The notes under the pieces are model-generated. The model was not told where the DNA came from. It worked only from the letters and a program-made list of their open reading frames with translations, and did no database searches. Shown here piece by piece: positions 1 to 64,000 of a DNA stretch of 64,000 nt (position 1 is the first letter of the stretch; each line of letters starts with the position of its first letter). The position numbers and the translations under genes were made by a program. Source of the DNA: Leucoraja ocellata (Eukaryota); the NCBI GenBank assembly GCA_036785375.1, contig JAWMAR010000201.1, forward strand, positions 1,922,001 to 1,986,000. The letters are read 5' to 3'.

Positions 1-430
1 AGACTGGGCTTGTATTCACTGCACTTTAGAAGGATGAGAGGGTATTTGATGTAAACAAAAAATTATAAAAGGACTGGACAAGCTAGATGCAGGAAAAATG
101 TTCCCAAAGTTGGGGGAATCCAGAATGCCGGGGCCATAGTCTGGGAATAAAGGGGAGGACATTTAAAACTGAGATGAGGAAAAAAACACTTTTCACGCAT
201 ATTCTGAATTTGTGGAATTCTCTACAACAGAAGGCAGTGGAGGCCAATTCATTTGATGCATTTAAAAGAGAGTTGGATAGAGCTATTGGGGCTAGCAGAC
301 TCAAGGGGTATGGGGGAAGGCAGGCACGGATTACTGATTGTGGATGATCAGCCATGATGACAATGAATGGCGGAGTGGCTTGAAAGGCCGAATGGCCTCC
401 TCCTACACCTATTGTATATGTTTCTATGTA
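1..430 (+). mobile_element. CR1/HER1-type LINE 3' end
   Basis: RGHSLGIKGRTFKTEMRK..LNLWNSL..AVEA C-terminal motif; 3' UTR gatcagccatgat..gggccgaatggcct. Confidence 0.85.
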
Positions 431-974
431 TTTGTTTCCATTAAATGCAGGCTGAGTCGATTGTGATATCTGACTTTTGAGGAGAATTACGAGGATTGGT
501 CACTATTATGAGTGGTTAATTTCTACACGGAAGGCTCAATTATATACTCAACATAACACGATTATATCTTCGAATCATGTCATTTTCAAAATTGCCTGAA
601 CCTTGGTGCAACAGGCAGCCTGTTTATCAACTGAAAAACAATTTATCAGTCAATGCAAGCCGTATTAGAGGAAAAGTACAATAATATTTTGTCCCAGCTT
701 GGTTTCACCAAAAATAATTAATTTTCTTAAGTAGAAGTAAATTAACATTGTTGACCTTCACGTTATTTTAACATTGTAAATGCTAATTTGGTAATCTACT
801 AGAGAACAAGGCATATGTGGCCAAACCAAAATTAGCATGCGAATCCTACTCGATTTTCCATCCGACATTTTGACACCATGACGTAAGACGCTGCGTGCGC
901 ATCGTAGTATTCCTCATTGAGATATTCATATATTCTTCCTCTCAGAGACAAAACTTATTAATGTTAGTGTGTAA

Positions 975-1540
975 AACACGAACATGGTGCATCACAACAT
1001 TGTTTGCGAACAGCCCCATCTAAGACCGCAAGAAATTGCAGAGAATTGTGGACACAGCAGAGACCATCGCACAAACCAACCTCTCTTCCGCAGACACCAT
1101 TCACACCGCAAGCTGCCACGGCAAGGCCACCAGCATAATCAAGGACGAGTCGCTCACCGGTCATTCCCTCTTCTTCGCTCTCCCATGAGGTAAGAAGAAC
1201 AGAAGTGTCAAAACGTCCATGTCCTAGCTGTTATCGGGCAACTAAACCATCCAATGAACCAATAGAGAGCAAACATATTATCTACCTCATTGGAGACCCT
1301 CTCTTATCTTTGATCGGAATTTACTGGGACGTCGGTTCTCAGGCCTATCTGGTCGAAGGCGACGGAGGAAGGCCCCGCAGGAACCTGGAGCTTACCGGGA
1401 TCGGAAGACGCTTAAGTAGACCGAGCGCTCCGGCGGACAGACTTTGGACTTTGGGGATAGCACCAAAAATGACGCCATCTGCATGTTCAAATGTTGAAAA
1501 AAGTTTTTACTGTGCACTCGTACGTGAGAAATAAAACACC
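975..1540 (+). mobile_element. Degenerate Rex1-like LINE 3' fragment
   Basis: Resembles the 28850-29460 fragment (gttt..gaacagc..ccat..aagaccgcaagaaattgcagagaattgtgga). Confidence 0.5.
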
Positions 1541-2674
1541 ACTGAACAAATTAAAATGGTGCTTTCAGCTGCTTTATAATTTCAATTCAGATTTCGTTAG
1601 GTGTGGATTGTAAGGGCCCCATATAAAACTTCTCAACAGTATTTTTTTCAGTTTTCTCTTTCATGGTAATGACACAACACTGAGTAGATAAAGCAGTCGA
1701 ATGCCGGTTGATGTACATACCAAACGACGTAACACCATAGTGTTACGAAAGGCACAATAGATTTATCTATGCCCAATATGAACAGTAGCATCGAGTACAT
1801 TTTAACAGGTAAATGTTTAAATAATAATTTAATTGCTATTGCTTTGGTTACAATCGAAATATTTGAAAAAAAAATTGGTTAAACGATTTCCTGAAGAGAG
1901 AAATATTGAATAGCTCCCCAATAGATTCATACACATGGTACCAAGCAGTGTGTTTCAAAAATTAACTATATTATATACTCTGCAAATATTGTATTTTTAC
2001 CCAATAAATTTAATAAGATTGTGAAACCATCCAATGAACCAATAGAGATGAAAGGATGGATATCCAGTCATCTTCAATGTGAGCTGCTGGGACGTAGAAA
2101 TATCATGTATAGCTTAATTCTTATAAGCATATCCAACCGCAGAGTAGTTAGCTTGTGGCGTTAGATATTCCATCAAGATAACTGCCATACAAGGTCTTAA
2201 TCCTGTAGTGTGCAGATACACGGAAACTAAAAACAGCGGATTGTCAAATGACATATTCAGTCACTGCATCTCCATTTCTACCCACATAAATAGTTTTCTC
2301 GCAACTTGACGTTAATGCAGATTATAAAAAAAAACGTGTCAATATTCGGAGTGTCCTCCTAGTATTACTTTGGAACGACGCCAATGGAGTATGCAGGAAA
2401 CAAAATAGGCAATGAATGTAAAGCAATATCCCACTGATAGAGAAGGATGGGGAAAAACATGCGGCGAATGGGCAACAGCGAAGCTCGAGCTTTGCGTTTT
2501 CTATATGTATGCAAAAATATAGCATGAAAACAATGCAGCACTCTCTCAACATTGGCATTCATTGTTTAAACAGCGGCTGCGTGTCCATGTCCTCCATAGC
2601 AGGCAAATTCAATTTTCAATCGAATCAGTGCAGAACTACATCTGCAGCTATACACACACATCCCTTTTTTTCAG

Positions 2675-2710
2675 ATCTACACGACCTAAAATTCGGTTTT
2701 GAAGAAACAG
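2675..2710 (+). CDS. Microexon, 36 nt: (D)[11 protein letters not shown]
   Basis: cccttttttttcag|ATCTAC...GAAACAG|gtcagt; the GAAACAG|gtcag end matches the 36-nt class. Confidence 0.8.
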
Positions 2711-5700
2711 GTCAGTGGAAGTGTTTAATTTCATTTTCCCAAGATAGATAAGTATTCGCATTGGTTTATGCTTCGTTCCATTCAGTGTTTGATATGTGTC
2801 ATGCCATCCATCATTTTTGGAATCAAAACATTATTACATCGGCAAGCTCGTTTGAAAACAATAGAATATACGACAAAGACACATAGAAAACCTCACTGAT
2901 TCATCTAACTCAAGTCGTTAAGAGTGTTTTATTGCCATATGTCCCGAAAAGGACAATGAATTTTGTACTTGCTGCATCACAACAGGTGAAATGCGGCTTT
3001 GATAGGACGCAGTGTAGGAGTGAACGGGTCCTTTTCAGAATGGCAGGCAGTGGCGAGTTCAGTGCCGCAAGGCTCGGTGTTGGGGGCCGCATCTGTTTAC
3101 CATATATATTAATGATTTGGAAGAGGGATTTAGGAGCAACACTAGCACTTGCGGATGACACAAAGCTGGGTGGCAGTGTGAACTGTGAAAAGGATGTTAG
3201 GAGGTTGCAGGGTGACCTGGACAGGTTGAGTGAGTGGGAAGATGCGTGACATATGCAGTACAATATAGATATAGAGTTGCTACTGCATTTTGTGTCGTTG
3301 CGAAGACGGGATTGTTTGGACGTGCGGACGGACTGCTCCATTCCTGCCTCTGAGGTACATTATTAAGTCTTGCCAAGTACCTTTCCACCAATTCATTAAT
3401 AATATTCGCCATCATTTTTACGCAGACTGTCGTACACTAACAGATCTATGGTTAATTTTATTTTTATAAAATAAGCAAATGGGTTGCTTAAACTCGCTAA
3501 AATATCGTATAGGCAAATGGGTTGCTGAAACTTTCTAAACTATCAAGCTATTTCTTAGATATTGTATTCCTATTCTAATTTTCTTACATTCGATATGAAT
3601 ACCTTTATTGATATTAGATCATTTATTTTCAGCAAGCAAATTAAACGCAAGGAATACAGGTAACAGAGTACATTAAAAACTCATTTGACTAAATAGTGTG
3701 ATTCTGAATTCAGTCACGCGGTCCAGCACAGTGAGCATAATAGCTTCCAGCTTCGAGCAACTGTTCACGGCCTTCCACATGTAACTATATCAATATAACT
3801 ATATTTAAGTATTTGTCACGTAACTACTTATATACAGTTTCGCGATTTACATTCACCACTCTCATTACATGCCAATAAAATATCGTTAACACATCCCTCA
3901 CAAAGAACCTGATCAATTTTCTAATCGTAATTTCACATTGTTTGTCATCCATTCTGTTTGCCTTATCAGTTTTTCAACTATCAAAGTTTTTCATCATTTT
4001 TTCCCCGTCGTATGCATTTATGTTTCGAGAAGCGACTCTGTGTCTCTAGTTATTTGTTTCCCGAGATAAAAACTCACTTATTTTTCCATACTGATATAAT
4101 ACGATTTCAACGTTTCACTTCTATCGGAATATACTTGGCAAAACTCGTAGTATTGGATAAAGGTGCAAATTATCTTGCATTGCTTTTTGTTTTATATAGC
4201 ATATGCTTTACAATTCAGTGCCGCCAAATAAAAGCTAACTTTTGATTCTATTTTTGATAGCCACGCTGCACGCTTTCACTTTACGACAGCCATAGTTAAA
4301 ACATGAGAGTGTTCATGACATCACAACATTTCTAATTCTTCCACAGCCCTACCACCATACTAAAGATTGCATACGTTATTAGCACTCCGGATGAAAAATC
4401 GGCAAACTATTCAAGTTTCCATGGCAATCTTGGGAGGTTATTTGTCAGTTGATGTAAATAACTCGCCATTTCAAGATTCACCAACCCTCGCACCATTTCC
4501 CCATCGCCACAGAGAGAACCGATTCCTTGAATTCTCCATCTAGGATCCTATGCAATAAGTCGTTGACCTACTGGACTCCCCCACACTACCCCCCCCCCCC
4601 TCCCCCCACCCACCCCTACCCCCCCCTTCACGTCAATGACCCAAATATCTTCCTTCGTCGCCCATACTTGTTGAACTTGTCATTATTATCCATAGAAATG
4701 CACGTTCAATCACTATGCCAGCAAAATGGAATTACTTTATAATACCCTTGTACATATGATCATTTTTATATTTGTCAGAAGCAAAATATATCTTCTCAAT
4801 GTACCTTCCAAAGCGCATTGTGCTCATATGCCCTCGCGATAGGAATTAACTGGACGGGTATTCTTCTGATTGTTGCATCTATGCGTAGGTAAATGTTCAA
4901 AAAAACGTTGTGTAGCACGTAAATCTTGATAATGTTTCATATTTTATTATCTTTAGCAACGTGTTTCTAATTTTTCGCTGGCTTGTAGAAGACTGTTTTT
5001 TGTTTGTTTGGTTTATATTTCGCGTGCTAGGCAATCACAATCTATTTATCCTATTCAGTGCATGTCATCCGCATACGTCTCGAACCCCTCATTGTCTCCC
5101 TCTGCTATAATTAGCATAACATAAATAATGCAATAACAAGGAACTGCTGATGCTGGTTTACCAAGGGAAGGCACAAAATGCTGGAGTAACTGTGCGGGAA
5201 ATAGGAAAGGTAACGTTCCCGATCTGAGGATGGGTCCCGACCCGAAATGTCACCAAGCCATGTTCTCCAGGGAAGATACGTGACCTACTGAGATACTCCA
5301 GCATTTCATGTATTATATTCGATATAATCCCCCTATTTACCCTATCCCCCTCGCAGGTTGCAAAAATTATACACAGTATGGCACAAACAGTAAAACTAGG
5401 TTCATGAACATATGTAGAACTGGCGCAACAAATATTGATGCTGAGGCACATTTCCAAGGACTCGAGTTCAATTTTCTCCCAGCGGATTAAATTTGAAACG
5501 TTTCATTCATCTTCCCATGACATCGTCTGTTCCCCGTGTGCTCAAGCAACAGGGTATATCAAAGTATATGAACATTGAATTCTCCCAATTTTGCTAGCCC
5601 TTGCAGTCTCCTCCCCTTCCTTAACCCTCGAGCTGTCTCCTCCCATCCCCCCGCCCTCGGGCTCCTCCTCCTCCCTTTTTTTTCCTTCTTTCTCACCCCC

Positions 5701-8700
5701 CCCCCCCCCCCCCCCGCCACCCCCCATCAGTCTGAAGAAGGGTTTCAGCCCGAAATGTCGCCTATTTCCTTCGCTCCATAGATGCTGCTGCACCCACTGA
5801 GTTTCTCCAGCAATTTTGTGTACCTAGGGTATATCAAAGATATGTCCGGCTCTCTTACTTTTTCCGATACGTTTCTCGTTAGTGTAGTTGAAAGACGGGA
5901 TAATTGAGGAGTCTGTTGTGCAGTGAGACATAATACGTTGATTCGGAGGGTTTAAGAGACAGTTAGGAAATCTTTGAGACAGACGTAATATTGATCGAAC
6001 GATTGACATCCCCACATGCCATAATGTAAATGCTAAAATATGAGTTATATGTAATACTACTTTTGATCTGATGTTTAAAATCATAACAGATCACTTTATA
6101 TGTAGTGAACTGGGTTGTTTTCTTTTTCGCTCCCTCGTACTTATCATTAGCGTAGTCACTGGGCCATTATTTTCCCGTTTCCCTGCGTTTAGAATACGCA
6201 CAAGACGTTCAGGATAGACCGCCACTCTCTGTGGTTCGTTAAAATACGACAGGATACATAGAATAGATATAGGACGGACGCTTTCGGTGCTCAGGACATG
6301 GAGCAACAGGTTCAAGATGGATGTAAGCAGTAGGGCGTCCACTCAATTGCGAAACCTTTGGACTTTTTAGCAACAGACGGCGATGGTGGCTACGTTGCCG
6401 AATATTTTTTAATAATAACATATGTAAATGTTTCGACACAAAATACATCGTTAACTGCGGGTGGGAATGACAACATCGTGTTCGGATGGAGGAGAAACCA
6501 AGATTTTAGTGAATATCCGATCACAAGCTAAGCTCCCAAACACTAATCCCTGTTCCCACTTTCTACGAATCCGAGTATAGACATCATAACAACCGTGACA
6601 CCGTAACGTCGTAACATCTGATATTTCAAATTAATTTTTGAAATATCAGAGGTATTTGCATTATTTGCCCTGTCACGCAAATATGTGACGAGTGTCATTA
6701 ATTCCGTGGAACAGAACATTTGGCAGTTTTTCTTTGAATGGTAATATACAAAGTCATCGTTGCGTTCCCAAGCAACTCCATCGAAACCATGCTGCAGCAA
6801 AATTATAGCATAGGATTATAGTTAATTCCGATAAAAATCAACACAGCAGAAACATCGCTGCGACTTGGTAGGAAATCATTTGTTAGTTTGGTTTTATTAG
6901 TTTTATTTCGGAGTTTATATTTTATTTCCAACAAGCCGGATCTCTTTCAATTCTCTACTTGGGTGCACATTGAGGTGTTTGTAATGCAACTCACCCTGAG
7001 GACAGCAGTCGGATGTTCTCCGCGATGGCTTATAGACAGTTAAACTGCTAACAACTGAGAGGAGGAAATATGGATTATATATTATTTTAGATGTATTTCA
7101 ATATGCATTTTGGGGCGCAATAATATTAACAATGCTACATATTTGTGAGTTAACAAGATCTCTATATTTTTCATGTCAGAATTCAACAATCTCAATAAAG
7201 ATTATTCAAGTATGGGTGAGGACAATGTCGCTGTAATTACGCAAAGAAGGAAAAGAGCCGATTACGAACTATACTAAAATTCAAGTAATAATGATTCGAT
7301 TTGAATATAAGGAAATCTAGTTCTATCTGTGGTAAATAGTATTATAATGTAATCATTTAAGACTATGTCATTTGTTTTGGCATTGACTGCCATTTTTAGA
7401 TAATAATGGTTAAAACGGGACACGAAACAATTCAGACGAAATAAAAATACATTTCAACCTAAATTGTCCGTGCTGAACAGGATGCCAAGTTAAAATAATC
7501 TCTTCTCCATGCACGTGATCCATATCCCTCCAACCCCTGCATATCAATGTGGCTATATAAAAGCCTCTGAATGTCACCATAGTATCTGCTTCCACCACGA
7601 CACCACGTACACACCGCTATCTGTGTAAAAACAATCGTCCCTGCACATCTCCTTTAATCTTTGTCCGTTTCACTTTAAAGCTATGCCCTTTGATATTGGC
7701 ACGTTGGGAAAAACATTATGACTGTCCACCATCTTATAGTTATATACAATCTGCACACTTCACTGCAAGTCTTCCCGATTCGTCCAGTAATATGGGAACT
7801 AGAACTGCACACAATACTCCACAAGTGACCTAACCAATTAATATCAAGCCGCAACATAAAGTCCGGACTTTTATACTCAACATCACGATCGCGGCAGACA
7901 AGCAGACCAATCGTGTTATTCTATTTGCTCTAGCTATTTGTTTTGCCGCTTTCAAGGAACTATGTACATCAATTGTGTTAACGGTCTTGCCATTAACTGC
8001 AACTATTCCCGTTACATATGGCCTCCCAAAGTGCAACCCCACCTCATGCGAGCTCGGATGCAACAACATCTGCAATTTTCCCGCCAATTTCTGTAAGGTA
8101 TTTTTCATCCGCGGTGTATTCTGGCATTTTTCATCACAGTTCGCAACTCCATCAATTGGGTGTTATCTGTACGATATACTAACCAACCCAATGCAATTTA
8201 CGTCCAAGTCGTTTATATATGCCACATATACAAGAGGTTACAACACAAATCATTGCAGAACCCCCTTGGTCATAAACCTCCCCCGAAATTATATTCTTCC
8301 ACCACAACCCACTGCATTCCATGCGTAAAATGTTAGTAAATCACAACGACCAAGTCTCCGTGAATCCCGTGCATCTTAATCTTCCCTATTCCCCTACCAA
8401 GAAAACGTTATCAAATGTTGCACTAAAATCCACGTGGACAATATCCACTGCCCTACCCTCGACGACCATTTGCGTCACCACATGAAAAAATTGCATTCAA
8501 TTTCACACTTCTTGAGTTGCCACAGACAAAGTCATACTCACTGCCCATAATTAGCCATTCTCGCCCAAAGCGCATGTGTCCAATCAAGAAGAATTTTCTC
8601 AAATGATTTGCATACGTGTGACGTGAGGTTCATCGGCCTATAATTTTCTCAGTTATCTGGACATTTTTTGAACAAGGAAACAACACATTAGCTGCTCTCC

Positions 8701-11700
8701 GGTCGTACGCGACTTCGCCTGTTGCTGGAGAACATACAAACATCTTCGTTGGGGAAGATGTCTGTACGTCTTTGGCCTACCCAATACCCTAGGATAGATC
8801 TCATCGGGATCTGGGGATTGATCCCTCTTAATGGGCACGAGCCATTGCATCACCTGCTCCTTGATCGCAAACTCCTCTGACATATTTATATTTCGGCGTC
8901 GATCTCCCTGTCATCCATTTCCATCTTCTCGTTAAACAAAATTGCGCAGTACTCGTCTAATTGCGCCCTTACATCCTCTACTTCCAAGCATCCATTCCCT
9001 ATGTTTTTCCATGAGCGGTACATCCTTCTCCCTGGCAATCCTTTTGCATTTAGTGTACGTGTAAAAAGCTTTCGGATTTTCTTTGATCAGATCCGCCAAT
9101 GACAATCTCCCCAACCCCGGCCCGATTTGACCGTTCCATTGGCCCATTTGAGTTATGTCTTGCTGGATTTATATTCCTCAGCCCTATCAGATTTCATCTT
9201 TCTACTCATTGCATACGGAAGATTGCATTCCATTCCACTGAAAAATACAAAATGTGGCGTATTTAATCTAAGTGAATTGGATGAGAATAAAAAGCAAGGA
9301 ACCGCCAGTTTACTGATTGCCCGACACGAGAAAACATGCGACAATCGAATTGTTAAAGATTATACAGCAGGATACGTGGAAATATGTTAATATTCAGAGA
9401 TTAATTTCAAGAGATAGTTCGATTTCGCTCTTGGGACCCACAGAATTAAGGGATATGGGGAAAAAGCAGGAACGGGGTATAGATTTTAGATGATCAGCCA
9501 TAATCATATTGAATGGCTCAAAGGGCCGAATGGCCTATTCCTGCACGTATTTTTTCTATGCTTCTATGTTTCTATTGTCGACAAGTAACTCATGGTTAAG
9601 TAACGGTGAATCAATACGGATATCAGATTGGTTGGGTGATACAAGGCAAAGAGTGGTAATAAAGGGGGCTCTTTCTGGTTGGCTGCCAGAGACTAGCGGA
9701 GTCTCCCAGGGCTCGCGGTTGGGGGCGCTGCTCTTCGCGTTGTATATTGTTGGTTTGTTGATGGTAGTGAAGGCTTTGTGGGAAAGTTTGCGGATGATAC
9801 AAAAAATAGGTGGAGGGGAAGATAGTGCAGAGACAGCAGGGATTATGCAGAAAGACTTGAATTGAATGAGAGAGTGGGCAGAGAAGTGGCAGATGGAATA
9901 TAGTGTAGCAAATAGTGAAGTCAATATTTTGGTAGTTGGAATAAAGGCGTAGATCATTTTCTAAATGGGGAGAGAATCCAGAAATCATAGGTGCAAATGG
10001 ACTTGCGAGTGCTGGTGCAGGATTTCCAAAAAGTTAATCTACAAGTCGAAACGGTAATAAAGAAAAGAAACGAAATGCTAGCATATATTTTTAGTGGACT
10101 GGTATACAAAAATAGGAATGCAAAGCTGAGGCTCCACGAGGCGCTAGTCAGGCTGCATGGGGAATATTGTGAGTAATCATTGGCATTGTATCTGGGGAAG
10201 GATGTGCTGACGCTGGACATGGTCTATAGGAGGTTTATAAGAATGAGTGAGTATGAAGAGCGTTTGACGGCACTGGGCCTGCACTCGCAGGAGATTACAA
10301 GAATGACGGAGACCTCGGTTAATCTTACAGAATAGTGAAAGGCTTGGATAGAATGGATGTTGAGAGGATGTTTCCACTAGTGGGAGAGTCTAGGACGAGA
10401 GGTCATATATTCTGAATTAAATGACATTATTTTAGAAAGGTATTGTGGAGGAATTTATTTAGTGAGAGGGTGGTGAATCTGTAGAATTCTTTGCAACAGA
10501 AGGCTGTGGATATGTTTAAGGCAGAAATAGATAGATTTAACATTAGTACGGGTGTCAGATGTTATGAGGAGAAGGCAGGAGAATGGGGTTCGGATGCAGA
10601 GATAGATCAGCCATGAATGAATGGCGAGTAGATGATGGGCAGTATAGCCTAGTTTCTACTACTATCACGATCTTATGAATTCAATTTCTTCGGCGCATTT
10701 GCATCTAGCTTTATAGCCGAAAATGATGAAACCATATTTTCTGAATGACAGGTGCAATTTGCCGCTCATTGATCGGAATGTTGAGTGGAATTCGGTTAAA
10801 ATCAAAGTCAGCCACAAATTTAGTTAATTACATTGCAGGTTCAGGTTCAAGGGGGGGGGGGGGGGGGGGGGGGTGGATGGGGAGGGGGAGGGGGATGGGT
10901 GGGGAGGGAGAGGGGGAGGGNNNNNNNNNNNNNNNNNNNNNNNNNNNNNNNNNNNNNNNNNNNNNNNNNNNNNNNNNNNNNNNNNNNNNNNNNNNNNNNN
11001 NNNNNNNNNNNNNNNNNNNNNNNNNNNNNNNNNNNNNNNNNNNNNNNNNNNNNNNNNNNNNNNNNNNNNNNNNNNNNNNNNNNNNNNNNNNNNNNNNNNN
11101 NNNNNNNNNNNNNNNNNNNNAAAATGATGAAACCATATTTTCTGAATGACAGGTGCAATTTGCCGCTCATTGATCGGAATGTTGAGTGGAATTCGGTTAA
11201 AATCAAGTCAGCCACAAATTTAGTTAATTACATAGCAGGTTCAGGTTCAAGGGGGGGGGGGGGGGGGGCATTTTGACGATGACGGTTAACTTGTCAGCTC
11301 AGTTAAGTAGTTAAGGAAACTGGAATGTGACGTGAAAATTAGTGAAACGTTCTGCTGGTGTGCCGCTTAGCCAATACAATAATACGGTCAAAGATTTAGA
11401 AATATCATTAAGGGAAAAATGCTATAACGGGGCAGTCGATATTTGAAAGGATTTCATGCACCTCGAGTCAGCTAAAAGGTAAATGCAAATCCAATGTTTT
11501 GGTGCAGGCATTGACCATGCACTATCGGATAACGTGTCATTATACTTATAGACGAGAGCCTGCGAACGAAAGACACGGGTAAATTGTATATAGCGATTTT
11601 TATTTTGTCGAGAGAAACAACCTTACTATGCTTAACAATCAAAATTGCGATTTGAAAAGCGACATTGTTACTGAACATGTCCCATTCCCATTCCATTAAC

Positions 11701-14700
11701 ATTTAATTCCACACGATTTATTTATAAGGGAATGCACATTGAAGAACATTATTTAATTGAAAATATTATCTGTTGAAGGAGGGAATTTTGTGCCAATGTT
11801 CCTCAATATTAGATCATCTTACCCCTTGATTGATAGTGGTTGCTCTTTATTTATTATTTCGACTTGCAGCCGTCTTACCCATATTTCTCAGATTAAGATT
11901 GTATCACTTCCCCACTGTCCAAACCCTTAATAATCTTATATGTTTCAATAAGATCCCCTCTCATTCTTTTAAATTCCAGAGTATACAAACCCAGCCGCTC
12001 CATTCTCTCAGGATATGACAGTCCCGCCATCCCGCGAATTAATCCTGTAAACATACGCATACTCCCTAAATAGCAAGCATGCGCTTCCTCAAATTTGGAG
12101 ACCAAAACTGCACACAATACTCTAGGTGTGGTCTCACTAAGGCCCTGTACAACTGCAGAACAACCTATTTCCTCCTATACTCCTATACAGGTCGGTGGGG
12201 GGACGCATGCAAGCCCACACAAAACAAATTGCCAGCAGCGTGTTAGTTTTTTCTACTTTAAAAAAAAAATTTGTGTGTCCTAATGTGTGTTTTTGGTGTA
12301 TTTCTGTGTGTCTTGTGTGGGGGTTGGTATGGGGGGGGGGGGGGGGGGTGGGTGAGGGAGAAACCGTTTCGGTCGCCTCCTCCACGACTTTTTCCGTGTC
12401 GCCTCCTTCGTGGCCTAACATCGAGGATCAGTGCGGCCTTTCCCGGACACGCGCCCGGGGCTTCACCGGCGGGCGCAACGTGGACTCTCGGCGTGGAGCA
12501 GGCGAGCACTCGCCGGGGCGCCGGAGGGGAGCGCTCCGTTCGCTGGCCCGCGGCAGTCTGAAGCCGCGGTCTGCGGAGCTGCAGCTGGCGGCGTCCGCAA
12601 CCTGGGATCCCGTTGGGTACCCGGGAGAAGAAGAAGCTCCGACCGCGGGCCCGCGGCCTACTTCTACCGCGGACGCGGCGGGGACTTACCATCTGGAGCG
12701 GGGTCCCTCGCCAGGGCATCCCTGGAGGGGAGCTCCGACCGCCGGCTCTGGGGTCTGCGGTGTTTCCGGCTGCAGCGCGGCAGGATCTTTAGATCTTCGA
12801 CCGCCGGCCTGCCGCATACACCAACCTGAAGCCGCGGTCTACGGTGGGGATGCACCGATTCTGGACTCACCGGGACTTTACATTGTCTACTCACCTGGAC
12901 GTCTGCAGCGGCGACTGTGGAGGGTTGAGGTCCCGACCACGGGGGAAAATGGAGGAGGACTGGCCATTTTTTGTGTCTTCCACCACAGCGATGAATGCTG
13001 TGGTGGATGTTTGTGTTAAATTTATATTGTGTTTTTGGGTGTTCTTTTTTCATTGTACCACTGCTGGCAAATTCATTTCACTTGCACTTTAACACCATCA
13101 TCCAATCAAAATCTCAGATAACTGGGTCTCTGTGCATCCCTTTGTAAATGAAATTAAAGGGAAGATATAGAGGCTTAGGATAAGGTGCACATGGAGTTTA
13201 TCAGAATGCTTCCTGCATTAGAGGGTTTCATCAACAGGGGAGGTTGGACTGAATAAGATTATTTTAATACCCCGAGTCGTATGTGACTAAATTCATATTC
13301 AGGAAATGATCACAAAATTTCTGAAAGTCCAAATTCACCACAGTCGCCGTCCGTCTCCCGTCTTATCCAAAAGCTAAATCCTCAAAAATACGTGAGGTAA
13401 TCAGCGTCTACCTTTCACCAATCCAATGAGATGGTGTTCCGATGCATTTGAACCACAACGAAATGCTTTGAACTATGGCCGTACATATAGTGAGAGTCAT
13501 TCGAATCGCTGGAAAGATCAGGTCAGCATTTCCTCCGCAGTATCCTTTTACACCTACTTTAAATAACAGCAACTGCCAAGTATGTCGTTAAATAGTTCTG
13601 AAGAATTACAATGTATGTACCTAATTCCGCCCAATTAACTTTGAAAATCATGCTTCTGTTTACTGTCGATTTCGCCTCAGAATTTAGCATATTGAAGGCT
13701 ACATTGGACGAAAGAGGTGAGATTGTTTGGTTGGTTGAATTGATTCAAAGATTCTGCATGGAACAGGCCATTCGGCCCACTGAGTCTACTGCGTGGGATA
13801 CGCTCGGTAGCCACTCCCTGCACCCTACACAGTAGTAAATTAACCGATGTCCTCAATTTTTTGAGATATTGAAGGAAACTGGGCCACCCAGGTGACACAG
13901 ACGACGTCAGAGGAAGAACGTGCGTAGGCCACACAAAGAGCTCGCGACGTCTAGATCTAACCGGGGTCTCTGGCGCGTCAAGCAGAAGTTCCAGTAGCTG
14001 CGTCATTGTGCTGCGCCTTTTTAAAGTAATGACTTAATCTGCACAAATGATGACCATCCCTAATAAATCTACTCTTTCCTAGGTGTGCATAAATCCTATC
14101 CATTAGCATTGTTGAGCGATGGGGATGGGACAGAATATTTTGGAGAATTGTCTATCAAAGAGTAGATGGGTCATTTGGTGAGCTGTGCAGGAAATGACTC
14201 GACTTTTTCACAACTTTTTTTCTAGTGCATCGTCTTTGACTAGCTTATTGACTCGTACAGCATGCAGTACAGACCATATTGAGGTCAAACACGGGTTCAT
14301 CTGTGATTCTGCTGGTTCTCTGTTGTCCATACACAAGGAACACGGTTTCCTAATGGCAGGACATTATTGGCATATATAGCGCAGCATAATTCATATTCAT
14401 GCATTTGCCGACCACGATTGTAAATTTGATGAGTGGTAAGGGCTTTGATTGTGTTGCTTATTATTTTACTGTCAAAGAATAATAAACTACAGCATGGCGA
14501 CAGGCCTTACTCCTAACTCGTCCATGGCGACCATTTTCCCGCGTTAATGTCCTCTAAACCTTCCCTACATATGTACCTGCGCCAGTGCCGTTTAAATGTA
14601 TATATTACCTGTCTTATCTAACTACGCTGAAAGCTCTTTCCATGTACTACCAACCATTAGTGAAACATTGTCGTTCAGGCTCCGGTTACATCGTTCCCCT

Positions 14701-17700
14701 CCTTAAACCTATGGCATCTCTTTATTGTTTCCTCTTGCCCTTGTAAAATAACCTGTGCATTCATCTTATCAATCCCCTGATAAGTTTATATCACCCGTTG
14801 GACGCCTGCATTCCATGGAATGCTTTTTTAGCTTGCCGGATCTCACCCGATATCTCAGGCCTTCGAGTCCCGGTAGCTACTCGAAATTCATCCCTGAGAT
14901 ATTTACAGCTTAATCATATCCTTCCTACAGCAGGGTGACAAACGCTGAACACTATACTCCAACGATGGACTCGCAAACGTCATACACTGCTGTAACATAG
15001 CGTACCGAACTCTTTCATGAAGCGATGTGCATGCGCATCTATATCATTCTGCTCTAAAGCACTCTCCAAACCTCGGATATTTATTGTGTCTTTTCTGCAC
15101 TGGATTGACTTCCAAAAAATGCAACAGCTGGCAGTTTTCTGCATTAAACTCCACTGGCTATTTTTCAGCTCACATGCCCAGCTGAACGAAGTCCTGGTTT
15201 ATTTTTTAAATACTATCCTCACTGTCTACGATATCACCACTTATTTAATGTCAACGCCAAACATGCTAATCGTGCCTTGTATATTCTTAGCAAAATCGTT
15301 GATATAAATCACAGACAGGAATTGGCCTGGCATCGATTCCTGAAGCACACCTCTAGCCACAGGTCTTCAGCTTCGAAAACAAACTTCTATCACGACACTC
15401 TGCTCCCTTCCATGAAGCTATTTCTGACCCCAGTTAACTAGCTCTCAATAAATTCCACGGGCTATTCTTCAGCTTACTTGCCCAGCTGAACGGATTTGCA
15501 CTGCAGCCGACCTGTCAACGTGTAGATAAGACATAAAAGATGCTCCTGCAAGAATACCACCATCGCAATGTCTAAGTGGCCGATATCATTAAATGCAATC
15601 CAGCCTAAAACTGATTATGGTTTGCTGAAAAATAGAAATTAAAAAATATTAGTTCAACGGGGAATGAATGAACGACAAAATATGGAAATGTATCAACATC
15701 ATTGTAAATCTCACGAATGTATGTTATTTCAACAAATTTTGCCTGGGCAGATGCACTATCCATTCAGAAAATTAAAGGTAATATTTCAGAAATTAAAATA
15801 AAAAATTATCGACCACATTGCAAAAGTATCTTCACTAATGGCACTTTATTTCCATTGCATTTTGTTTAGGAGGCACCTACTTCGTGTCCCTCCCGTACAG
15901 TTTAGACCGGTGACAACTAATTCATTTCCCCATTTTTTCATCCCGCTAGTTTTCCAGTGAAAGTAAATATTTCATAGGCGGTACTACGAAAATATGAATC
16001 ATTCCCATCTGCCGGCGATGGAAACTGACACTAGGGACCTGTATTCAATCATCACTATTTCAAATTGTCCCAGATTATTTTTTCTATACAAGATGAAGTG
16101 TATTATAATTCCAAGTTCAATGCCTGAGGCCTAACTTTTGCAGCTATTTTTTAAACAGCAGATTTCCTTCCATCCGAATTTCAGGTGCAGGATTGGTAGG
16201 TGAGAATTCAGGAACATGTATTCCTGTTCGCTGGTCCGCAGAAAATGTATTAATACTAGCTAGCATCCATCCGCATGTAGAGAACATCTTGGTGTGAAAC
16301 GGGTCCTTGCAATCAACAATTAGCACACACGCAACTGGGTTACCCACTTCAATGACGTGGCTGCAATGGGTATTCGACGTATTTACCAAAGATTTAGGAA
16401 CAAAGCTGCAAGACAAAAGCAGAACATTACAGCAATACACTGCACTTGCTTCAAAGAGTGCAGCCCCGACAAGTTTGACATGTCCAAGACGAAGTAGCCT
16501 GCACGTTTACGTTCCCTCGAAGATACATTTCCTTCACCAAAGAGACTGTAGAGATATGTGTCTGATATCTCCCAGATGCACTGGACATGCTCTTTGTTCC
16601 GGCACACTACCAAAAAGAGGAATAGGATGACAGACTTACCGAAACACTACTTCACAAATTGCTGGGTTGGAAATATGGTTCTGTGTTTTAAACGTTTTTG
16701 TATTTGATTTGAATTTGAATTTTATTCCTTTATTGTCATTCAGACCTTTCGGTCTGAACGAAATTATGTTGCCTGCAGTCATACACAGTAACAATAAATA
16801 ACAAAACATACAATAAACACAAATTAACATCCACCACAGTGAGTTCACCAGGCACCTCCTCACTGTGATGGAGGCAAAAATCTTAGTCTCTGTCTCTTCC
16901 CTCCTTGTTCTCCCTCTGCGCTGAGGCGATCGATCCAGGCCGAAGATGCCGCTCTCCAGTCCAGCGGACATCGGTGGTGATGTCGCCGCTGCCGAAAGCC
17001 GGAACGCCGTCTCCACTCCGCTCCGCGTCGGCCCGCCACAGCCTCAGCTCCGAGTCCCGCTGCATCAGCTCCGAGTCCCGCTGCAACAGCTCCGAGTCCC
17101 GCAGCCTCAGGTCCGAGTCCCGCAGCCTCAGGTCCGAGTCCCGCAGCCTCAGGTCCGGGCCGCTGCCGAAGAGTAAACCTAGCAATTCTCAAACCTAGCA
17201 ATTATAGACCTGTTAGTTTGACTTCAGTGGTGGGCAAATTAATGGAAAAGATACTTAGAGATAATATATATAAGCATCTAGATAAACAGGGTCTGATTAG
17301 GAACAGTCAACATGGATTTGTGCCTGGAAGGTCATGTTTGACTAATCTTCTTAAATTTTTTGAAGAGGTTACTAGGGAAATTGACGAGGGTAAAGCAGTG
17401 GATGTTGTCTATATGGACTTTAGTAAGGCCTTTGACAGGGTTCCTCATGGATGGTTGGTTAAGAAGGTTCAACTGTTGGGTATAAATGCAGGAATAGCAA
17501 GATGGATTCAACAGTGGCTGAATGGGAGAAGCCAGAGGGTAATGGTGGATGGCTGTTTATCGGGTTGGAGGCAGGTGACTAGTGGGATGCCAGGGATCTG
17601 TGTTGGGTCCTTTGTTGTTTGTAATGTACATCAATGATCTGGATGAAGGTGTGGTAAATTGGATTAGTAAGTATGCAGATGATACCAAGATAGGGGGTGT

Positions 17701-20700
17701 TGTGGATAATGAAGAGGATTTCCAAAGTCTACAGAGTGATTTAGGCCATTTGGAAAAATGGGCTGAAAGATGGCAGATGGAGTTTAATGCTGATAAATGT
17801 GAGGTGCTACACCTTGGCAGGCCAAATCAAAATAGGACGAACATGGTAAATGGTAGGGAATTGAAGAATACAGTTGAACAGAGGGATCTGGGTATAACCG
17901 TGCAAAGTTCCTTGAAGGTGGAATCTCATATAGATAGGGTGGTAAAGAAAGCTTTTGGTATGCTAGTCTTTATAAATCAGAGCATTGAGTATAGAAGCTG
18001 GGATGTAATGTTAAAATTGTACAAGGCATTGGTGAGACCAAATCTGGGGTATGGTGTACAATTTTGGTCCCCAATTATAGGAAGGATGTCAACAAAATAG
18101 AGAGAGTACAGAGGAGATTTGCTAGAATGGTGCCTCGGTTTCAACAACTAAGTTACAGAGATAGGTTGAATAAGTTAGGTCTTTATTCTCTGGACCGCAG
18201 AAGGTTAAGGGGTGACCTGATAGAGGTCTTTAAAATGATGAGAGGGATAGACAGAGTTGATGTGGACAAGCTTTTCCCTTTGAGAATAGGGAAGATTCAA
18301 ACAAGAGGACATGACTTCAGAATTAAGGGACAGAAGTTTAGGGGTAATATGAGGGGGAACTTCTTTACTCAGAGAGTGGTAGCGGTGTGGAATGAGCTTC
18401 CAGTGGAAGTGGTGGAGGCAGGTTCATTGGTATCATTTAAAAATAAATTGGATAGGCATATGGATGAGAAGGGAATGGAGGGTTATGGTATGAGTGTAGG
18501 CTGGTGGGACTAAGGGGAAAAAAATTTGTTCGGCACGGACTTGTAGGGCCGAGATGGCCTGTTTCCGTGCTGTAATTGTATATGTTATATGTTATATGTT
18601 ATATGAAAGCTGGAACGCCGCATCAGCGAGTCGGGCCACCGCTGCCTCGGCCCCGAAGACGGCCAGCCTCGCGTTGGTAAGTCCTGGCCGGCTCTGCCTC
18701 CGGAGCCTCGAGGTCGGTCGCAGGTTGGAGGCCGCCAGCTCCGCCATTAGCCCTCAGCGCAGACGGAGGCAGAGAAGGGGGATACGACAAGAAAAAGTCG
18801 CATTCTCCCGAAGGAAGAGACAAAAAAACATGTTTCACCCCCCCCCCCCATAACACAACCCAACAAACTAAAACTTAGCCAAAAAAAACCAACAAAACAA
18901 AGTAAAGACAGACGGACTGCAGGCGAGCCGCAGCTGTTAACAGCGCCGCCACTTCCGTCACTCCGAGTGAACAACATACAACGAGTCGCTGAGCGGAAAT
19001 CTGTCCCGTTAGAAGCCGCCTATGTTCTGTCATATTTAAAATAAAGTGGACAATACAATTATGGATAACAAAGGAAGATCCTGGAACTAGCAACTGAGAT
19101 CGCGGTTATGGAAAGAGATTTTCAGGATACAGTTTCATGTTGAAGACTTTCGCCAGTCGGGATGAAATATTAACTCTATTTTCTTCCCAGTGAGGCGGCC
19201 TGACTTTCTAAGTACTTCAAACGTTTTGTTTTTATTTTAACTTTTCAGTATCTGTAGATTCAATAATCGTGGGACTCACAAACCTTCCGTAAATAAATAG
19301 ATGATGTTCCAAGCACTTTGAATTGTGTTCCAAAATTCCATTTATTTTTATTTTCGTTGGATCGTCGAGAATACCGTTGTTCTGCTACTAATTTGATGTC
19401 AAATGGAATGCACGTGCAGTCAGGTCGCATAATTTATTGGCGGCACTCGTGCATGTCATTGGCATGCAGATTTGCTTTTACGTTCACTAAATGCACGCCA
19501 TGAATGTTGTTATTATTAATAGCAGGACTATTTTGAACTTTTTTGTCCCTATTGATATTATTGTTTATATGTATTTCTATTATACTGTTAAATTATAATT
19601 TTAGTATTATTCCTATTACTGGTAATGTTATTTGCACGTTCTTACATACTGTATATCTTGCATTATTCCCGTCATTGGTTTTGTTATTTCTGTTACAATT
19701 ATCCTTAGATGGTAAATGCTCCGCATTGACAGAGCTCCGGGCAATAACGTTCCATGCGTTTTGTGCATTTCGCTTTTATATACCGCCGCAATTAGACCTA
19801 ACACTGATTTATTTTAAATCTTAATTATATTGCAGAATTAGAAGAAAAACTTAAAAATGCGGGTAAATGCTCAATTGCCCTTTTCACCTCGCGTCTGGTT
19901 ATGATTGCGATATTGGAACAGGATATTTCCAAATGCGGCATAATCACTTCCTATATCCTATGTTTTCTATAGAGGAAAAAATGCTCTCGACCCAAAAAGG
20001 TAATTCTATTCAGACACATACATCAATGCGAGGAACTGCGATTTATATTCAGAAATGCTGACACTGAACTCGTAATTTTCATTGTCGCCTGCAAATACCG
20101 TCAAGTATCAGCTCCTGGTCACTTTTGGAAGACGCTATTTCTTTCTATTAGGTTTATTTATCATTTTCTGGCGGCCCCTGGGGGTTACGCCACTCCTTGG
20201 GTCATCCCCCTCGGGTCTTGAGGGATAAGGACGATTGTCCGCCCACGGGGTTTCCCGGGTGCCGGCTCGCGGGCGTTCTGTGTGTTTGTCATGATTCATT
20301 AAACGACTTCTGAACCTGCTTGGCATCTGGCCTTTTCCTGACCTGATCCAGGCCACTACAATGTATTAATTATTCGGAAGAGGGGATTGAAGGCTATGTG
20401 GCAATGTTTGCAGATTATACGAAAATAAGTGGCGGGGCAGGTAATGTAGAGAAAGGAGGGACTGCAGAAGGAATTGGACAGGTTAAGAGGATTGGCAGAG
20501 AAGTGACAGGTGAACAAAGTGCAGTAAAGTGTGGATTCATGCAGTTTGGTGGTAGGAATCAAGGCGTAGACTATTTTCTAAATGGGGTGAGAATCTTGAA
20601 ATCGGAGGTGCAAGGGGTCTTGGGAGTGCTGGTGCAGCATTTCCAAAAAGTTAATCTGCAAGGTGAATCAGTAGTAAAGAAACCAAACTCAATTTATTTC

Positions 20701-23700
20701 AAGAGGGCTTGAAAACAAAAACAGGGATGTAATGTTAAGGCTCAATAAGGCGCTGATAAGGTCACATTTGGAATATTGTGAGCAATTTTAGGCACCTGAG
20801 GAAGGATGTGCTGGCTTTGGAGAGGGCCCAGAGCAGGTTTATCAGAATGGACAAGGGCTGGTGGGGTATAGACAGCACTGATTTATTCGCGGGAGACCAT
20901 GTCTCGCGACTCTGATTGTTGTTGATGAGGGTAGAACTTCAGAAATTGTATTTATGGATTTCAGCAAAGAATTTGACAAGGTTACACATGGTAGGCCGCA
21001 CTCGAAGGTTAAATCGCATGGCAACCAATGAGATGCAGCTGAATGGAGAGAAAATTGGCTTCATGGAAGGAGGCAGGGGTTGCTTCGTGGAGGACTGTAT
21101 CTACTGATGCGGCTCAGGGTACGGAGCTGGACCTATTGCTGTTTGTCATCTACATCGATGATAGGAATACAAACGGCAAATGGGCTGAGGAATGGTTGGT
21201 GGAATTTACTTCAGAGAAAAGTGATGTATTGCATTTTGGGAAGTATAACAAGGGCAGAACCCACACCGTGAATGGTAGCTTTCTGGGGAGTGTTGTAGAG
21301 CAGATGCATCTAGGAGTGCAGGTCCATAATATCTTAACAGTGGTTTCGCAGATAGCATGAGTGGTCTAAAGGTCTTCCGGCACATTGGCCCTTACCAGTC
21401 GGAGTATTGAGTGTAGAATTTGGGAGGTCTTGTTACAGTTGGATAAGACGTCGGTGAAGACACATTTAGAGTATTGTCTTCAATGTAGATCACTGTGTTA
21501 TAGGAAATATGTTGTCAAGCTGCAAAGGATGCATAGTACATTTCGATAATTTTGCTAGGTCTCGAGGACCTGAGCTGCACGGAGATAGTTTGAGTACGAT
21601 AAGAATGCATTCCTTGAAGAAGTGGTGATCTTGCGGAGGCGGACGTGTACAAAATCAAGAGAGGAATAGTTCCGGTAAAGGCACACAGGCTTTTGCCCAG
21701 AGGAGGGGAATCTGGAACCGAGGCATATAGGTTTAAGATGAGGTTGGACAATTTAGGAGAAATCTTAGTGGTAATCCTTTTACAGAAAGTGCTGGTAGAT
21801 GTGTGGAACGAGCTACCGGAACTGGTAGTTGAGGCAGAGGCCTAAAAAACATTAAAAAAAAAAAGAACATTTGGACAGGTACAAGAAAAGGATATGTTTA
21901 GAGGTAGTATAAGGACAAACGCGGCAGGTGGGACTAGAATGGATGGAGCACTTGACTCTGCGTGGATAAGTTGGGCCGAAGAGCTTGTTTCCACTCTGTA
22001 TAAATCCAGGACTCTATGCCTCTCTGTGTACGACCTCCAATGCTGACAATGCCGCCATATGATGAAAATGGTGATAGCTCATCACAACAACAATTCTCCA
22101 ATGACAATAACACCTTTTAAATTTCAGAAAAGGAATCACTTTCAAAAAATCTAAAACAAATAGGTGAGAACATAATTCATAATTTCTTTGATTGTTTGAC
22201 TGATTCACAAAAATGTTCATAATTCGGANNNNNNNNNNNNNNNNNNNNNNNNNNNNNNNNNNNNNNNNNNNNNNNNNNNNNNNNNNNNNNNNNNNNNNNN
22301 NNNNNNNNNNNNNNNNNNNNNNNNNNNNNNNNNNNNNNNNNNNNNNNNNNNNNNNNNNNNNNNNNNNNNNNNNNNNNNNNNNNNNNNNNNNNNNNTTTTT
22401 TCACTTTCTCGCTTTCTTCCTCTTTCTAGCTTTCTTTCTCTATCCCCCTCTCTCTCTCTCTTTCATTCTTTATTTCTTTCTCTCTTTATCTCTCATATTT
22501 CTTTATTCCTCTCTTTCTCCTTCTCTGGTTACTCTTTACATGACTTCAGTCCTGCGTAAACAAGGAAAGAAGACATTACTGCCCCAGTGCAAAGCCATAT
22601 CCTTCCTTATCATTTCCGTTGCATATACACGTTAGTGACCACAAAATAAGCATCCATTTATGCAGATTTCTTTGGTTTTAATTCTCAGTTAGCAGAGTGC
22701 AGAAAAGTCTATTAATTTGCCTTTTGCCTGATTATTTTATGTGCTTCCAAAAGAAGAAACACTAAGTTTGAAAGAGACAGGTAACTTCCGTAATTCTATC
22801 TAAATGTCAGTTTCAGACAAAATAATTGTTTCGCCTGATCATTGTGAGAAAGAGTTGATCTGTTCAGAATAAACGGATATCACAAGAAATAGTACAAAAC
22901 GCATAAGAATTGCTGAAATCAAAAAGAAACTAATCTGAAACGATGTGTTGACTAGTACTGTGACTATATTTTTCAAAAACTATGTATCGTTAGCAGAAAT
23001 GCGTAGGAGGGAACGGCAGATGCTGGTTCAAACACGAAGATAAACACAAAAACTGGAAACTCAACAAATCAGAATGCCTATTCGGAAAAAAATGAATGTC
23101 ACGCTTCGGGTCGAGACCCTTGTTCAGAGTGGGAAGAAGAAGAATCTTAACCCGTAATGTCACCTATTCCATTTCTTCAACGATGCTGTCTGGCCCGCTT
23201 TTACTCCAGCTTTTTGAGTCTATCTATGGTTAGCGAACATCTACAACGAGCCAGATTAACCTCATTTGTGGGAAATATATTAGAAACATCAGTTCTCGGC
23301 GTGATCATTAGTCACCTGGGGGAAAGTGGTGAAATGGGTGAAGCTGCAGAGGGTAGATTTTGATTAACCAACGATGCAATTTTGGAAATGTACTCGATAG
23401 AGCTGTGGAGGATAACGATCGCTGGACCACTGGGGGTACTTGAACAGAAGGCATATGATATGATGCTGTATAATAGGTTTATTAGAGAAGGGGATGCAAA
23501 TGGCACATACGTTCATTGGGGGCATGGGTACGAAGTCATAAACGCGCAAGGAACCGACCTGAAGATAGCGAGGGGGGATTACTTCAAGAGAGGATATTCC
23601 GTATTAATTTCTTTCTGAGATCTGGGATTGGACGGGGATGGCACGCACAATTTCACGTTTTAGCGGGTGTCAACATTGTCAAGTGAATGGGTTAGTAAAA

Positions 23701-26700
23701 ATCTAAATGGGATTGTCAAGTGCATGCGATAGTAAGGAATTGTTATCACGTGTAGCGATTGGAGAAGATATGGTTATTTTCTTTGGAGAAGAGAAGATTG
23801 GGTGTGAATTTTACGGAACGTATAAATAGTTAATGTGGAAGAGGTGCCTGGGGGGTATTCATTGTAATAAAATAAAACTGGAAGCCCGTATGATTAACAC
23901 GAGAAACATTATTTAATGCAGAGTCTATTTCAAATCTGTTATGTAATCCCTTCAAATGCGATGTAGGTAGGTCCCATCTATACCATACTGACCTAAATGA
24001 GATCTGAATTTCTATACGTTGAAACAATTGTTTTTACATATGGCTATGGAAAAGAAACGGTGGTGCACAATTAGAGAGTTCTTCTAACAGTCCGCGTTGG
24101 CGAATGCCACAGGCGAACCGATCTTTTACCCGGTGACTATTCCATGATTTGATGACTTGGCCTAAGCTAATTTCTAATCAAAAATAGTCGTACGAAATGG
24201 TTCTGAATATTCTTAGTCAGTCCTGCTTCATACAAAGCAGCGGCCAATAATATCGTGGGCATAGATGACCAAAGGAAACTTTAGAACAGAAAGGTCATGC
24301 GTTTCGTAGAGCTACTCCGCGGTGCAAAGTAGCGACAACCACTTTTCATTTTAACAGCATTTACGATTTTCCGACAATTCATGAATTGCAGCGATTCAAG
24401 ATGGCAGCTCACCGCCACCATTTGATGGTCAATTAGGGAACGGCATTTAAATTATGGCTCAACCTGCGAAGCCCTCACCATTTAATCACTCATAAAAACA
24501 TTTAATTATGTCATTACGTATGGGTTGGATACTGACTATAATGTTTCTGATCATTGATTAAAATGGACATTGAATTTGACCAATATATGAAAACATCTGA
24601 TAAAAAAAAGCCTTCAAAATAATTAAAAGGATGATTAGCATCTGCTTCTAACAATTGTTTTAACATAATATTGCTTGTATTATAATTAATATTTGTTGAG
24701 CTTCTTAACTATTCTACTATCTCGATGCCTTATAAAAGTATGTTTATTATTTATCAATGATTTGCTACGGTTTTGCTTCAGCGCCATTATTTGTCTTTTT
24801 TTCTCGGGTTCAGAATTTTCCCAGTGCAGAATTGATGGTAAGTAGAAAATCTTAATTTCCGAACTAACTCTAATCTAACTCATTGGGCGCATTCCTTGAA
24901 TTGTGCTTCTCTGAGATATATATTGGTAACCGAGAATGTGATCGCATGCACATGCAACTGTATTCCTTCATAGAAACATAGACACATAGAAAACAGATGC
25001 AGGAGTAGGCCATTCGGCCCTTCAAGCCAGCACCGCCATTCAATAAAATCATGGCTGATCATCCAAAATAACCAATCATTTGTAAAATGCATTATAATAC
25101 AGAATCAGCACAATAATTCACGCCTTGGTCAGTATTGAACCCTGGTCTCTGGCGCTGCAAGACATCATCAAACGGTGGGGCTGCGCGTTGAAAATTCTGC
25201 GCAGCTTGCCGCGAGGTGCAGAGGTTTTGTGACGTCATCCAGCTCGCTTTAGCACTTTAGATTTTAATAAGATGTTAGGCTGGTGAAAATGTTTTGTAAT
25301 AAACTCGGGAAATAATAAATGAAATTTTCAGATGAGGGGATTTTTTTGAAATCATGAGGTAAACATCTACCGGAATATGTAAAAATGTCGCCCTTATCGC
25401 GTCGGGTTTCCGACGAGATGTGAATCAAAGAAAAACGTCAAGTAAGCAAACACACAAGCAAACAACCAAGATCAGAGTTTTATAGTACTAGAGATTGGCT
25501 AAACGCGGGCAGCTGTGATTAGTTTCGATCGATTATCAAGGACGTCCTGGTTCAATTGATCTGTTCCTATGCTGGATAACTCTATTACTGTAAACAATGC
25601 ACAATACAACTCTGTGGACTGCACTAGTCGATGAGCATATTCATTCGACGATAAATAAAGCCTGAGCATAGGACGGGGTGGGCAAGAAAGCAGCGTGCGT
25701 CATGGTTACTGATTTGTCCAACGTCCGTTCCACTTTTTGAAAGCTCAGCGTGCTGTCATGCAACTTTGGCACTACAACGCACCTCCAATGCCGGCGTTGT
25801 TCGAATCTCGTGTTTAAACCCAGAACTGATATTTGCATTCCAGGACTAACAAGTTCGATAGCATTTTTAATAGCAAAATTCGTTCTTCGCCGGCGATGTG
25901 TGATTATTGCAATGTGTTTGCTTTGTTACAGACGAAGAACTACGCGAGAAAGATGGAGGTGTCGTTAAATTTACAATTCTAAAACTTGAAATTTTATTTA
26001 TTTTTTTAATCTTGCTATAGCGACTTCCGCGCTCGACGAAATTCATACCTTTGTGATGTTAATTCCACGTTCCCCAGTACAGCTAATGGTTCCTTTCTTT
26101 AATGTGATGTTGGATCTTCACTATCAAACCAATAACTATGATTTGTGAAACCACACTGCAAAACATTGAAATGTAGAATTTCATTTTAATTTTCCGGTGT
26201 TGTTAAGCTTTATATTCTGGTGATGCTATTTGTTTATTTTTACACAATCACATTTTCCATCATCTGGGGGTACGAAATTTGCGCAATAATTAACGAACGG
26301 TGTTAGCATTGTCTTCCAGATCTGGATACTGGGCAGAAATTTATGTTTGTGGTGGTAATGACTGGACCACATTGCATCAAATTTCTATCCCGCACCAACG
26401 CGGAAGCAAGAGATTACCTTTACAATCAAGGAACAGCTGATACTAGAAAACAAGGACAGAAAGTGTAGAGTAAACTAGTTGGTCACGCAGCATCACTGGA
26501 GAATATGGATGTGTGACGTTTCGTGCCGACGTCCTTTTAAAACTAATTGTGTGCGAGGGTGGAAAGTTGGAAGAGGAAAGGGGCAAAACCAGGCGTTGTG
26601 GGGGAGAGGAAAGGGTTATAAAAGAGGCTGAACAAAAAGCGTCGTGGGGCGATGTAGACAAAGCTGGAAAAGCGAAGCGGCAGGCAAAGCTTTGTGGGGA

Positions 26701-29700
26701 GAAAAACATCTAGGAGGGGCAGGACAAAGCGTAGTTTTTGGCCATATTTTACTCCCGTAAAACCTCTCACCCTGGTAATCTTCCATGAATGGCTGATATA
26801 TAATTTCAAAAATTGAAGCCGTAAGGCAAATAGTTTCAGTAATACTTTCAGTAAATAAGTCTCTACTCGCAAATATAATTTAAATACATTATATTTTCAT
26901 TTATAGCCTACCCTATGGTCGGAGATTGTGCCGAGTTCCAGTGAAATGTATGAACCATAAGTCTTCCGGTAGACAGTACCCTCTCACAAGGAACAATTTG
27001 CCCGACGACTCCTGGGGCAAGATGAAGCTGACAACATCTACCCTATTGTGGCGCCCGCCTGTTTAAAGTATAAAAGCCCCACGGTGTTTGGGATGATGTA
27101 ACAGGACTTCGGAAATGGTGAAGAGAAATCAGTGGAGAGGATGGATAACAATTTTCATTTTAAAAAGCCTGGAAAAGAAATGCATACACACAAGTAAATG
27201 CTCAAAAATCGCTGTGGTGCAAAAACAATTGACTTTTTTTATATTCTTCCCGATTTTTGAATATCCACCGATATGAAGGAGATTCAATATTAAAGATTCT
27301 AACAAAGTCAGAGAACAACGAGTACTTAGTTATGCAAAGCTACCCAGATATTAAAAGTGTGTGAACCGTCATTGTTTGCAATATGCTTTAATGGTTAACA
27401 ATCGCCAATCACGATAAATGACATGCAATGATAATATTTGCAAGTGCTTATGATAAACAGATGATTGATAATTGGTAAAAAATAATCAAAGGGCATGTGT
27501 CTCCGCTACGACAAGTATAAATTTCACTGTGACTGCTGCAAATTATAACGGAAGCAACTTCGACTTTAAATTTTAACAAAAAGGCGAGAATATCAGATTT
27601 CGTTAAATATGGGGAACCGGTGGATTCATTCTTCCTCAAATTAAAACGAACACTGCACCTATGGGTTGACAATGTAACGCCCTGTTTTGCATAAAAAAGA
27701 GCTGCGAAAGCAAGTTATTTCCATGTGAACATGTAATGACTACAAATGACAAATAGGTTTTCATTTACTTGCAGAAATAGCATCTTTGAAAAAAAGACAT
27801 CAAGAAACAGGTCAGTGGGGAAAAAAGCAATTAAAGCAGGAACAGTTTTTTTGTTTTTACACTACCCGAAGTCAAATCAACAGAATATCCCAGTATTACA
27901 ATCGGGGTATTTAAATACATAAATGGGACATTTATGGACATTGTAGGACATTTGACTGGAAATGATTTGTCTTACAAGAGAATTCCCATTGAAATGATCG
28001 GGGACTTAATGGCAGTAACCTATTTCATTACTGTGGGGTTCTTCACATGAACATGGTTGTTCTTCAAACGAAAGGATCAAAAGTGTCAGGAGAACTTGAT
28101 GCTTTTTTTTTATTTTATACAGTGCGTTGTTTAGGTATCGCGGCGGAAGTGGAATTATTTTTAATTGTAGTATTTAAAATATACCTGAGACGAAATAATT
28201 TGCAGGGCTCTGGATGACGGACGAAGAGTGGGCTATCAGATTTGCTCTAACATATTAACCATATAACCATATAACAATTACAGCACGGAAACAGGCCATC
28301 TCGGCCCTACAAGTCCGTGCCGAACATTTTTTTTCCCCTTAGTCCCACCTGCCTGCACTCATACCATAACCCTCCAATATTGTTGGTACGAATAGCCTCC
28401 TTCCATCCTTTGATTTCCATGGCAAATTCAGATTTGACAATAGCAAGAAAAAAAGCAAAATCGCAATTTAATTTGGAGTAAGACCATCCATTTACATGTT
28501 TGTTTTCCATCTGGACAATAAAAGATTACGTGAAAATTTATCAGTATTGTGGCTGTGGATGGCAATATAGGGTGATATATTGTGAGCGTTTAGACTAAAT
28601 GTATTCTTAGGAAATTACAAAATCCGAAAAGAATCACGGTATCGAGAAAAAAGGTGTGCATTATTTTCTCTTCAACAATGGAACAGGTGGGCTTTCACTG
28701 AAAACATCGGGTTAGGAAGGAGGTCGAGTGTCCAGATAACGGCAGATGCTATTACATTTTCGAGGCTAGGGTCATATGGGACTGGAATTGGAGAGCACAA
28801 ACTCGCAAAAAATACCCAAGTGTGCTTTGCCACTGATGCACATTGCGAAAGGCACATTGAAGGGACAGCCAGGAAAGGCAATTTACGTCTAAATGTGTAC
28901 CAGGAAGTATAGTGTCAGATTGCATCACAGATTGGTTTGGGAACAGCTCTGCCCATAACCATGAGAAAACGTAGATAGTTGTGGATGTCGCAAGTCCATC
29001 AGGCAAACCAGAATCCCCATCATCGACTTCACACACTTCACACTGTCTTGGGAGAGTAGTCACCAAGATCAACAGTCTTTCCTACCTAGGCATTCCTTCT
29101 TCTCACCGTTCCCATGCAGAAAACGGTACAGAGGAATGGTCGCGCACAACCAGACTCAATGTTACATTATTCCCCTCTGTTAACTGGCTCCAGCACAGTC
29201 ATTGCATAGGCTAGGGCATGGATTTCCCTCTACCTCGACCAGACTCCTCTTCTACATAAGACATTGTCTCTGGAACTGTTGCGCACTAATACTGGGAGCT
29301 ATGTTATGCACTGTGTACATTTTCATGTACTCTACCTATTGTACTTGAATTTGGCTCGATTTTATGCAAGTATCCTCTTATCTAAATTGAATGTATAGCA
29401 TACAAAACAACGCTTTTACTCTGTACCTCGGTTCACTTTGCAATACGACATCTAAATATTAGCAAAGAAACGAAGGTGTTGCCCTTTTTTTCCTTTTTGA
29501 GTCGTGAAAATAGCAAAGTCATACCCTTTCACAGATTCAATCTTTTCACGTTATTGATATATAAGTCTCACTAGTGTGAGTTTAGTTCGCCTCTCTTCAA
29601 GGTGGAACAGATATTCTGTCACAAAAATGTCCAACGATCGTAAAAGGGAGTCCGACCTGGCATCTGCATATGAAGCAGCATTTCCAACCAGACTTGCCGG

Positions 29701-32700
29701 CCTGGATGACAAAATAATGACGAAGTTCCCAATTAATATTATTGTGCGTAATCTTGGGCACCATATCTCAGGAAGGATGTGCTGGCTCCGGAGAGGAGGT
29801 TTACACGAATAATACCAGAATGAGTAGGTTAAACTATAGTGAGCGTTTGTCGGCACTGGGCCTGTACTCGCTGGTGTTCAAAAGAATGAGTGGGGACCTC
29901 TTTGAAACATACATTATAGTGAAATGCTTCGATAGAATGGATGTGGAGAGGATATTTCCACTAGGGGGGTAGTCTAGGACTCGAGGTCATAGCGTCAATA
30001 TTAAAAGTATTTATTTTAGGAAGGAGAAGATAAGACATTTATTTAGTCAGAGGGTGGTGAATCTATGGAATGCTGTGCCGCGGAAGGCGGTGGAGGTCAA
30101 GTCAGTGGATATTTTTAAGGCTGAGATCGATAGATTTTTGATTAGTACAGGTGTCAGAGGTATGTGGAGAATGCAGGAGAATGGGGTTAGTACGAAAATA
30201 TAGATCAGCCATGTTTGAGTGGCGGTGTAGAACTGATGGGCCGAATGGTTTAATTCTACTCCTATCACTTGTGACCTTATGATCTGAATACAATGCAGCG
30301 AATTGCCCAGTATCAATTTCTGCATAATTATCACCAGCATGCTTAAACGTTGACGCTGATGCAGACGTGTTCTGTTTTGCTATGCAGAGCGCTTCCCACC
30401 GTCTCATCGTTTTACATATAAACAGTCAATAGTGTCTGCAATGAAAACGCTGAGCGGTTGGAGAATAAGGAAATAGAGGGGCGGAGAACGGAGGTAAACG
30501 CGTTGTTTCGCATATTCCTGAGAAAGGCACTACAGCTTCACGACTTTAAACGTAACCGCACTATTTCATTAATTGCTCTTCTCCACAATAACATTCCGTT
30601 AAAGGGAAATGTCTGCCCGGGCGTAATCACAACACTTCAAAATAAATGTTCGAAATGAAGAAGTTAAACAAATCAAAACAATTGCATAAGCCATCCGTCC
30701 TCAGTTCGATCCTGCCTGTGCATAAACACTATTTGTTCTGAAATGTTAAGACACGCGCGGGAGCTACATTATTACTAGAGAGAAAATGAACTTGCTGCAA
30801 AACTGCATGTTGACGGTAATGTAATCAGAACATTCGACTTTCTATTCGAAAGTCGAAAGCGTTCATAACCATTCAATGTCCCAATCCCATCGATTCATTT
30901 AAAGCGCTTGACTCAATGAGGCGGAATTGCATCAGCTATTATAACACAGGGACGTTGGGTCTTGTTACGTGTAGGTTCCGCCGAAGATGAGCCGTTGACG
31001 CTGAAACGAAGAACAATGTTAAAACAAAGGAAGATTAGGTTCATTAAAAACGACTGGGGGAGGAGCAAGGGGGGGGGGGGGGGGGGGGTCAGCAGTCACA
31101 TGACTCTTCAATCTCAATTTCGCATTACGTGTTTTCGGTGCTCCCTATTTATTTAACACTGTCTATTTGGATAAATTTAAAAAATCTTCACCTCGCTTGC
31201 TTCTATTTGCAGAATATGATTTGGAGAGTAAAGATGCAGGTAACAGAGTTAATATCTTTCGATATTCTCGCAGCAAAATACAATTGTACTGATTAGATAT
31301 GGCACTTCCAGACATTGTACCAGGCACATAAATGTGGGGACGACTGTGTCTAGTAAGATATTGTGCACGGTCTCCTGTCTCTCTTTCGCCGCGCCAATAT
31401 CTACTAGGCACGATTCCCGAATGCAATTTAACGGACATTGAATGATTCCAGCAAGGCAATGCCAGAGAAGATTGACAATTTAAAGTAAAACTCCAGCACT
31501 ACGTTGATAGCCATAACCATTAATTTTACCTCGCATTGCACTACCTAAGTGCAACGTGTATCATTCAGAAACTATATTATAATTTACTTGCCACACCTGT
31601 AGATTGCCGAAACCCCCCAAAATTCTGCCAAAACGTAAGGCGAAATGTATATTCCGTGTCACATATGAATGTATATTCCGTGTCACATATGAATGTATAT
31701 TCCGTGTCACATATGATTCCGACCAACAACTATGTCAGCAATCCTTTGTAATCCTTTGAACCACCGATACTCCATGGCCAACGGCATTTTGTAAGCGGTT
31801 TTCTGAAAAGGATTTGTTTCGCTTATTTAGCGAGGTTAAGTTCAGCGAGGTACAGTGAAAAACTCTGTTGTGTACCATCCACTCAGGAGAAAGACTATAC
31901 ATAATTAAAATCAAGCCGTCCACATTGTGCAGATAAAATGATAATGGGCACAACGTTTAGTTCGAGGTAAAGTCAGATTAAAAATAGTTTCAATGTCCCC
32001 AAAGATGTAGATGGGAGGCCAGTATCTCTCACTAGCTGGCGAGAGGACAGGTGAGTTGCCTGATAACAGCTGGGAAGGGAATGTCTCTAAACCTGGAGTT
32101 GTTCGTTTTAAAACTTCTTCAGCTGAAGCCTGAAAGGATATGGGAGAATAGGGAGTGATCGGGGGAGACAGGTGAGATAAGCTTGGTTGGGATAATGGTA
32201 TTGAACGCAGAGCTCTATACTATGAATAGAATTTTTACATAAGTGTCCTTGTTATGCACGTGTTCCAAAGGATGAGTGTAGGGCCAGGAAGATAGCATTA
32301 GCCGTGAACCTGCTGTGGCATAGGCACATTTCAGTCAATCAAGGCCTTCAGATGGGAGTGAGCATCACAGTTTAACCATGGCTTCCGGTTGGGTAACACC
32401 TAGGATTCAATGTGTTCCAAAAGCAACCTTTCGAAGCACTTGATGATGGTGCATATCAAGGCCACTGTGCGGTTTGCATTAAGCCATGAAATCGTGCTTT
32501 TGTTTGGCACTAGATTAACTGTCTTGATGCAGTTGGGTACTTCCGAATGGAGTAGTGAAGGATTAAACACTACTAGTTGCTCCGGGCATTTCCCGAGGAA
32601 CTGCATCCGGCCAGTGGCTTTCTGTGGGTTCACTCCCAGGAGGCCGATCGAACTTCTGCAATAGTGCCCCTGGGAAAATACATATTGGAGTCTGATGGGA

Positions 32701-35700
32701 GAACTGTCTTTGGCCCTCTGCTCAAAGTGCGAATATAATGCATTATATTCATAAGGGAGGGTTGCACTATCACCATCGATGCTGCCTGACCTCGTTTTTC
32801 AGACAGTTATAGTATTCAGGCCTTGGCACCGCTTGGCACCATACTGAGGCTCAGGTTTGTCCCGGTATTGTCTCTGGAGAGCAGGAACGGATAACGTATG
32901 CTGCCTGTCACCAGCATGTTGTGCACCCGTTCATTCTCTCCAGAAATGTTCCCTGGCCCGTTGAGTTATTCCAGCATTTTGTGTCTATCATCGTTTCAAA
33001 CCAGCATCTGCAGTTCTTTCCTACACACACCGTCCCCGCAAGTACAGACGAAGTTAGTCACGGAATACCTATTCAGTTTGGCCACCGATTCTCTGAGCAT
33101 TGAACGCTCAACTGACTTACATCATTCGAGGACGATGTTTGTTTTGCAGACCAGCATTGTCCGGACTTCTGCTCCGGATCTTCCCGCGTTAGTTCTTTTT
33201 TTGCTGGCAGGGAGCAAAAATACAACGAGCAGATCAGATTTGCCGAAAAGTGGCCGGGACGAGGAGAGGTAGGAGAGGTAGGACAAGGGACGCATCTAAC
33301 CATTGTTTTTTTATGAAAGTGTAGCAGTGGTCGAGGATGTTCTGGTCCCTGGGGGGTCAAGAGACATGTTGATAGTATTTTGGTAATAAGTTCTTGAGGT
33401 TGGCTTGAATGAGGTTGCCGTCTACAATGTCCAGGGCTTCGGGGTGTTTTGTCTCAAGGCTATTGGTAACGGAGTATATAGTTAATTCTCAGGATTAGGT
33501 TAACGTCAGGATGGGTAGGAATGTAGACTGCTGTCTGGATAGCTGAGGTTAATTCCCGCGGCATGACTTGTGTTCTAGCTTTAAATAAGGTGACATCATT
33601 GCTTTCAGCAGGGCGAATAAGAATGCTAAAGGTCCGCTGGACTCCCAGCGTACATGTCCTTCTGTAAAGTACAAAATAATCCGAAGCATCGGAAAACAGA
33701 GAAATAAGTAAGAGCACAATGCTTCTATAAAGCGCCCAAACTTGGCGGGGGTTGGGGAAGATGCTTCATGGAAATGGCAACTTACTTACATGAACAGGTG
33801 GGTGCACAATGTATGAATGTTTGGTGAAATAATGCTCCATGCCGTTACTACCAATGTTTAAGCGTAAATATATGTTATACTTAATGTCCATAAGATGAAA
33901 CATATGATGAAATGAAAAGCATCTGATGACAATTTAAGAGAAAATTATTGAACTTCTAATGGCATTAAAAAAATACGGGTTTTATGTTTGTTTAGAACTA
34001 GTCAAACTGAAGAAAGCGTTGCTGCTTTCAGGTAAGGCACGAACGGGTGGTATGTTCTTACTTTTTGAATAACACGAATCATGAAAATAGATAAAAAATC
34101 CCTTGATTCCATTTTCTAAGATTCTAACATTGCTTGCCATTTGATATAATACCAATTAGCTGATACGTCCATTATTAATTAAAGATTAAAGTTAATATGG
34201 ATTTGACGCATATCATTCCAAGAAATGAGTATAAACATAGGCCAATGCTTCCCCAGGGAATTTGTTTGGAATAGTAGGAAAGCAGAGACATGCCTACTGT
34301 CAACTAAATCAACCATATCAGATATTCATGAGAGATGTACTTATACTATTTGAAGAAGAAACGTCCTCGATGCTATGGTTCTTTCGTCGTATTAGTGAAA
34401 CGTATGTGGTGATTATGATGTAGTTGAAACTGATGGAAAATCTATTGTTAGAACTTGCAAAATATACATCTGAAGATTATATTTAGCTGCAAAGTCTAAA
34501 TTACAATTAAAACACAAAGTACTTGTGCTATAATTCCAAGATAAACGCTCAACTAAGAAAGATCAAGGCCAAAGTATTATCTAACTATCCAACTAAATAT
34601 ATCAACTTATAATAAATAACACAGTATGCAAAAACAGCTACCTACGCATTAACTAGCTCTTAAACAAAACTAATCCTGTAGATGCAAGTATATCATTGGG
34701 GTTATCAAGTGGGTACCTCTCTTCACTGAGAAATACTAGTTATACATCCTGACAAAATATGCTTCAACGTTGACACTTCTGAACACAAGGGACGCATCTA
34801 ACCATTGTTTGAGGTTCTACGGTGATGCCAGCACATCATAAATAGCCCTCATAAGGAAACTTGCATGACCCGCATCCATGGACCGCAGGTCCATCCTGTT
34901 AAACCTCATCTTGTTTACACTTGCCCAATTCATCCACTGTCCCTGCTTAACATGAGCTACTTCCCTTAAACATGCCATTGCTTCCTCCTGACGACGTACC
35001 CGCTCTACAACCAATGTCCTCCTTTCTGTTGGATCTGCTGTACTCCGCACTGGTTTCCCTGTGCTGAGCCTGAAGTCTCCTTTCCCTCGCTTTATCCTAT
35101 CAACAATGACTTCCCCTCAGTGCTGCTTGTGCTCCTTCTACTGGCTGCGTTGAGTTCTACTTCCCTCCTCTAGTTACACATGCACCAGATTACTGTCTAA
35201 TGTAACCGTGCTCCCTGAAAATTGCAACTCCACCCTCACCATAGCATGCTTAAACTGCTCTGTTAGGCTGGGCAATGATACATGGGGAATTCCTTCCCCA
35301 TACAGACAATAGGTGCAGGAGTGGGCCATTCGGCCCTTCGAGCCAGCACAGCCATTTAATGTGATCATGGCTGATCATCCCCAATCAGTACCCCGATCCT
35401 GCCTTCCCATATCTTCCGACTCCGCAAAGAATGAACCATTTATTACTCATCTGCGTTAATTTTAACCGGTGTGTTCCCTGCTAAATTTGTTTAAAAAAAT
35501 TAACATGGGATTTTACCCCAAAAAATGGGAATGGATATATTTTTATTCGATTTTGCTGTGCAAATCCATCGTTTCTTGTATAAGAACGAAACCAATGCAG
35601 TCGATTTTTCTGAAATACATTATTGTGAATTGTCAGGAATTGCAAATACTTCTTTCATAACTACAGGAAAATGGAGAGAGTAAAAACAACTAAATTAACT

Positions 35701-38700
35701 ATCAGGATAACAGAAGAAAGAAAAACACGTATCTCATATCATTTATAACAGAAAATAAGAGCATTCTGTCTGTGATATCTAGATTAGTTCAGCATTGTAT
35801 CAGCTCTATTCCCATAGTTGATTCCCTTGCACACCGCCGAATCTTAATTGAACTTTCTGCTTTTGGTTGAAATGAGGAACAACGCAAACTGCCGAATAAA
35901 TCTCTTGGCCTTTAGGATGGGAGAAACAGAGTAGGCGAATATAATACAGCGACGACTTCAACGACTTGACGGATCTGTTTCCCTTTTGGTATTTTATTTT
36001 GTTCATTTAAATGTTCTGTTCCCTTAGATATTAATAAGAGGAGCTACGTGGACGGTAAGTACATATTCGTGGAAAAGTAACGAACCCCTAGTTCCTTTAA
36101 GTTTGATAAGGCAACAGACTGCGTTTTTCCAACCCGTAGGCGCTTCTAGATGTTTTTTTAATGAAACGCGCATGCGGGACGTACGTACCTGACTACCGTG
36201 AACATGCTGCAGTCATGCGGCCTCTTATCAAACAATCCCTTTCAGGATGCTCGAAACAAAAAAGTGATCAATTGTTGTTTCCATGTTCTTCATGGTCATA
36301 TCCAAATGCTATCGCATGAGTTAGCAGATTTCTTCCAAGAGAATATATTTTCTCCACAAATGGAGGCCCATCGACGAATTTAATCTTTGCAGCCTCTCCG
36401 AAAAATATCCCTTAAGTGCCCTTTCCACATATTATTCCACTGCAACATATCCTCTCACGCGTGCCATCAAGTACACCCCCACCACTTTAAATAACCAGCT
36501 ATCCCATTGTGCAAATTTGCAGTAGCCCACTTGCATAGCAACCTGCATGTCTTTGGGATATGGGCGGAATCAAGAATATTAGAGGTAACCCACGCGATCA
36601 CAGACAGTATACGCATAATTCACAAGCAAAAATTCGGAAATCTTGATTGAAACGTGATATGATTTTATTGATATTAAAGCATTTCAGCTAATGTACCACC
36701 ACTAGTGTTGGTAGAAATGGCCTATACAACACTTGGTCTATAAAATAATAGCGAATAAAATGGAGGTTGAGGGAACGCGGATGGGCACTCGACATTGTTG
36801 CCATTCAGCGCGGCGGTAGATATGTCTGTCCTGCCATTGCCAATGGTCCGTTGTTCACTCGAAGAATCAGGGAATCAGAATGGTACAGTGCATCTCCGCC
36901 ATCTCAATCAAAGATTGTAGGAAGAACCAACTCTTCACTAATGTTCAAAATGAGCGAACGTTTTGCAGATGAAAACTTATCTTCGATTAAAGCCAAAATC
37001 AGTGAACCTTTATCCGGAGACCTAAAGCCAACTGTCCTTTTGAAGTTATTCTTACCGTTCCTCTGTCAATTGTTTCTAATGGAAACATCTTCTCCATATC
37101 CAATCTGTCCACGCCTTTCATAATACCAAACATTTCTCTGGCTTACCCTCATCTTTCTAAACAGCAGAGAGTACAGGCCCAGAGCCGTCAAACGCTCACC
37201 ATGCGTTAACACAATCATACGGAATCTTTCTCGTAAACGTCTTCGGGACCCTCTCCAACACCAGCGTGTCCTGCCCAGATTTGGGCCCCAAAACTGCTCA
37301 CAATGCTTCAAATGCCGTCTAGCCAGTGCCAGCATCCTTGGTTTTATATTCTAGCCTCTCAAATTGAATGCCACCTTCGCGTTTGCCTTCCTTACTACCG
37401 ATTTAACCTGCAAATTAATATTTTGCGACTCCTGCACCAGCACTCCCAAGTGTCTTTGCAGCTCCGATTTCCGAATCCTTTTCACATCTAGAATATAGAC
37501 TACGCCATTCCTATTACCTGTCCATAACTACACACTTTGCCACGCTGTATTTAATCTGCCATTGCATTGCCCACTCTCGCAAAATGCCGAAGTCATTCTG
37601 CAGACTCACTGCTTCATCTGCATTACCTGCCCCTCAACCCATCCTCGTGCCATCAACTCCATCACCTAAATCATTGATAAACATCGTGAAATGTAGCGGA
37701 CCGAACATTAACCCTTACAGAACACCAGTAGTCATAGGCACCCAATCGAATAAGCTCCCTTTATTCACACTCTTTGCCGTCTGCCATGTTGTCAATCTTC
37801 TCTCCATGCTATTACTCCAAAATACCATAGGTTCTCATCCTGCTCTATGGCCTCACGTGCGGTCGTTTATAAAAGGACTGAAAATCAAAATAAATAACAT
37901 CCGCTGATACCCCTTTGTGTATGCTGCTATTTACTTCCTCGAAAATATCCAACAGATTAGTCGGGCAAGATCCCTCCAGCTTGTCTCTCGTCCCATTGAA
38001 GATACGTCTGCTCCAATTGTAAATGTTCACTTTAGATTGTCACAAAATGAAGCAAATGTTAAAAGCAGAGGCGTCAGGTAACGTTCAAAGGCGCGCTTCT
38101 ATGCGTACGCGTACTCTTGTCAGCGAAGACCATCACATACGTGCAAATGCCAGGTAAAAATCAAGGGCATTTTAGCATGTATTTTGAGAGGATTTGAATA
38201 CAAGACCAAGCAAGTGACACGGTGGTGTATGTGATTTTGATGAGACCATAACTGGATCGTTATGGAACTTTACATAATGAGGCATATAGCCGTGGAGGGA
38301 GTTCAAAAACCATTCACTCATTTGATTTCAGGGATAATGGGTTTGCCGAATGAGGAGATATTAACTTGACACAAACATCATTTCCTGGATTTAGGAGAGC
38401 TAGACAACATTTCAAGACCAAAGTTATTTCAGGGCTTGGCATGCTTAATCCAGATACACTTCTTTCTCTGATTTATGTGTCTAAACCCCATGGACCACTT
38501 TTTACGAATAGAGGAATCTCTGTTTAGGTCTGAAATAAGATGACACGTATTCACTCAGTCTGCGAAATTCTTTCTTCTGGAGTGTTAGGGAATTTCAATT
38601 CGTGCATCTGAACAAAACATTGATCAATATTTTTTGAACAGCATGTGTTATGTGAAAGTGTTGGGAAATGATGATACCAAAATATTAATAGCAGATGACA

Positions 38701-41700
38701 CTTAATAGAAGGTTTGCAGGCCTATTTCTACCATTCCTCGCGTGCTTTCGCCTGCAGTGGGATCATGCGAAAGGCAAATGTTTCCACAATGTGTAATATA
38801 TTTTAGAATAGCACTGAGAATCATAAACCATACCGACATCTGGTAGTTTCAGTTTAATTTAGGGGTTTCGAGGCCTTTCCTGTTGTAGACAAGTATTCCT
38901 CGTATTAATCCAGAATAATATTCGAAATCGTATTTCTTAAGTTATCGCTTGAATTCACTTTGCAGATGAAGAATTGCGTGAAAAGGATGCAGGTATGGTA
39001 TTCTCGTGGTGGCGCTGTCGGCGATGGCAGTCTGTCGGTATTTTCGTAGTTTTTGTTAGCTTTAGTCTGTTTTAACAATATGTGATAATGTTCACTGGTT
39101 TCTTTTATGTGGGGGGTGGGGGTCGGGGAAAACCTTTTTCAATCTCTTACCTTGCCAGAGATGCGATTGTTTTCCGTATCGATGCTAGGTTCCTCTGCGG
39201 CCTAACATCATGGAGCAGGCGGCCTAGCTCGAGACTGACTTTGAGCTCCACCGCGGGTCCATGCACTTACCATCGGAGCCTGTGATCCCTTGCCTGGGAT
39301 TGACACTCCAAACGCGGCCTGTGGATTTCAACATCGAGGAGCTTGCAGTCTCGGGTAGAGAATGATGTTGAGAAGTGACGAAGATGCGGGTGGGCGTTCC
39401 ATTGGTATCCTGGATCACCAGCTATCTGACTGGCCGACCTCAAAGTATGACAGACTGCAGAATTGTGTCATGGTAGCGAGCAACACAGGGACCCCGATGG
39501 GGACGGTTTTCTCTCCCTTCCTGTTCACCATCTACCCCTGGACTTCATATACAACTCGGCCTCCTGCCAACTATAGACGTTTTCGGATGACTGTGCAATT
39601 GTGGGCTGCATCAGTGAGGAGAGGGAAGCTGAATACAGAGGTGTAGTCAATTACTTTGGTGAATGGTGTGGGCTAAATCATGTCCATTGACAATACTAAG
39701 GAGTTGGTGCTGGATTTTAGGAGTAGAGGAACACCCCTGCCTCTGTTTCCATCAAGGGTGTAGATGTACAGTTTACCATGCAGTGCAGTACCTTGAAATT
39801 TAGCTGGACAGTAGACTAGACTGGTCCAGTAATGCTTAGTGCAGTGCAGAAGAAGGGACAGAACCGTCTGTACCTTCTAAGGAGGCCCCGTCCCTTTAAC
39901 GTCAGCAGTGAGATGCTGCAGATGTTCTATCAATCGGTGGTGGCCAGTGCAATCTTCTAAGTTGTCATGTGCTAGGGTGACAGGGCGAAGGCCGCGGACG
40001 GTAACATAATCAACAGGCTCATCAGGAAGGCTGGCTCCGTTCTGCGAATGGAGTTGGATTAATTGGAGGAGGTCTTGCAGGGGATATAATTAAGTGAAAA
40101 GGGAGTTGTCAGTGACAATAATTCAATGTTAAGATACCGATTAAATGGATTTAGCTCACGGTTGCGTTAACTTAGATAGAGTTAGGAAAGGCCACAAAAT
40201 GCCGGGAAGAGGTCTAGATACGACAGCGTGAGGAACACATAGATACTACCAAACTACAGAAAAAAAAATGCAGCTTATATACTTCTGGATGACGAGTTTT
40301 ATTGGATATCACCAAAATGAAACGAGGCGCATTTGTTGTGTTTGGAATATATACCGGTAATTGAAATAAAACCACATGTCACTGTTGAATTAGACAAGAC
40401 ATCAAACTAAGGCCTGAGTGGTCATCTTATGTTCTAAATTCATTCTTAATCCACGATTCTTTCCAATTTAGAAATCACAGCGTTGAAAAGAAAGCTGCAA
40501 GAAACAGGTCAGGAGAAAGAAATGCTAATATTTTCAATCATCAATGTATATATACACAATATACAAACTCGTCAATATAAACACAACAGAAGTTCACCTC
40601 CATGGTTTGTTAGATAAGTAAAAACAAACATTACGTACGCTCTGCAAAAGTAAGCGTTTCAACTCCGTCATTCAAGTGAATTGGTGTGGGAGATTCTGAA
40701 AGCGTGCGCAAAATACTCCAGTCAGTTAGCCCGCACAGGTTTTGCGAAGGCGACCAAGCACACCGTCAGGTCCCGCGGTGCAATTTCATGAAAAATCTTC
40801 TGACATCGGCCTCGGTGATTGAGATTACAATGTGATCGAGAACTATGGGGACCAGAGCAGGACATCAGTGTGCTTCTTTTCAATGTGCGTTCATTGAGCT
40901 CACCTGAGAATGATGCTCCAGTGTCATGTAAGATAGCATTTAGTTTCGCCTTGTAAGAGCTGATGATGTGCATGTGCCGTGATTGCCAAACGTTCGTCCC
41001 ATCCTTCAATGTAGAGTGAAAATATCTATGAATCTTTTTAATGGCCTTGTCAAGGTGGTAACTGGAAGTCCTACGTGAATCTGCATCGCCAGAATTGAAT
41101 TCCAAAGATCTAGTCCTTAGACGATTGCGGACCTGGTCCATTCAAGGTTTGCGGTTGGGTAACACTCGGGTGGGTTAGGAGACCACCCCCACACACTTCC
41201 TCGTGCAATCTTCTCCACGCACTTCCTTATGAAGTCGGTAACAACCGTGACGCATTCGGTCTGGTCCGTTCCGGAGTCTTTGCATTTCGCCAGTCTACCG
41301 AATCGAAATAAACCCGAAGCAATTCTTCCGTCTATGACCGGCTCTGGGCAGTCCTCGCAGCTGAAGCTGCGCCTCTTCAATCGCTGCCCCTGTATTCACG
41401 AGGAAGCAGCAGAGGCAGGTGTTCAGACTTCCCAAAGTGAGTGCGAAGGATGGAACGTTAGGTATCTTTAATGGTGGAATAACTATGATGCAGGGCGCTT
41501 CATTTCTAGGTACTGGGGAACTTGTTGCATATGAACATATGTAACCATATAATATTACCTTGAGCGTAGCCGAGACCACAAGTGAAGATTTCCGTTTTAC
41601 GATTTTGGACATTTTGCCGGCAACTTGATTGGCTTGCTGTCGAGAGAGCACACTGAAGTTTCACCATGTCTGTGGAGACAGTAGAATGGCGTTGAGAGGA

Positions 41701-44700
41701 AAAGGTAGATCAGCCATGATTTAATGGCTGAGTAGACTCGATGGGATGAATGGCCAAATTCTGCTCATAGGACTTCCGACATGAATAAAATAAGCTGCAG
41801 GGAGGTTTGTTGAGTTATGATGGCCGTGGGAGATTAAACGTTGGGTGACCATATGGGTAAACTATAAACGCGGATATCTGTTCAAAGTTAGATCCTGGGA
41901 ATATAGAAAAAATAATATTATTTTGAAACACCTGGAGTTGCAAAATAGACCTGGTTTGGAAGTGTGATTTGAAGGCAGGTGAAGCGATGTTCTGTTATTA
42001 AATTAATGGATCTCTTGCAAATCTCACGACAATGTAATGGAACAATATTTAAACATAAATAAATAAACAAATATAATTAAATTACCGTTGACACTCCATT
42101 AGTGTAGAAGAAGTGCAGCATTGAAGCAGGTCACAGGGTAAAATAATTGACACAAGTGTATAAGCACATATTGCTCACTAATTTTCAACATGCGGCGTGA
42201 CTGACTGTCCACGCTCAGTGCGAACACGCAGCATGACACGCTCTGACACGAATTGCCAAGCAACTTTTATATTCTTTTAAACAATACATTGAAAACTATT
42301 GAGTAAAATTCTCCCAAATGTACTTAATATTCTGCAGGGGAATCTATTGTATTTCACCTGATACCTAATGACTTTGTGTATTAACAGAGGAAAAAATGCG
42401 TCTGGGCAAAGGAGGTAAATTACTTCGGCGATGTATTTCACGATACCGGGCAACGGGTATTTCTCTGACAGTTCGAGGAGGAGGAAGAAGGACATTATTC
42501 CGGAAATCTATGCAAACAGTAAACACAGAACTTACGACGCTCACCTTTTTGTGACCTTCACAACGAGTGGCATGTGCAGAATTATAAAGCAAAATGTACA
42601 ATGAATTCTTCTCCATATGTATACCAAAAGTACAATAAGGCGTTTTACTTTCATCTATGAATTTGGCTTGTTAAAATAAGATTATGATTCCGTCTTTTGT
42701 CACCCTTTGCAGTTATGTAGCAATATTCGACATAGGTATAGATTTTCATTGTTCGCGCTATGACATTCCCAGTCAATATTGCTAAACTAAAAATCCCCTG
42801 TTATGACAACCTTATTAGACATTTGCTCTTTTAACTTCCAATGACTATTTGATGCCCTGAAGTACACCCCGAAAAAGGTGATCTTCCCTTTCTTGTTCCT
42901 CAGATCCATCGCATAGTGTCACGAGCCGAACAGTTCGTAATGTCCCGTCTGACAACTGGTGTCACATCCACCTTAGCCAATGATGCAACATACCTTCAAC
43001 TTTTACGCTCACATCTGTCTCTTTTGAAGCACTTTTGCACCAAATTTGGGCACCATATTTGAGGAAGGATGTGCTGGCTCTGGAGAGGGTCCAGAGGATG
43101 TTTACAAGAATGATCCCATGAATGAGTAGGTTAACCTGTGGTGAGCGTTTATATGCGCTTGGCCTGTACTCGCTGGCGTTCATAAGAATGAATAATAAAT
43201 TGAGCATTAGAATTTTTACGGGTAATTGAAATTGAACTACATTTTATTGTTTAATTAGACAAGAAATTAATCTAAGGCCCAAGTCGTCATCTTATCCTCA
43301 TCCACGTTTCTTTACAATTTAGAAATCTCAACGTTGAAAAGAAAGCAGCAAGAAACAGGTCAGTTGAAAGAAATGTTAAAACTTTCAATGAATGAGGTAA
43401 ATATAAAACTGAAGTTCACTTATCCGTGGTTGTCGGATATGTAAAAATAAGTATTACTTTTCAATAGACAATAGACAATAGGTGCAGGAGTATGCCATTC
43501 GGCCCTTCGAGCCAGCACCGCCATTCAATGTGATCATGGTAGATCATTCCCAATCAGTACCTCGTTCCTGCCTTCTCCCCATATCACCTAACCGCTATTT
43601 TTAAGAGCAATGTCTAGCTCTCTCTTGAAAGCATCCACATAACACACCCCCACCGCCCTCTGAGGCAGAGAATTCCACACTCACCACTCTCTGTGAGAAA
43701 ACATGTTTCCTCGGCTCCGTTCTAAATGGCTTACTTCTTATTCTTAAGGCTTACTCCTTATTTTCCTTTTCGTTCTGCAAAATTGATCGCTTCAGCTCCA
43801 TTCGGTCATTCAAGTTAATTATTATGGAATGGGTGGAGCGATATTCTCCAGAGACAATTTGCGTATTTTTGTATCTTCCCCCTTCTGCACTTTGTCCAGC
43901 GCAGTTCCTAACCTTCCTGAATTGATGGAGAAACGTAACCGTGCAACGTGTTGAGAACGAGCTGCTGAAATGGCAGAGAACTATTAGGTTCGCACTTCGC
44001 ATGTGTATCGAGAATCGTGCACACGCTGGATGTCAGTTACATTAACATGTGCTCTTTTGCTCCACGCCGTCTTCTTTGCTGAGCACGATTTTATTTTGCC
44101 TCGTGCTGAACGGACATATTATCTATACGATACTCAATTTTACAAGAAAATGACTGTGGCCATTTAAATTTACCATTAAAACATCCACACGGGTTTTGAG
44201 AAGGCGACCAATCACACCATCAGGCCCAGGCGCTTTCCTAGGGTGCAACATCATGAAGGATCTTCTGACATCGGCCTCGTTGACTGAGATTTCAATGCCA
44301 CCCGGGGCTACAGTGGCCTTAGAATTCAAGAAATCCTAGAAATCCGCATTCTAGTTTTCCAAGTGTACATAATACCTTTGAGCTCATCTGGGAATGTGGC
44401 CACACTGTCACATAAGTTGGCACTTGGTTTCGCCTTGTAGGTTGTGATAGTGTCCAAGTACTCTCGTAGATGCCAATCGCCCGTCGCATCCTCCAATTTA
44501 CAATGAAAGCGTCTCATCGTTTCAGATGGCCTTATCGAAGTGTTTCCTGAACCTCTGATATGAATCTCCATCGCCAGACATGAACAACTGAGATTTGGTT
44601 CTCAGTGGATTGCGGACCTGGTTCATCCAAGACGTTTGAAGAACACTTGAATGGATTGGTGGGAGCGCACTTGCCAATATATTTTATTATGAAGTCGGTA

Positions 44701-47700
44701 ACCACCGAGGTTTTCGGTCAGGTCTGGTGCCGAGTCCTTCCACACCGCCAGTCTACCGACTACACACAATCCCGGAGTAAACCCGCGGTCTTCCAGCACC
44801 AGCGCTGTGTAGTCCTCGCCGCTGGAGCTGCGCTCTTCAGTTGCAGCCTATTTTCAAGAAGAACTATCCCAGCCATGTATTCCGATTACCCAAAGTGAGT
44901 GCGAGGGATGGAACCGTAGTCATATTTGATGATGGAATTAAAATGTCAGAGGGTGCTTAATCCTCAGGTGCCTACAGTGAGGTAGACACGGGTGGAAATC
45001 GTGGAGTGCAGAAGGCCCAGGTGGCTGTGGTTGTGGCTAATGAAAACAGGTACGCCCTCTTGGGAACTGTCCGGGGAGACGATGTTTCCAGTCCGAGTGG
45101 CGGGCATGTCAGTGACTCCAGTCCTAGAGATGGGACGCGACAGGCGAGACCGACGTCGGGTAGAGTGGGTGACTCCATTGTCCGAGGAGCGGACAGGAAA
45201 TTCTGTGGCGAGGATGCGACTATTCTCCGAGTGGCGTCGGTGCCTCAGCTCGTCGATATGCGACTGGATCCTGAATTTCCTGACGGAGCGACCGCAGGCA
45301 GTGAGACTGGCCCCGCACCTGTCCTCCACTACCACCCTGAGCACCGGCACACCACAGGGCTGTGTATTGAGCCCCATGCTCTACTCCCTCTTCGCACACG
45401 ACTGTGTTCCTGCATTCGACACCAACACCATTGTCAAGTTTGTAGACGACACAACGGTGATCGGGCTGATCACCAACAGTGATGAAGCAAACTACAGAGC
45501 GGAGGTGCAGAACCTGGCGGACTGGTGCTCAAATAACAACCTCTCCTTAAACACCTCTAAGACCAAGGAGCTGATTATCAACTTCAGAAGGACACATAAT
45601 GGGGAATACGCTCCAACCCAGAAGAGATCCCAGTGGTCTATAAATCTAAATCATTGCTCCCTGCTGCAGCCCCTCAGCAACACATACAGATCCCCTATCT
45701 CCCTGTTCCTGTCCTCACTAGCACGAGGTACTGGAAGCAATCCAGAGATAACCACCCGAGAAATCAGGCATTTCAGTCTTCTTCCCAACTCTCTGAAGTC
45801 ACGTTAGAGAACCTCCTTTATCTTCTTCACGATGTCGTTTGTGCCTACGTGCACAACTACTGCACGCTGTTCACCTTCTCTCTCGCATGCAGTAGGCTGA
45901 CAAAACAGGCTGGCAAGCAAATTTTACATCCTTTTAAACTTTACGTTGAAATTGATTCAGTAAAAAAATTCCAGAATGTACCCAATATTTTGCTGTGGAA
46001 TTTATTGTATTCACTTGATACCCTGTTACCTTGTGTAATAACAGACGGAAGCATGCATCAGAAAGAAGCAGGTAAATTGCTTCAACTATTTATCTGACAG
46101 TTGGTGGAGGGGGGAAGAGCAACATTATCCTGGAAATCTATCCACTTCCTTCCAATTGAATAATTCAATAAACACATCCATGCCAATTTTGTCAATCCCA
46201 AAAGTATCTCAGATGTTATTTTCGATTGGGGGTGGAGCAACTGTGAGCATTGACTCGTGTCATTGCGTGACTCAGAGAACAAGGGACCATAAACAAGACA
46301 ACAATAACATTGTTTTTGCTTGAGTGTGTTCACTCAGATAGAGTGGGAGGTGGCGGGAAATGCCGAGAAGTGTTCGCGACGCGCCCTCATGAGAATCACA
46401 TGGAAACTACTAAAATACCGAGGCTGTGCTCCATAATACTTCTGAATTACGAGTTTTGTTAGATATCCCCAGAATGGAATATATACGGGTAATTGAAATG
46501 GAACCACACTGCATTGGTTAATTAGGCCGAAAACAAGCCACGGCATGTGGTCATCATAAGTATCCAATTCATTCCCAATCCACTTTCCATTTTAGATATC
46601 GCAAAGCTGAAAGAAAGGCTTGAAGAAACAGGTCAGGAGAATAAAATACTGATACTTTCAATCATCAAGGTAGATCTACAACAGAAGTTCACTTCTGCGT
46701 CGTTGTTGGATGTGAACAAACAAGTATTGCTTTTCGTTCTGCAAAAGTGATCGCTTCAGCTCCCTTCGGTCATTCAAGTGAATGTTTATGAAATATATCC
46801 GAGTCGTGGATGGGGTAATATCCTCCGAAGACAATCTGTATTTCTGCCTCTTCAAACTTCCGCATTTCGTCCCGCGCAGTTCCTTCCGGGGTCGGTAACA
46901 AACGTGACGTATTCACTCAGGTTCTTTATCGAGTCCTTGCATATCGTCATTTCACCGAATGCAAACAATCCCAGAGTAATTCCCCTCTCGCACAGTACCA
47001 GTTCTGTGCAGTCCTCATCGCTGGAGGTGCCGCAGTCTGTATTCAAAAATATGCCAGCTGTTAAGGTTTCAAAAGGGAAATGAGAGGGATGCAACTAGAG
47101 GCATCTTTGAAGCTGGAATAACCGTGGTGGAGGGTGTTTAATCCTCAGATGCTGCAGAATTTGTTACATATGCCTCTTCATATTATCATATTAATGTGTC
47201 ACCCCGTGTACTTCACGGCCATGTAATGATATACTTATACATACAAAATAGATAAAGGTAACGAAGTTATCGTTGACAACTCCAATATTAGTGTGGAGAA
47301 GGCCAACATTGATACGAGATACAGAGTAAAATTATTTTCTCACGTGATCATGGCGCAAGTATTCTTGCCACATCGTATAAGCACATATTACACATTAGCT
47401 TGCAACATACGACGTGACCAGCTGCTCACGCTATGTGCAATCACGTAGCATGCCACGTGCTGACAAGAGTTGCCAAGCATCTTTTATATCTTTTTGAACT
47501 TTACATTGAACATTATTGAGTAAAATTTCTCCCAAATGTACTCCATATTCTGCAAGGGAATCTATTGTATTTTACCTTATATCCTGTTACCTGTGTATTA
47601 ACAGACGAAATAATGCGTCAACGTGAAGCAGGTAAATTACTTCAGCGATGAATTTCACGACAGGCGCAACAACTATTACTCTGACAACATTATTCGGGAA

Positions 47701-50700
47701 ATCTAGACAAATAATAATCTCAGAAATTGCACTGTTCACCATTTTGTGACGACAAGAGTGTTGAGTAGAATTTTAAAGCAGCATGTTATAAAGAATCATT
47801 CTTTATTTGTATACAAAATGTATATTGAATCGTTTTACGATCATCTATGATTTTAGCCTTAAGATTATGGATTCCATCTTTCGTTGCCCTTCACAGTTAT
47901 CGTGGGTGAATATATTCTCCATTTCCATTTGTAATTATTGGACACACTTCAAAAAAAAGAATAGATTGAATAAAATTCCGGAAAAACATAGCAGGTCAGA
48001 CAGCGTCTTTGGAGAAAGGCAAAGATGTAATATTTCAGGTCGATGACTTTCAATGAAACCCGAGAATGTGCAGGAGTTTCGTAGAAGTGAGAGGGGTCGA
48101 TATAACAAAGCCAATTTCAAAGACAGGATGGCCAACAAGAACACATGGATCCCAAGAATAGGTGATTGCTGAAAGTGCGTCATGATGTATTGTGAATGGC
48201 AGGTAAAGTATTTGGAGCAGGTGTAAATGAAGGGAGATTACTGAGGGGAAAAGGACAGGGACAAAAGAGAAAGCAAACTCTACAATTGTGACATGAATCA
48301 GACAGCATTCTCTGGAAATCGGAAATAAAGTGATGTGCTGGGCTAATTCAGTCCGGCGGGCACAATGAGCGGAATTAGTCAAATGTGTGTTTTATTAGAT
48401 ATCCCCAGAATAAAACTAGGGACATTTCGTTCGGTGTGGAATATATACGGGTAATTGAAATTTAGCTCTAGTTCATTGTTTAATTTGGAAGAAAGGCAAT
48501 CTACGTCACATGTTCCCAATTCATTGATAATCCACGTATCTTTCCATTTTTGAGGATTTTTTAAGAATTTAAGAATAGTTTCTAAGAATAGTTGATCACT
48601 GAATGGCCATGATGTATTGTGGATGACAGGTGATGTATTTGGAGGATATATAAATGAACGGAGGTTGCTGAGAAAAAAACACACGGACAAAAGAGCAAAC
48701 AAAACTCTACAATTGTAACATGGAGAAGAGAGCATTCTCTGGAAACCTGAAATAAAGTGATGTAGTGGGCAAAGTCAGTATTACTGGCATCATGAGTGGG
48801 AAAACTCAAATAACGCCAAATTCATATACTTAATGTCAAAAATTGCAGTTAATTGAAAAGCAGATAAACACTTAAAATGCTAGAAATCCGAAGTGGGGGT
48901 GGGGGGGGTGAGAGCTGAGCTACGGGACATAGAGGAGACCCTGTTGAGATCCTCATCTATAGTCGAAGAGTGGATCCCCGTTCTCTAAAGAATGAGCATA
49001 TATCCGATGCCCTGGTTTGGAAGACTTCATCCTGGGTGGAGATGCGGCGTAGACGGAGGAGTTGGGAGTAGGGGATAAGATAAGAGTCCTCACGGGAAGC
49101 AGGGTGAGAGGAAGTGTAGTCCTGATAGACATGGGAATCAGTGGGTTTGTAGTAGATGTCGGTCAGTAGTCTGTTACATGCAATGGGGACAGTGAGGTCT
49201 ACAAACGGTAGGGATATGTCGTAAATGGTCTAGGTGAATTTGAGTGTCGGATGGAAGTTAATGGTGAAATGGATGAAGTCAGTGAGATCTGTATGGGTGC
49301 AGGAGGTTGCACCAATGCAGTCGTCAATGTAGCGGAGGTCGAGTTCGGGGATAAGGCCACGGTAATCCTCGAACAAGGATTGTTCGACGTACCCTACAAA
49401 GGCGCAGGCATAGATGGCGCCCATTGGTACGCCTTGGATTTGGAGGATATGGGAGAGACAAAGGAACAGTTGGGAAATGGGAGGAGTCAAAGGAACAGTT
49501 GTAAAGACCAGCTCCGCTAGGTGGAAGAGTGTATTTGTAGACGGGGATTGATTGGTTCTGCGGTCGAAGAAGAAAGGGAGGGCGTTAAGACCCTCCTGAT
49601 GGGGGATCGAGGAGTAGAGTGACTGGCCATCCATGGTGACGATGAGGGAGTGGCGAACAGGAAAACGGAAGTCATGGAGGAGAGAACTGCGTGTGAAGTG
49701 TCTTGGACGTAGGTAGGGTGGCAATATGGTGGCTATGCCTTGGATTTGGAGGATGCCCATTGCTACGCTTTGGATTTGTAGGGTGCCCATAGCTACGGTT
49801 GCTTACGGTTGTGTTCGCGTAGATAGAGTTAGGAGCTGCCAAGAAATGCTGACCAGAGTTCCAGATACGCCCCCGTGAGAAACACATGGAAACTCTCAAA
49901 ATGCAGTAACTGTGCATCTGTAATACATCTGGATAACAAGATTTATTAGATACCCCCAGAATAAAACTGGGAGAATTGTGTTGGGTGTGAAATATATACG
50001 GGTAATTGAAATTGAAATAGCATCGTTTAATTAGGTTGGCAAGCAATCTACGCCCTTAGCGGTCACCATATATTCCTAATTCATTCATAATCCACACGTT
50101 CTTCCATTTTAGAAATCACAACGTTGAAAAGAAAGCTGCAAGAAACAGGTCAGGAGAAGGCAATGCTAATACTTTCAATCAGCAACGTTTATATGCAATG
50201 GACGTTCGCTTCTCCGCGGTTGTTGGATATGTAAAAACAAGTATTACTTTTCGTTCTGCAAATATGATCGCTTCAGTTCCATTCGGTCATTTAATTGACA
50301 TAGTATGGAATACATCCGAGTCACAGGTGGAGATATATCCTCTGGAGCCAAACTGCGTAGTTCTGCGTCTTCCAACTTCCACACTTCATCCAGCGCAGTT
50401 CGTTGCGGAGTCGGTAACAACCATGGCGTATTCATTCATGTTCTATATCGACTCCTTGCATATCGTCATTCTACCGACTGCAAACAATCCCGGAGTAAAA
50501 TAAGTCCCCTGTGTCACAGAATCGGTTCTGTGCAGTCCTCATCGCTGGAGGTGCCGCAGTCTATGTTGAAAAAGATGCCAGCTGTTCTGGTTTCAAAAGG
50601 TAACTGCGAGGGATGTAACTAAAGGGATCTTTGAAGCTGGAATAACTGTGGTGAGGGTGCTTAATCCTCAGATGCTGCAGAATTTGTTACATTTGCCTTG

Positions 50701-53700
50701 TCATTATATTATATTATTGGGTTTCCCCGTGTGCTTCACGACCATGTAAGGATACACTTAAACATAAAAAATAAACAAATGTAACTGTTACCGTTGACAA
50801 CTCCAATATTAGTGTAACAGAATGGCAAAATTGAAAGGAGACAGAGAGTAAAATTATGTTCTGACGTACTCATGGCGCAAGTATTCTTGCCGCATTGTAA
50901 AGCACATATTACACATTAGCTTGCAACATACGCCGTGACCGACTGCTCACGCTATGTGCAATCACGTAGCATGCCACGTGCTGACAAGAGTTGGCAAGCA
51001 ACTTTTACATCCTTTTGAATTTTGCATTGAAAATGATTGAGTAAAAGTTCTCCCAACTGTACTCCATATTCTGCAGGAGAATCTATTGCCTTGCACCTTA
51101 TATCCTGTTACCTGTGTATTGACAGGGGGAAACATACATCAAAACGAAACAGGTAAATTACTTCAGTGACGTATTTCACGATAGGCCTCAACTATTTATC
51201 TAACAACTGGAGTGGTAACACCAAAATATTCGGGAATTTTAGACAAATAATAATCCCGGAAATTACACTGTTCACCATTTTGTGACCTCCACGACGAGAG
51301 TGATGCGTGGAATTTTAAAGCAGCATGTATAAAGAATAAGTTTTCATTGGTACACCAAAAATATAATAAATCGTTTTACGATCATCTATGAATTTAGCCT
51401 TTTAAAATAAGATTATGGATTCCAACTTTCGTTGCACTTCGCAGTTATCGTGGGTGAATATATTGTACGTTTCCATATGTTTGCAGTTATTGGACACACT
51501 TCCGAATAGATTGAATACAATTCTGGAAAAACATAGCAGGCCAGACAGCGAATTTGGAGAAAGGCAAAGATGTAATATGTCAGCTCCATGACTTTCCATG
51601 AAACCCAAGAATGTGCAGGAGTTTCGTAGAAGTGAGGTGGGTGGATATACCAAAGGACATTTCAAAGACAGGATGGCCAACAAGATCACATGGATCACAA
51701 GAATATGTGTTTGCTGAAAATGCGTCATGATGTATTGTGAATGGCAGGTAAAGTATTTGGAGCAGGTGTAAATTGAGGGAGTATATTGATTTTTTTTTAA
51801 AGGACAGGGTCAAAAAAGCAAGCAAACTCTGCAATTGTGACATGGATCAGACAGCATTCTCTAGAAATCGGAAATAGTTATGTGCTTGTCTAATTCAGTC
51901 CGGCGGGCACTATGACCGTAATCAGTCAAATATCGCCAAATGCAATTGCCCCATGTCAAAAATTGCTGTTAATTGAGAAGCAGAAAAATGCCTAAATTGC
52001 TGGAAATCCGACGGAGGGAATTAAATTATACCAGAGATTGAACGGCCTGAAAGCAAGAAAGCTTTTATTGTAAAGACAAATGGATGTAAATGATTATGTA
52101 AATCAACCGTTCACATCATGACATTTCATTATGCCGAAACGCCAGTCCTTAGATGCCAGCAAAGAGCCCTATAATCCTCTACTCCTGTGTCATAGCTTGA
52201 AAGTATTGACCAAATAAAAAGGCTGAAATTTGCTTCATTTGCAGTCACCCTTCTTTTAAAAATATCCAGCGGTTTCCGCCTGAACCTGTCAACGTAGGGT
52301 AAATACTTGGCAACATTGTTAGAGCAGAAACACTAGATTGTCAGAGCATACAACCAAAACCTTTTTTATCTCGTTTATTAAATCTCGCCAATGCGTCATG
52401 AAATGTTATATGAGATTGACTGCAATGATACACACTGTTTTATATTAATGTAAACTCCAAACTCAATGCCATACACTGTTTTAACGGTAATTAATGGTAT
52501 CTGCCCACATACGTATGTCTGTCTATACGCAGATAGTCACGTCGTCCCCGTGCGAGTTACACACTAAATGTCACACATCCTCGAATTCCATGCGGTTGTG
52601 GAATGCCCAACCGGTAAACCACTCTGAATATAATGCACTTCTGTCTGAAACTTCAAAGGAAGACGTTCCCTGGTCTTTTTCTTTGGTCTTCACTTCCATG
52701 TACTTGGAAAATTCAGTAATCATACCCATGCCAATTTTGCCAATCCAACCTTCCCTTTTGAGTTTTAACCAGATTCAAGCTGTTTCCTGGTAACGAGCAC
52801 GGACCGTCCTAGAAAGGAATTCTGAAGTTCTAACACAAGGGTTCCCAACCAGGGGTAAATTTACCTCCAGGTAAATTTCACCGACCCATGGGCTAAATTT
52901 GTTGATTCTGAGTTTGTACATATGTGTTCTCGTTGACTGATGTGTTTGGTTCTGGTATATCGGTATCTGCTTAATCCTCAGGTGCTGCAGCATTTGCTGC
53001 ATATGCTTCGTCGTTATTTTTGTCAATGGGTCTCACCATGTACTTCACGGCCATATAATGATACAATATACAAATATACAAATTTAATTAGGTAAACGTT
53101 GGCAACTCCAATATTTGTGTAGCAGAAGGGCGACATTGAAACGAGACACAGAGTAAAAATATGTTTTCACATGATCATGACGCAAGAACTCGTGCCGCGG
53201 TGTATAGCCACATATTACTCATTGGGTTGCAACATACGTCGTGACCGAATGCTCACACGTAGCATGCCACACGCTGACAAGATTTGCCAAACAACTTTTA
53301 CATCCTTTTAAACTTGACATTGAAAATGATTCAGTAAAAAATCTCCCAAATGTTCTCAATATTCTGCAGGAAAATCTATTGTATTTCACTTGACATCTTT
53401 TATCCTGTGTATTAACAGACGAACCAATGCATCAGAACGACACAGGTGAATTACTTCAACGATGTATTTCACGACAGGCGCAACAACAATTTATCTAATA
53501 GTTAGTGGAGGGGGAAGAACAATATTGTTCTGGAAATCTATGCAATTAATAATCACAGAAATTACATTTGTTCGCCATTTTGTGACCTTCACGAAGAGAG
53601 CGATGTGCAGATTTTTAAAACAATACATATATAAAGAATCGTTTTCCATTGGTATACCAAAACTATAATGAATCGTTTAACTATCATCTATGATTTTAGC

Positions 53701-56700
53701 CTTTTAAAATAAGGTTATGGATTCCGTCTTTCGTCGTCCTTCACATTTATCGTGCTTGAATATATTCTACATACCCACATATTTGCTATTATCGGACACT
53801 AAATAAAACTAACAGGTTGTAACATGGAGAAGAGAGCATTCTCGGGAAACTTGAAATAACGTGATGTAGTGGGCAAATTCAGTATGCCTGGCACCATGAC
53901 TGGAAAAACTTAAATAACGCCAAATTCATACACTTTATGTCAAAAATTGCCGTTAATTAAAAAACAGAAAAAAGACTTAAAATGCTGGAAATCCGACGAG
54001 AAATTGAATTAAATAGGGGTTTAAACGGTCGGAAAGCTTTCTTGGCAGGATAAACGGATTTCAATGATAATGTCATTCACCAGTTCATATCATGAAATAC
54101 TATTAGGCCGAAATGCCAGCCCTACCGCCCTTGTCATAGACTTGAAAGCTTTGACCAAAATATTAAATGGCTGCGAATTACTTAATTTGCAGTCAACATT
54201 CAAAAACATCCAGCGGTTTCCGCATGAACCCGTCCACGGAGGAAAATTGCGAAACAAATTGTCAGAGCAAATTATATTCTGTTCTGTCTGCAGGTTCTGT
54301 CTGCAGTTCTGTCTGCAGTTCTGTCTGCAAAGGAAGACGTTCCCCGGTCTTTTCATTTGCTCGCCACTTCCTTCTCATGGTACAATTCAGTAATCACATC
54401 CATGCCAATTTTGTTAATCCAACTTTCCCTTTGGAATTTTTACCACATTCACACTGTTTTCAGGTAACGAGCATAGTCCGTCATATATAGGAATTATGAT
54501 GTTCTAACATCACCATAATGAAGAAGATTTGATGGGTAATCATTTATAATACTCAGCATTGTAAAAGTTTGGTTACACGTTCACTTGTTTAATGGATTCA
54601 GACTCAAGTACGCTGGCATCCAGTTGCAATTGTTGGATATAATTCGGCGACAGATGAGAGCATAATGACAAAACCCCCATATAAATCCTCTACGTGAGAG
54701 CACAGTAGATTGATGCAGAGGTGAGTATGATAAAGGACATTTGCTGGGGTAGGTTCCACGATTAGGGGATAACATCTCAGATGTTATCTATGATAGAGCT
54801 CGAGCAACTATGTGAATTGGCTCGAATTGTCAGCTGTCCCTTCTACTCTACTTCACGTAAGTAGAGTAGAAGGGAGAATAAACTATATGACGACGAAAGA
54901 CATTTTTATCACGATTGTGTTCAGCTAGATATAGTTAGGAGGTGCTAGGAAATGCTGACAAGAGTTCCAGATACGCCACCGTGAGAAACTCGTGGAAACT
55001 GACAAAATACAGAAACTGTGCATTTGTAATACATCTGAATGACGAGTTTTATTAGAAATCCCCAGAATAAATCTGGGAACATTTTGCTGGGTGTGAAATA
55101 CATACGGGTATTTGAAATTGTAATGTCATCGTTTAATTAGGCTGGAAAGCAATCTACGGCCTAAGTGGTCATCATATATTCCCAACTCATTCATAATCCA
55201 CGCGTCTTTCTTTTCTAGACGTCATAACGTTAAAAAGAAAGCTGCAAGAAGCAGGTCAGGAGTAGGAAATGCTAATACTTTCAATCATCAAGGTTTATAT
55301 GCAATAGACATTCACTTCTCCGTAGTTGTTGAATATGTAAAAACCATTGTAATGCAGTCACATCCGTAGCCATTGGCAGATCGTTGATAGCGATGGGGTT
55401 TGGTTTGAGACCGGCGCTGGTGAATACATGACCCATATAGTTCACTTCGTTGCCCGGAACCTGCATTTTGGGGGGTCAAACTTGAGGTTGATTGCTCTGG
55501 CAGGGTCTTCGTGCTCCCGGGCGACTGGGATGTCACCTACATTGATAGCACATGGGTATCCGGCAAATAACTGCTCCGTGGTGCGTTGGAAGAACTCACT
55601 AGCCGAGTTTATTCCAAATGGAACACGTAAAAATCTGTATCGTCCGAAAGGTGTGCCGAACGTGGTCAACATGGAGGATTCATGGTCTAGTGGAATCCGC
55701 CAGAATTAGTTATTTGCGTCCAGGACTGAGAATACTGTTGCTTTTCCCAAGTTGGCCGCGACTTCTCCCACCGTTCGCATCGGGTGTTGTGGGCGTTTAA
55801 TGACAGTGTTTAATTCCTTGGGATTGAGGCAAATTCGTATTTAATCTTTGTTTTCTTGGTTGCCGCAACCATGGTCGACACCTAGGCAGATGGATCATTC
55901 ACAGGGGCAAACACACCCAGAGTTCCAACATGTTAAATTCGTTCGGAACACGTTATCGTTGGGCATCTTTGATGCTGGAATAACAGGGGTGGGGGATGCT
56001 TAATCCTCAGGTGATGCAGAATTTGTTACATGTGCGATGTCCTGTTATTATATTAATGGGTCTTCCTGAGTACTTCACGACGATGTAATGACACGATACT
56101 TAAACATAAAAACATAAACAAATATAATTTAATTACCGTGGACAACTCCAATATTAGTTTAGCAGAAGTCAAAATTAAAGCGGGTCACAGTGCAAAATAA
56201 TTTTCTCACAAGGCCATGGCGCAAGTATTCTGGCCGCTGTGTATACGCACGTATTACACAGAAGTTACAACATACGTCGTGACCGACTGTTCCCGCTATG
56301 TGCAAACACGCAGTATGCCACACGCTGACAGGAGGTGCCAAGCTACTTCTACAGCATTTAAAACATTACATTGTCAATGGTTGAGGAATAATTCCCAAAA
56401 TTGTACTCAATATAATGCTGGGGAATCTGTTGTATTTCACCTGATTACCTTATGTATTAACAGACGGGAAAATGCGTCAGTACGAAGCAGGTGAATTACT
56501 TCAGCTATGCAACTATTTATCTGGCAGTTGGTGGAGGGGGAAGACCAACTTTATTCCGGAAATGTATACAAATAATAATCACAGAAATGATTCTGTTCAC
56601 CATTTCATGACCTTCACGAAGAGAGTGATGTGTAGAATGTTAAAGTAACATTTCTGAAAAATCATTCTCCATTGCTATACCTAAAATATAATGAATCGTT

Positions 56701-59700
56701 TTAGTATCATTTTGGAGTTTGGCCTTTTAAAATGGACAAATAAAATAAGTATGGATTCCGTCTTTCGCCTCCCTTCACAGTTATCGTGGGTGAATATATT
56801 CTACATACCCATATGTTTGCAATTATTGGACATAATTACGTAAAAAGAATTGATTAAATAAAATTCTGGAAATATATAGCAGGTCAGATAACGTCGTTGG
56901 AGAAAGGCAAAGATGTAATACCTCAGGTCGCCGACATTCAGTGAAACCCGAGAATGTTCAGGAATCAGGCATCTTTGCGTTTCGTAGAAGTGAGATGGGT
57001 GGATATAAGAAAGGTCATTTCAAAGACAGGGTGGGCAACAAGACCCACATGGATCACAAGAATAGGTGATTGCTTAAAGAGCGTCATGATGTATTATGAA
57101 TGACAGGTGATATATCTAGAGGAGGTGTAAATGAAGGGAAGTTACTGATAAGAAAGGACAGGGACAAAAGAGCAAACATGGGAAACACAGCATTCTCTGA
57201 AAATCAGAAATAAAGTGATGTGCTGTTCTATTTCAGTACACCCGCATCATGAATAGGACAAACTCAAATATCGCCAAATGCTATTACCTTATCTCAAAAA
57301 TTGCCGCTAATTGAAAATAATAAAAACACATAAGGTGCTGGAAATCCTACGGGGAAAATTATGTTAAACAGGGGATTAAACTGTGGGAATGCCAGAAAGT
57401 GTTCCTGCAAGGGTAAACGGATCTAAATGATACGTCGTTCACCTATTCATATGATGAATAGGTCCCAGGGGTCCCTGCTGGGAGACCGCTTTTCGGGGCT
57501 TCCGCAACGGCGACTTCTCCCGCCCGAGTTGCGGGGTCGAGGAGTACCTGGAGCAGGGCCTTACATCGCCCGGCGCGGCTTCAACGGCTGCGGGGCTTTG
57601 CTAGCGCCCGCCGGGGGCTCCAACAACAAGACCCGGAGCGTGGCCTTGCATCGCCCGGCGCGGCGTTAATAGCCGCGGGACAATTGCCATCGCCCGCCGA
57701 GGGCTTTGACTGACATCGAGAGGGGAATGGGGAGTGCAGGGGAGAGATACGTTTTTGCCTTCCATCACAGCAAGGAGGAGATGCGCTGTGATGGATGTCT
57801 GTGTAAATTGTGTTGTGTCTTGGGTCTTTTTTTCTTGTGTGTATGACTGCAGAAACAACATTTCATTTGAGCCTCTATGAGGTTCAGGTGACAAATAAAT
57901 TGTATTGTTTTGTATTGTATTGAAATACCATTAGGCCGAAACGCTAGCCACCAATGCCAGCAATGATCCCTATCATTGACTACTCCTGTATCATAACTTG
58001 AAAGTTTTGACCAAAAAAATGAAAAGACTGAATATCAGTTGTACTTGATTTGCAGTCACCTTTCTTTCATATACTGTATATCCTCACGTTTCCGCATGAA
58101 CCCGTCCACGTAGGGTAACTGCGAGGCAATATTTTCGGGGCTAAACAATAAGGTTTTCATTTTAATCTCGCTTATTAAAACTGCCCAAGGACCATCAATT
58201 AAATGAATAAACCAAATAATACAAACTATGTGACACGATATGTTGTATGAGATTGACTGCAAAACGACAGACGGTTTTATATTAACGTAAACTCCAAATT
58301 GAGTGCTGTACCCTGTTCTAACTCATTAATGATATCTACCCAGATACGTATGTCTGTCTATATGTAGATCGTCACGTCGTCGCCGTCGGAGTTAGACACT
58401 ACATATTACATACAAATGCAGTTCTGTCGCAACTTCAAAAGAACCAGTTCCCTGGTCTTTTCCATTGGTCTCCACTCCCGTCTAATTGTATAATTCAGTA
58501 ATCATTTACATGGTCGATCCAATCTTCCCTTTTGAAATTTAACCACGTTCATACTGTTTCCTGGTAACGAGCACGGACTTATAGGAATTCTGGTGTTCTA
58601 ACGTCAACACAATGCTAAACCGAGTCTGAACATGCCTGAACTGCCAAAACATTTAGCATAGTAAAAGTTTCCTTATGCATTCACTCGTTTGATTGATTCA
58701 GACTCACGCACGCCGGCCAGATAGGGGCATCCAGTTGCAATCGCTGGATATAATTCGGTGACAATGGAAGCTGTTGATACGGATAGCGAGGACAAGAAAC
58801 CCCATATAAATCCTCTGGATGAGAGCACAGTAGACGAAAGCAGAGGTGCGTATGATAAAGGACACGTTATTCAAAAGTGAAGAACTTTGCTGGTATGATC
58901 CACGGTTAGGGGAAAAATGATCTCAGATGTTATCTATGATGGAGCTGGAGCAACTACAGTGTGTGCATTTGCTCGTGTAATTACGTGATACAGAGTAAAA
59001 GACAGCATAAACAAAATAACGATGACATGCATTTTGGTGAACGTTGTCATCACTTGGAAACTTGCAGAATATAGATGCAGTGCATCTTCAACACCTCTTG
59101 ATGATGAGTTTTATTAGATATCCGCAGAATAAAACAGGGAGCATTTTGTTGGTGTGAAATATGCACGGGTAATTGAAATTGAACTTCATTTCATTGTTTC
59201 ATTAGACAGGAAAACAACCCAAGACCTGAGTGGTCATTATATGTTTCAAATCCATTCATAATCCACGCGTCTTTCCATTTTAGAAATCAGAACGTTGAAA
59301 AGAAAGCTGCAAGAAACAGGTCAGGAGAAGGAATAACTAATACTTTCAGTCATCAACGTATATGTACAACAGAAGTTCACGTCTGCGTGGTTGTTGGATA
59401 TGTTAAAACAAGTATTGCTTTTCGTTCTGCATAAGTGATCGCTTCAGCTCCATTCGGTCATTCAAGTGAAGTAGTATGGAATATACCGGAGTTATGGGTT
59501 GGGAGATATTCTCTGGAGTCAAACTCCATATTTTTGCGTCTTGCAACTTCCGCAATTTATCCAGCGTAATTCCTTACCCAGTCGGTAATAACCTTGACGT
59601 ATTCATTCGGGTCATCTGTCAAGTCCTTGGACATCCCCATTCTAATACCCAATTAGTTATTTGCCCATTAATCCACATCCCCAATTCCACAGTTGCTACA

Positions 59701-62700
59701 GAATTTGTTACATATGCCATGTCCTGTTGTTACATTAATGGGTGTCCCCGTCTACCTCACAACGATGTGATCATAAAATCCGTGTATCAATGTATAATGG
59801 TACAATACTGATAACATTTAATACATTTGATTAAATCACCAATTACAGGTCCAATATTAAATTGTAGAAGACATTAAAACTGGTTGCAGAGTAAAATCAT
59901 GTTCTCACGTGATCGTGGCGCAAGTATTTTGGCGCCAGTGTATTACCACATGTTACACATCAGTTTGCTACATTTGTCGTGATCGCGCTGTGTGCCAACA
60001 CGTTGCATGGCACACGCTGACAATAGTTGCTAAGCAACATTTACATCTTTTACATGCTTTACATATTTTACATTTACATCTTGTACTTTACATTGAAAAT
60101 GCTTGAGTAAACATTCGTCCAAATGTACTCAATATTCTACAGGGTAATCTATTGCATTTCAGCTGACACTGCTATCTTGTGCATTAACAGACGAAACCAC
60201 ACGTCAGAAAGAAGCAGGTAAATTGTTTCAGCTAAATACTTCACCACACGTGAAACAACTATTTAGCTGACAGTCGGTGGAGGGTGAAGACCAAAATTAT
60301 TCTGAAAATGTATACAAATAATAATCACAGAAATTATTCTATTCTGTAGGATTTTGAAGCAAAGTGTTTAAAGATTCATTCTCCATTTGTATACCAAATA
60401 CATGATGGATACTTTTACTATAATCTATGTTTTTGGCCTTTTAAAGTAAGATTATTGATTCCGTCTTTCGTCACCCTTCACAGGTATCGCGGTGAATATA
60501 TTCTACGTAGCCATATATTTGCAATTAATGGGCACACTTCAGTAAAAAGAACAGATTAAAGAACATTCTGGTAAATTTTTGCAGGTCAGATAGCGTCTCT
60601 GGAGAAAGACAAATAAGTAATATTTCACGTCGACGACTTGCTACGGGAACTGGGAATGTTCACGAAACGGGCATCTTTGAGATTAATAGAAGTGAAAGGG
60701 TGAGAATGACAAAAGTAATTTCGAAGACATGATGGCTAACAAGAGCACACAGACGACAAGAATAGGTGATTGCTAAAGGAGCGTCATAGTGTATTGGTAG
60801 TGGCACGTCATCTAAATGGAATAGGAGTAAATGAAGGGTGGTTACTCAGCACAAGGAACAAACAAACTTGTGCATTAGTGAAATGCAGGGCTATTTCAGT
60901 ACGCCGGGCACCATGACTGGAGAAACTGAAGTAATGTCACATGTCGATGACCTTATGTCAAATATTGCAGAAAATTCAGAAGCGGGACAAAACAAAGGAT
61001 GCAGAACATGCGACGGGAAAAACTGAAATAAAGAGAGGTTTAAATGATTAGATTGACAGCGCGCTTTCCTGTAAGGATAGGCTGATTAAATTGGTCGTGT
61101 TATTCACACTTTCACATCATTAAATACTATCCAACCGAATCGAGTTCTACGCTCCTTGTCATAGATGCCACCAAGGATCCCTAACTTTCTCTCGCCTGCG
61201 AATCAGAATTCGAAAGTTTATCCAAAAAGACATAAAGCCTGAATAGGCTTCGTTTGTATTCACCTTTCTGTCAACCATATCCTACAAAACATGTGAAATG
61301 ATATGTTGTATGAGATTGACTAAAGTACTGCAGTGTTTTATATTCATGTAAGCTCTAAATTTAGTGCCGTACACTGCACTAATTGTAATTGTTTCTACTC
61401 AGATACGTATGTCAGTTTTTATGTAGATAGTCACATCTTTCCCAAGCGAATGAGACACTAAATGTTACACATCGCTGAACTCCGTGTGGTTGTGGGTGAA
61501 CCAACCGGGAACTCACTCAGAATGGAATGCATCCTGTCTACAACGTCAAAGGAATGTCTCTGGTCTTGGAATTGTATCAGTCAGCAATCATACCCATGAC
61601 GATCCAGTCAATCCAACCATCCCCTTTGAATTTTAACCACATTAATTATGTTCCTGGTGAAGTGCACGAACCTTCCAATATAGGAATTCTAATGTTCTAA
61701 CATCACCACAATAAAGATGCTTTGATGGGAAATCATTTCAAATATTCAGCATAGCAAACGTTCACTTACAGGTTCGCCCGTTTGATGGATTCACTCACAC
61801 ACACCGGCCAGATGGAAGCATCCAGTTGCAATGGCTGGAAATAATTCGGTGACTAAGGAAGCTGTTGAAGCGGATAGCTAGGATGAGAACCACATACGAA
61901 TCTTTTAAATTAGAGCACACTGGAGGAAAGCAAAGGTGTATATGATAAAGGACACGTTGTTCACAATCGAATAACTTTGTTGGAGTAAGATCCAGAGTTC
62001 GGAGAAAAAAACAACTCAGCTGTTTTCTATGGTGTAGTTGGAGTACCTATGTGCATTAGCTCGTGTAATTATGTGAAGCAGAGTAGAAGGGGGTATAAAC
62101 AAGATAACGATAACGTGGATTTTGCTTAACATTGTGTTCACTTAGATAGAGTTTGGAGGTGCCAGGAAATGCTGACAAGTTCCAGATACGCCCCCGTGAG
62201 AAACACATGGAAACTGCCAACATACAGAAGCAGTGAATCTGCAATACGTCTTTATCAGCTTAAATAGATATCCCCAGAATAAATCTGGGAGCATTTTTTG
62301 GGTGTGGTATATATACCGCTAATTGAAATTGAACTGTACTTCGTTGTTTAATTCGGTAGGAAATCAATCTAAGGCATGAGTTGTCATCATATGTTCCAAA
62401 TCCATTCCTAATCCACACGTCTTTCCATTTTAGAAATCACAATGTTGAAAAGAAAGCTGCAAGAAACAGGTCAGGATGAAGAACTGCTAATGTCATCGCT
62501 TCGGCTCCATTCGGTCATTCAAGTGAATAAGGCGTGGTGTGGGGGATGGCGTGGTGTGGGGGTGGGGGAGAGATGTTGGCGGAGGGGGGTAGGGTGTGTG
62601 TGGGGAGGGGGGTGTGGGAGAGATGGTGTGGGGAGGGGGTGTGTGGGGAAGGGGGGTCAGTGAGGGAGGGGGTGTGTGATGGATGGGGTGTGGGGAGGGG

Positions 62701-63149
62701 GTGGGGAGGGGGGTGGGGAGGGGGGGTGGGGGATGGGGATGTGAGGAAAAGGGTTGGTGGAATGGGTTGGGTGAAGGGAGGTGTGGAGAAGGGGTGGTGG
62801 TGGAGGGGTTTGTGTGGGAGGGGGTATGCGGGAGGGGATGTGGGTGTGGGGGGTGTGGGATGGGTGCGTGGGGGAGAGAAGGGTGTGTGAGGGAGGGGAC
62901 TGTGTGGGAGGGGGGTTTGCAATATATGTCGTGACCGACTACGCGAGACATGTTCTAATACGTAGCATGCCACACGCTGACAAGAGTTGCCAAGTAACAT
63001 TTACATCCTTTTAAAGATTACATAGAAAATGATGGAGTAAACATTTTCCCAAATGTACGCAATATTCTGTATGAGGATCTATTGTATTTCACGTGGTACA
63101 TTGTTACCTTGTGTATTAACAGACGAACCAATACTTCAGCATGACGCAG
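2675..63149 (+). CDS. Partial multi-microexon gene (>=32 exons) encoding a long 21-aa-periodic coiled coil; both ends outside the window
   Basis: All exons AG..G|GT with lengths a multiple of 3, alternating 27/36 nt. Only the phase-1 frame is open in all of them (phase 0 has TGA in the 50113 exon; phase 2 has stops in the 19836, 36028, 38966 and 46596 exons). Hydrophobic residues fall at positions 4, 11, 14 and 18 of the 21-aa unit. Confidence 0.88.
2995..3290 (+). mobile_element. CR1 RT fragment
   Basis: [30 protein letters not shown]. Confidence 0.85.
3633..3659 (+). CDS. Microexon, 27 nt: ASKLNARNT
   Basis: tttattttcag|CAAGC...ATACAG|gtaaca. Confidence 0.7.
5575..5825 (+). mobile_element. 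SINE-like/retroposon tail (related fragments at ~5140-5310, ~23000-23250, ~26430-26530, ~32920-33030)
   Basis: cagtctgaagaagggtttcagcccgaaatgtcgcctatttcc..gatgctgctgcacccactgagtttctccagca motif recurring in both orientations. Confidence 0.65.
7180..7215 (+). CDS. Microexon, 36 nt: [12 protein letters not shown]
   Basis: tatttttcatgtcag|AATTC...GTATGG|gtgagg. Confidence 0.7.
7450..9130 (-). mobile_element. Decayed CR1 LINE
   Basis: Minus-strand [26 protein letters not shown] and VVEADT motifs. Confidence 0.8.
9400..10680 (+). mobile_element. CR1 LINE fragments (3' UTR followed by RT to 3' end)
   Basis: [29 protein letters not shown]; 3' UTR with gatcagccatga. Confidence 0.85.
10921..11120. 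other. Assembly gap (200 N)
   Basis: N run; flanks 10721-10870 and 11121-11268 are near-identical. Confidence 0.99.
11552..11578 (+). CDS. Microexon, 27 nt: DESLRTKDT
   Basis: tatacttatag|ACGAG...ACACGG|gtaaat; peptide resembles DEELREKDA. Confidence 0.8.
11900..12185 (-). mobile_element. CR1 fragment
   Basis: [36 protein letters not shown]. Confidence 0.85.
12260..13090 (+). mobile_element. GC/CpG-rich non-autonomous retroposon-like element
   Basis: Shares gggggtgggtgagggagaaaccgttt / cggcctaacatcg / gtcttccaccacag..gatgtttgtgttaaattt motifs with 16700-18960(-), 39000-39360 and 57460-57922. Confidence 0.7.
13681..13716 (+). CDS. Microexon, 36 nt: [12 protein letters not shown]
   Basis: tttcgcctcag|AATTT...AAAGAG|gtgaga. 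Confidence 0.8.
13745..14015 (-). mobile_element. tRNA-derived SINE (degenerate)
   Basis: Reverse strand begins gcagcacaatgacgcagctactggaact..ccagagaccccggttagatc (A/B-box-like head). Confidence 0.6.
14490..15450 (-). mobile_element. Highly decayed CR1 LINE
   Basis: Reverse complement resembles the CR1 RT and 3' end seen at 17600-18600 and 21100-22000. Confidence 0.65.
15751..15777 (+). CDS. Microexon, 27 nt: DALSIQKIK
   Basis: ttttgcctgggcag|ATGCA...TTAAAG|gtaata; weaker acceptor. Confidence 0.6.
17038..17158. repeat. 21-bp minisatellite, about 6 copies (cag[c/g]tccgagtcccgc[a/t]gc[c/a]t)
   Basis: Read directly from the sequence. Confidence 0.9.
17195..18605 (+). mobile_element. Young 5'-truncated CR1/HER1 LINE (ORF2 RT with two frameshifts, 3' UTR, (TTATATG)n tail)
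   Basis: [55 protein letters not shown]; frameshifts near 17590 and 18070. Confidence 0.97.
19709..19711 (+). CDS. Possible 3-nt microexon (ATG, adds one Asp in phase 1)
   Basis: atccttag|ATG|gtaaatgct after a long T-rich tract; occupies the otherwise empty slot between two 27-nt exons. Confidence 0.3.
19836..19862 (+). CDS. Microexon, 27 nt: ELEEKLKNA
   Basis: attatattgcag|AATTA...ATGCGG|gtaaat. Confidence 0.75.
20365..22010 (+). mobile_element. Two adjacent decayed CR1 fragments
   Basis: [20 protein letters not shown] motifs and 3' UTR. Confidence 0.8.
22128..22163 (+). CDS. Microexon, 36 nt: [12 protein letters not shown]
   Basis: ttttaaatttcag|AAAAG...AAATAG|gtgaga. Confidence 0.75.
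22229..22395. other. Assembly gap (167 N) followed by a CT-rich tract
   Basis: N run. Confidence 0.99.
22754..22780 (+). CDS. Microexon, 27 nt: EETLSLKET
   Basis: gtgcttccaaaag|AAGAA...AGACAG|gtaact. Confidence 0.7.
24814..24837 (+). CDS. Microexon, 24 nt (short variant in a 36-nt slot): EFSQCRID
   Basis: tctttttttctcgggttcag|AATTT...TTGATG|gtaagt (consensus donor). Confidence 0.7.
25932..25958 (+). CDS. Microexon, 27 nt: DEELREKDG
   Basis: tttgctttgttacag|ACGAA...ATGGAG|gtgtcg; 8/9 aa identical to the exon at 38966. Confidence 0.85.
27775..27810 (+). CDS. Microexon, 36 nt: [12 protein letters not shown]
   Basis: tcatttacttgcag|AAATA...AAACAG|gtcagt. Confidence 0.88.
28850..29460 (+). mobile_element. 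Decayed Rex1-like LINE 3' part
   Basis: tgcatcacagattggtttgggaacagctctgccc..; tail ttttactctgtacctcggt. Confidence 0.6.
29750..30285 (+). mobile_element. CR1 3' fragment
   Basis: [23 protein letters not shown]; 3' UTR. Confidence 0.85.
31213..31239 (+). CDS. Microexon, 27 nt: EYDLESKDA
   Basis: gcttctatttgcag|AATAT...ATGCAG|gtaaca. Confidence 0.82.
31644..31715. repeat. Perfect 24-bp tandem repeat x3 (aatgtatattccgtgtcacatatg)
   Basis: Read directly from the sequence. Confidence 0.95.
31830..33620 (-). mobile_element. Fragmented Rex1/Babar-like LINE
   Basis: [24 protein letters not shown]...IKCFERL (RT N-terminus); PRELTS..TAVYIP (endonuclease). Confidence 0.75.
33996..34031 (+). CDS. Microexon, 36 nt: [12 protein letters not shown]
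   Basis: tttatgtttgtttag|AACTA...TTTCAG|gtaagg. Confidence 0.82.
34700..35300 (-). mobile_element. Fragment of an REL-endonuclease non-LTR retrotransposon (HERO-like)
   Basis: [10 protein letters not shown]......DL.SMDA...SFLMRA.YDVL.SP followed by a [16 protein letters not shown] knuckle-like motif. Confidence 0.6.
36028..36054 (+). CDS. Microexon, 27 nt: DINKRSYVD
   Basis: ttctgttcccttag|ATATT...TGGACG|gtaagt. Confidence 0.78.
37060..37980 (-). mobile_element. Decayed CR1 LINE
   Basis: SC.TNLL.IFEEV...[11 protein letters not shown]; [11 protein letters not shown]. Confidence 0.8.
38036..38077 (+). CDS. Microexon, 42 nt (long variant in a 36-nt slot): [14 protein letters not shown]
   Basis: tgttcactttag|ATTGT...CGTCAG|gtaacg. 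Confidence 0.7.
38966..38992 (+). CDS. Microexon, 27 nt: DEELREKDA
   Basis: ttcactttgcag|ATGAA...ATGCAG|gtatgg. Confidence 0.88.
39000..40085 (+). mobile_element. GC-rich non-autonomous element head (39000-39360) followed by a Rex1-like RT fragment
   Basis: [19 protein letters not shown]; degenerate FSDD and TKELVLDFR. Confidence 0.7.
40472..40507 (+). CDS. Microexon, 36 nt: [12 protein letters not shown]
   Basis: tctttccaatttag|AAATC...AAACAG|gtcagg. Confidence 0.9.
40700..41520 (-). mobile_element. Rex1-like LINE remnant inside the duplicated unit (paralogous copies at 44180-44970, 46850-47160, 50370-50690, ~59540-59630)
   Basis: [16 protein letters not shown]; YKAK..A.L.D..ASF..EL; EADVRRSF...[10 protein letters not shown]. 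Confidence 0.8.
42388..42414 (+). CDS. Microexon, 27 nt: EEKMRLGKG
   Basis: tgtgtattaacag|AGGAA...AAGGAG|gtaaat. Confidence 0.85.
43323..43358 (+). CDS. Microexon, 36 nt: [12 protein letters not shown]
   Basis: tctttacaatttag|AAATC...AAACAG|gtcagt. Confidence 0.9.
44975..45620 (+). mobile_element. Chimeric insertion: CR1 ORF1-like piece (44975-~45220) fused to a young Rex1-like RT piece
   Basis: [20 protein letters not shown] (CR1 ORF1 SGNH-like motif); [54 protein letters not shown]. Confidence 0.85.
46045..46071 (+). CDS. Microexon, 27 nt: DGSMHQKEA
   Basis: tgtgtaataacag|ACGGA...AAGCAG|gtaaat. Confidence 0.85.
46596..46631 (+). CDS. Microexon, 36 nt: [12 protein letters not shown]
   Basis: ctttccattttag|ATATC...AAACAG|gtcagg. 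Confidence 0.9.
47605..47631 (+). CDS. Microexon, 27 nt: DEIMRQREA
   Basis: tgtgtattaacag|ACGAA...AAGCAG|gtaaat. Confidence 0.88.
48910..49730 (-). mobile_element. Penelope-like element RT fragment
   Basis: [45 protein letters not shown]. Confidence 0.9.
50113..50148 (+). CDS. Microexon, 36 nt: [12 protein letters not shown]
   Basis: cttccattttag|AAATC...AAACAG|gtcagg. Confidence 0.9.
51126..51152 (+). CDS. Microexon, 27 nt: GGNIHQNET
   Basis: tgtgtattgacag|GGGGA...AAACAG|gtaaat. Confidence 0.8.
52836..52967. mobile_element. Short foreign segment beginning with a hAT-like terminus, at a deletion junction
   Basis: caagggttcccaaccaggggtaaatttacc.. interrupts the unit consensus (ttctaaca|tcacc in paralogs). 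Confidence 0.5.
53419..53445 (+). CDS. Microexon, 27 nt: DEPMHQNDT
   Basis: tgtgtattaacag|ACGAA...ACACAG|gtgaat. Confidence 0.82.
54281..54329. repeat. 12-bp tandem repeat x4 (gttctgtctgca)
   Basis: Read directly; sits at an internal deletion junction of the unit. Confidence 0.85.
54837..54875. repeat. Perfect inverted repeat, 17-bp arms and 5-nt loop
   Basis: tcccttctactctactt-cacgt-aagtagagtagaaggga. Confidence 0.95.
55219..55254 (+). CDS. Microexon, 36 nt: [12 protein letters not shown]
   Basis: ctttcttttctag|ACGTC...AAGCAG|gtcagg. Confidence 0.9.
55350..55955 (-). mobile_element. Gypsy LTR-retrotransposon pol (RT) fragment without LTRs
   Basis: [29 protein letters not shown]; [16 protein letters not shown]. 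Confidence 0.9.
56464..56490 (+). CDS. Microexon, 27 nt: DGKMRQYEA
   Basis: tatgtattaacag|ACGGG...AAGCAG|gtgaat. Confidence 0.85.
57460..57922 (+). mobile_element. 5'-truncated GC-rich non-autonomous retroposon with (TTGTA)n tail
   Basis: Absent from the paralogous site at ~54090 (catatcatgaaatactattaggccg); tail gacaaataaattgtattg.. Confidence 0.8.
59284..59319 (+). CDS. Microexon, 36 nt: [12 protein letters not shown]
   Basis: ctttccattttag|AAATC...AAACAG|gtcagg. Confidence 0.9.
60191..60217 (+). CDS. Microexon, 27 nt: DETTRQKEA
   Basis: tgtgcattaacag|ACGAA...AAGCAG|gtaaat. Confidence 0.86.
62434..62469 (+). CDS. Microexon, 36 nt: [12 protein letters not shown]
   Basis: ctttccattttag|AAATC...AAACAG|gtcagg. 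Confidence 0.9.
62527..62918 (+). repeat. G-rich low-complexity tract (GGGG/GTG)
   Basis: Dense G-runs replacing part of the unit's intron. Confidence 0.9.
63123..63149 (+). CDS. Microexon, 27 nt: DEPILQHDA
   Basis: tgtgtattaacag|ACGAA...ACGCAG|gtagat. Confidence 0.82.
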
Positions 63150-64000
63150 GTAGATCACTTCAGCGATGTATTTTACAACACGCGCAACAACTATTTATCT
63201 GACAGTTGGTGGAGGAAGAACAGCAACATCATTCTGGAAATCTATATAAATAATACTCAATAATGATCACAGAAATGATTCTGCTCATCATTTTGTGACC
63301 CTCGTGAAGAGAGTGATTTGTAGACTTTTAAAGCAAAATGTATAATAACCCAAAAAAACGTAATGGCTAAATAAACTATTTACTTCATTTATAGTCACTT
63401 TTCTTACAAACATATCCTGCGGTTTCGGCCTCGCGGAGCCAGGACTATTATATCAGGCTTATTGAATCTAGCAAATAACCATCAATTAAGGGAAACAAAC
63501 AAATACTACAAACAATGTGACATGAAATGTTGTATGAGATTGACTACAATATTACAGACTGTTTTATATTAATCTAAGATCTACATTTAATGTCGTACAC
63601 TGCTCCTATCGTAATCGTATCTAATCAGATACGTTTGTGAATAGACATGACTTTCCCATGCGTATTAGACACTAAATATTACACATCCCTGAATTCAGTG
63701 TGTCACTCAAAATGTCATGCAGTTCGCTCTTCAACTACAAAGGAAGACCTACCTGGCCTTTTCCCATGCATTTCAATTGTTTAAATCAGCAATCATACCC
63801 ATGATTTGATCAATCCAACCTTCCCATTTGAATTTTAAATGCTCTAGTACTGTTCCTGGTAACGAGCACTGACCGCCCTATGAATGAAATGTGATGTTTT
63901 AACATCACCACAATATAGAAACTTTGATGGGTAATCATTTCTGATATCATGCATTGTAAACATTTCCTTTCGCGTTCACTCGTGTGATGGATTCAGACTC

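Follow-up and report, generated by a model that had tools for sequence, protein, structure and literature searches.

Two 27-nt exons in a 64,000-nt stretch of Leucoraja ocellata DNA (“the window”; contig C201, 1922001–1986000) encode nearly the same nine residues with different codons, and the locus raises the question of what gene such exons belong to and which kind of selection acts on its repeated modules. A first-pass annotation had read the two as ancient paralogues held by purifying selection. We consider it probable that they are coding exons of one giant cartilaginous-fish gene (hereafter gene A), which would encode a rod followed by a B30.2 domain and grow by 27+36-nt modules. The predicted product of gene A is a coiled-coil rod of ~1,900 residues with an immune-type B30.2 (SPRY) binding domain at its tip; the gene would lengthen by duplication of 27+36-nt exon modules, presumably through unequal crossing-over, and the protein sequence of a new module would at first change rapidly and later come under purifying selection.

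Exon array and reading frame

The two exons (DEELREKDG at 25932..25958 and DEELREKDA at 38966..38992, both + strand and phase 1) differ at 7 of 27 positions (2, 9, 11, 14, 17, 20, and 25), which in phase 1 amount to six synonymous changes and one non-synonymous change, as first annotated. Read in phase 0 the same differences give one synonymous and six replacement changes, and in phase 2 no synonymous and five replacement changes plus two codons with stops. The phase-1 silent bias (binomial P = 2.4e-4; 5 silent, 22 replacement sites) is a nominal value and post hoc, since this is the best case of the 4371 pairs among 94 27-nt exons: seven pairs have at most two residue differences, and only this one of the seven has at least six nucleotide differences. 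The acceptors are ttacAG (25932) and ttgcAG (38966), the donors GTGTCG (25932; weak) and GTATGG (38966). Each exon is indeed followed by a related 36-nt exon (27775..27810, phase 1, and 40472..40507, both + strand); these differ at nine nucleotides (3.5 silent, 5.5 replacement) and share 7 of 12 residues, and with P = 0.10 they show no significant bias by themselves. Taken alone, the 27-nt pair is ordinary evidence of coding.

The surrounding array is more informative. The whole window (1..64000, + strand) lies inside gene A, which our model places at C201 ~1606321–2116725, a span of ~510 kb that is ~1.1% coding. The model holds ~186 phase-1 microexons on the + strand, 94 of 27 nt and 77 of 36 nt (i.e., 171/186), which mostly alternate: 121 of 170 steps switch length, against a mean of 84.6 and a maximum of 110 in 10,000 shuffles. 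Ahead of the pair, the window contains 27-nt exons at 3633..3659 (ASKLNARNT), 11552..11578 (DESLRTKDT), 19836..19862 (ELEEKLKNA), 19973..19999 (EEKMLSTQK), and 22754..22780 (EETLSLKET; weak acceptor), and 36-nt exons at 2675..2710, 7180..7215, 13681..13716, and 22128..22163; between the two modules of the pair lie a 27-nt exon (31213..31239, EYDLESKDA) and a 36-nt exon (33996..34031), all on the + strand. Two further candidates (38036–38077 and 56166–56183) are counted in the 186 and are doubtful.

A frame-blind scan of the 510-kb span, which used intronic splice signals only and from which overlapping alternatives and LINE-derived motifs present on both strands were left out before counting, returned 62 candidates at each of the two lengths, 27 and 36 nt, where other lengths averaged 7.8; on the minus strand the two lengths gave 9 and 5, respectively. 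Internal stops among these 124 candidates number 2 in phase 1, 74 in phase 0, and 51 in phase 2. A 27+36 module encodes 9+12 residues, i.e., three heptads, so a pair preserves the heptad register, and hydrophobic residues occupy module positions 4, 11, 14, and 18 in 79, 94, 94, and 82% of exons. Because every exon is in phase 1 and has a length that is a multiple of three, neither the addition nor the skipping of a module shifts the frame. The heptad pattern suggests that the rod may form dimers; an α-helix rises 0.15 nm per residue, and the rod would reach ~280 nm if it were one continuous helix.

A second contig (C2012) aligns to C201 1877588–2055889 in long colinear alignments (159 of 176 kb aligned) and is probably the other allele of this region. 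Across 76 exons the two contigs differ by 6 silent and 5 replacement changes; since introns differ at 1.57%, 28.8 replacements would be expected against the 5 seen (Poisson P 6e-8), and AG/GT splice sites are preserved in 75/76. The 25932 exon is identical in C2012, the 38966 exon has one silent difference, and the ASKLNARNT exon has one replacement difference. In two other contig pairs the differences were 0 silent/2 replacement and 1/4, which brings the pooled silent/replacement ratio test to P 0.06. The first-pass annotation had offered the pair as independent evidence of phase-1 translation; the phase is right, with far stronger support coming from the frame-blind stop counts, the second contig, and a homologue in Narcine (see below).

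Selection on old and young modules

From 40131 to the window's right end (40131..64000, + strand), and on to ~1991 kb of the contig, runs a young tandem array of 36+27-nt modules of a few kb each, with introns alignable at ~65–85% identity. Its first member is the 36-nt exon at 40472 that follows the pair's second exon. The young 27-nt exons in the window (all + strand) are EEKMRLGKG (42388..42414), DGSMHQKEA (46045..46071), DEIMRQREA (47605..47631), GGNIHQNET (51126..51152), DEPMHQNDT (53419..53445; no 36-nt partner found before it), DGKMRQYEA (56464..56490), DETTRQKEA (60191..60217), and DEPILQHDA (63123..63149), and the other 36-nt members lie at 43323..43358, 46596..46631, 50113..50148, 55219..55254, 59284..59319, and 62434..62469.

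Among nearest-neighbour pairs that are old, with unalignable introns, third positions carry 219/543 differences in 27-nt exons (n = 59) and 266/635 in 36-nt exons (n = 49), a modest excess; among young pairs with alignable introns they carry 30/90 (27 nt, n = 16) and 24/72 (36 nt, n = 15), no excess. Young 27-nt exons have accumulated 53 parsimony steps where their introns predict 28.3 (column resampling P 1e-4), i.e., about twice the intron divergence, and their 6.8 silent versus 46.2 replacement changes give an omega of ~1.9. Young 36-nt exons have an omega of 3.0 (P 0.024), a value owed to a small number of silent changes, and in total they change no faster than introns (28 vs. 33.8; exon 43323 was omitted from the 36-nt rate tests owing to a nearby insertion). 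The evidence for acceleration comes from a single array, with 10 exons of 9 codons each. A third-position bias and purifying selection between paralogues therefore hold for the 25932/38966 pair and modestly for old pairs, and fail as a generality: with no excess in young pairs and omega above one in the young array, purifying selection between modules is the exception rather than the rule.

The excess divergence of young 27-nt exons admits a second account, unlikely in our judgement although it is the one that deserves most weight, in which the exons are coding, young modules are under relaxed constraint, and the acceleration reflects gene-converted introns, alignment bias, or CpG mutability. 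The silent/replacement ratio of the young 27-nt exons is by itself not significant (P 0.07), 12/26 of their exon columns are CpG-prone, several of them carry Pro or Gly, which fit a helix poorly, and the young intron trees are nearly star-like. However, the excess is still present when only non-CpG sites are counted (P 0.02 and 0.002), and exon divergence exceeds intron divergence in 44/45 pairwise comparisons made without the all-ungapped filter. The exon silent rate of ~1.2 per site (6.8 changes, ~5.8 sites) is close to the intron rate of 1.09, so that the two yardsticks agree. Relaxed constraint today is hard to reconcile with 18 young exons that show 0 replacements between C201 and C2012 against 6.5 expected (P 0.0015; exon 53419 could not be mapped to C2012); divergence stands at 74:10 against polymorphism of 5:6 (Fisher P 0.003).

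These data point to fast replacement after duplication, followed by constraint. We tentatively propose, with somewhat less than even confidence, a ray cluster of giant RING-less, Ig-less B30.2 rod genes that evolves by module duplication, positive selection on the 27-nt half, and a subsequent purifying lock. The rewriting of 27-nt exons might be driven by an arms race over pathogen ligands, or by the need for a unique module “address” that would keep a 280-nm coiled coil in register. As old, middle-aged, and young modules sit side by side, gene A offers a direct test of how repeat proteins diversify after internal duplication, and if the “rewrite then lock” reading is true, the gene would preserve a dated succession of these events at a single locus.

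Extent of gene A and descent of the pair

The last exon of gene A is a divergent SPRY/B30.2 exon (2116180), ~130 kb past the window's right end, and from the genomic arrangement we infer that all exons would be spliced into one transcript. The model spans two 200-N gaps (1745700 and 2055890), neither of which is bridged by a second contig, so what links the window to the SPRY exon is scaffolding, a common strand, and an alternation that carries on. It is thus conceivable, if rather improbable, that the window exons form a separate or fragmentary gene unjoined to the SPRY exon (through a scaffold misjoin or as one of several tandem genes), a view that gains something from two other genes, B and C, which converge tail-to-tail on another gap and lack an intervening SPRY exon. 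Yet the exons on either side of the 2055890 gap (2054322, 2056712) keep the strand and the 36-then-27 order, the gene A span yielded no further SPRY or terminal exon, and the gap within the window is bridged by C2012. At the other end, the first microexon (1606321) contains an in-frame ATG, the gene's start exon was not found, and gene B lies head-to-head ~20 kb away; when the regions upstream of the two genes were compared by tblastx, the matches listed were repeats only.

The likeness of the 27-nt pair could be convergence on a family consensus (E-E-x-L-R-x-K-D/E) and not direct duplication, which we regard as improbable. The introns flanking the pair were annotated as dissimilar, and are so: local alignment scores of 20–23 fall inside the shuffle range (equalled by 35/60 to 120/200 shuffles), compared with 196 (0/200) for a young-module control, and neither self-comparison nor shuffled local alignment related the flanks of the two to each other or to those of three other look-alike exons. 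Silent differences within the pair have reached saturation (pS = 1.2), three genes contain other DEEL-like exons, a similar 27+36 module exists in a neighbouring gene (DEEAREKNS + EIASLKKNLIDT), and 38966 is closer in nucleotides to the exon at contig position 2049651 (5 differences, 4 residues changed). Against convergence, an 8/9 residue match drawn by chance from the exon-class profile is expected 0.03 times per 4371 pairs, which makes shared ancestry the likelier source, and the next 36-nt exons are near nucleotide neighbours (8–9 differences) with the same GTCAG donor. The older round of module duplication first proposed is therefore likely in itself, at an age that saturation makes undatable, and the two exons need not be sisters. 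The pair is likely the product of an old module duplication: its protein sequence happens to have been kept, whereas its silent sites and introns have been scrambled.

B30.2 family and comparison with known systems

The terminal exon matches Pfam SPRY (E 5.7e-15), with no PRY match at E 0.001; genome-wide, PRY gave no match on C201 among the 150 candidates scored of 916, and C2-set_3 none on C201 among 74 matches (107 scored candidates). In a 27-row tree, five family SPRY domains form one clade (100/100 support) on a long separate branch; the two BTN-like rows of that tree do not group together. The best solved structure for the SPRY profile is BTN3A1 (E 2.5e-33), ahead of TRIM58/TRIM21 (~1e-24), and Atlas neighbours are butyrophilin-named SPRY clusters. 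Narcine bancroftii models XP_069775384-90 (353–378 residues) combine a coiled coil with a divergent SPRY and no RING, and one isoform differs from another by entire cassettes of 9 and 6 residues. Sister genes on another contig (C253) match them exon by exon, with colinear microexons and SPRY identities of 66% and 58% that place them in the same family; the Narcine models are orthologous to that subfamily and not to gene A (39% SPRY identity), and their automatic name (“zinc-binding protein A33-like”) implies a TRIM for what is an unstudied model. The 27/36-nt phase-1 array upstream of an SPRY exon, to which it would be spliced, is a genomic arrangement seen in the family.

After Narcine, the nearest full-length matches in the protein collection are A33-like TRIMs. 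Single-sequence searches (E 1e-20, E 1e-5) found no longer homologues among proteins of up to 2000 residues, a ceiling that makes them weak evidence on longer ones, and the short Narcine model misnamed as a TRIM is the sole database homologue found. The top profile matches, P0001 and P0003 (1484 and 951 residues), were rejected as family members, being tandem TRIM read-through models with several SPRY domains. No published description of this microexon rod family was found in the literature searched, which included few subscription journals.

TRIMs from rays and a chimaera, used as tblastn queries against 1.06 Mb of C201 and 240 kb of C253, matched SPRY exons only and no RING or B-box (the same queries recovered RING/B-box exons in 2/4 control TRIM loci), and a shark BTN-like protein (P0014) likewise matched only SPRY and no IgV/IgC exon; an Ig motif scan was negative. 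A very divergent Ig exon could escape these searches. The 20 kb upstream of gene A holds no convincing signal-peptide or transmembrane exon, and such exons are absent from the Narcine and C253 models. With no RING, B-box, Ig, or transmembrane exon found, gene A is by definition neither a TRIM nor a butyrophilin. That the array is instead the tail of a membrane butyrophilin/BG-like gene or a TRIM coiled coil whose other exons were missed would suit the BTN3A1 match, the Atlas names, the A33-like TRIM matches, and a canonical IgV-IgC-TM BTN-like gene of this genome with a 27-nt phase-1 exon directly before B30.2, and is very unlikely given these searches, the ~20 kb available before gene B, and the two C253 genes and Narcine models that begin with a two-residue MS phase-1 exon plus a microexon. 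The lack of signal, Ig, and transmembrane exons, with the MS start exon of the two sister genes, suggests a cytosolic location.

Among known systems, gene A shares with TRIMs, including the class IV TRIMs of cartilaginous fish (A33-like/TRIM39-like), a coiled coil (by heptad pattern) followed by PRY-SPRY or, in gene A, Pfam SPRY, and differs in that no RING or B-box was found. The control TRIM loci of this genome have no 27/36-nt exon array; nor do the four loci bear out the idea of an invariable 27-nt exon before SPRY in TRIMs. Similar in architecture is mammalian enterophilin-1, a soluble extended leucine zipper that ends in B30.2 without RING or Ig and is much shorter than the gene A product.

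Butyrophilins (BTN/BTNL) place short “heptad” exons ahead of the B30.2 exon and skip heptad exons in frame (PMC6790196, PMC12841164). Gene A likewise has short phase-1 heptad exons before its B30.2 exon; unlike it, BTN/BTNL genes carry few heptad exons plus IgV, IgC, and a transmembrane segment. By analogy, the odds are about even that the product serves inside the cell as a scaffold or sensor, comparable to the inner half of butyrophilin/BG proteins; the rod would then set oligomer state and reach, and the B30.2 domain would bind ligand. Chicken BG genes have 13–36 tail exons of 21 nt, sometimes 18 or 24 (PMC4046983, PMC5938342, PMC8813856); with their soluble “zipper protein” they resemble gene A in a long heptad tail, many tiny split-codon exons, and variable exon number. 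BG has Ig-V and a transmembrane segment and no B30.2, whereas gene A has ~186 exons alternating 27/36 nt, a B30.2 exon, and no Ig or transmembrane exon found. Selection for variation is reported in the BG coiled coil (PMC4046983, PMC5938342, PMC8813856), which fast replacement followed by constraint in gene A echoes. Gene A carries the butyrophilin/BG “heptad exon” design an order of magnitude further and would separate it from the membrane.

A predicted rod gene built from microexons

Gene A, the predicted gene that contains the whole window, combines an array of phase-1 microexons (first codon base supplied by the previous exon) and a heptad pattern with a terminal SPRY exon. Walking outwards from the window, the microexons run from ~1606321 to 2115241 on contig JAWMAR010000201.1 (C201), and the terminal exon (2116180–2116725, + strand) has a Pfam SPRY match; the model is predicted from the genome (3.44 Gb) and crosses two unbridged assembly gaps (1745700 and 2055890). 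Once overlaps and LINE-derived matches had been removed, 186 candidate exons were counted (94 of 27 nt, 77 of 36 nt and 15 of other lengths), totaling ~1,900 residues or 1.1% of the span. The 27- and 36-nt classes alternate in 121 of 170 steps, against a maximum of 110 in 10,000 shuffles, and within the 21-residue module positions 4, 11, 14, and 18 are hydrophobic in 79–94% of exons, i.e., a three-heptad repeat. A frame-blind scan, with splice matrices trained on the phase-1 candidates and scoring by intronic positions only, returned 62 candidates of 27 nt and 62 of 36 nt versus 7.8 per other length (minus strand: 9 and 5, respectively). Read in phase 1, 2 of these 124 candidates contain an internal stop, compared with 74 and 51 when read in the other two frames, which supports the phase-1 translation proposed by the first-pass annotation.

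Other features of the locus include degraded LINE reverse-transcriptase fragments that fill introns (window 16981–18513 and others), some mimicking microexons on both strands. The 149 bases on each side of a 200-N run (window 10720–10868 and 11121–11268) are near-identical copies and C2012, a second, probably allelic contig, is continuous across the run, which therefore looks like an unmerged contig overlap. Closely spaced pairs of 27-nt exons (~100–110 bases apart) recur (window 19836–19999; contig 1609031–1609188 and 1236725–1236879), and those near 5′ ends bear cysteines (EQKLRQCQK, ELQEKCKRE) through which rods could become cross-linked. Downstream (C201 2157943 onward, 2228957–2270540, and 2283592) are what we take, from motifs, to be a Shaker-type KCNA channel, importin-9, and a KDM5-like gene.

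The 27-nt exon pair

Within this gene, the 27-nt exons at window 25932–25958 and 38966–38992 (both + strand) are each preceded by a pyrimidine tract with an AG acceptor and followed by a GT donor, and the exon before each ends in G, the first codon base in phase 1. Of their 27 bases, 7 differ, which amounts to 6 silent and 1 replacement differences in phase 1, 1 and 6 in phase 0, and 0 and 5, with stops, in phase 2; places and the phase-1 count had both been described accurately. The reported lack of flank similarity was also borne out, as the pair's flanks and intervening introns give alignment scores inside the shuffle range, whereas a control of young modules scores 196 (highest shuffle score, 34). 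Each member is followed, as claimed, by a related 36-nt exon (27775 and 40472; 7 of 12 residues identical, 3.5 silent and 5.5 replacement differences, P = 0.10). The donor of the first exon (window 25959, GTGTCG) is weak, making it a candidate for regulated skipping.

The silent excess in phase 1 has a nominal binomial P of 2.4e-4 that is post hoc, the pair having been chosen by eye, and its pS of 1.2 implies that silent sites are saturated. Among the 4371 pairs formed by gene A's 94 27-nt exons, 7 differ at two residues or fewer, and this pair alone does so with at least six base differences (one other has four base differences and zero residue changes). Common descent of the two exons is likely, because profile chance alone would give just 0.03 pairs with 8 of 9 residues in common. 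The proposed older round of module duplication is supported to that extent; sister status is not, given that contig exon 2049651 is closer in bases to 38966 than is its pair partner, and that a similar 27+36 module is present in neighboring gene C. The interpretation as a whole thus finds partial support. The pair offers modest, post-hoc evidence within a real, remarkable gene, and the reverse signal in young modules is more interesting.

Constraint and fast divergence

The exons of gene A are currently under constraint. C201 and C2012, the latter taken as the other allele, align colinearly for 159 of 176 kb, and their 76 shared exons carry 6 silent and 5 replacement differences, versus 28.8 replacements predicted from the 1.57% difference of introns (P = 6e-8). 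Two other contig pairs have silent/replacement counts of 0/2 and 1/4; pooled, the three show 11 replacements versus 43.8 expected, with the ratio test alone giving P = 0.06. Among old copies, whose introns are unalignable, third-position differences make up 219 of 543 and 266 of 635 in nearest-neighbor pairs, a modest excess in pairs that are non-independent, and the silent fraction is 0.27–0.28 in phase 1 versus 0.15–0.20 in other frames. Young pairs show no such excess, so that, in the cross-module test proposed by the first-pass annotation, purifying selection does not extend to all modules.

In the young tandem array (from 40472), where introns are alignable, pairwise dN/dS is 1.41 for 36-nt and 1.12 for 27-nt exons; on intron trees the former accumulate 3.2 silent and 27.8 replacement changes (omega 3.0, P = 0.024) and the latter 6.8 and 46.2 (omega 1.9, P = 0.07). 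The 27-nt exons diverge fast, at ~2x intron divergence and mostly by replacements, as measured in one array of ten such short exons (window 42388–63149 and contig 1987558 and 1991045). Specifically, they took 53 steps versus 28.3 expected from introns, exceeding all 110 sliding intron windows (32 versus 15.7 in a wider six-copy alignment), and the excess persists after removal of CpG columns. In 44 of the 45 pairs they are more divergent than introns (resampling P = 1e-4), and their silent sites change at a rate matching that of introns. Elsewhere in gene A, too, the differences within young pairs are mostly changed codons (20 pairs listed).

Total steps in the young 36-nt exons are 31 versus 46.7 for introns in one test and 28 versus 33.8 in another; with a total rate not above that of introns, these exons owe their high omega to unusually fixed silent sites. 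Silent changes are very few (3 of 31; window 40472–62469) and replacements cluster at residues 3–4. Nucleotide-level constraint, e.g., splicing enhancers, is possibly behind the fixed silent sites; the exons are 67% purine. Between C201 and C2012, 18 young exons, those of 27 nt among them, show 0 replacements versus 6.5 expected (P = 0.0015), and young-exon divergence of 74:10 compares with polymorphism of 5:6 (Fisher P = 0.003).

These patterns suggest a model in which symmetrical exons would allow modules to be duplicated in frame, likely by unequal crossing-over, or skipped, with the 27+36 unit keeping heptad register. New copies would diverge fast and then become conserved, and old copies would lose intron similarity and silent identity, the pair representing an old copy with residues kept. 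Ligand or pathogen pressure is a candidate driver of young-module divergence; an alternative candidate is avoidance of out-of-register pairing, to which, in an idea from repeat-protein work, identical repeats are prone.

Family members and known systems

Six close SPRY matches occur in the genome; they come from four loci, of which two seem to be present twice, as allelic contigs. Gene B (C201 1433254–1586038, – strand) is head-to-head with gene A, ~20 kb away, and starts with a similar 36-nt exon; its examined span has no SPRY exon and its array stops at an assembly gap at 1433054. At that same gap gene C (1183047–1431072, + strand; >100 candidate exons, start beyond the examined span) meets gene B tail-to-tail, likewise with no SPRY exon in the examined span, and may be mis-oriented or continue elsewhere.

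Two shorter, complete-looking members lie on contig C253 (737714–797769 and 1844905–1926252), running from a two-residue first exon, MS, to SPRY; the second contains a young internal expansion of its own, made of EIETLKENLKFC-type repeats, and a further microexon array lies upstream at 842–873 kb. Both are colinear exon by exon with Narcine XP_069775385 (372 residues, coiled coil plus SPRY, without RING), the one true member among 29 profile matches from 7180 candidates. Its five isoforms differ by start and by 9- and 6-residue cassettes, and a C253 27-nt exon matches a cassette skipped in Narcine.

Five family SPRY domains form one clade on a long branch (support 100/100) in a 27-row tree that does not discriminate between a TRIM and a butyrophilin origin, and in which a TRIM protein of this genome clusters with Rhinoraja and Leucoraja proteins. 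Searches by tblastn with TRIM and BTN-like queries (1.06 Mb of C201, 240 kb of C253) found no RING, B-box, or Ig exons, the same method picking up RING/B-box exons at 2 of the 4 TRIM loci used as controls. A canonical IgV-IgC-transmembrane-B30.2 butyrophilin-like gene lies on contig C666 (630001–650000), and its B30.2 clusters with a pair of Pristis TRIM B30.2 domains (100/100), a hint that TRIM and BTN genes have exchanged domains in rays.

The literature searched yielded no published description of this cartilaginous-fish microexon rod family. The predicted product is probably a dimeric rod in the cytosol that displays B30.2, a design for which Enterophilin-1 is presumably an analogue, and it would work like the intracellular half of a butyrophilin or BG molecule. 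Chicken BG tails comprise 13–36 exons of 21 nt, with tail variation that appears selected (PMC4046983; PMC5938342; PMC8813856), and butyrophilins have a small number of heptad exons before B30.2, which undergo in-frame skipping and vary in number by lineage (PMC6790196; PMC12841164).

What the first reader, a model, noticed from the sequence alone, without database searches (positions are those of the whole stretch)
40290..64000. Recent tandem amplification of the two-exon module, with an age gradient along the gene
Seen: from about 40.3 kb the introns are mutually homologous. Units start near 40.3, 43.2, 46.4, 48.4 (exon-less), 49.8, 53.0 (5'-deleted), 54.9, 59.1 and 62.1 kb. The 17 upstream exons sit in apparently unique introns. 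Inference: the protein is being lengthened by unequal crossing-over at its 3' part, so copy-number polymorphism between individuals and species is likely. The array appears to continue beyond the window.
Basis: partly seen in the sequence, partly recalled or inferred. Interest (0 to 1): 0.75.

Follow-up and report, generated by a model that had tools for sequence, protein, structure and literature searches.

The report
Ancient exon-pair array in ray gene
A skate or ray gene for a long rod-shaped (coiled-coil) protein was lengthened millions of years ago by repeated copying of a two-exon segment, a known way for proteins to grow, and the one surprise is that the smaller exon has since changed about twice as fast as the DNA around it.

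Summary
The array is real. Nine collinear, same-strand units lie at the stated positions, 40.13-64 kb, and the last is cut by the window end. They are copies of a ~3.5-kb unit carrying a 36-nt and a 27-nt phase-1 micro-exon (21 aa, three heptads) of an unidentified batoid coiled-coil gene. Upstream exons use the same module but show no intron homology.

The interpretation only partly holds. The units are 70-87% identical (K2P 0.14-0.38), so they are old: the youngest event is roughly 68-123 My on a shark clock and about 8-23 My on fast vertebrate clocks. That event is a two-unit block copied in the middle of the array. It left a seamless chimeric unit, which supports unequal crossing-over but not growth at the 3' end. 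There is no monotonic age gradient (rho -0.18). The longest exact match is 53 bp, so frequent present-day copy-number polymorphism is unlikely.

Fifteen exons keep their splice sites, length and frame. The 27-nt exon diverges about 2x faster than its introns (P 1e-4), from diversifying selection or a mutation hotspot. No annotated orthologue was found. Verdict: a new member of a known kind, of moderate interest.

The parts
40131..64000 (+). Tandem array of nine intron-containing units (ancestral unit ~3.4-3.6 kb); cut by the window end
40131..43204 (+). U1; 36-nt exon 40472-40507, 27-nt exon 42388-42414
43205..46322 (+). U2; 36-nt exon 43323-43358, 27-nt exon 46045-46071; heavily interrupted and deleted
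46323..48386 (+). U3; 36-nt exon 46596-46631 (the most diverged copy), 27-nt exon 47605-47631
48387..49799 (+). U4; exon-less. Upstream intron flank joined to a late intron segment, then a ~0.9-kb insertion
49800..52944 (+). U5; chimeric unit (5' part sister to U7, 3' part sister to U3); 36-nt exon 50113-50148, 27-nt exon 51126-51152
52945..54907 (+). U6; 5'-deleted, only the 27-nt exon 53419-53445; sister of U4
54908..59047 (+). U7; 36-nt exon 55219-55254, 27-nt exon 56464-56490; two insertions
59048..62121 (+). U8; 36-nt exon 59284-59319, 27-nt exon 60191-60217
62122..64000 (+). U9; 36-nt exon 62434-62469, 27-nt exon 63123-63149; ends inside the inter-unit spacer
46787..50300 (+). Copy 1 of the youngest, two-unit duplication
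50304..55345 (+). Copy 2 of the youngest, two-unit duplication (87% identical to copy 1 over 2104 sites)
2675..38992 (+). 18 predicted upstream phase-1 micro-exons of the same gene. 36 nt at 2675, 7180, 13681, 22128, 27775, 33996; 27 nt at 3633, 11552, 15751, 19836, 19973, 22754, 25932, 31213, 36028, 38966; 24 nt at 24814; 42 nt at 38036 (the last two less certain)
40731..41503 (-). Decayed retroelement-like remnant shared with U2 (44185-44961); its end persists in U3, U5 and U8, so it was in the unit before amplification. The retroelement identity is my reading of the translation; Pfam gave no hit
44986..45804 (+). U2-specific reverse-transcriptase fragment (RVT_1, E 4.9e-13)
55350..55960 (-). 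U7-specific insertion with a weak RVT_1 match (E 4.2e-5, below the Pfam cut-off)
43464..43741 (-). U2-specific insertion of a dispersed repeat, up to 91% identical to copies upstream, so younger than the units
62530..62915 (.). U9-specific G-rich simple repeat replacing part of the unit

Best explanation
This is an old intragenic tandem duplication that lengthened a coiled-coil rod protein. SHOWN: the gene is built of alternating 36-nt and 27-nt phase-1 exons (12+9 aa, three heptads). One ~3.5-kb genomic unit holding one such pair was copied to at least nine units, adding 156 aa within the window, about 23 nm of rod at the textbook ~0.15 nm per residue. The tree is nearly star-like, so most copies arose close together in time. 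The last event copied two units at once from the middle, with a seamless junction inside U5. Deletions then removed both exons of U4 and the 36-nt exon of U6, and retroelements inserted into single units. INFERRED: the events were out-of-register homologous crossovers; they were tolerated because every exon is symmetric and a multiple of three; loss of a whole pair keeps the heptad register while loss of one exon shifts it by two residues; the exons are spliced into one mRNA; the array is now mostly frozen because the units have diverged; and the upstream exons are older rounds of the same process whose introns no longer align. The 36-nt exon supplies most of the hydrophobic seam, and the 27-nt exon is the variable part.
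For: Collinear plus-strand homology. Exon length and strand excess, open frame. Heptad a/d positions hydrophobic in upstream exons alone: 26 of 44 versus 15 of 118, P 9e-9. Chimeric U5: U3/U5 are 76% identical before the junction and 87% after it (P 8e-6); U5/U7 are 86% before and 80% after (P 0.007); the three parts of the youngest block give one age (87.3, 87.2, 85.9%, homogeneity P 0.77). Internal branches are only 16% of tree length. Function: all 15 retained exons keep AG/GT (P 3e-4 at the intron rate) and have no indel (3.6 expected, P 0.03). Multi-unit, central expansion is the pattern described for protein repeats (PMC1553488, passages). Batoid origin: the best named hits of an intronic LINE protein are Leucoraja erinacea (84%) and Mobula hypostoma (81%).
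Against: No transcript evidence. No spliced orthologue was found, although the database holds RefSeq batoid proteins. Absence of stop codons alone is weak (2.4 expected, P 0.07). Conservation of the 36-nt exon is not significant by likelihood test (rate 0.72x intron, P 0.16) or after removing splice-adjacent and CpG sites (P 0.07). The clocks come from other species and from synonymous sites. By subtraction, the last crossover involved partners only ~90% identical (inference), and PMC2583991 notes crossovers on <50-bp matches between close alpha-globin repeats, so rare present-day events are not excluded.
Confidence: 0.8

Rival explanations
1. A recent and still active array, growing at its 3' end and polymorphic in copy number between individuals.
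For: Tandem geometry and one demonstrated unequal crossover. U1 and U2 are the most divergent. Younger units could lie beyond the window or be collapsed in the assembly.
Against: The closest pair is 87% identical, longest exact match 53 bp, against 134-232 bp thresholds and >95% typical identity in PMC2583991 (passages). The youngest event is central; rho -0.18. Unit-specific insertions.
Confidence: 0.08
2. The main role of the array is isoform diversity. The exons are alternatively included cassettes, or some are rarely used, so rod length varies by splicing rather than by genomic copy number. This is compatible with the duplication history.
For: All exons are symmetric and frame-neutral. Five 36-nt copies show no synonymous difference in a purine-rich sequence, as a splicing-enhancer constraint would give. 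No annotated protein carries the array. Chicken BG heptad exons show alternative splicing (PMC5938342, passages).
Against: No RNA data. Those five copies have only 7.7 synonymous sites each, and U3 and U7 were left out of that count. Introns of 524-2793 nt give no steric basis for mutual exclusion.
Confidence: 0.25
3. The array is a decaying relic: the copies are pseudo-exons or the gene is dead.
For: U4 and U6 lost exons. In the 27-nt exon pN is about equal to pS (0.215 versus 0.205). No orthologous protein was found.
Against: 15 of 15 retained exons keep both splice dinucleotides and their length, despite 13-30% intron divergence. The 27-nt exon is faster than neutral, not equal to it.
Confidence: 0.07
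4. The blocks are copies of a dispersed transposable element.
For: The unit contains retroelement-like remnants, and one segment matches dispersed repeats upstream on the minus strand.
Against: All copies are same-strand and collinear and carry in-frame exons of the host module. Profiles of 11 intron segments found no plus-strand hit at E<0.05 in the 40 kb upstream. Genome-wide distribution could not be tested.
Confidence: 0.03

Closest known systems
Intragenic tandem duplication of exon modules in repeat proteins (nebulin super-repeat type; Bjorklund et al. 2006, PMC1553488, passages read)
   Same: [quoted passage not shown]
   Different: The unit is a three-heptad coiled-coil module from two micro-exons, and intron homology still records breakpoints and deletions.
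Chicken BG (butyrophilin-family) cytoplasmic tails (PMC5938342, PMC4046983, passages read)
   Same: A long coiled coil encoded by dozens of micro-exons; exon number varies by duplication and loss; apparently selected variation in the heptads.
   Different: BG uses 21-nt single-heptad exons (a few of 18 or 24 nt), whereas this gene uses 36+27-nt pairs. No Ig-V, transmembrane or B30.2 exon lies in the window and no sequence similarity was shown.
Apolipoprotein(a) kringle IV type 2 array (recalled, not tested by any search)
   Same: A two-exon genomic unit of several kb repeated in tandem inside one gene.
   Different: As recalled, KIV-2 units are near-identical and vary in copy number; these are 70-87% identical and interrupted.

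Membership tests
Intragenic tandem exon-module duplication | Collinear same-strand copies that include introns | tested here: met
Intragenic tandem exon-module duplication | Symmetric, frame-preserving exons repeated per unit | tested here: met
Intragenic tandem exon-module duplication | Multi-unit, internal duplication with a homologous junction | tested here: met
Intragenic tandem exon-module duplication | Copies spliced into one mRNA | not testable with these tools
   No RNA data; indirect support from splice-site and length retention
Active NAHR-driven copy-number-variable array | >95% identity with long uninterrupted matches | tested here: not met
   At most 87% pooled, longest exact match 53 bp (thresholds from PMC2583991)
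Active NAHR-driven copy-number-variable array | Copy number differs between individuals | not testable with these tools
   Needs reads from several individuals
BG/butyrophilin family | Heptad coiled coil from many micro-exons | tested here: met
BG/butyrophilin family | 21-nt single-heptad exons | tested here: not met
   Length peaks are 27 and 36 nt; no 21-nt candidate in the strict scan
BG/butyrophilin family | Ig-V, transmembrane and (BTN) B30.2 exons | not testable with these tools
   Both gene ends lie outside the window
BG/butyrophilin family | Selected variation in the coiled-coil exons | tested here: inconclusive
   27-nt exon ~2x intron rate, but pN is about equal to pS on 3.7 synonymous sites
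Dispersed transposable element family | Copies scattered in both orientations outside the array | tested here: not met
   Within the window only; genome-wide not testable
Mutually exclusive tandem duplicated exons | One-of-n inclusion in transcripts | not testable with these tools
   No RNA data

The most novel reading that the evidence does not exclude
An unannotated batoid rod protein, possibly an immune or host-conflict factor working like chicken BG tails. It was extended by at least 156 residues in an ancient burst, and its 9-residue micro-exon has been driven to diversify by positive selection in each copy while the 12-residue partner holds the coiled-coil seam. The homologous introns would give a built-in neutral clock for measuring selection per micro-exon copy.
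Probability: 0.2. Interest if true: 0.65.

Novelty: new member of a known kind. Interest (0 to 1): 0.36.

Why it matters
It is a clean fossil record of how a coiled coil grows: unit boundaries, one out-of-register crossover, exon losses and register shifts can all be read from the introns. It also corrects an easy misreading, since alignable introns in a slow-clock cartilaginous fish do not mean a recent or polymorphic array. If the twofold acceleration of the 27-nt exon is selection, it points to an unannotated batoid protein in a molecular conflict, and to micro-exon genes that annotation may be missing.

Tried and rejected
Gene identity was not resolved.
- The 36-nt-exon profile with intron flanks found none of 2390 candidates at E<=10 (proteins of 84-2000 aa only).
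- The full scan of 1.84 billion representatives gave 2 hits. P0001 is a bacterial-type glycosyltransferase with a chance coiled-coil repeat (rejected). P0002 is an unspliced read-through of another copy of the unit. P0002 found only itself among 2 candidates.
- Local controls show these profiles would detect an array-bearing product at 15% divergence (E 1e-6 to 1e-13), marginally at 30%, and would miss an orthologue without the array. A profile of all 36-nt-type exons was too weak and was not used. The spliced protein itself was not searched, so the identity stays open.
- PDB profile search: 3 chance-level hits, best E 0.16. Rfam: 0 matches at E<=0.1. tRNA: 0. No RNA gene explains the conserved introns.
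- Pfam on intronic ORFs: RVT_1 in 4 of 10; 0 of 9 significant.
- Rejected candidates: 20414 and 57030 as exons; the 19836/19973 flank similarity (overlap artefact); significance of 36-nt exon conservation (a simple binomial gave P 0.006, but stricter tests gave P 0.07 and 0.16). The binomial used too high an intron rate and is superseded.
- Literature searches listed no paper on this gene or array; the library lacks most subscription journals. PMC12227049 and PMC5100051 (passages) added nothing beyond a caution that gene prediction misses exons. No supplements were read.
The genome collection is prokaryotic and was not used.

Full report
Observation. Self-alignment shows many collinear plus-strand off-diagonals from 40.13 kb to the window end, covering 79% of that stretch, with no inverted hit inside it. 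Mapping reference segments taken from U5 and the U7/U8 spacer reconstructs an ancestral unit of about 3.4-3.6 kb and nine copies, starting near 40.13, 43.21, 46.32, 48.39, 49.80, 52.95, 54.91, 59.05 and 62.12 kb. U4 has lost both exons. U6 has lost its 5' part. U9 ends inside the spacer that elsewhere leads to the next unit, so the array probably continues; this is not shown.

The gene. A splice-site scan gave sharp peaks at 27 nt (17 candidates) and 36 nt (14) on the plus strand, against 0 and 2 on the minus strand. I dropped two (20414, inside a LINE; 57030, not kept in sister units) and added four from a relaxed scan. The 33 exons are all phase 1 and read without a stop over 339 codons; the other frames have 23 and 16 stops. 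The product is rich in E, K and L. A 36-nt plus a 27-nt exon give 21 residues, three heptads; examples are [12 protein letters not shown] at 50113 and DEIMRQREA at 47605. In upstream exons alone, heptad a/d positions are hydrophobic in 26 of 44 cases versus 15 of 118 elsewhere (P 9e-9), so upstream and array exons are one module. The host is a batoid: the best named relatives of an intronic LINE protein are from Leucoraja erinacea (84%) and Mobula hypostoma (81%). Both gene ends lie outside the window.

Upstream introns. All 49 array-array exon pairs share flank homology. None of 122 upstream-array pairs does, and the only one of 60 upstream-upstream pairs that scores is an overlap artefact (16 of 18 upstream exons tested). 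Profiles of 11 array intron segments find no plus-strand match at E<0.05 upstream; one segment matches dispersed repeats on the minus strand. Only the exon at 27775 and its donor site still align with the array.

Age. Pooled intron identity between units is 70-87% over all 36 pairs. K2P averages 0.29 over the 32 pairs with at least 200 sites, range 0.16-0.38; the U4/U6 pair, 195 sites, is 0.14. The youngest event has K 0.143+/-0.009 over 2104 sites. Whale shark and zebra shark differ by dS 0.061-0.111 over ~50 My, human and mouse by ~0.58 over 90 My, and pufferfishes by ~0.59 over 32-55 My (PMC13100897, passages); the epaulette shark mutation rate is 7e-10 per generation (PMC10587355, passages). 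On these clocks K 0.15 corresponds to 68-123 My (shark), 23 My (mammal) or 8 My (fastest fish), and K 0.29 to 131-237, 45 or 16 My. These are borrowed synonymous clocks, not batoid intron rates, but none makes the array recent in a population sense. Single units carry their own insertions, including reverse-transcriptase fragments in U2 and U7 and a dispersed repeat in U2 up to 91% identical to copies upstream.

Order of events. The tree is star-like (internal branches 16% of length). U1 and U2 split from U3-U9 (98% bootstrap), with sister pairs U3/U5 (100), U4/U6 (100) and U8/U9 (92). A best-partner scan shows 46.8-48.3 kb pairing with 50.3-51.9 kb, 48.7 with 53.8, and 49.8-50.1 with 54.9-55.2. 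So one event copied two units at once: ~46.79-50.30 kb to ~50.30-55.35 kb. Its three parts give one age (homogeneity P 0.77). U5 is a chimera: 76% identical to U3 before the junction and 87% after (P 8e-6), 86% to U7 before and 80% after (P 0.007). But the event is central, and age shows no trend along the array (rho -0.18, P 0.65) or among upstream exons (P 0.23 and 0.15). The pattern is a step at 40.1 kb, older units at the 5' edge and a younger centre. Multi-unit and central duplication is the reported norm for protein repeats (PMC1553488, passages).

Present-day activity. The longest exact match between units is 53 bp. Cutting uninterrupted homology from 232 to 134 bp reduced recombination 20-fold in mouse cells, and typical substrates are >95% identical (PMC2583991, passages). 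Against my reading, the same review notes alpha-globin crossovers on matches under 50 bp between nearby repeats, and by subtraction the last crossover here joined partners about 90% identical. Frequent polymorphism is unlikely; rare events, or younger units outside the window, are not excluded.

Selection. Unit positions were defined by intron homology. All 15 retained exons keep AG and GT (P 3e-4 at the intron rate) and have no indel (3.6 expected, P 0.03); no stop was seen against 2.4 expected (P 0.07). The 36-nt exon is slow in five of seven copies, with no synonymous difference among them, but overall it is not significantly slower than its introns (0.72x, P 0.16; P 0.07). The 27-nt exon is faster: about 2.1x the intron rate (likelihood test P 1.4e-4); none of 45 intron blocks of equal length reaches its divergence; and the youngest pair U3/U5 differs at 11 of 27 bases where the flanks differ at 12.6% (P 2e-4; none of 1503 other windows reaches 11). 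The excess survives removal of CpG and splice-adjacent sites (P 0.001). However, pN and pS are alike (0.215 and 0.205, on only 3.7 synonymous sites), and amino-acid changes match random expectation (31 versus 30.6). Diversifying selection and a local mutation hotspot cannot be separated here.

Identity. Profiles of the 36-nt exon found no spliced protein, although the database holds RefSeq batoid proteins. Controls show an array-bearing product would be seen at 15% divergence and marginally at 30%, but an orthologue without the array would be missed. The only true relative is P0002, an unspliced read-through of a further copy of the unit from an assembled-read contig, whose 36-nt exon matches none in the window. 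The unit therefore exists elsewhere: beyond the window, in a paralogue, or in another species. PDB, Rfam and tRNA searches gave nothing. Five literature searches listed no description of this locus.

Comparison and verdict. It works like other intragenic exon-module expansions and meets the tested features of that class. It resembles chicken BG tails, long coiled coils from many micro-exons with variable exon number and apparently selected variation (PMC5938342 and PMC4046983, passages), but fails the 21-nt exon feature, and the defining domains cannot be tested, so it is not filed as BG or butyrophilin. It fails the identity test for an active copy-number-variable array. Verdict: a real, old, probably functional and mostly frozen amplification in an unidentified batoid coiled-coil gene; a new member of a known kind. 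The accelerated 27-nt exon is the lead worth following. Interest 0.36.

Noticed in passing
window 10720-10868 and 11121-11268: A 149-bp stretch 98.7% identical on both sides of the 200-N gap at 10921-11120; probably an assembly overlap artefact.
   Followed up: no
window 19836-19999: Two 27-nt exon candidates only 110 nt apart break the 36/27 alternation. With the 24-nt candidate at 24814 included, the heptad register is restored by exon 27775.
   Followed up: partly
window 48550-48600: The U4 deletion joins the decayed end of the 36-nt exon to a late intron segment that resembles the exon's 3' end and donor site, which suggests a microhomology-guided deletion.
   Followed up: partly
36-nt exons at 40472, 43323, 50113, 59284, 62434: 92-97% identical with no synonymous difference, while their flanks are 66-79% identical; a possible splicing-enhancer constraint or short gene conversion.
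   Followed up: partly
P0002: An unnamed 86-aa read-through of another copy of the unit with a different 36-nt exon, so the unit exists outside this window.
   Followed up: partly
window 48900-49795: Insertion between U4 and U5 with decayed minus-strand ORFs that look Penelope-like (recalled resemblance); no Pfam hit.
   Followed up: partly
window 16981-18510: A relatively intact LINE fragment (RVT_1) preceded by a 21-bp tandem repeat at 17039-17157. It lies in the intron where a 36-nt exon would be expected and none was found.
   Followed up: partly
window 57460-57920: GC-rich U7-specific insertion with an 85-bp direct repeat; part of it matches 12997-13084.
   Followed up: no
window 23364-23618: An 84-aa intronic stop-free frame with no Pfam match.
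   Followed up: partly
window 25932 and 38966: Two upstream 27-nt exons 20 of 27 bases identical, a trace of an older duplication without intron homology.
   Followed up: partly
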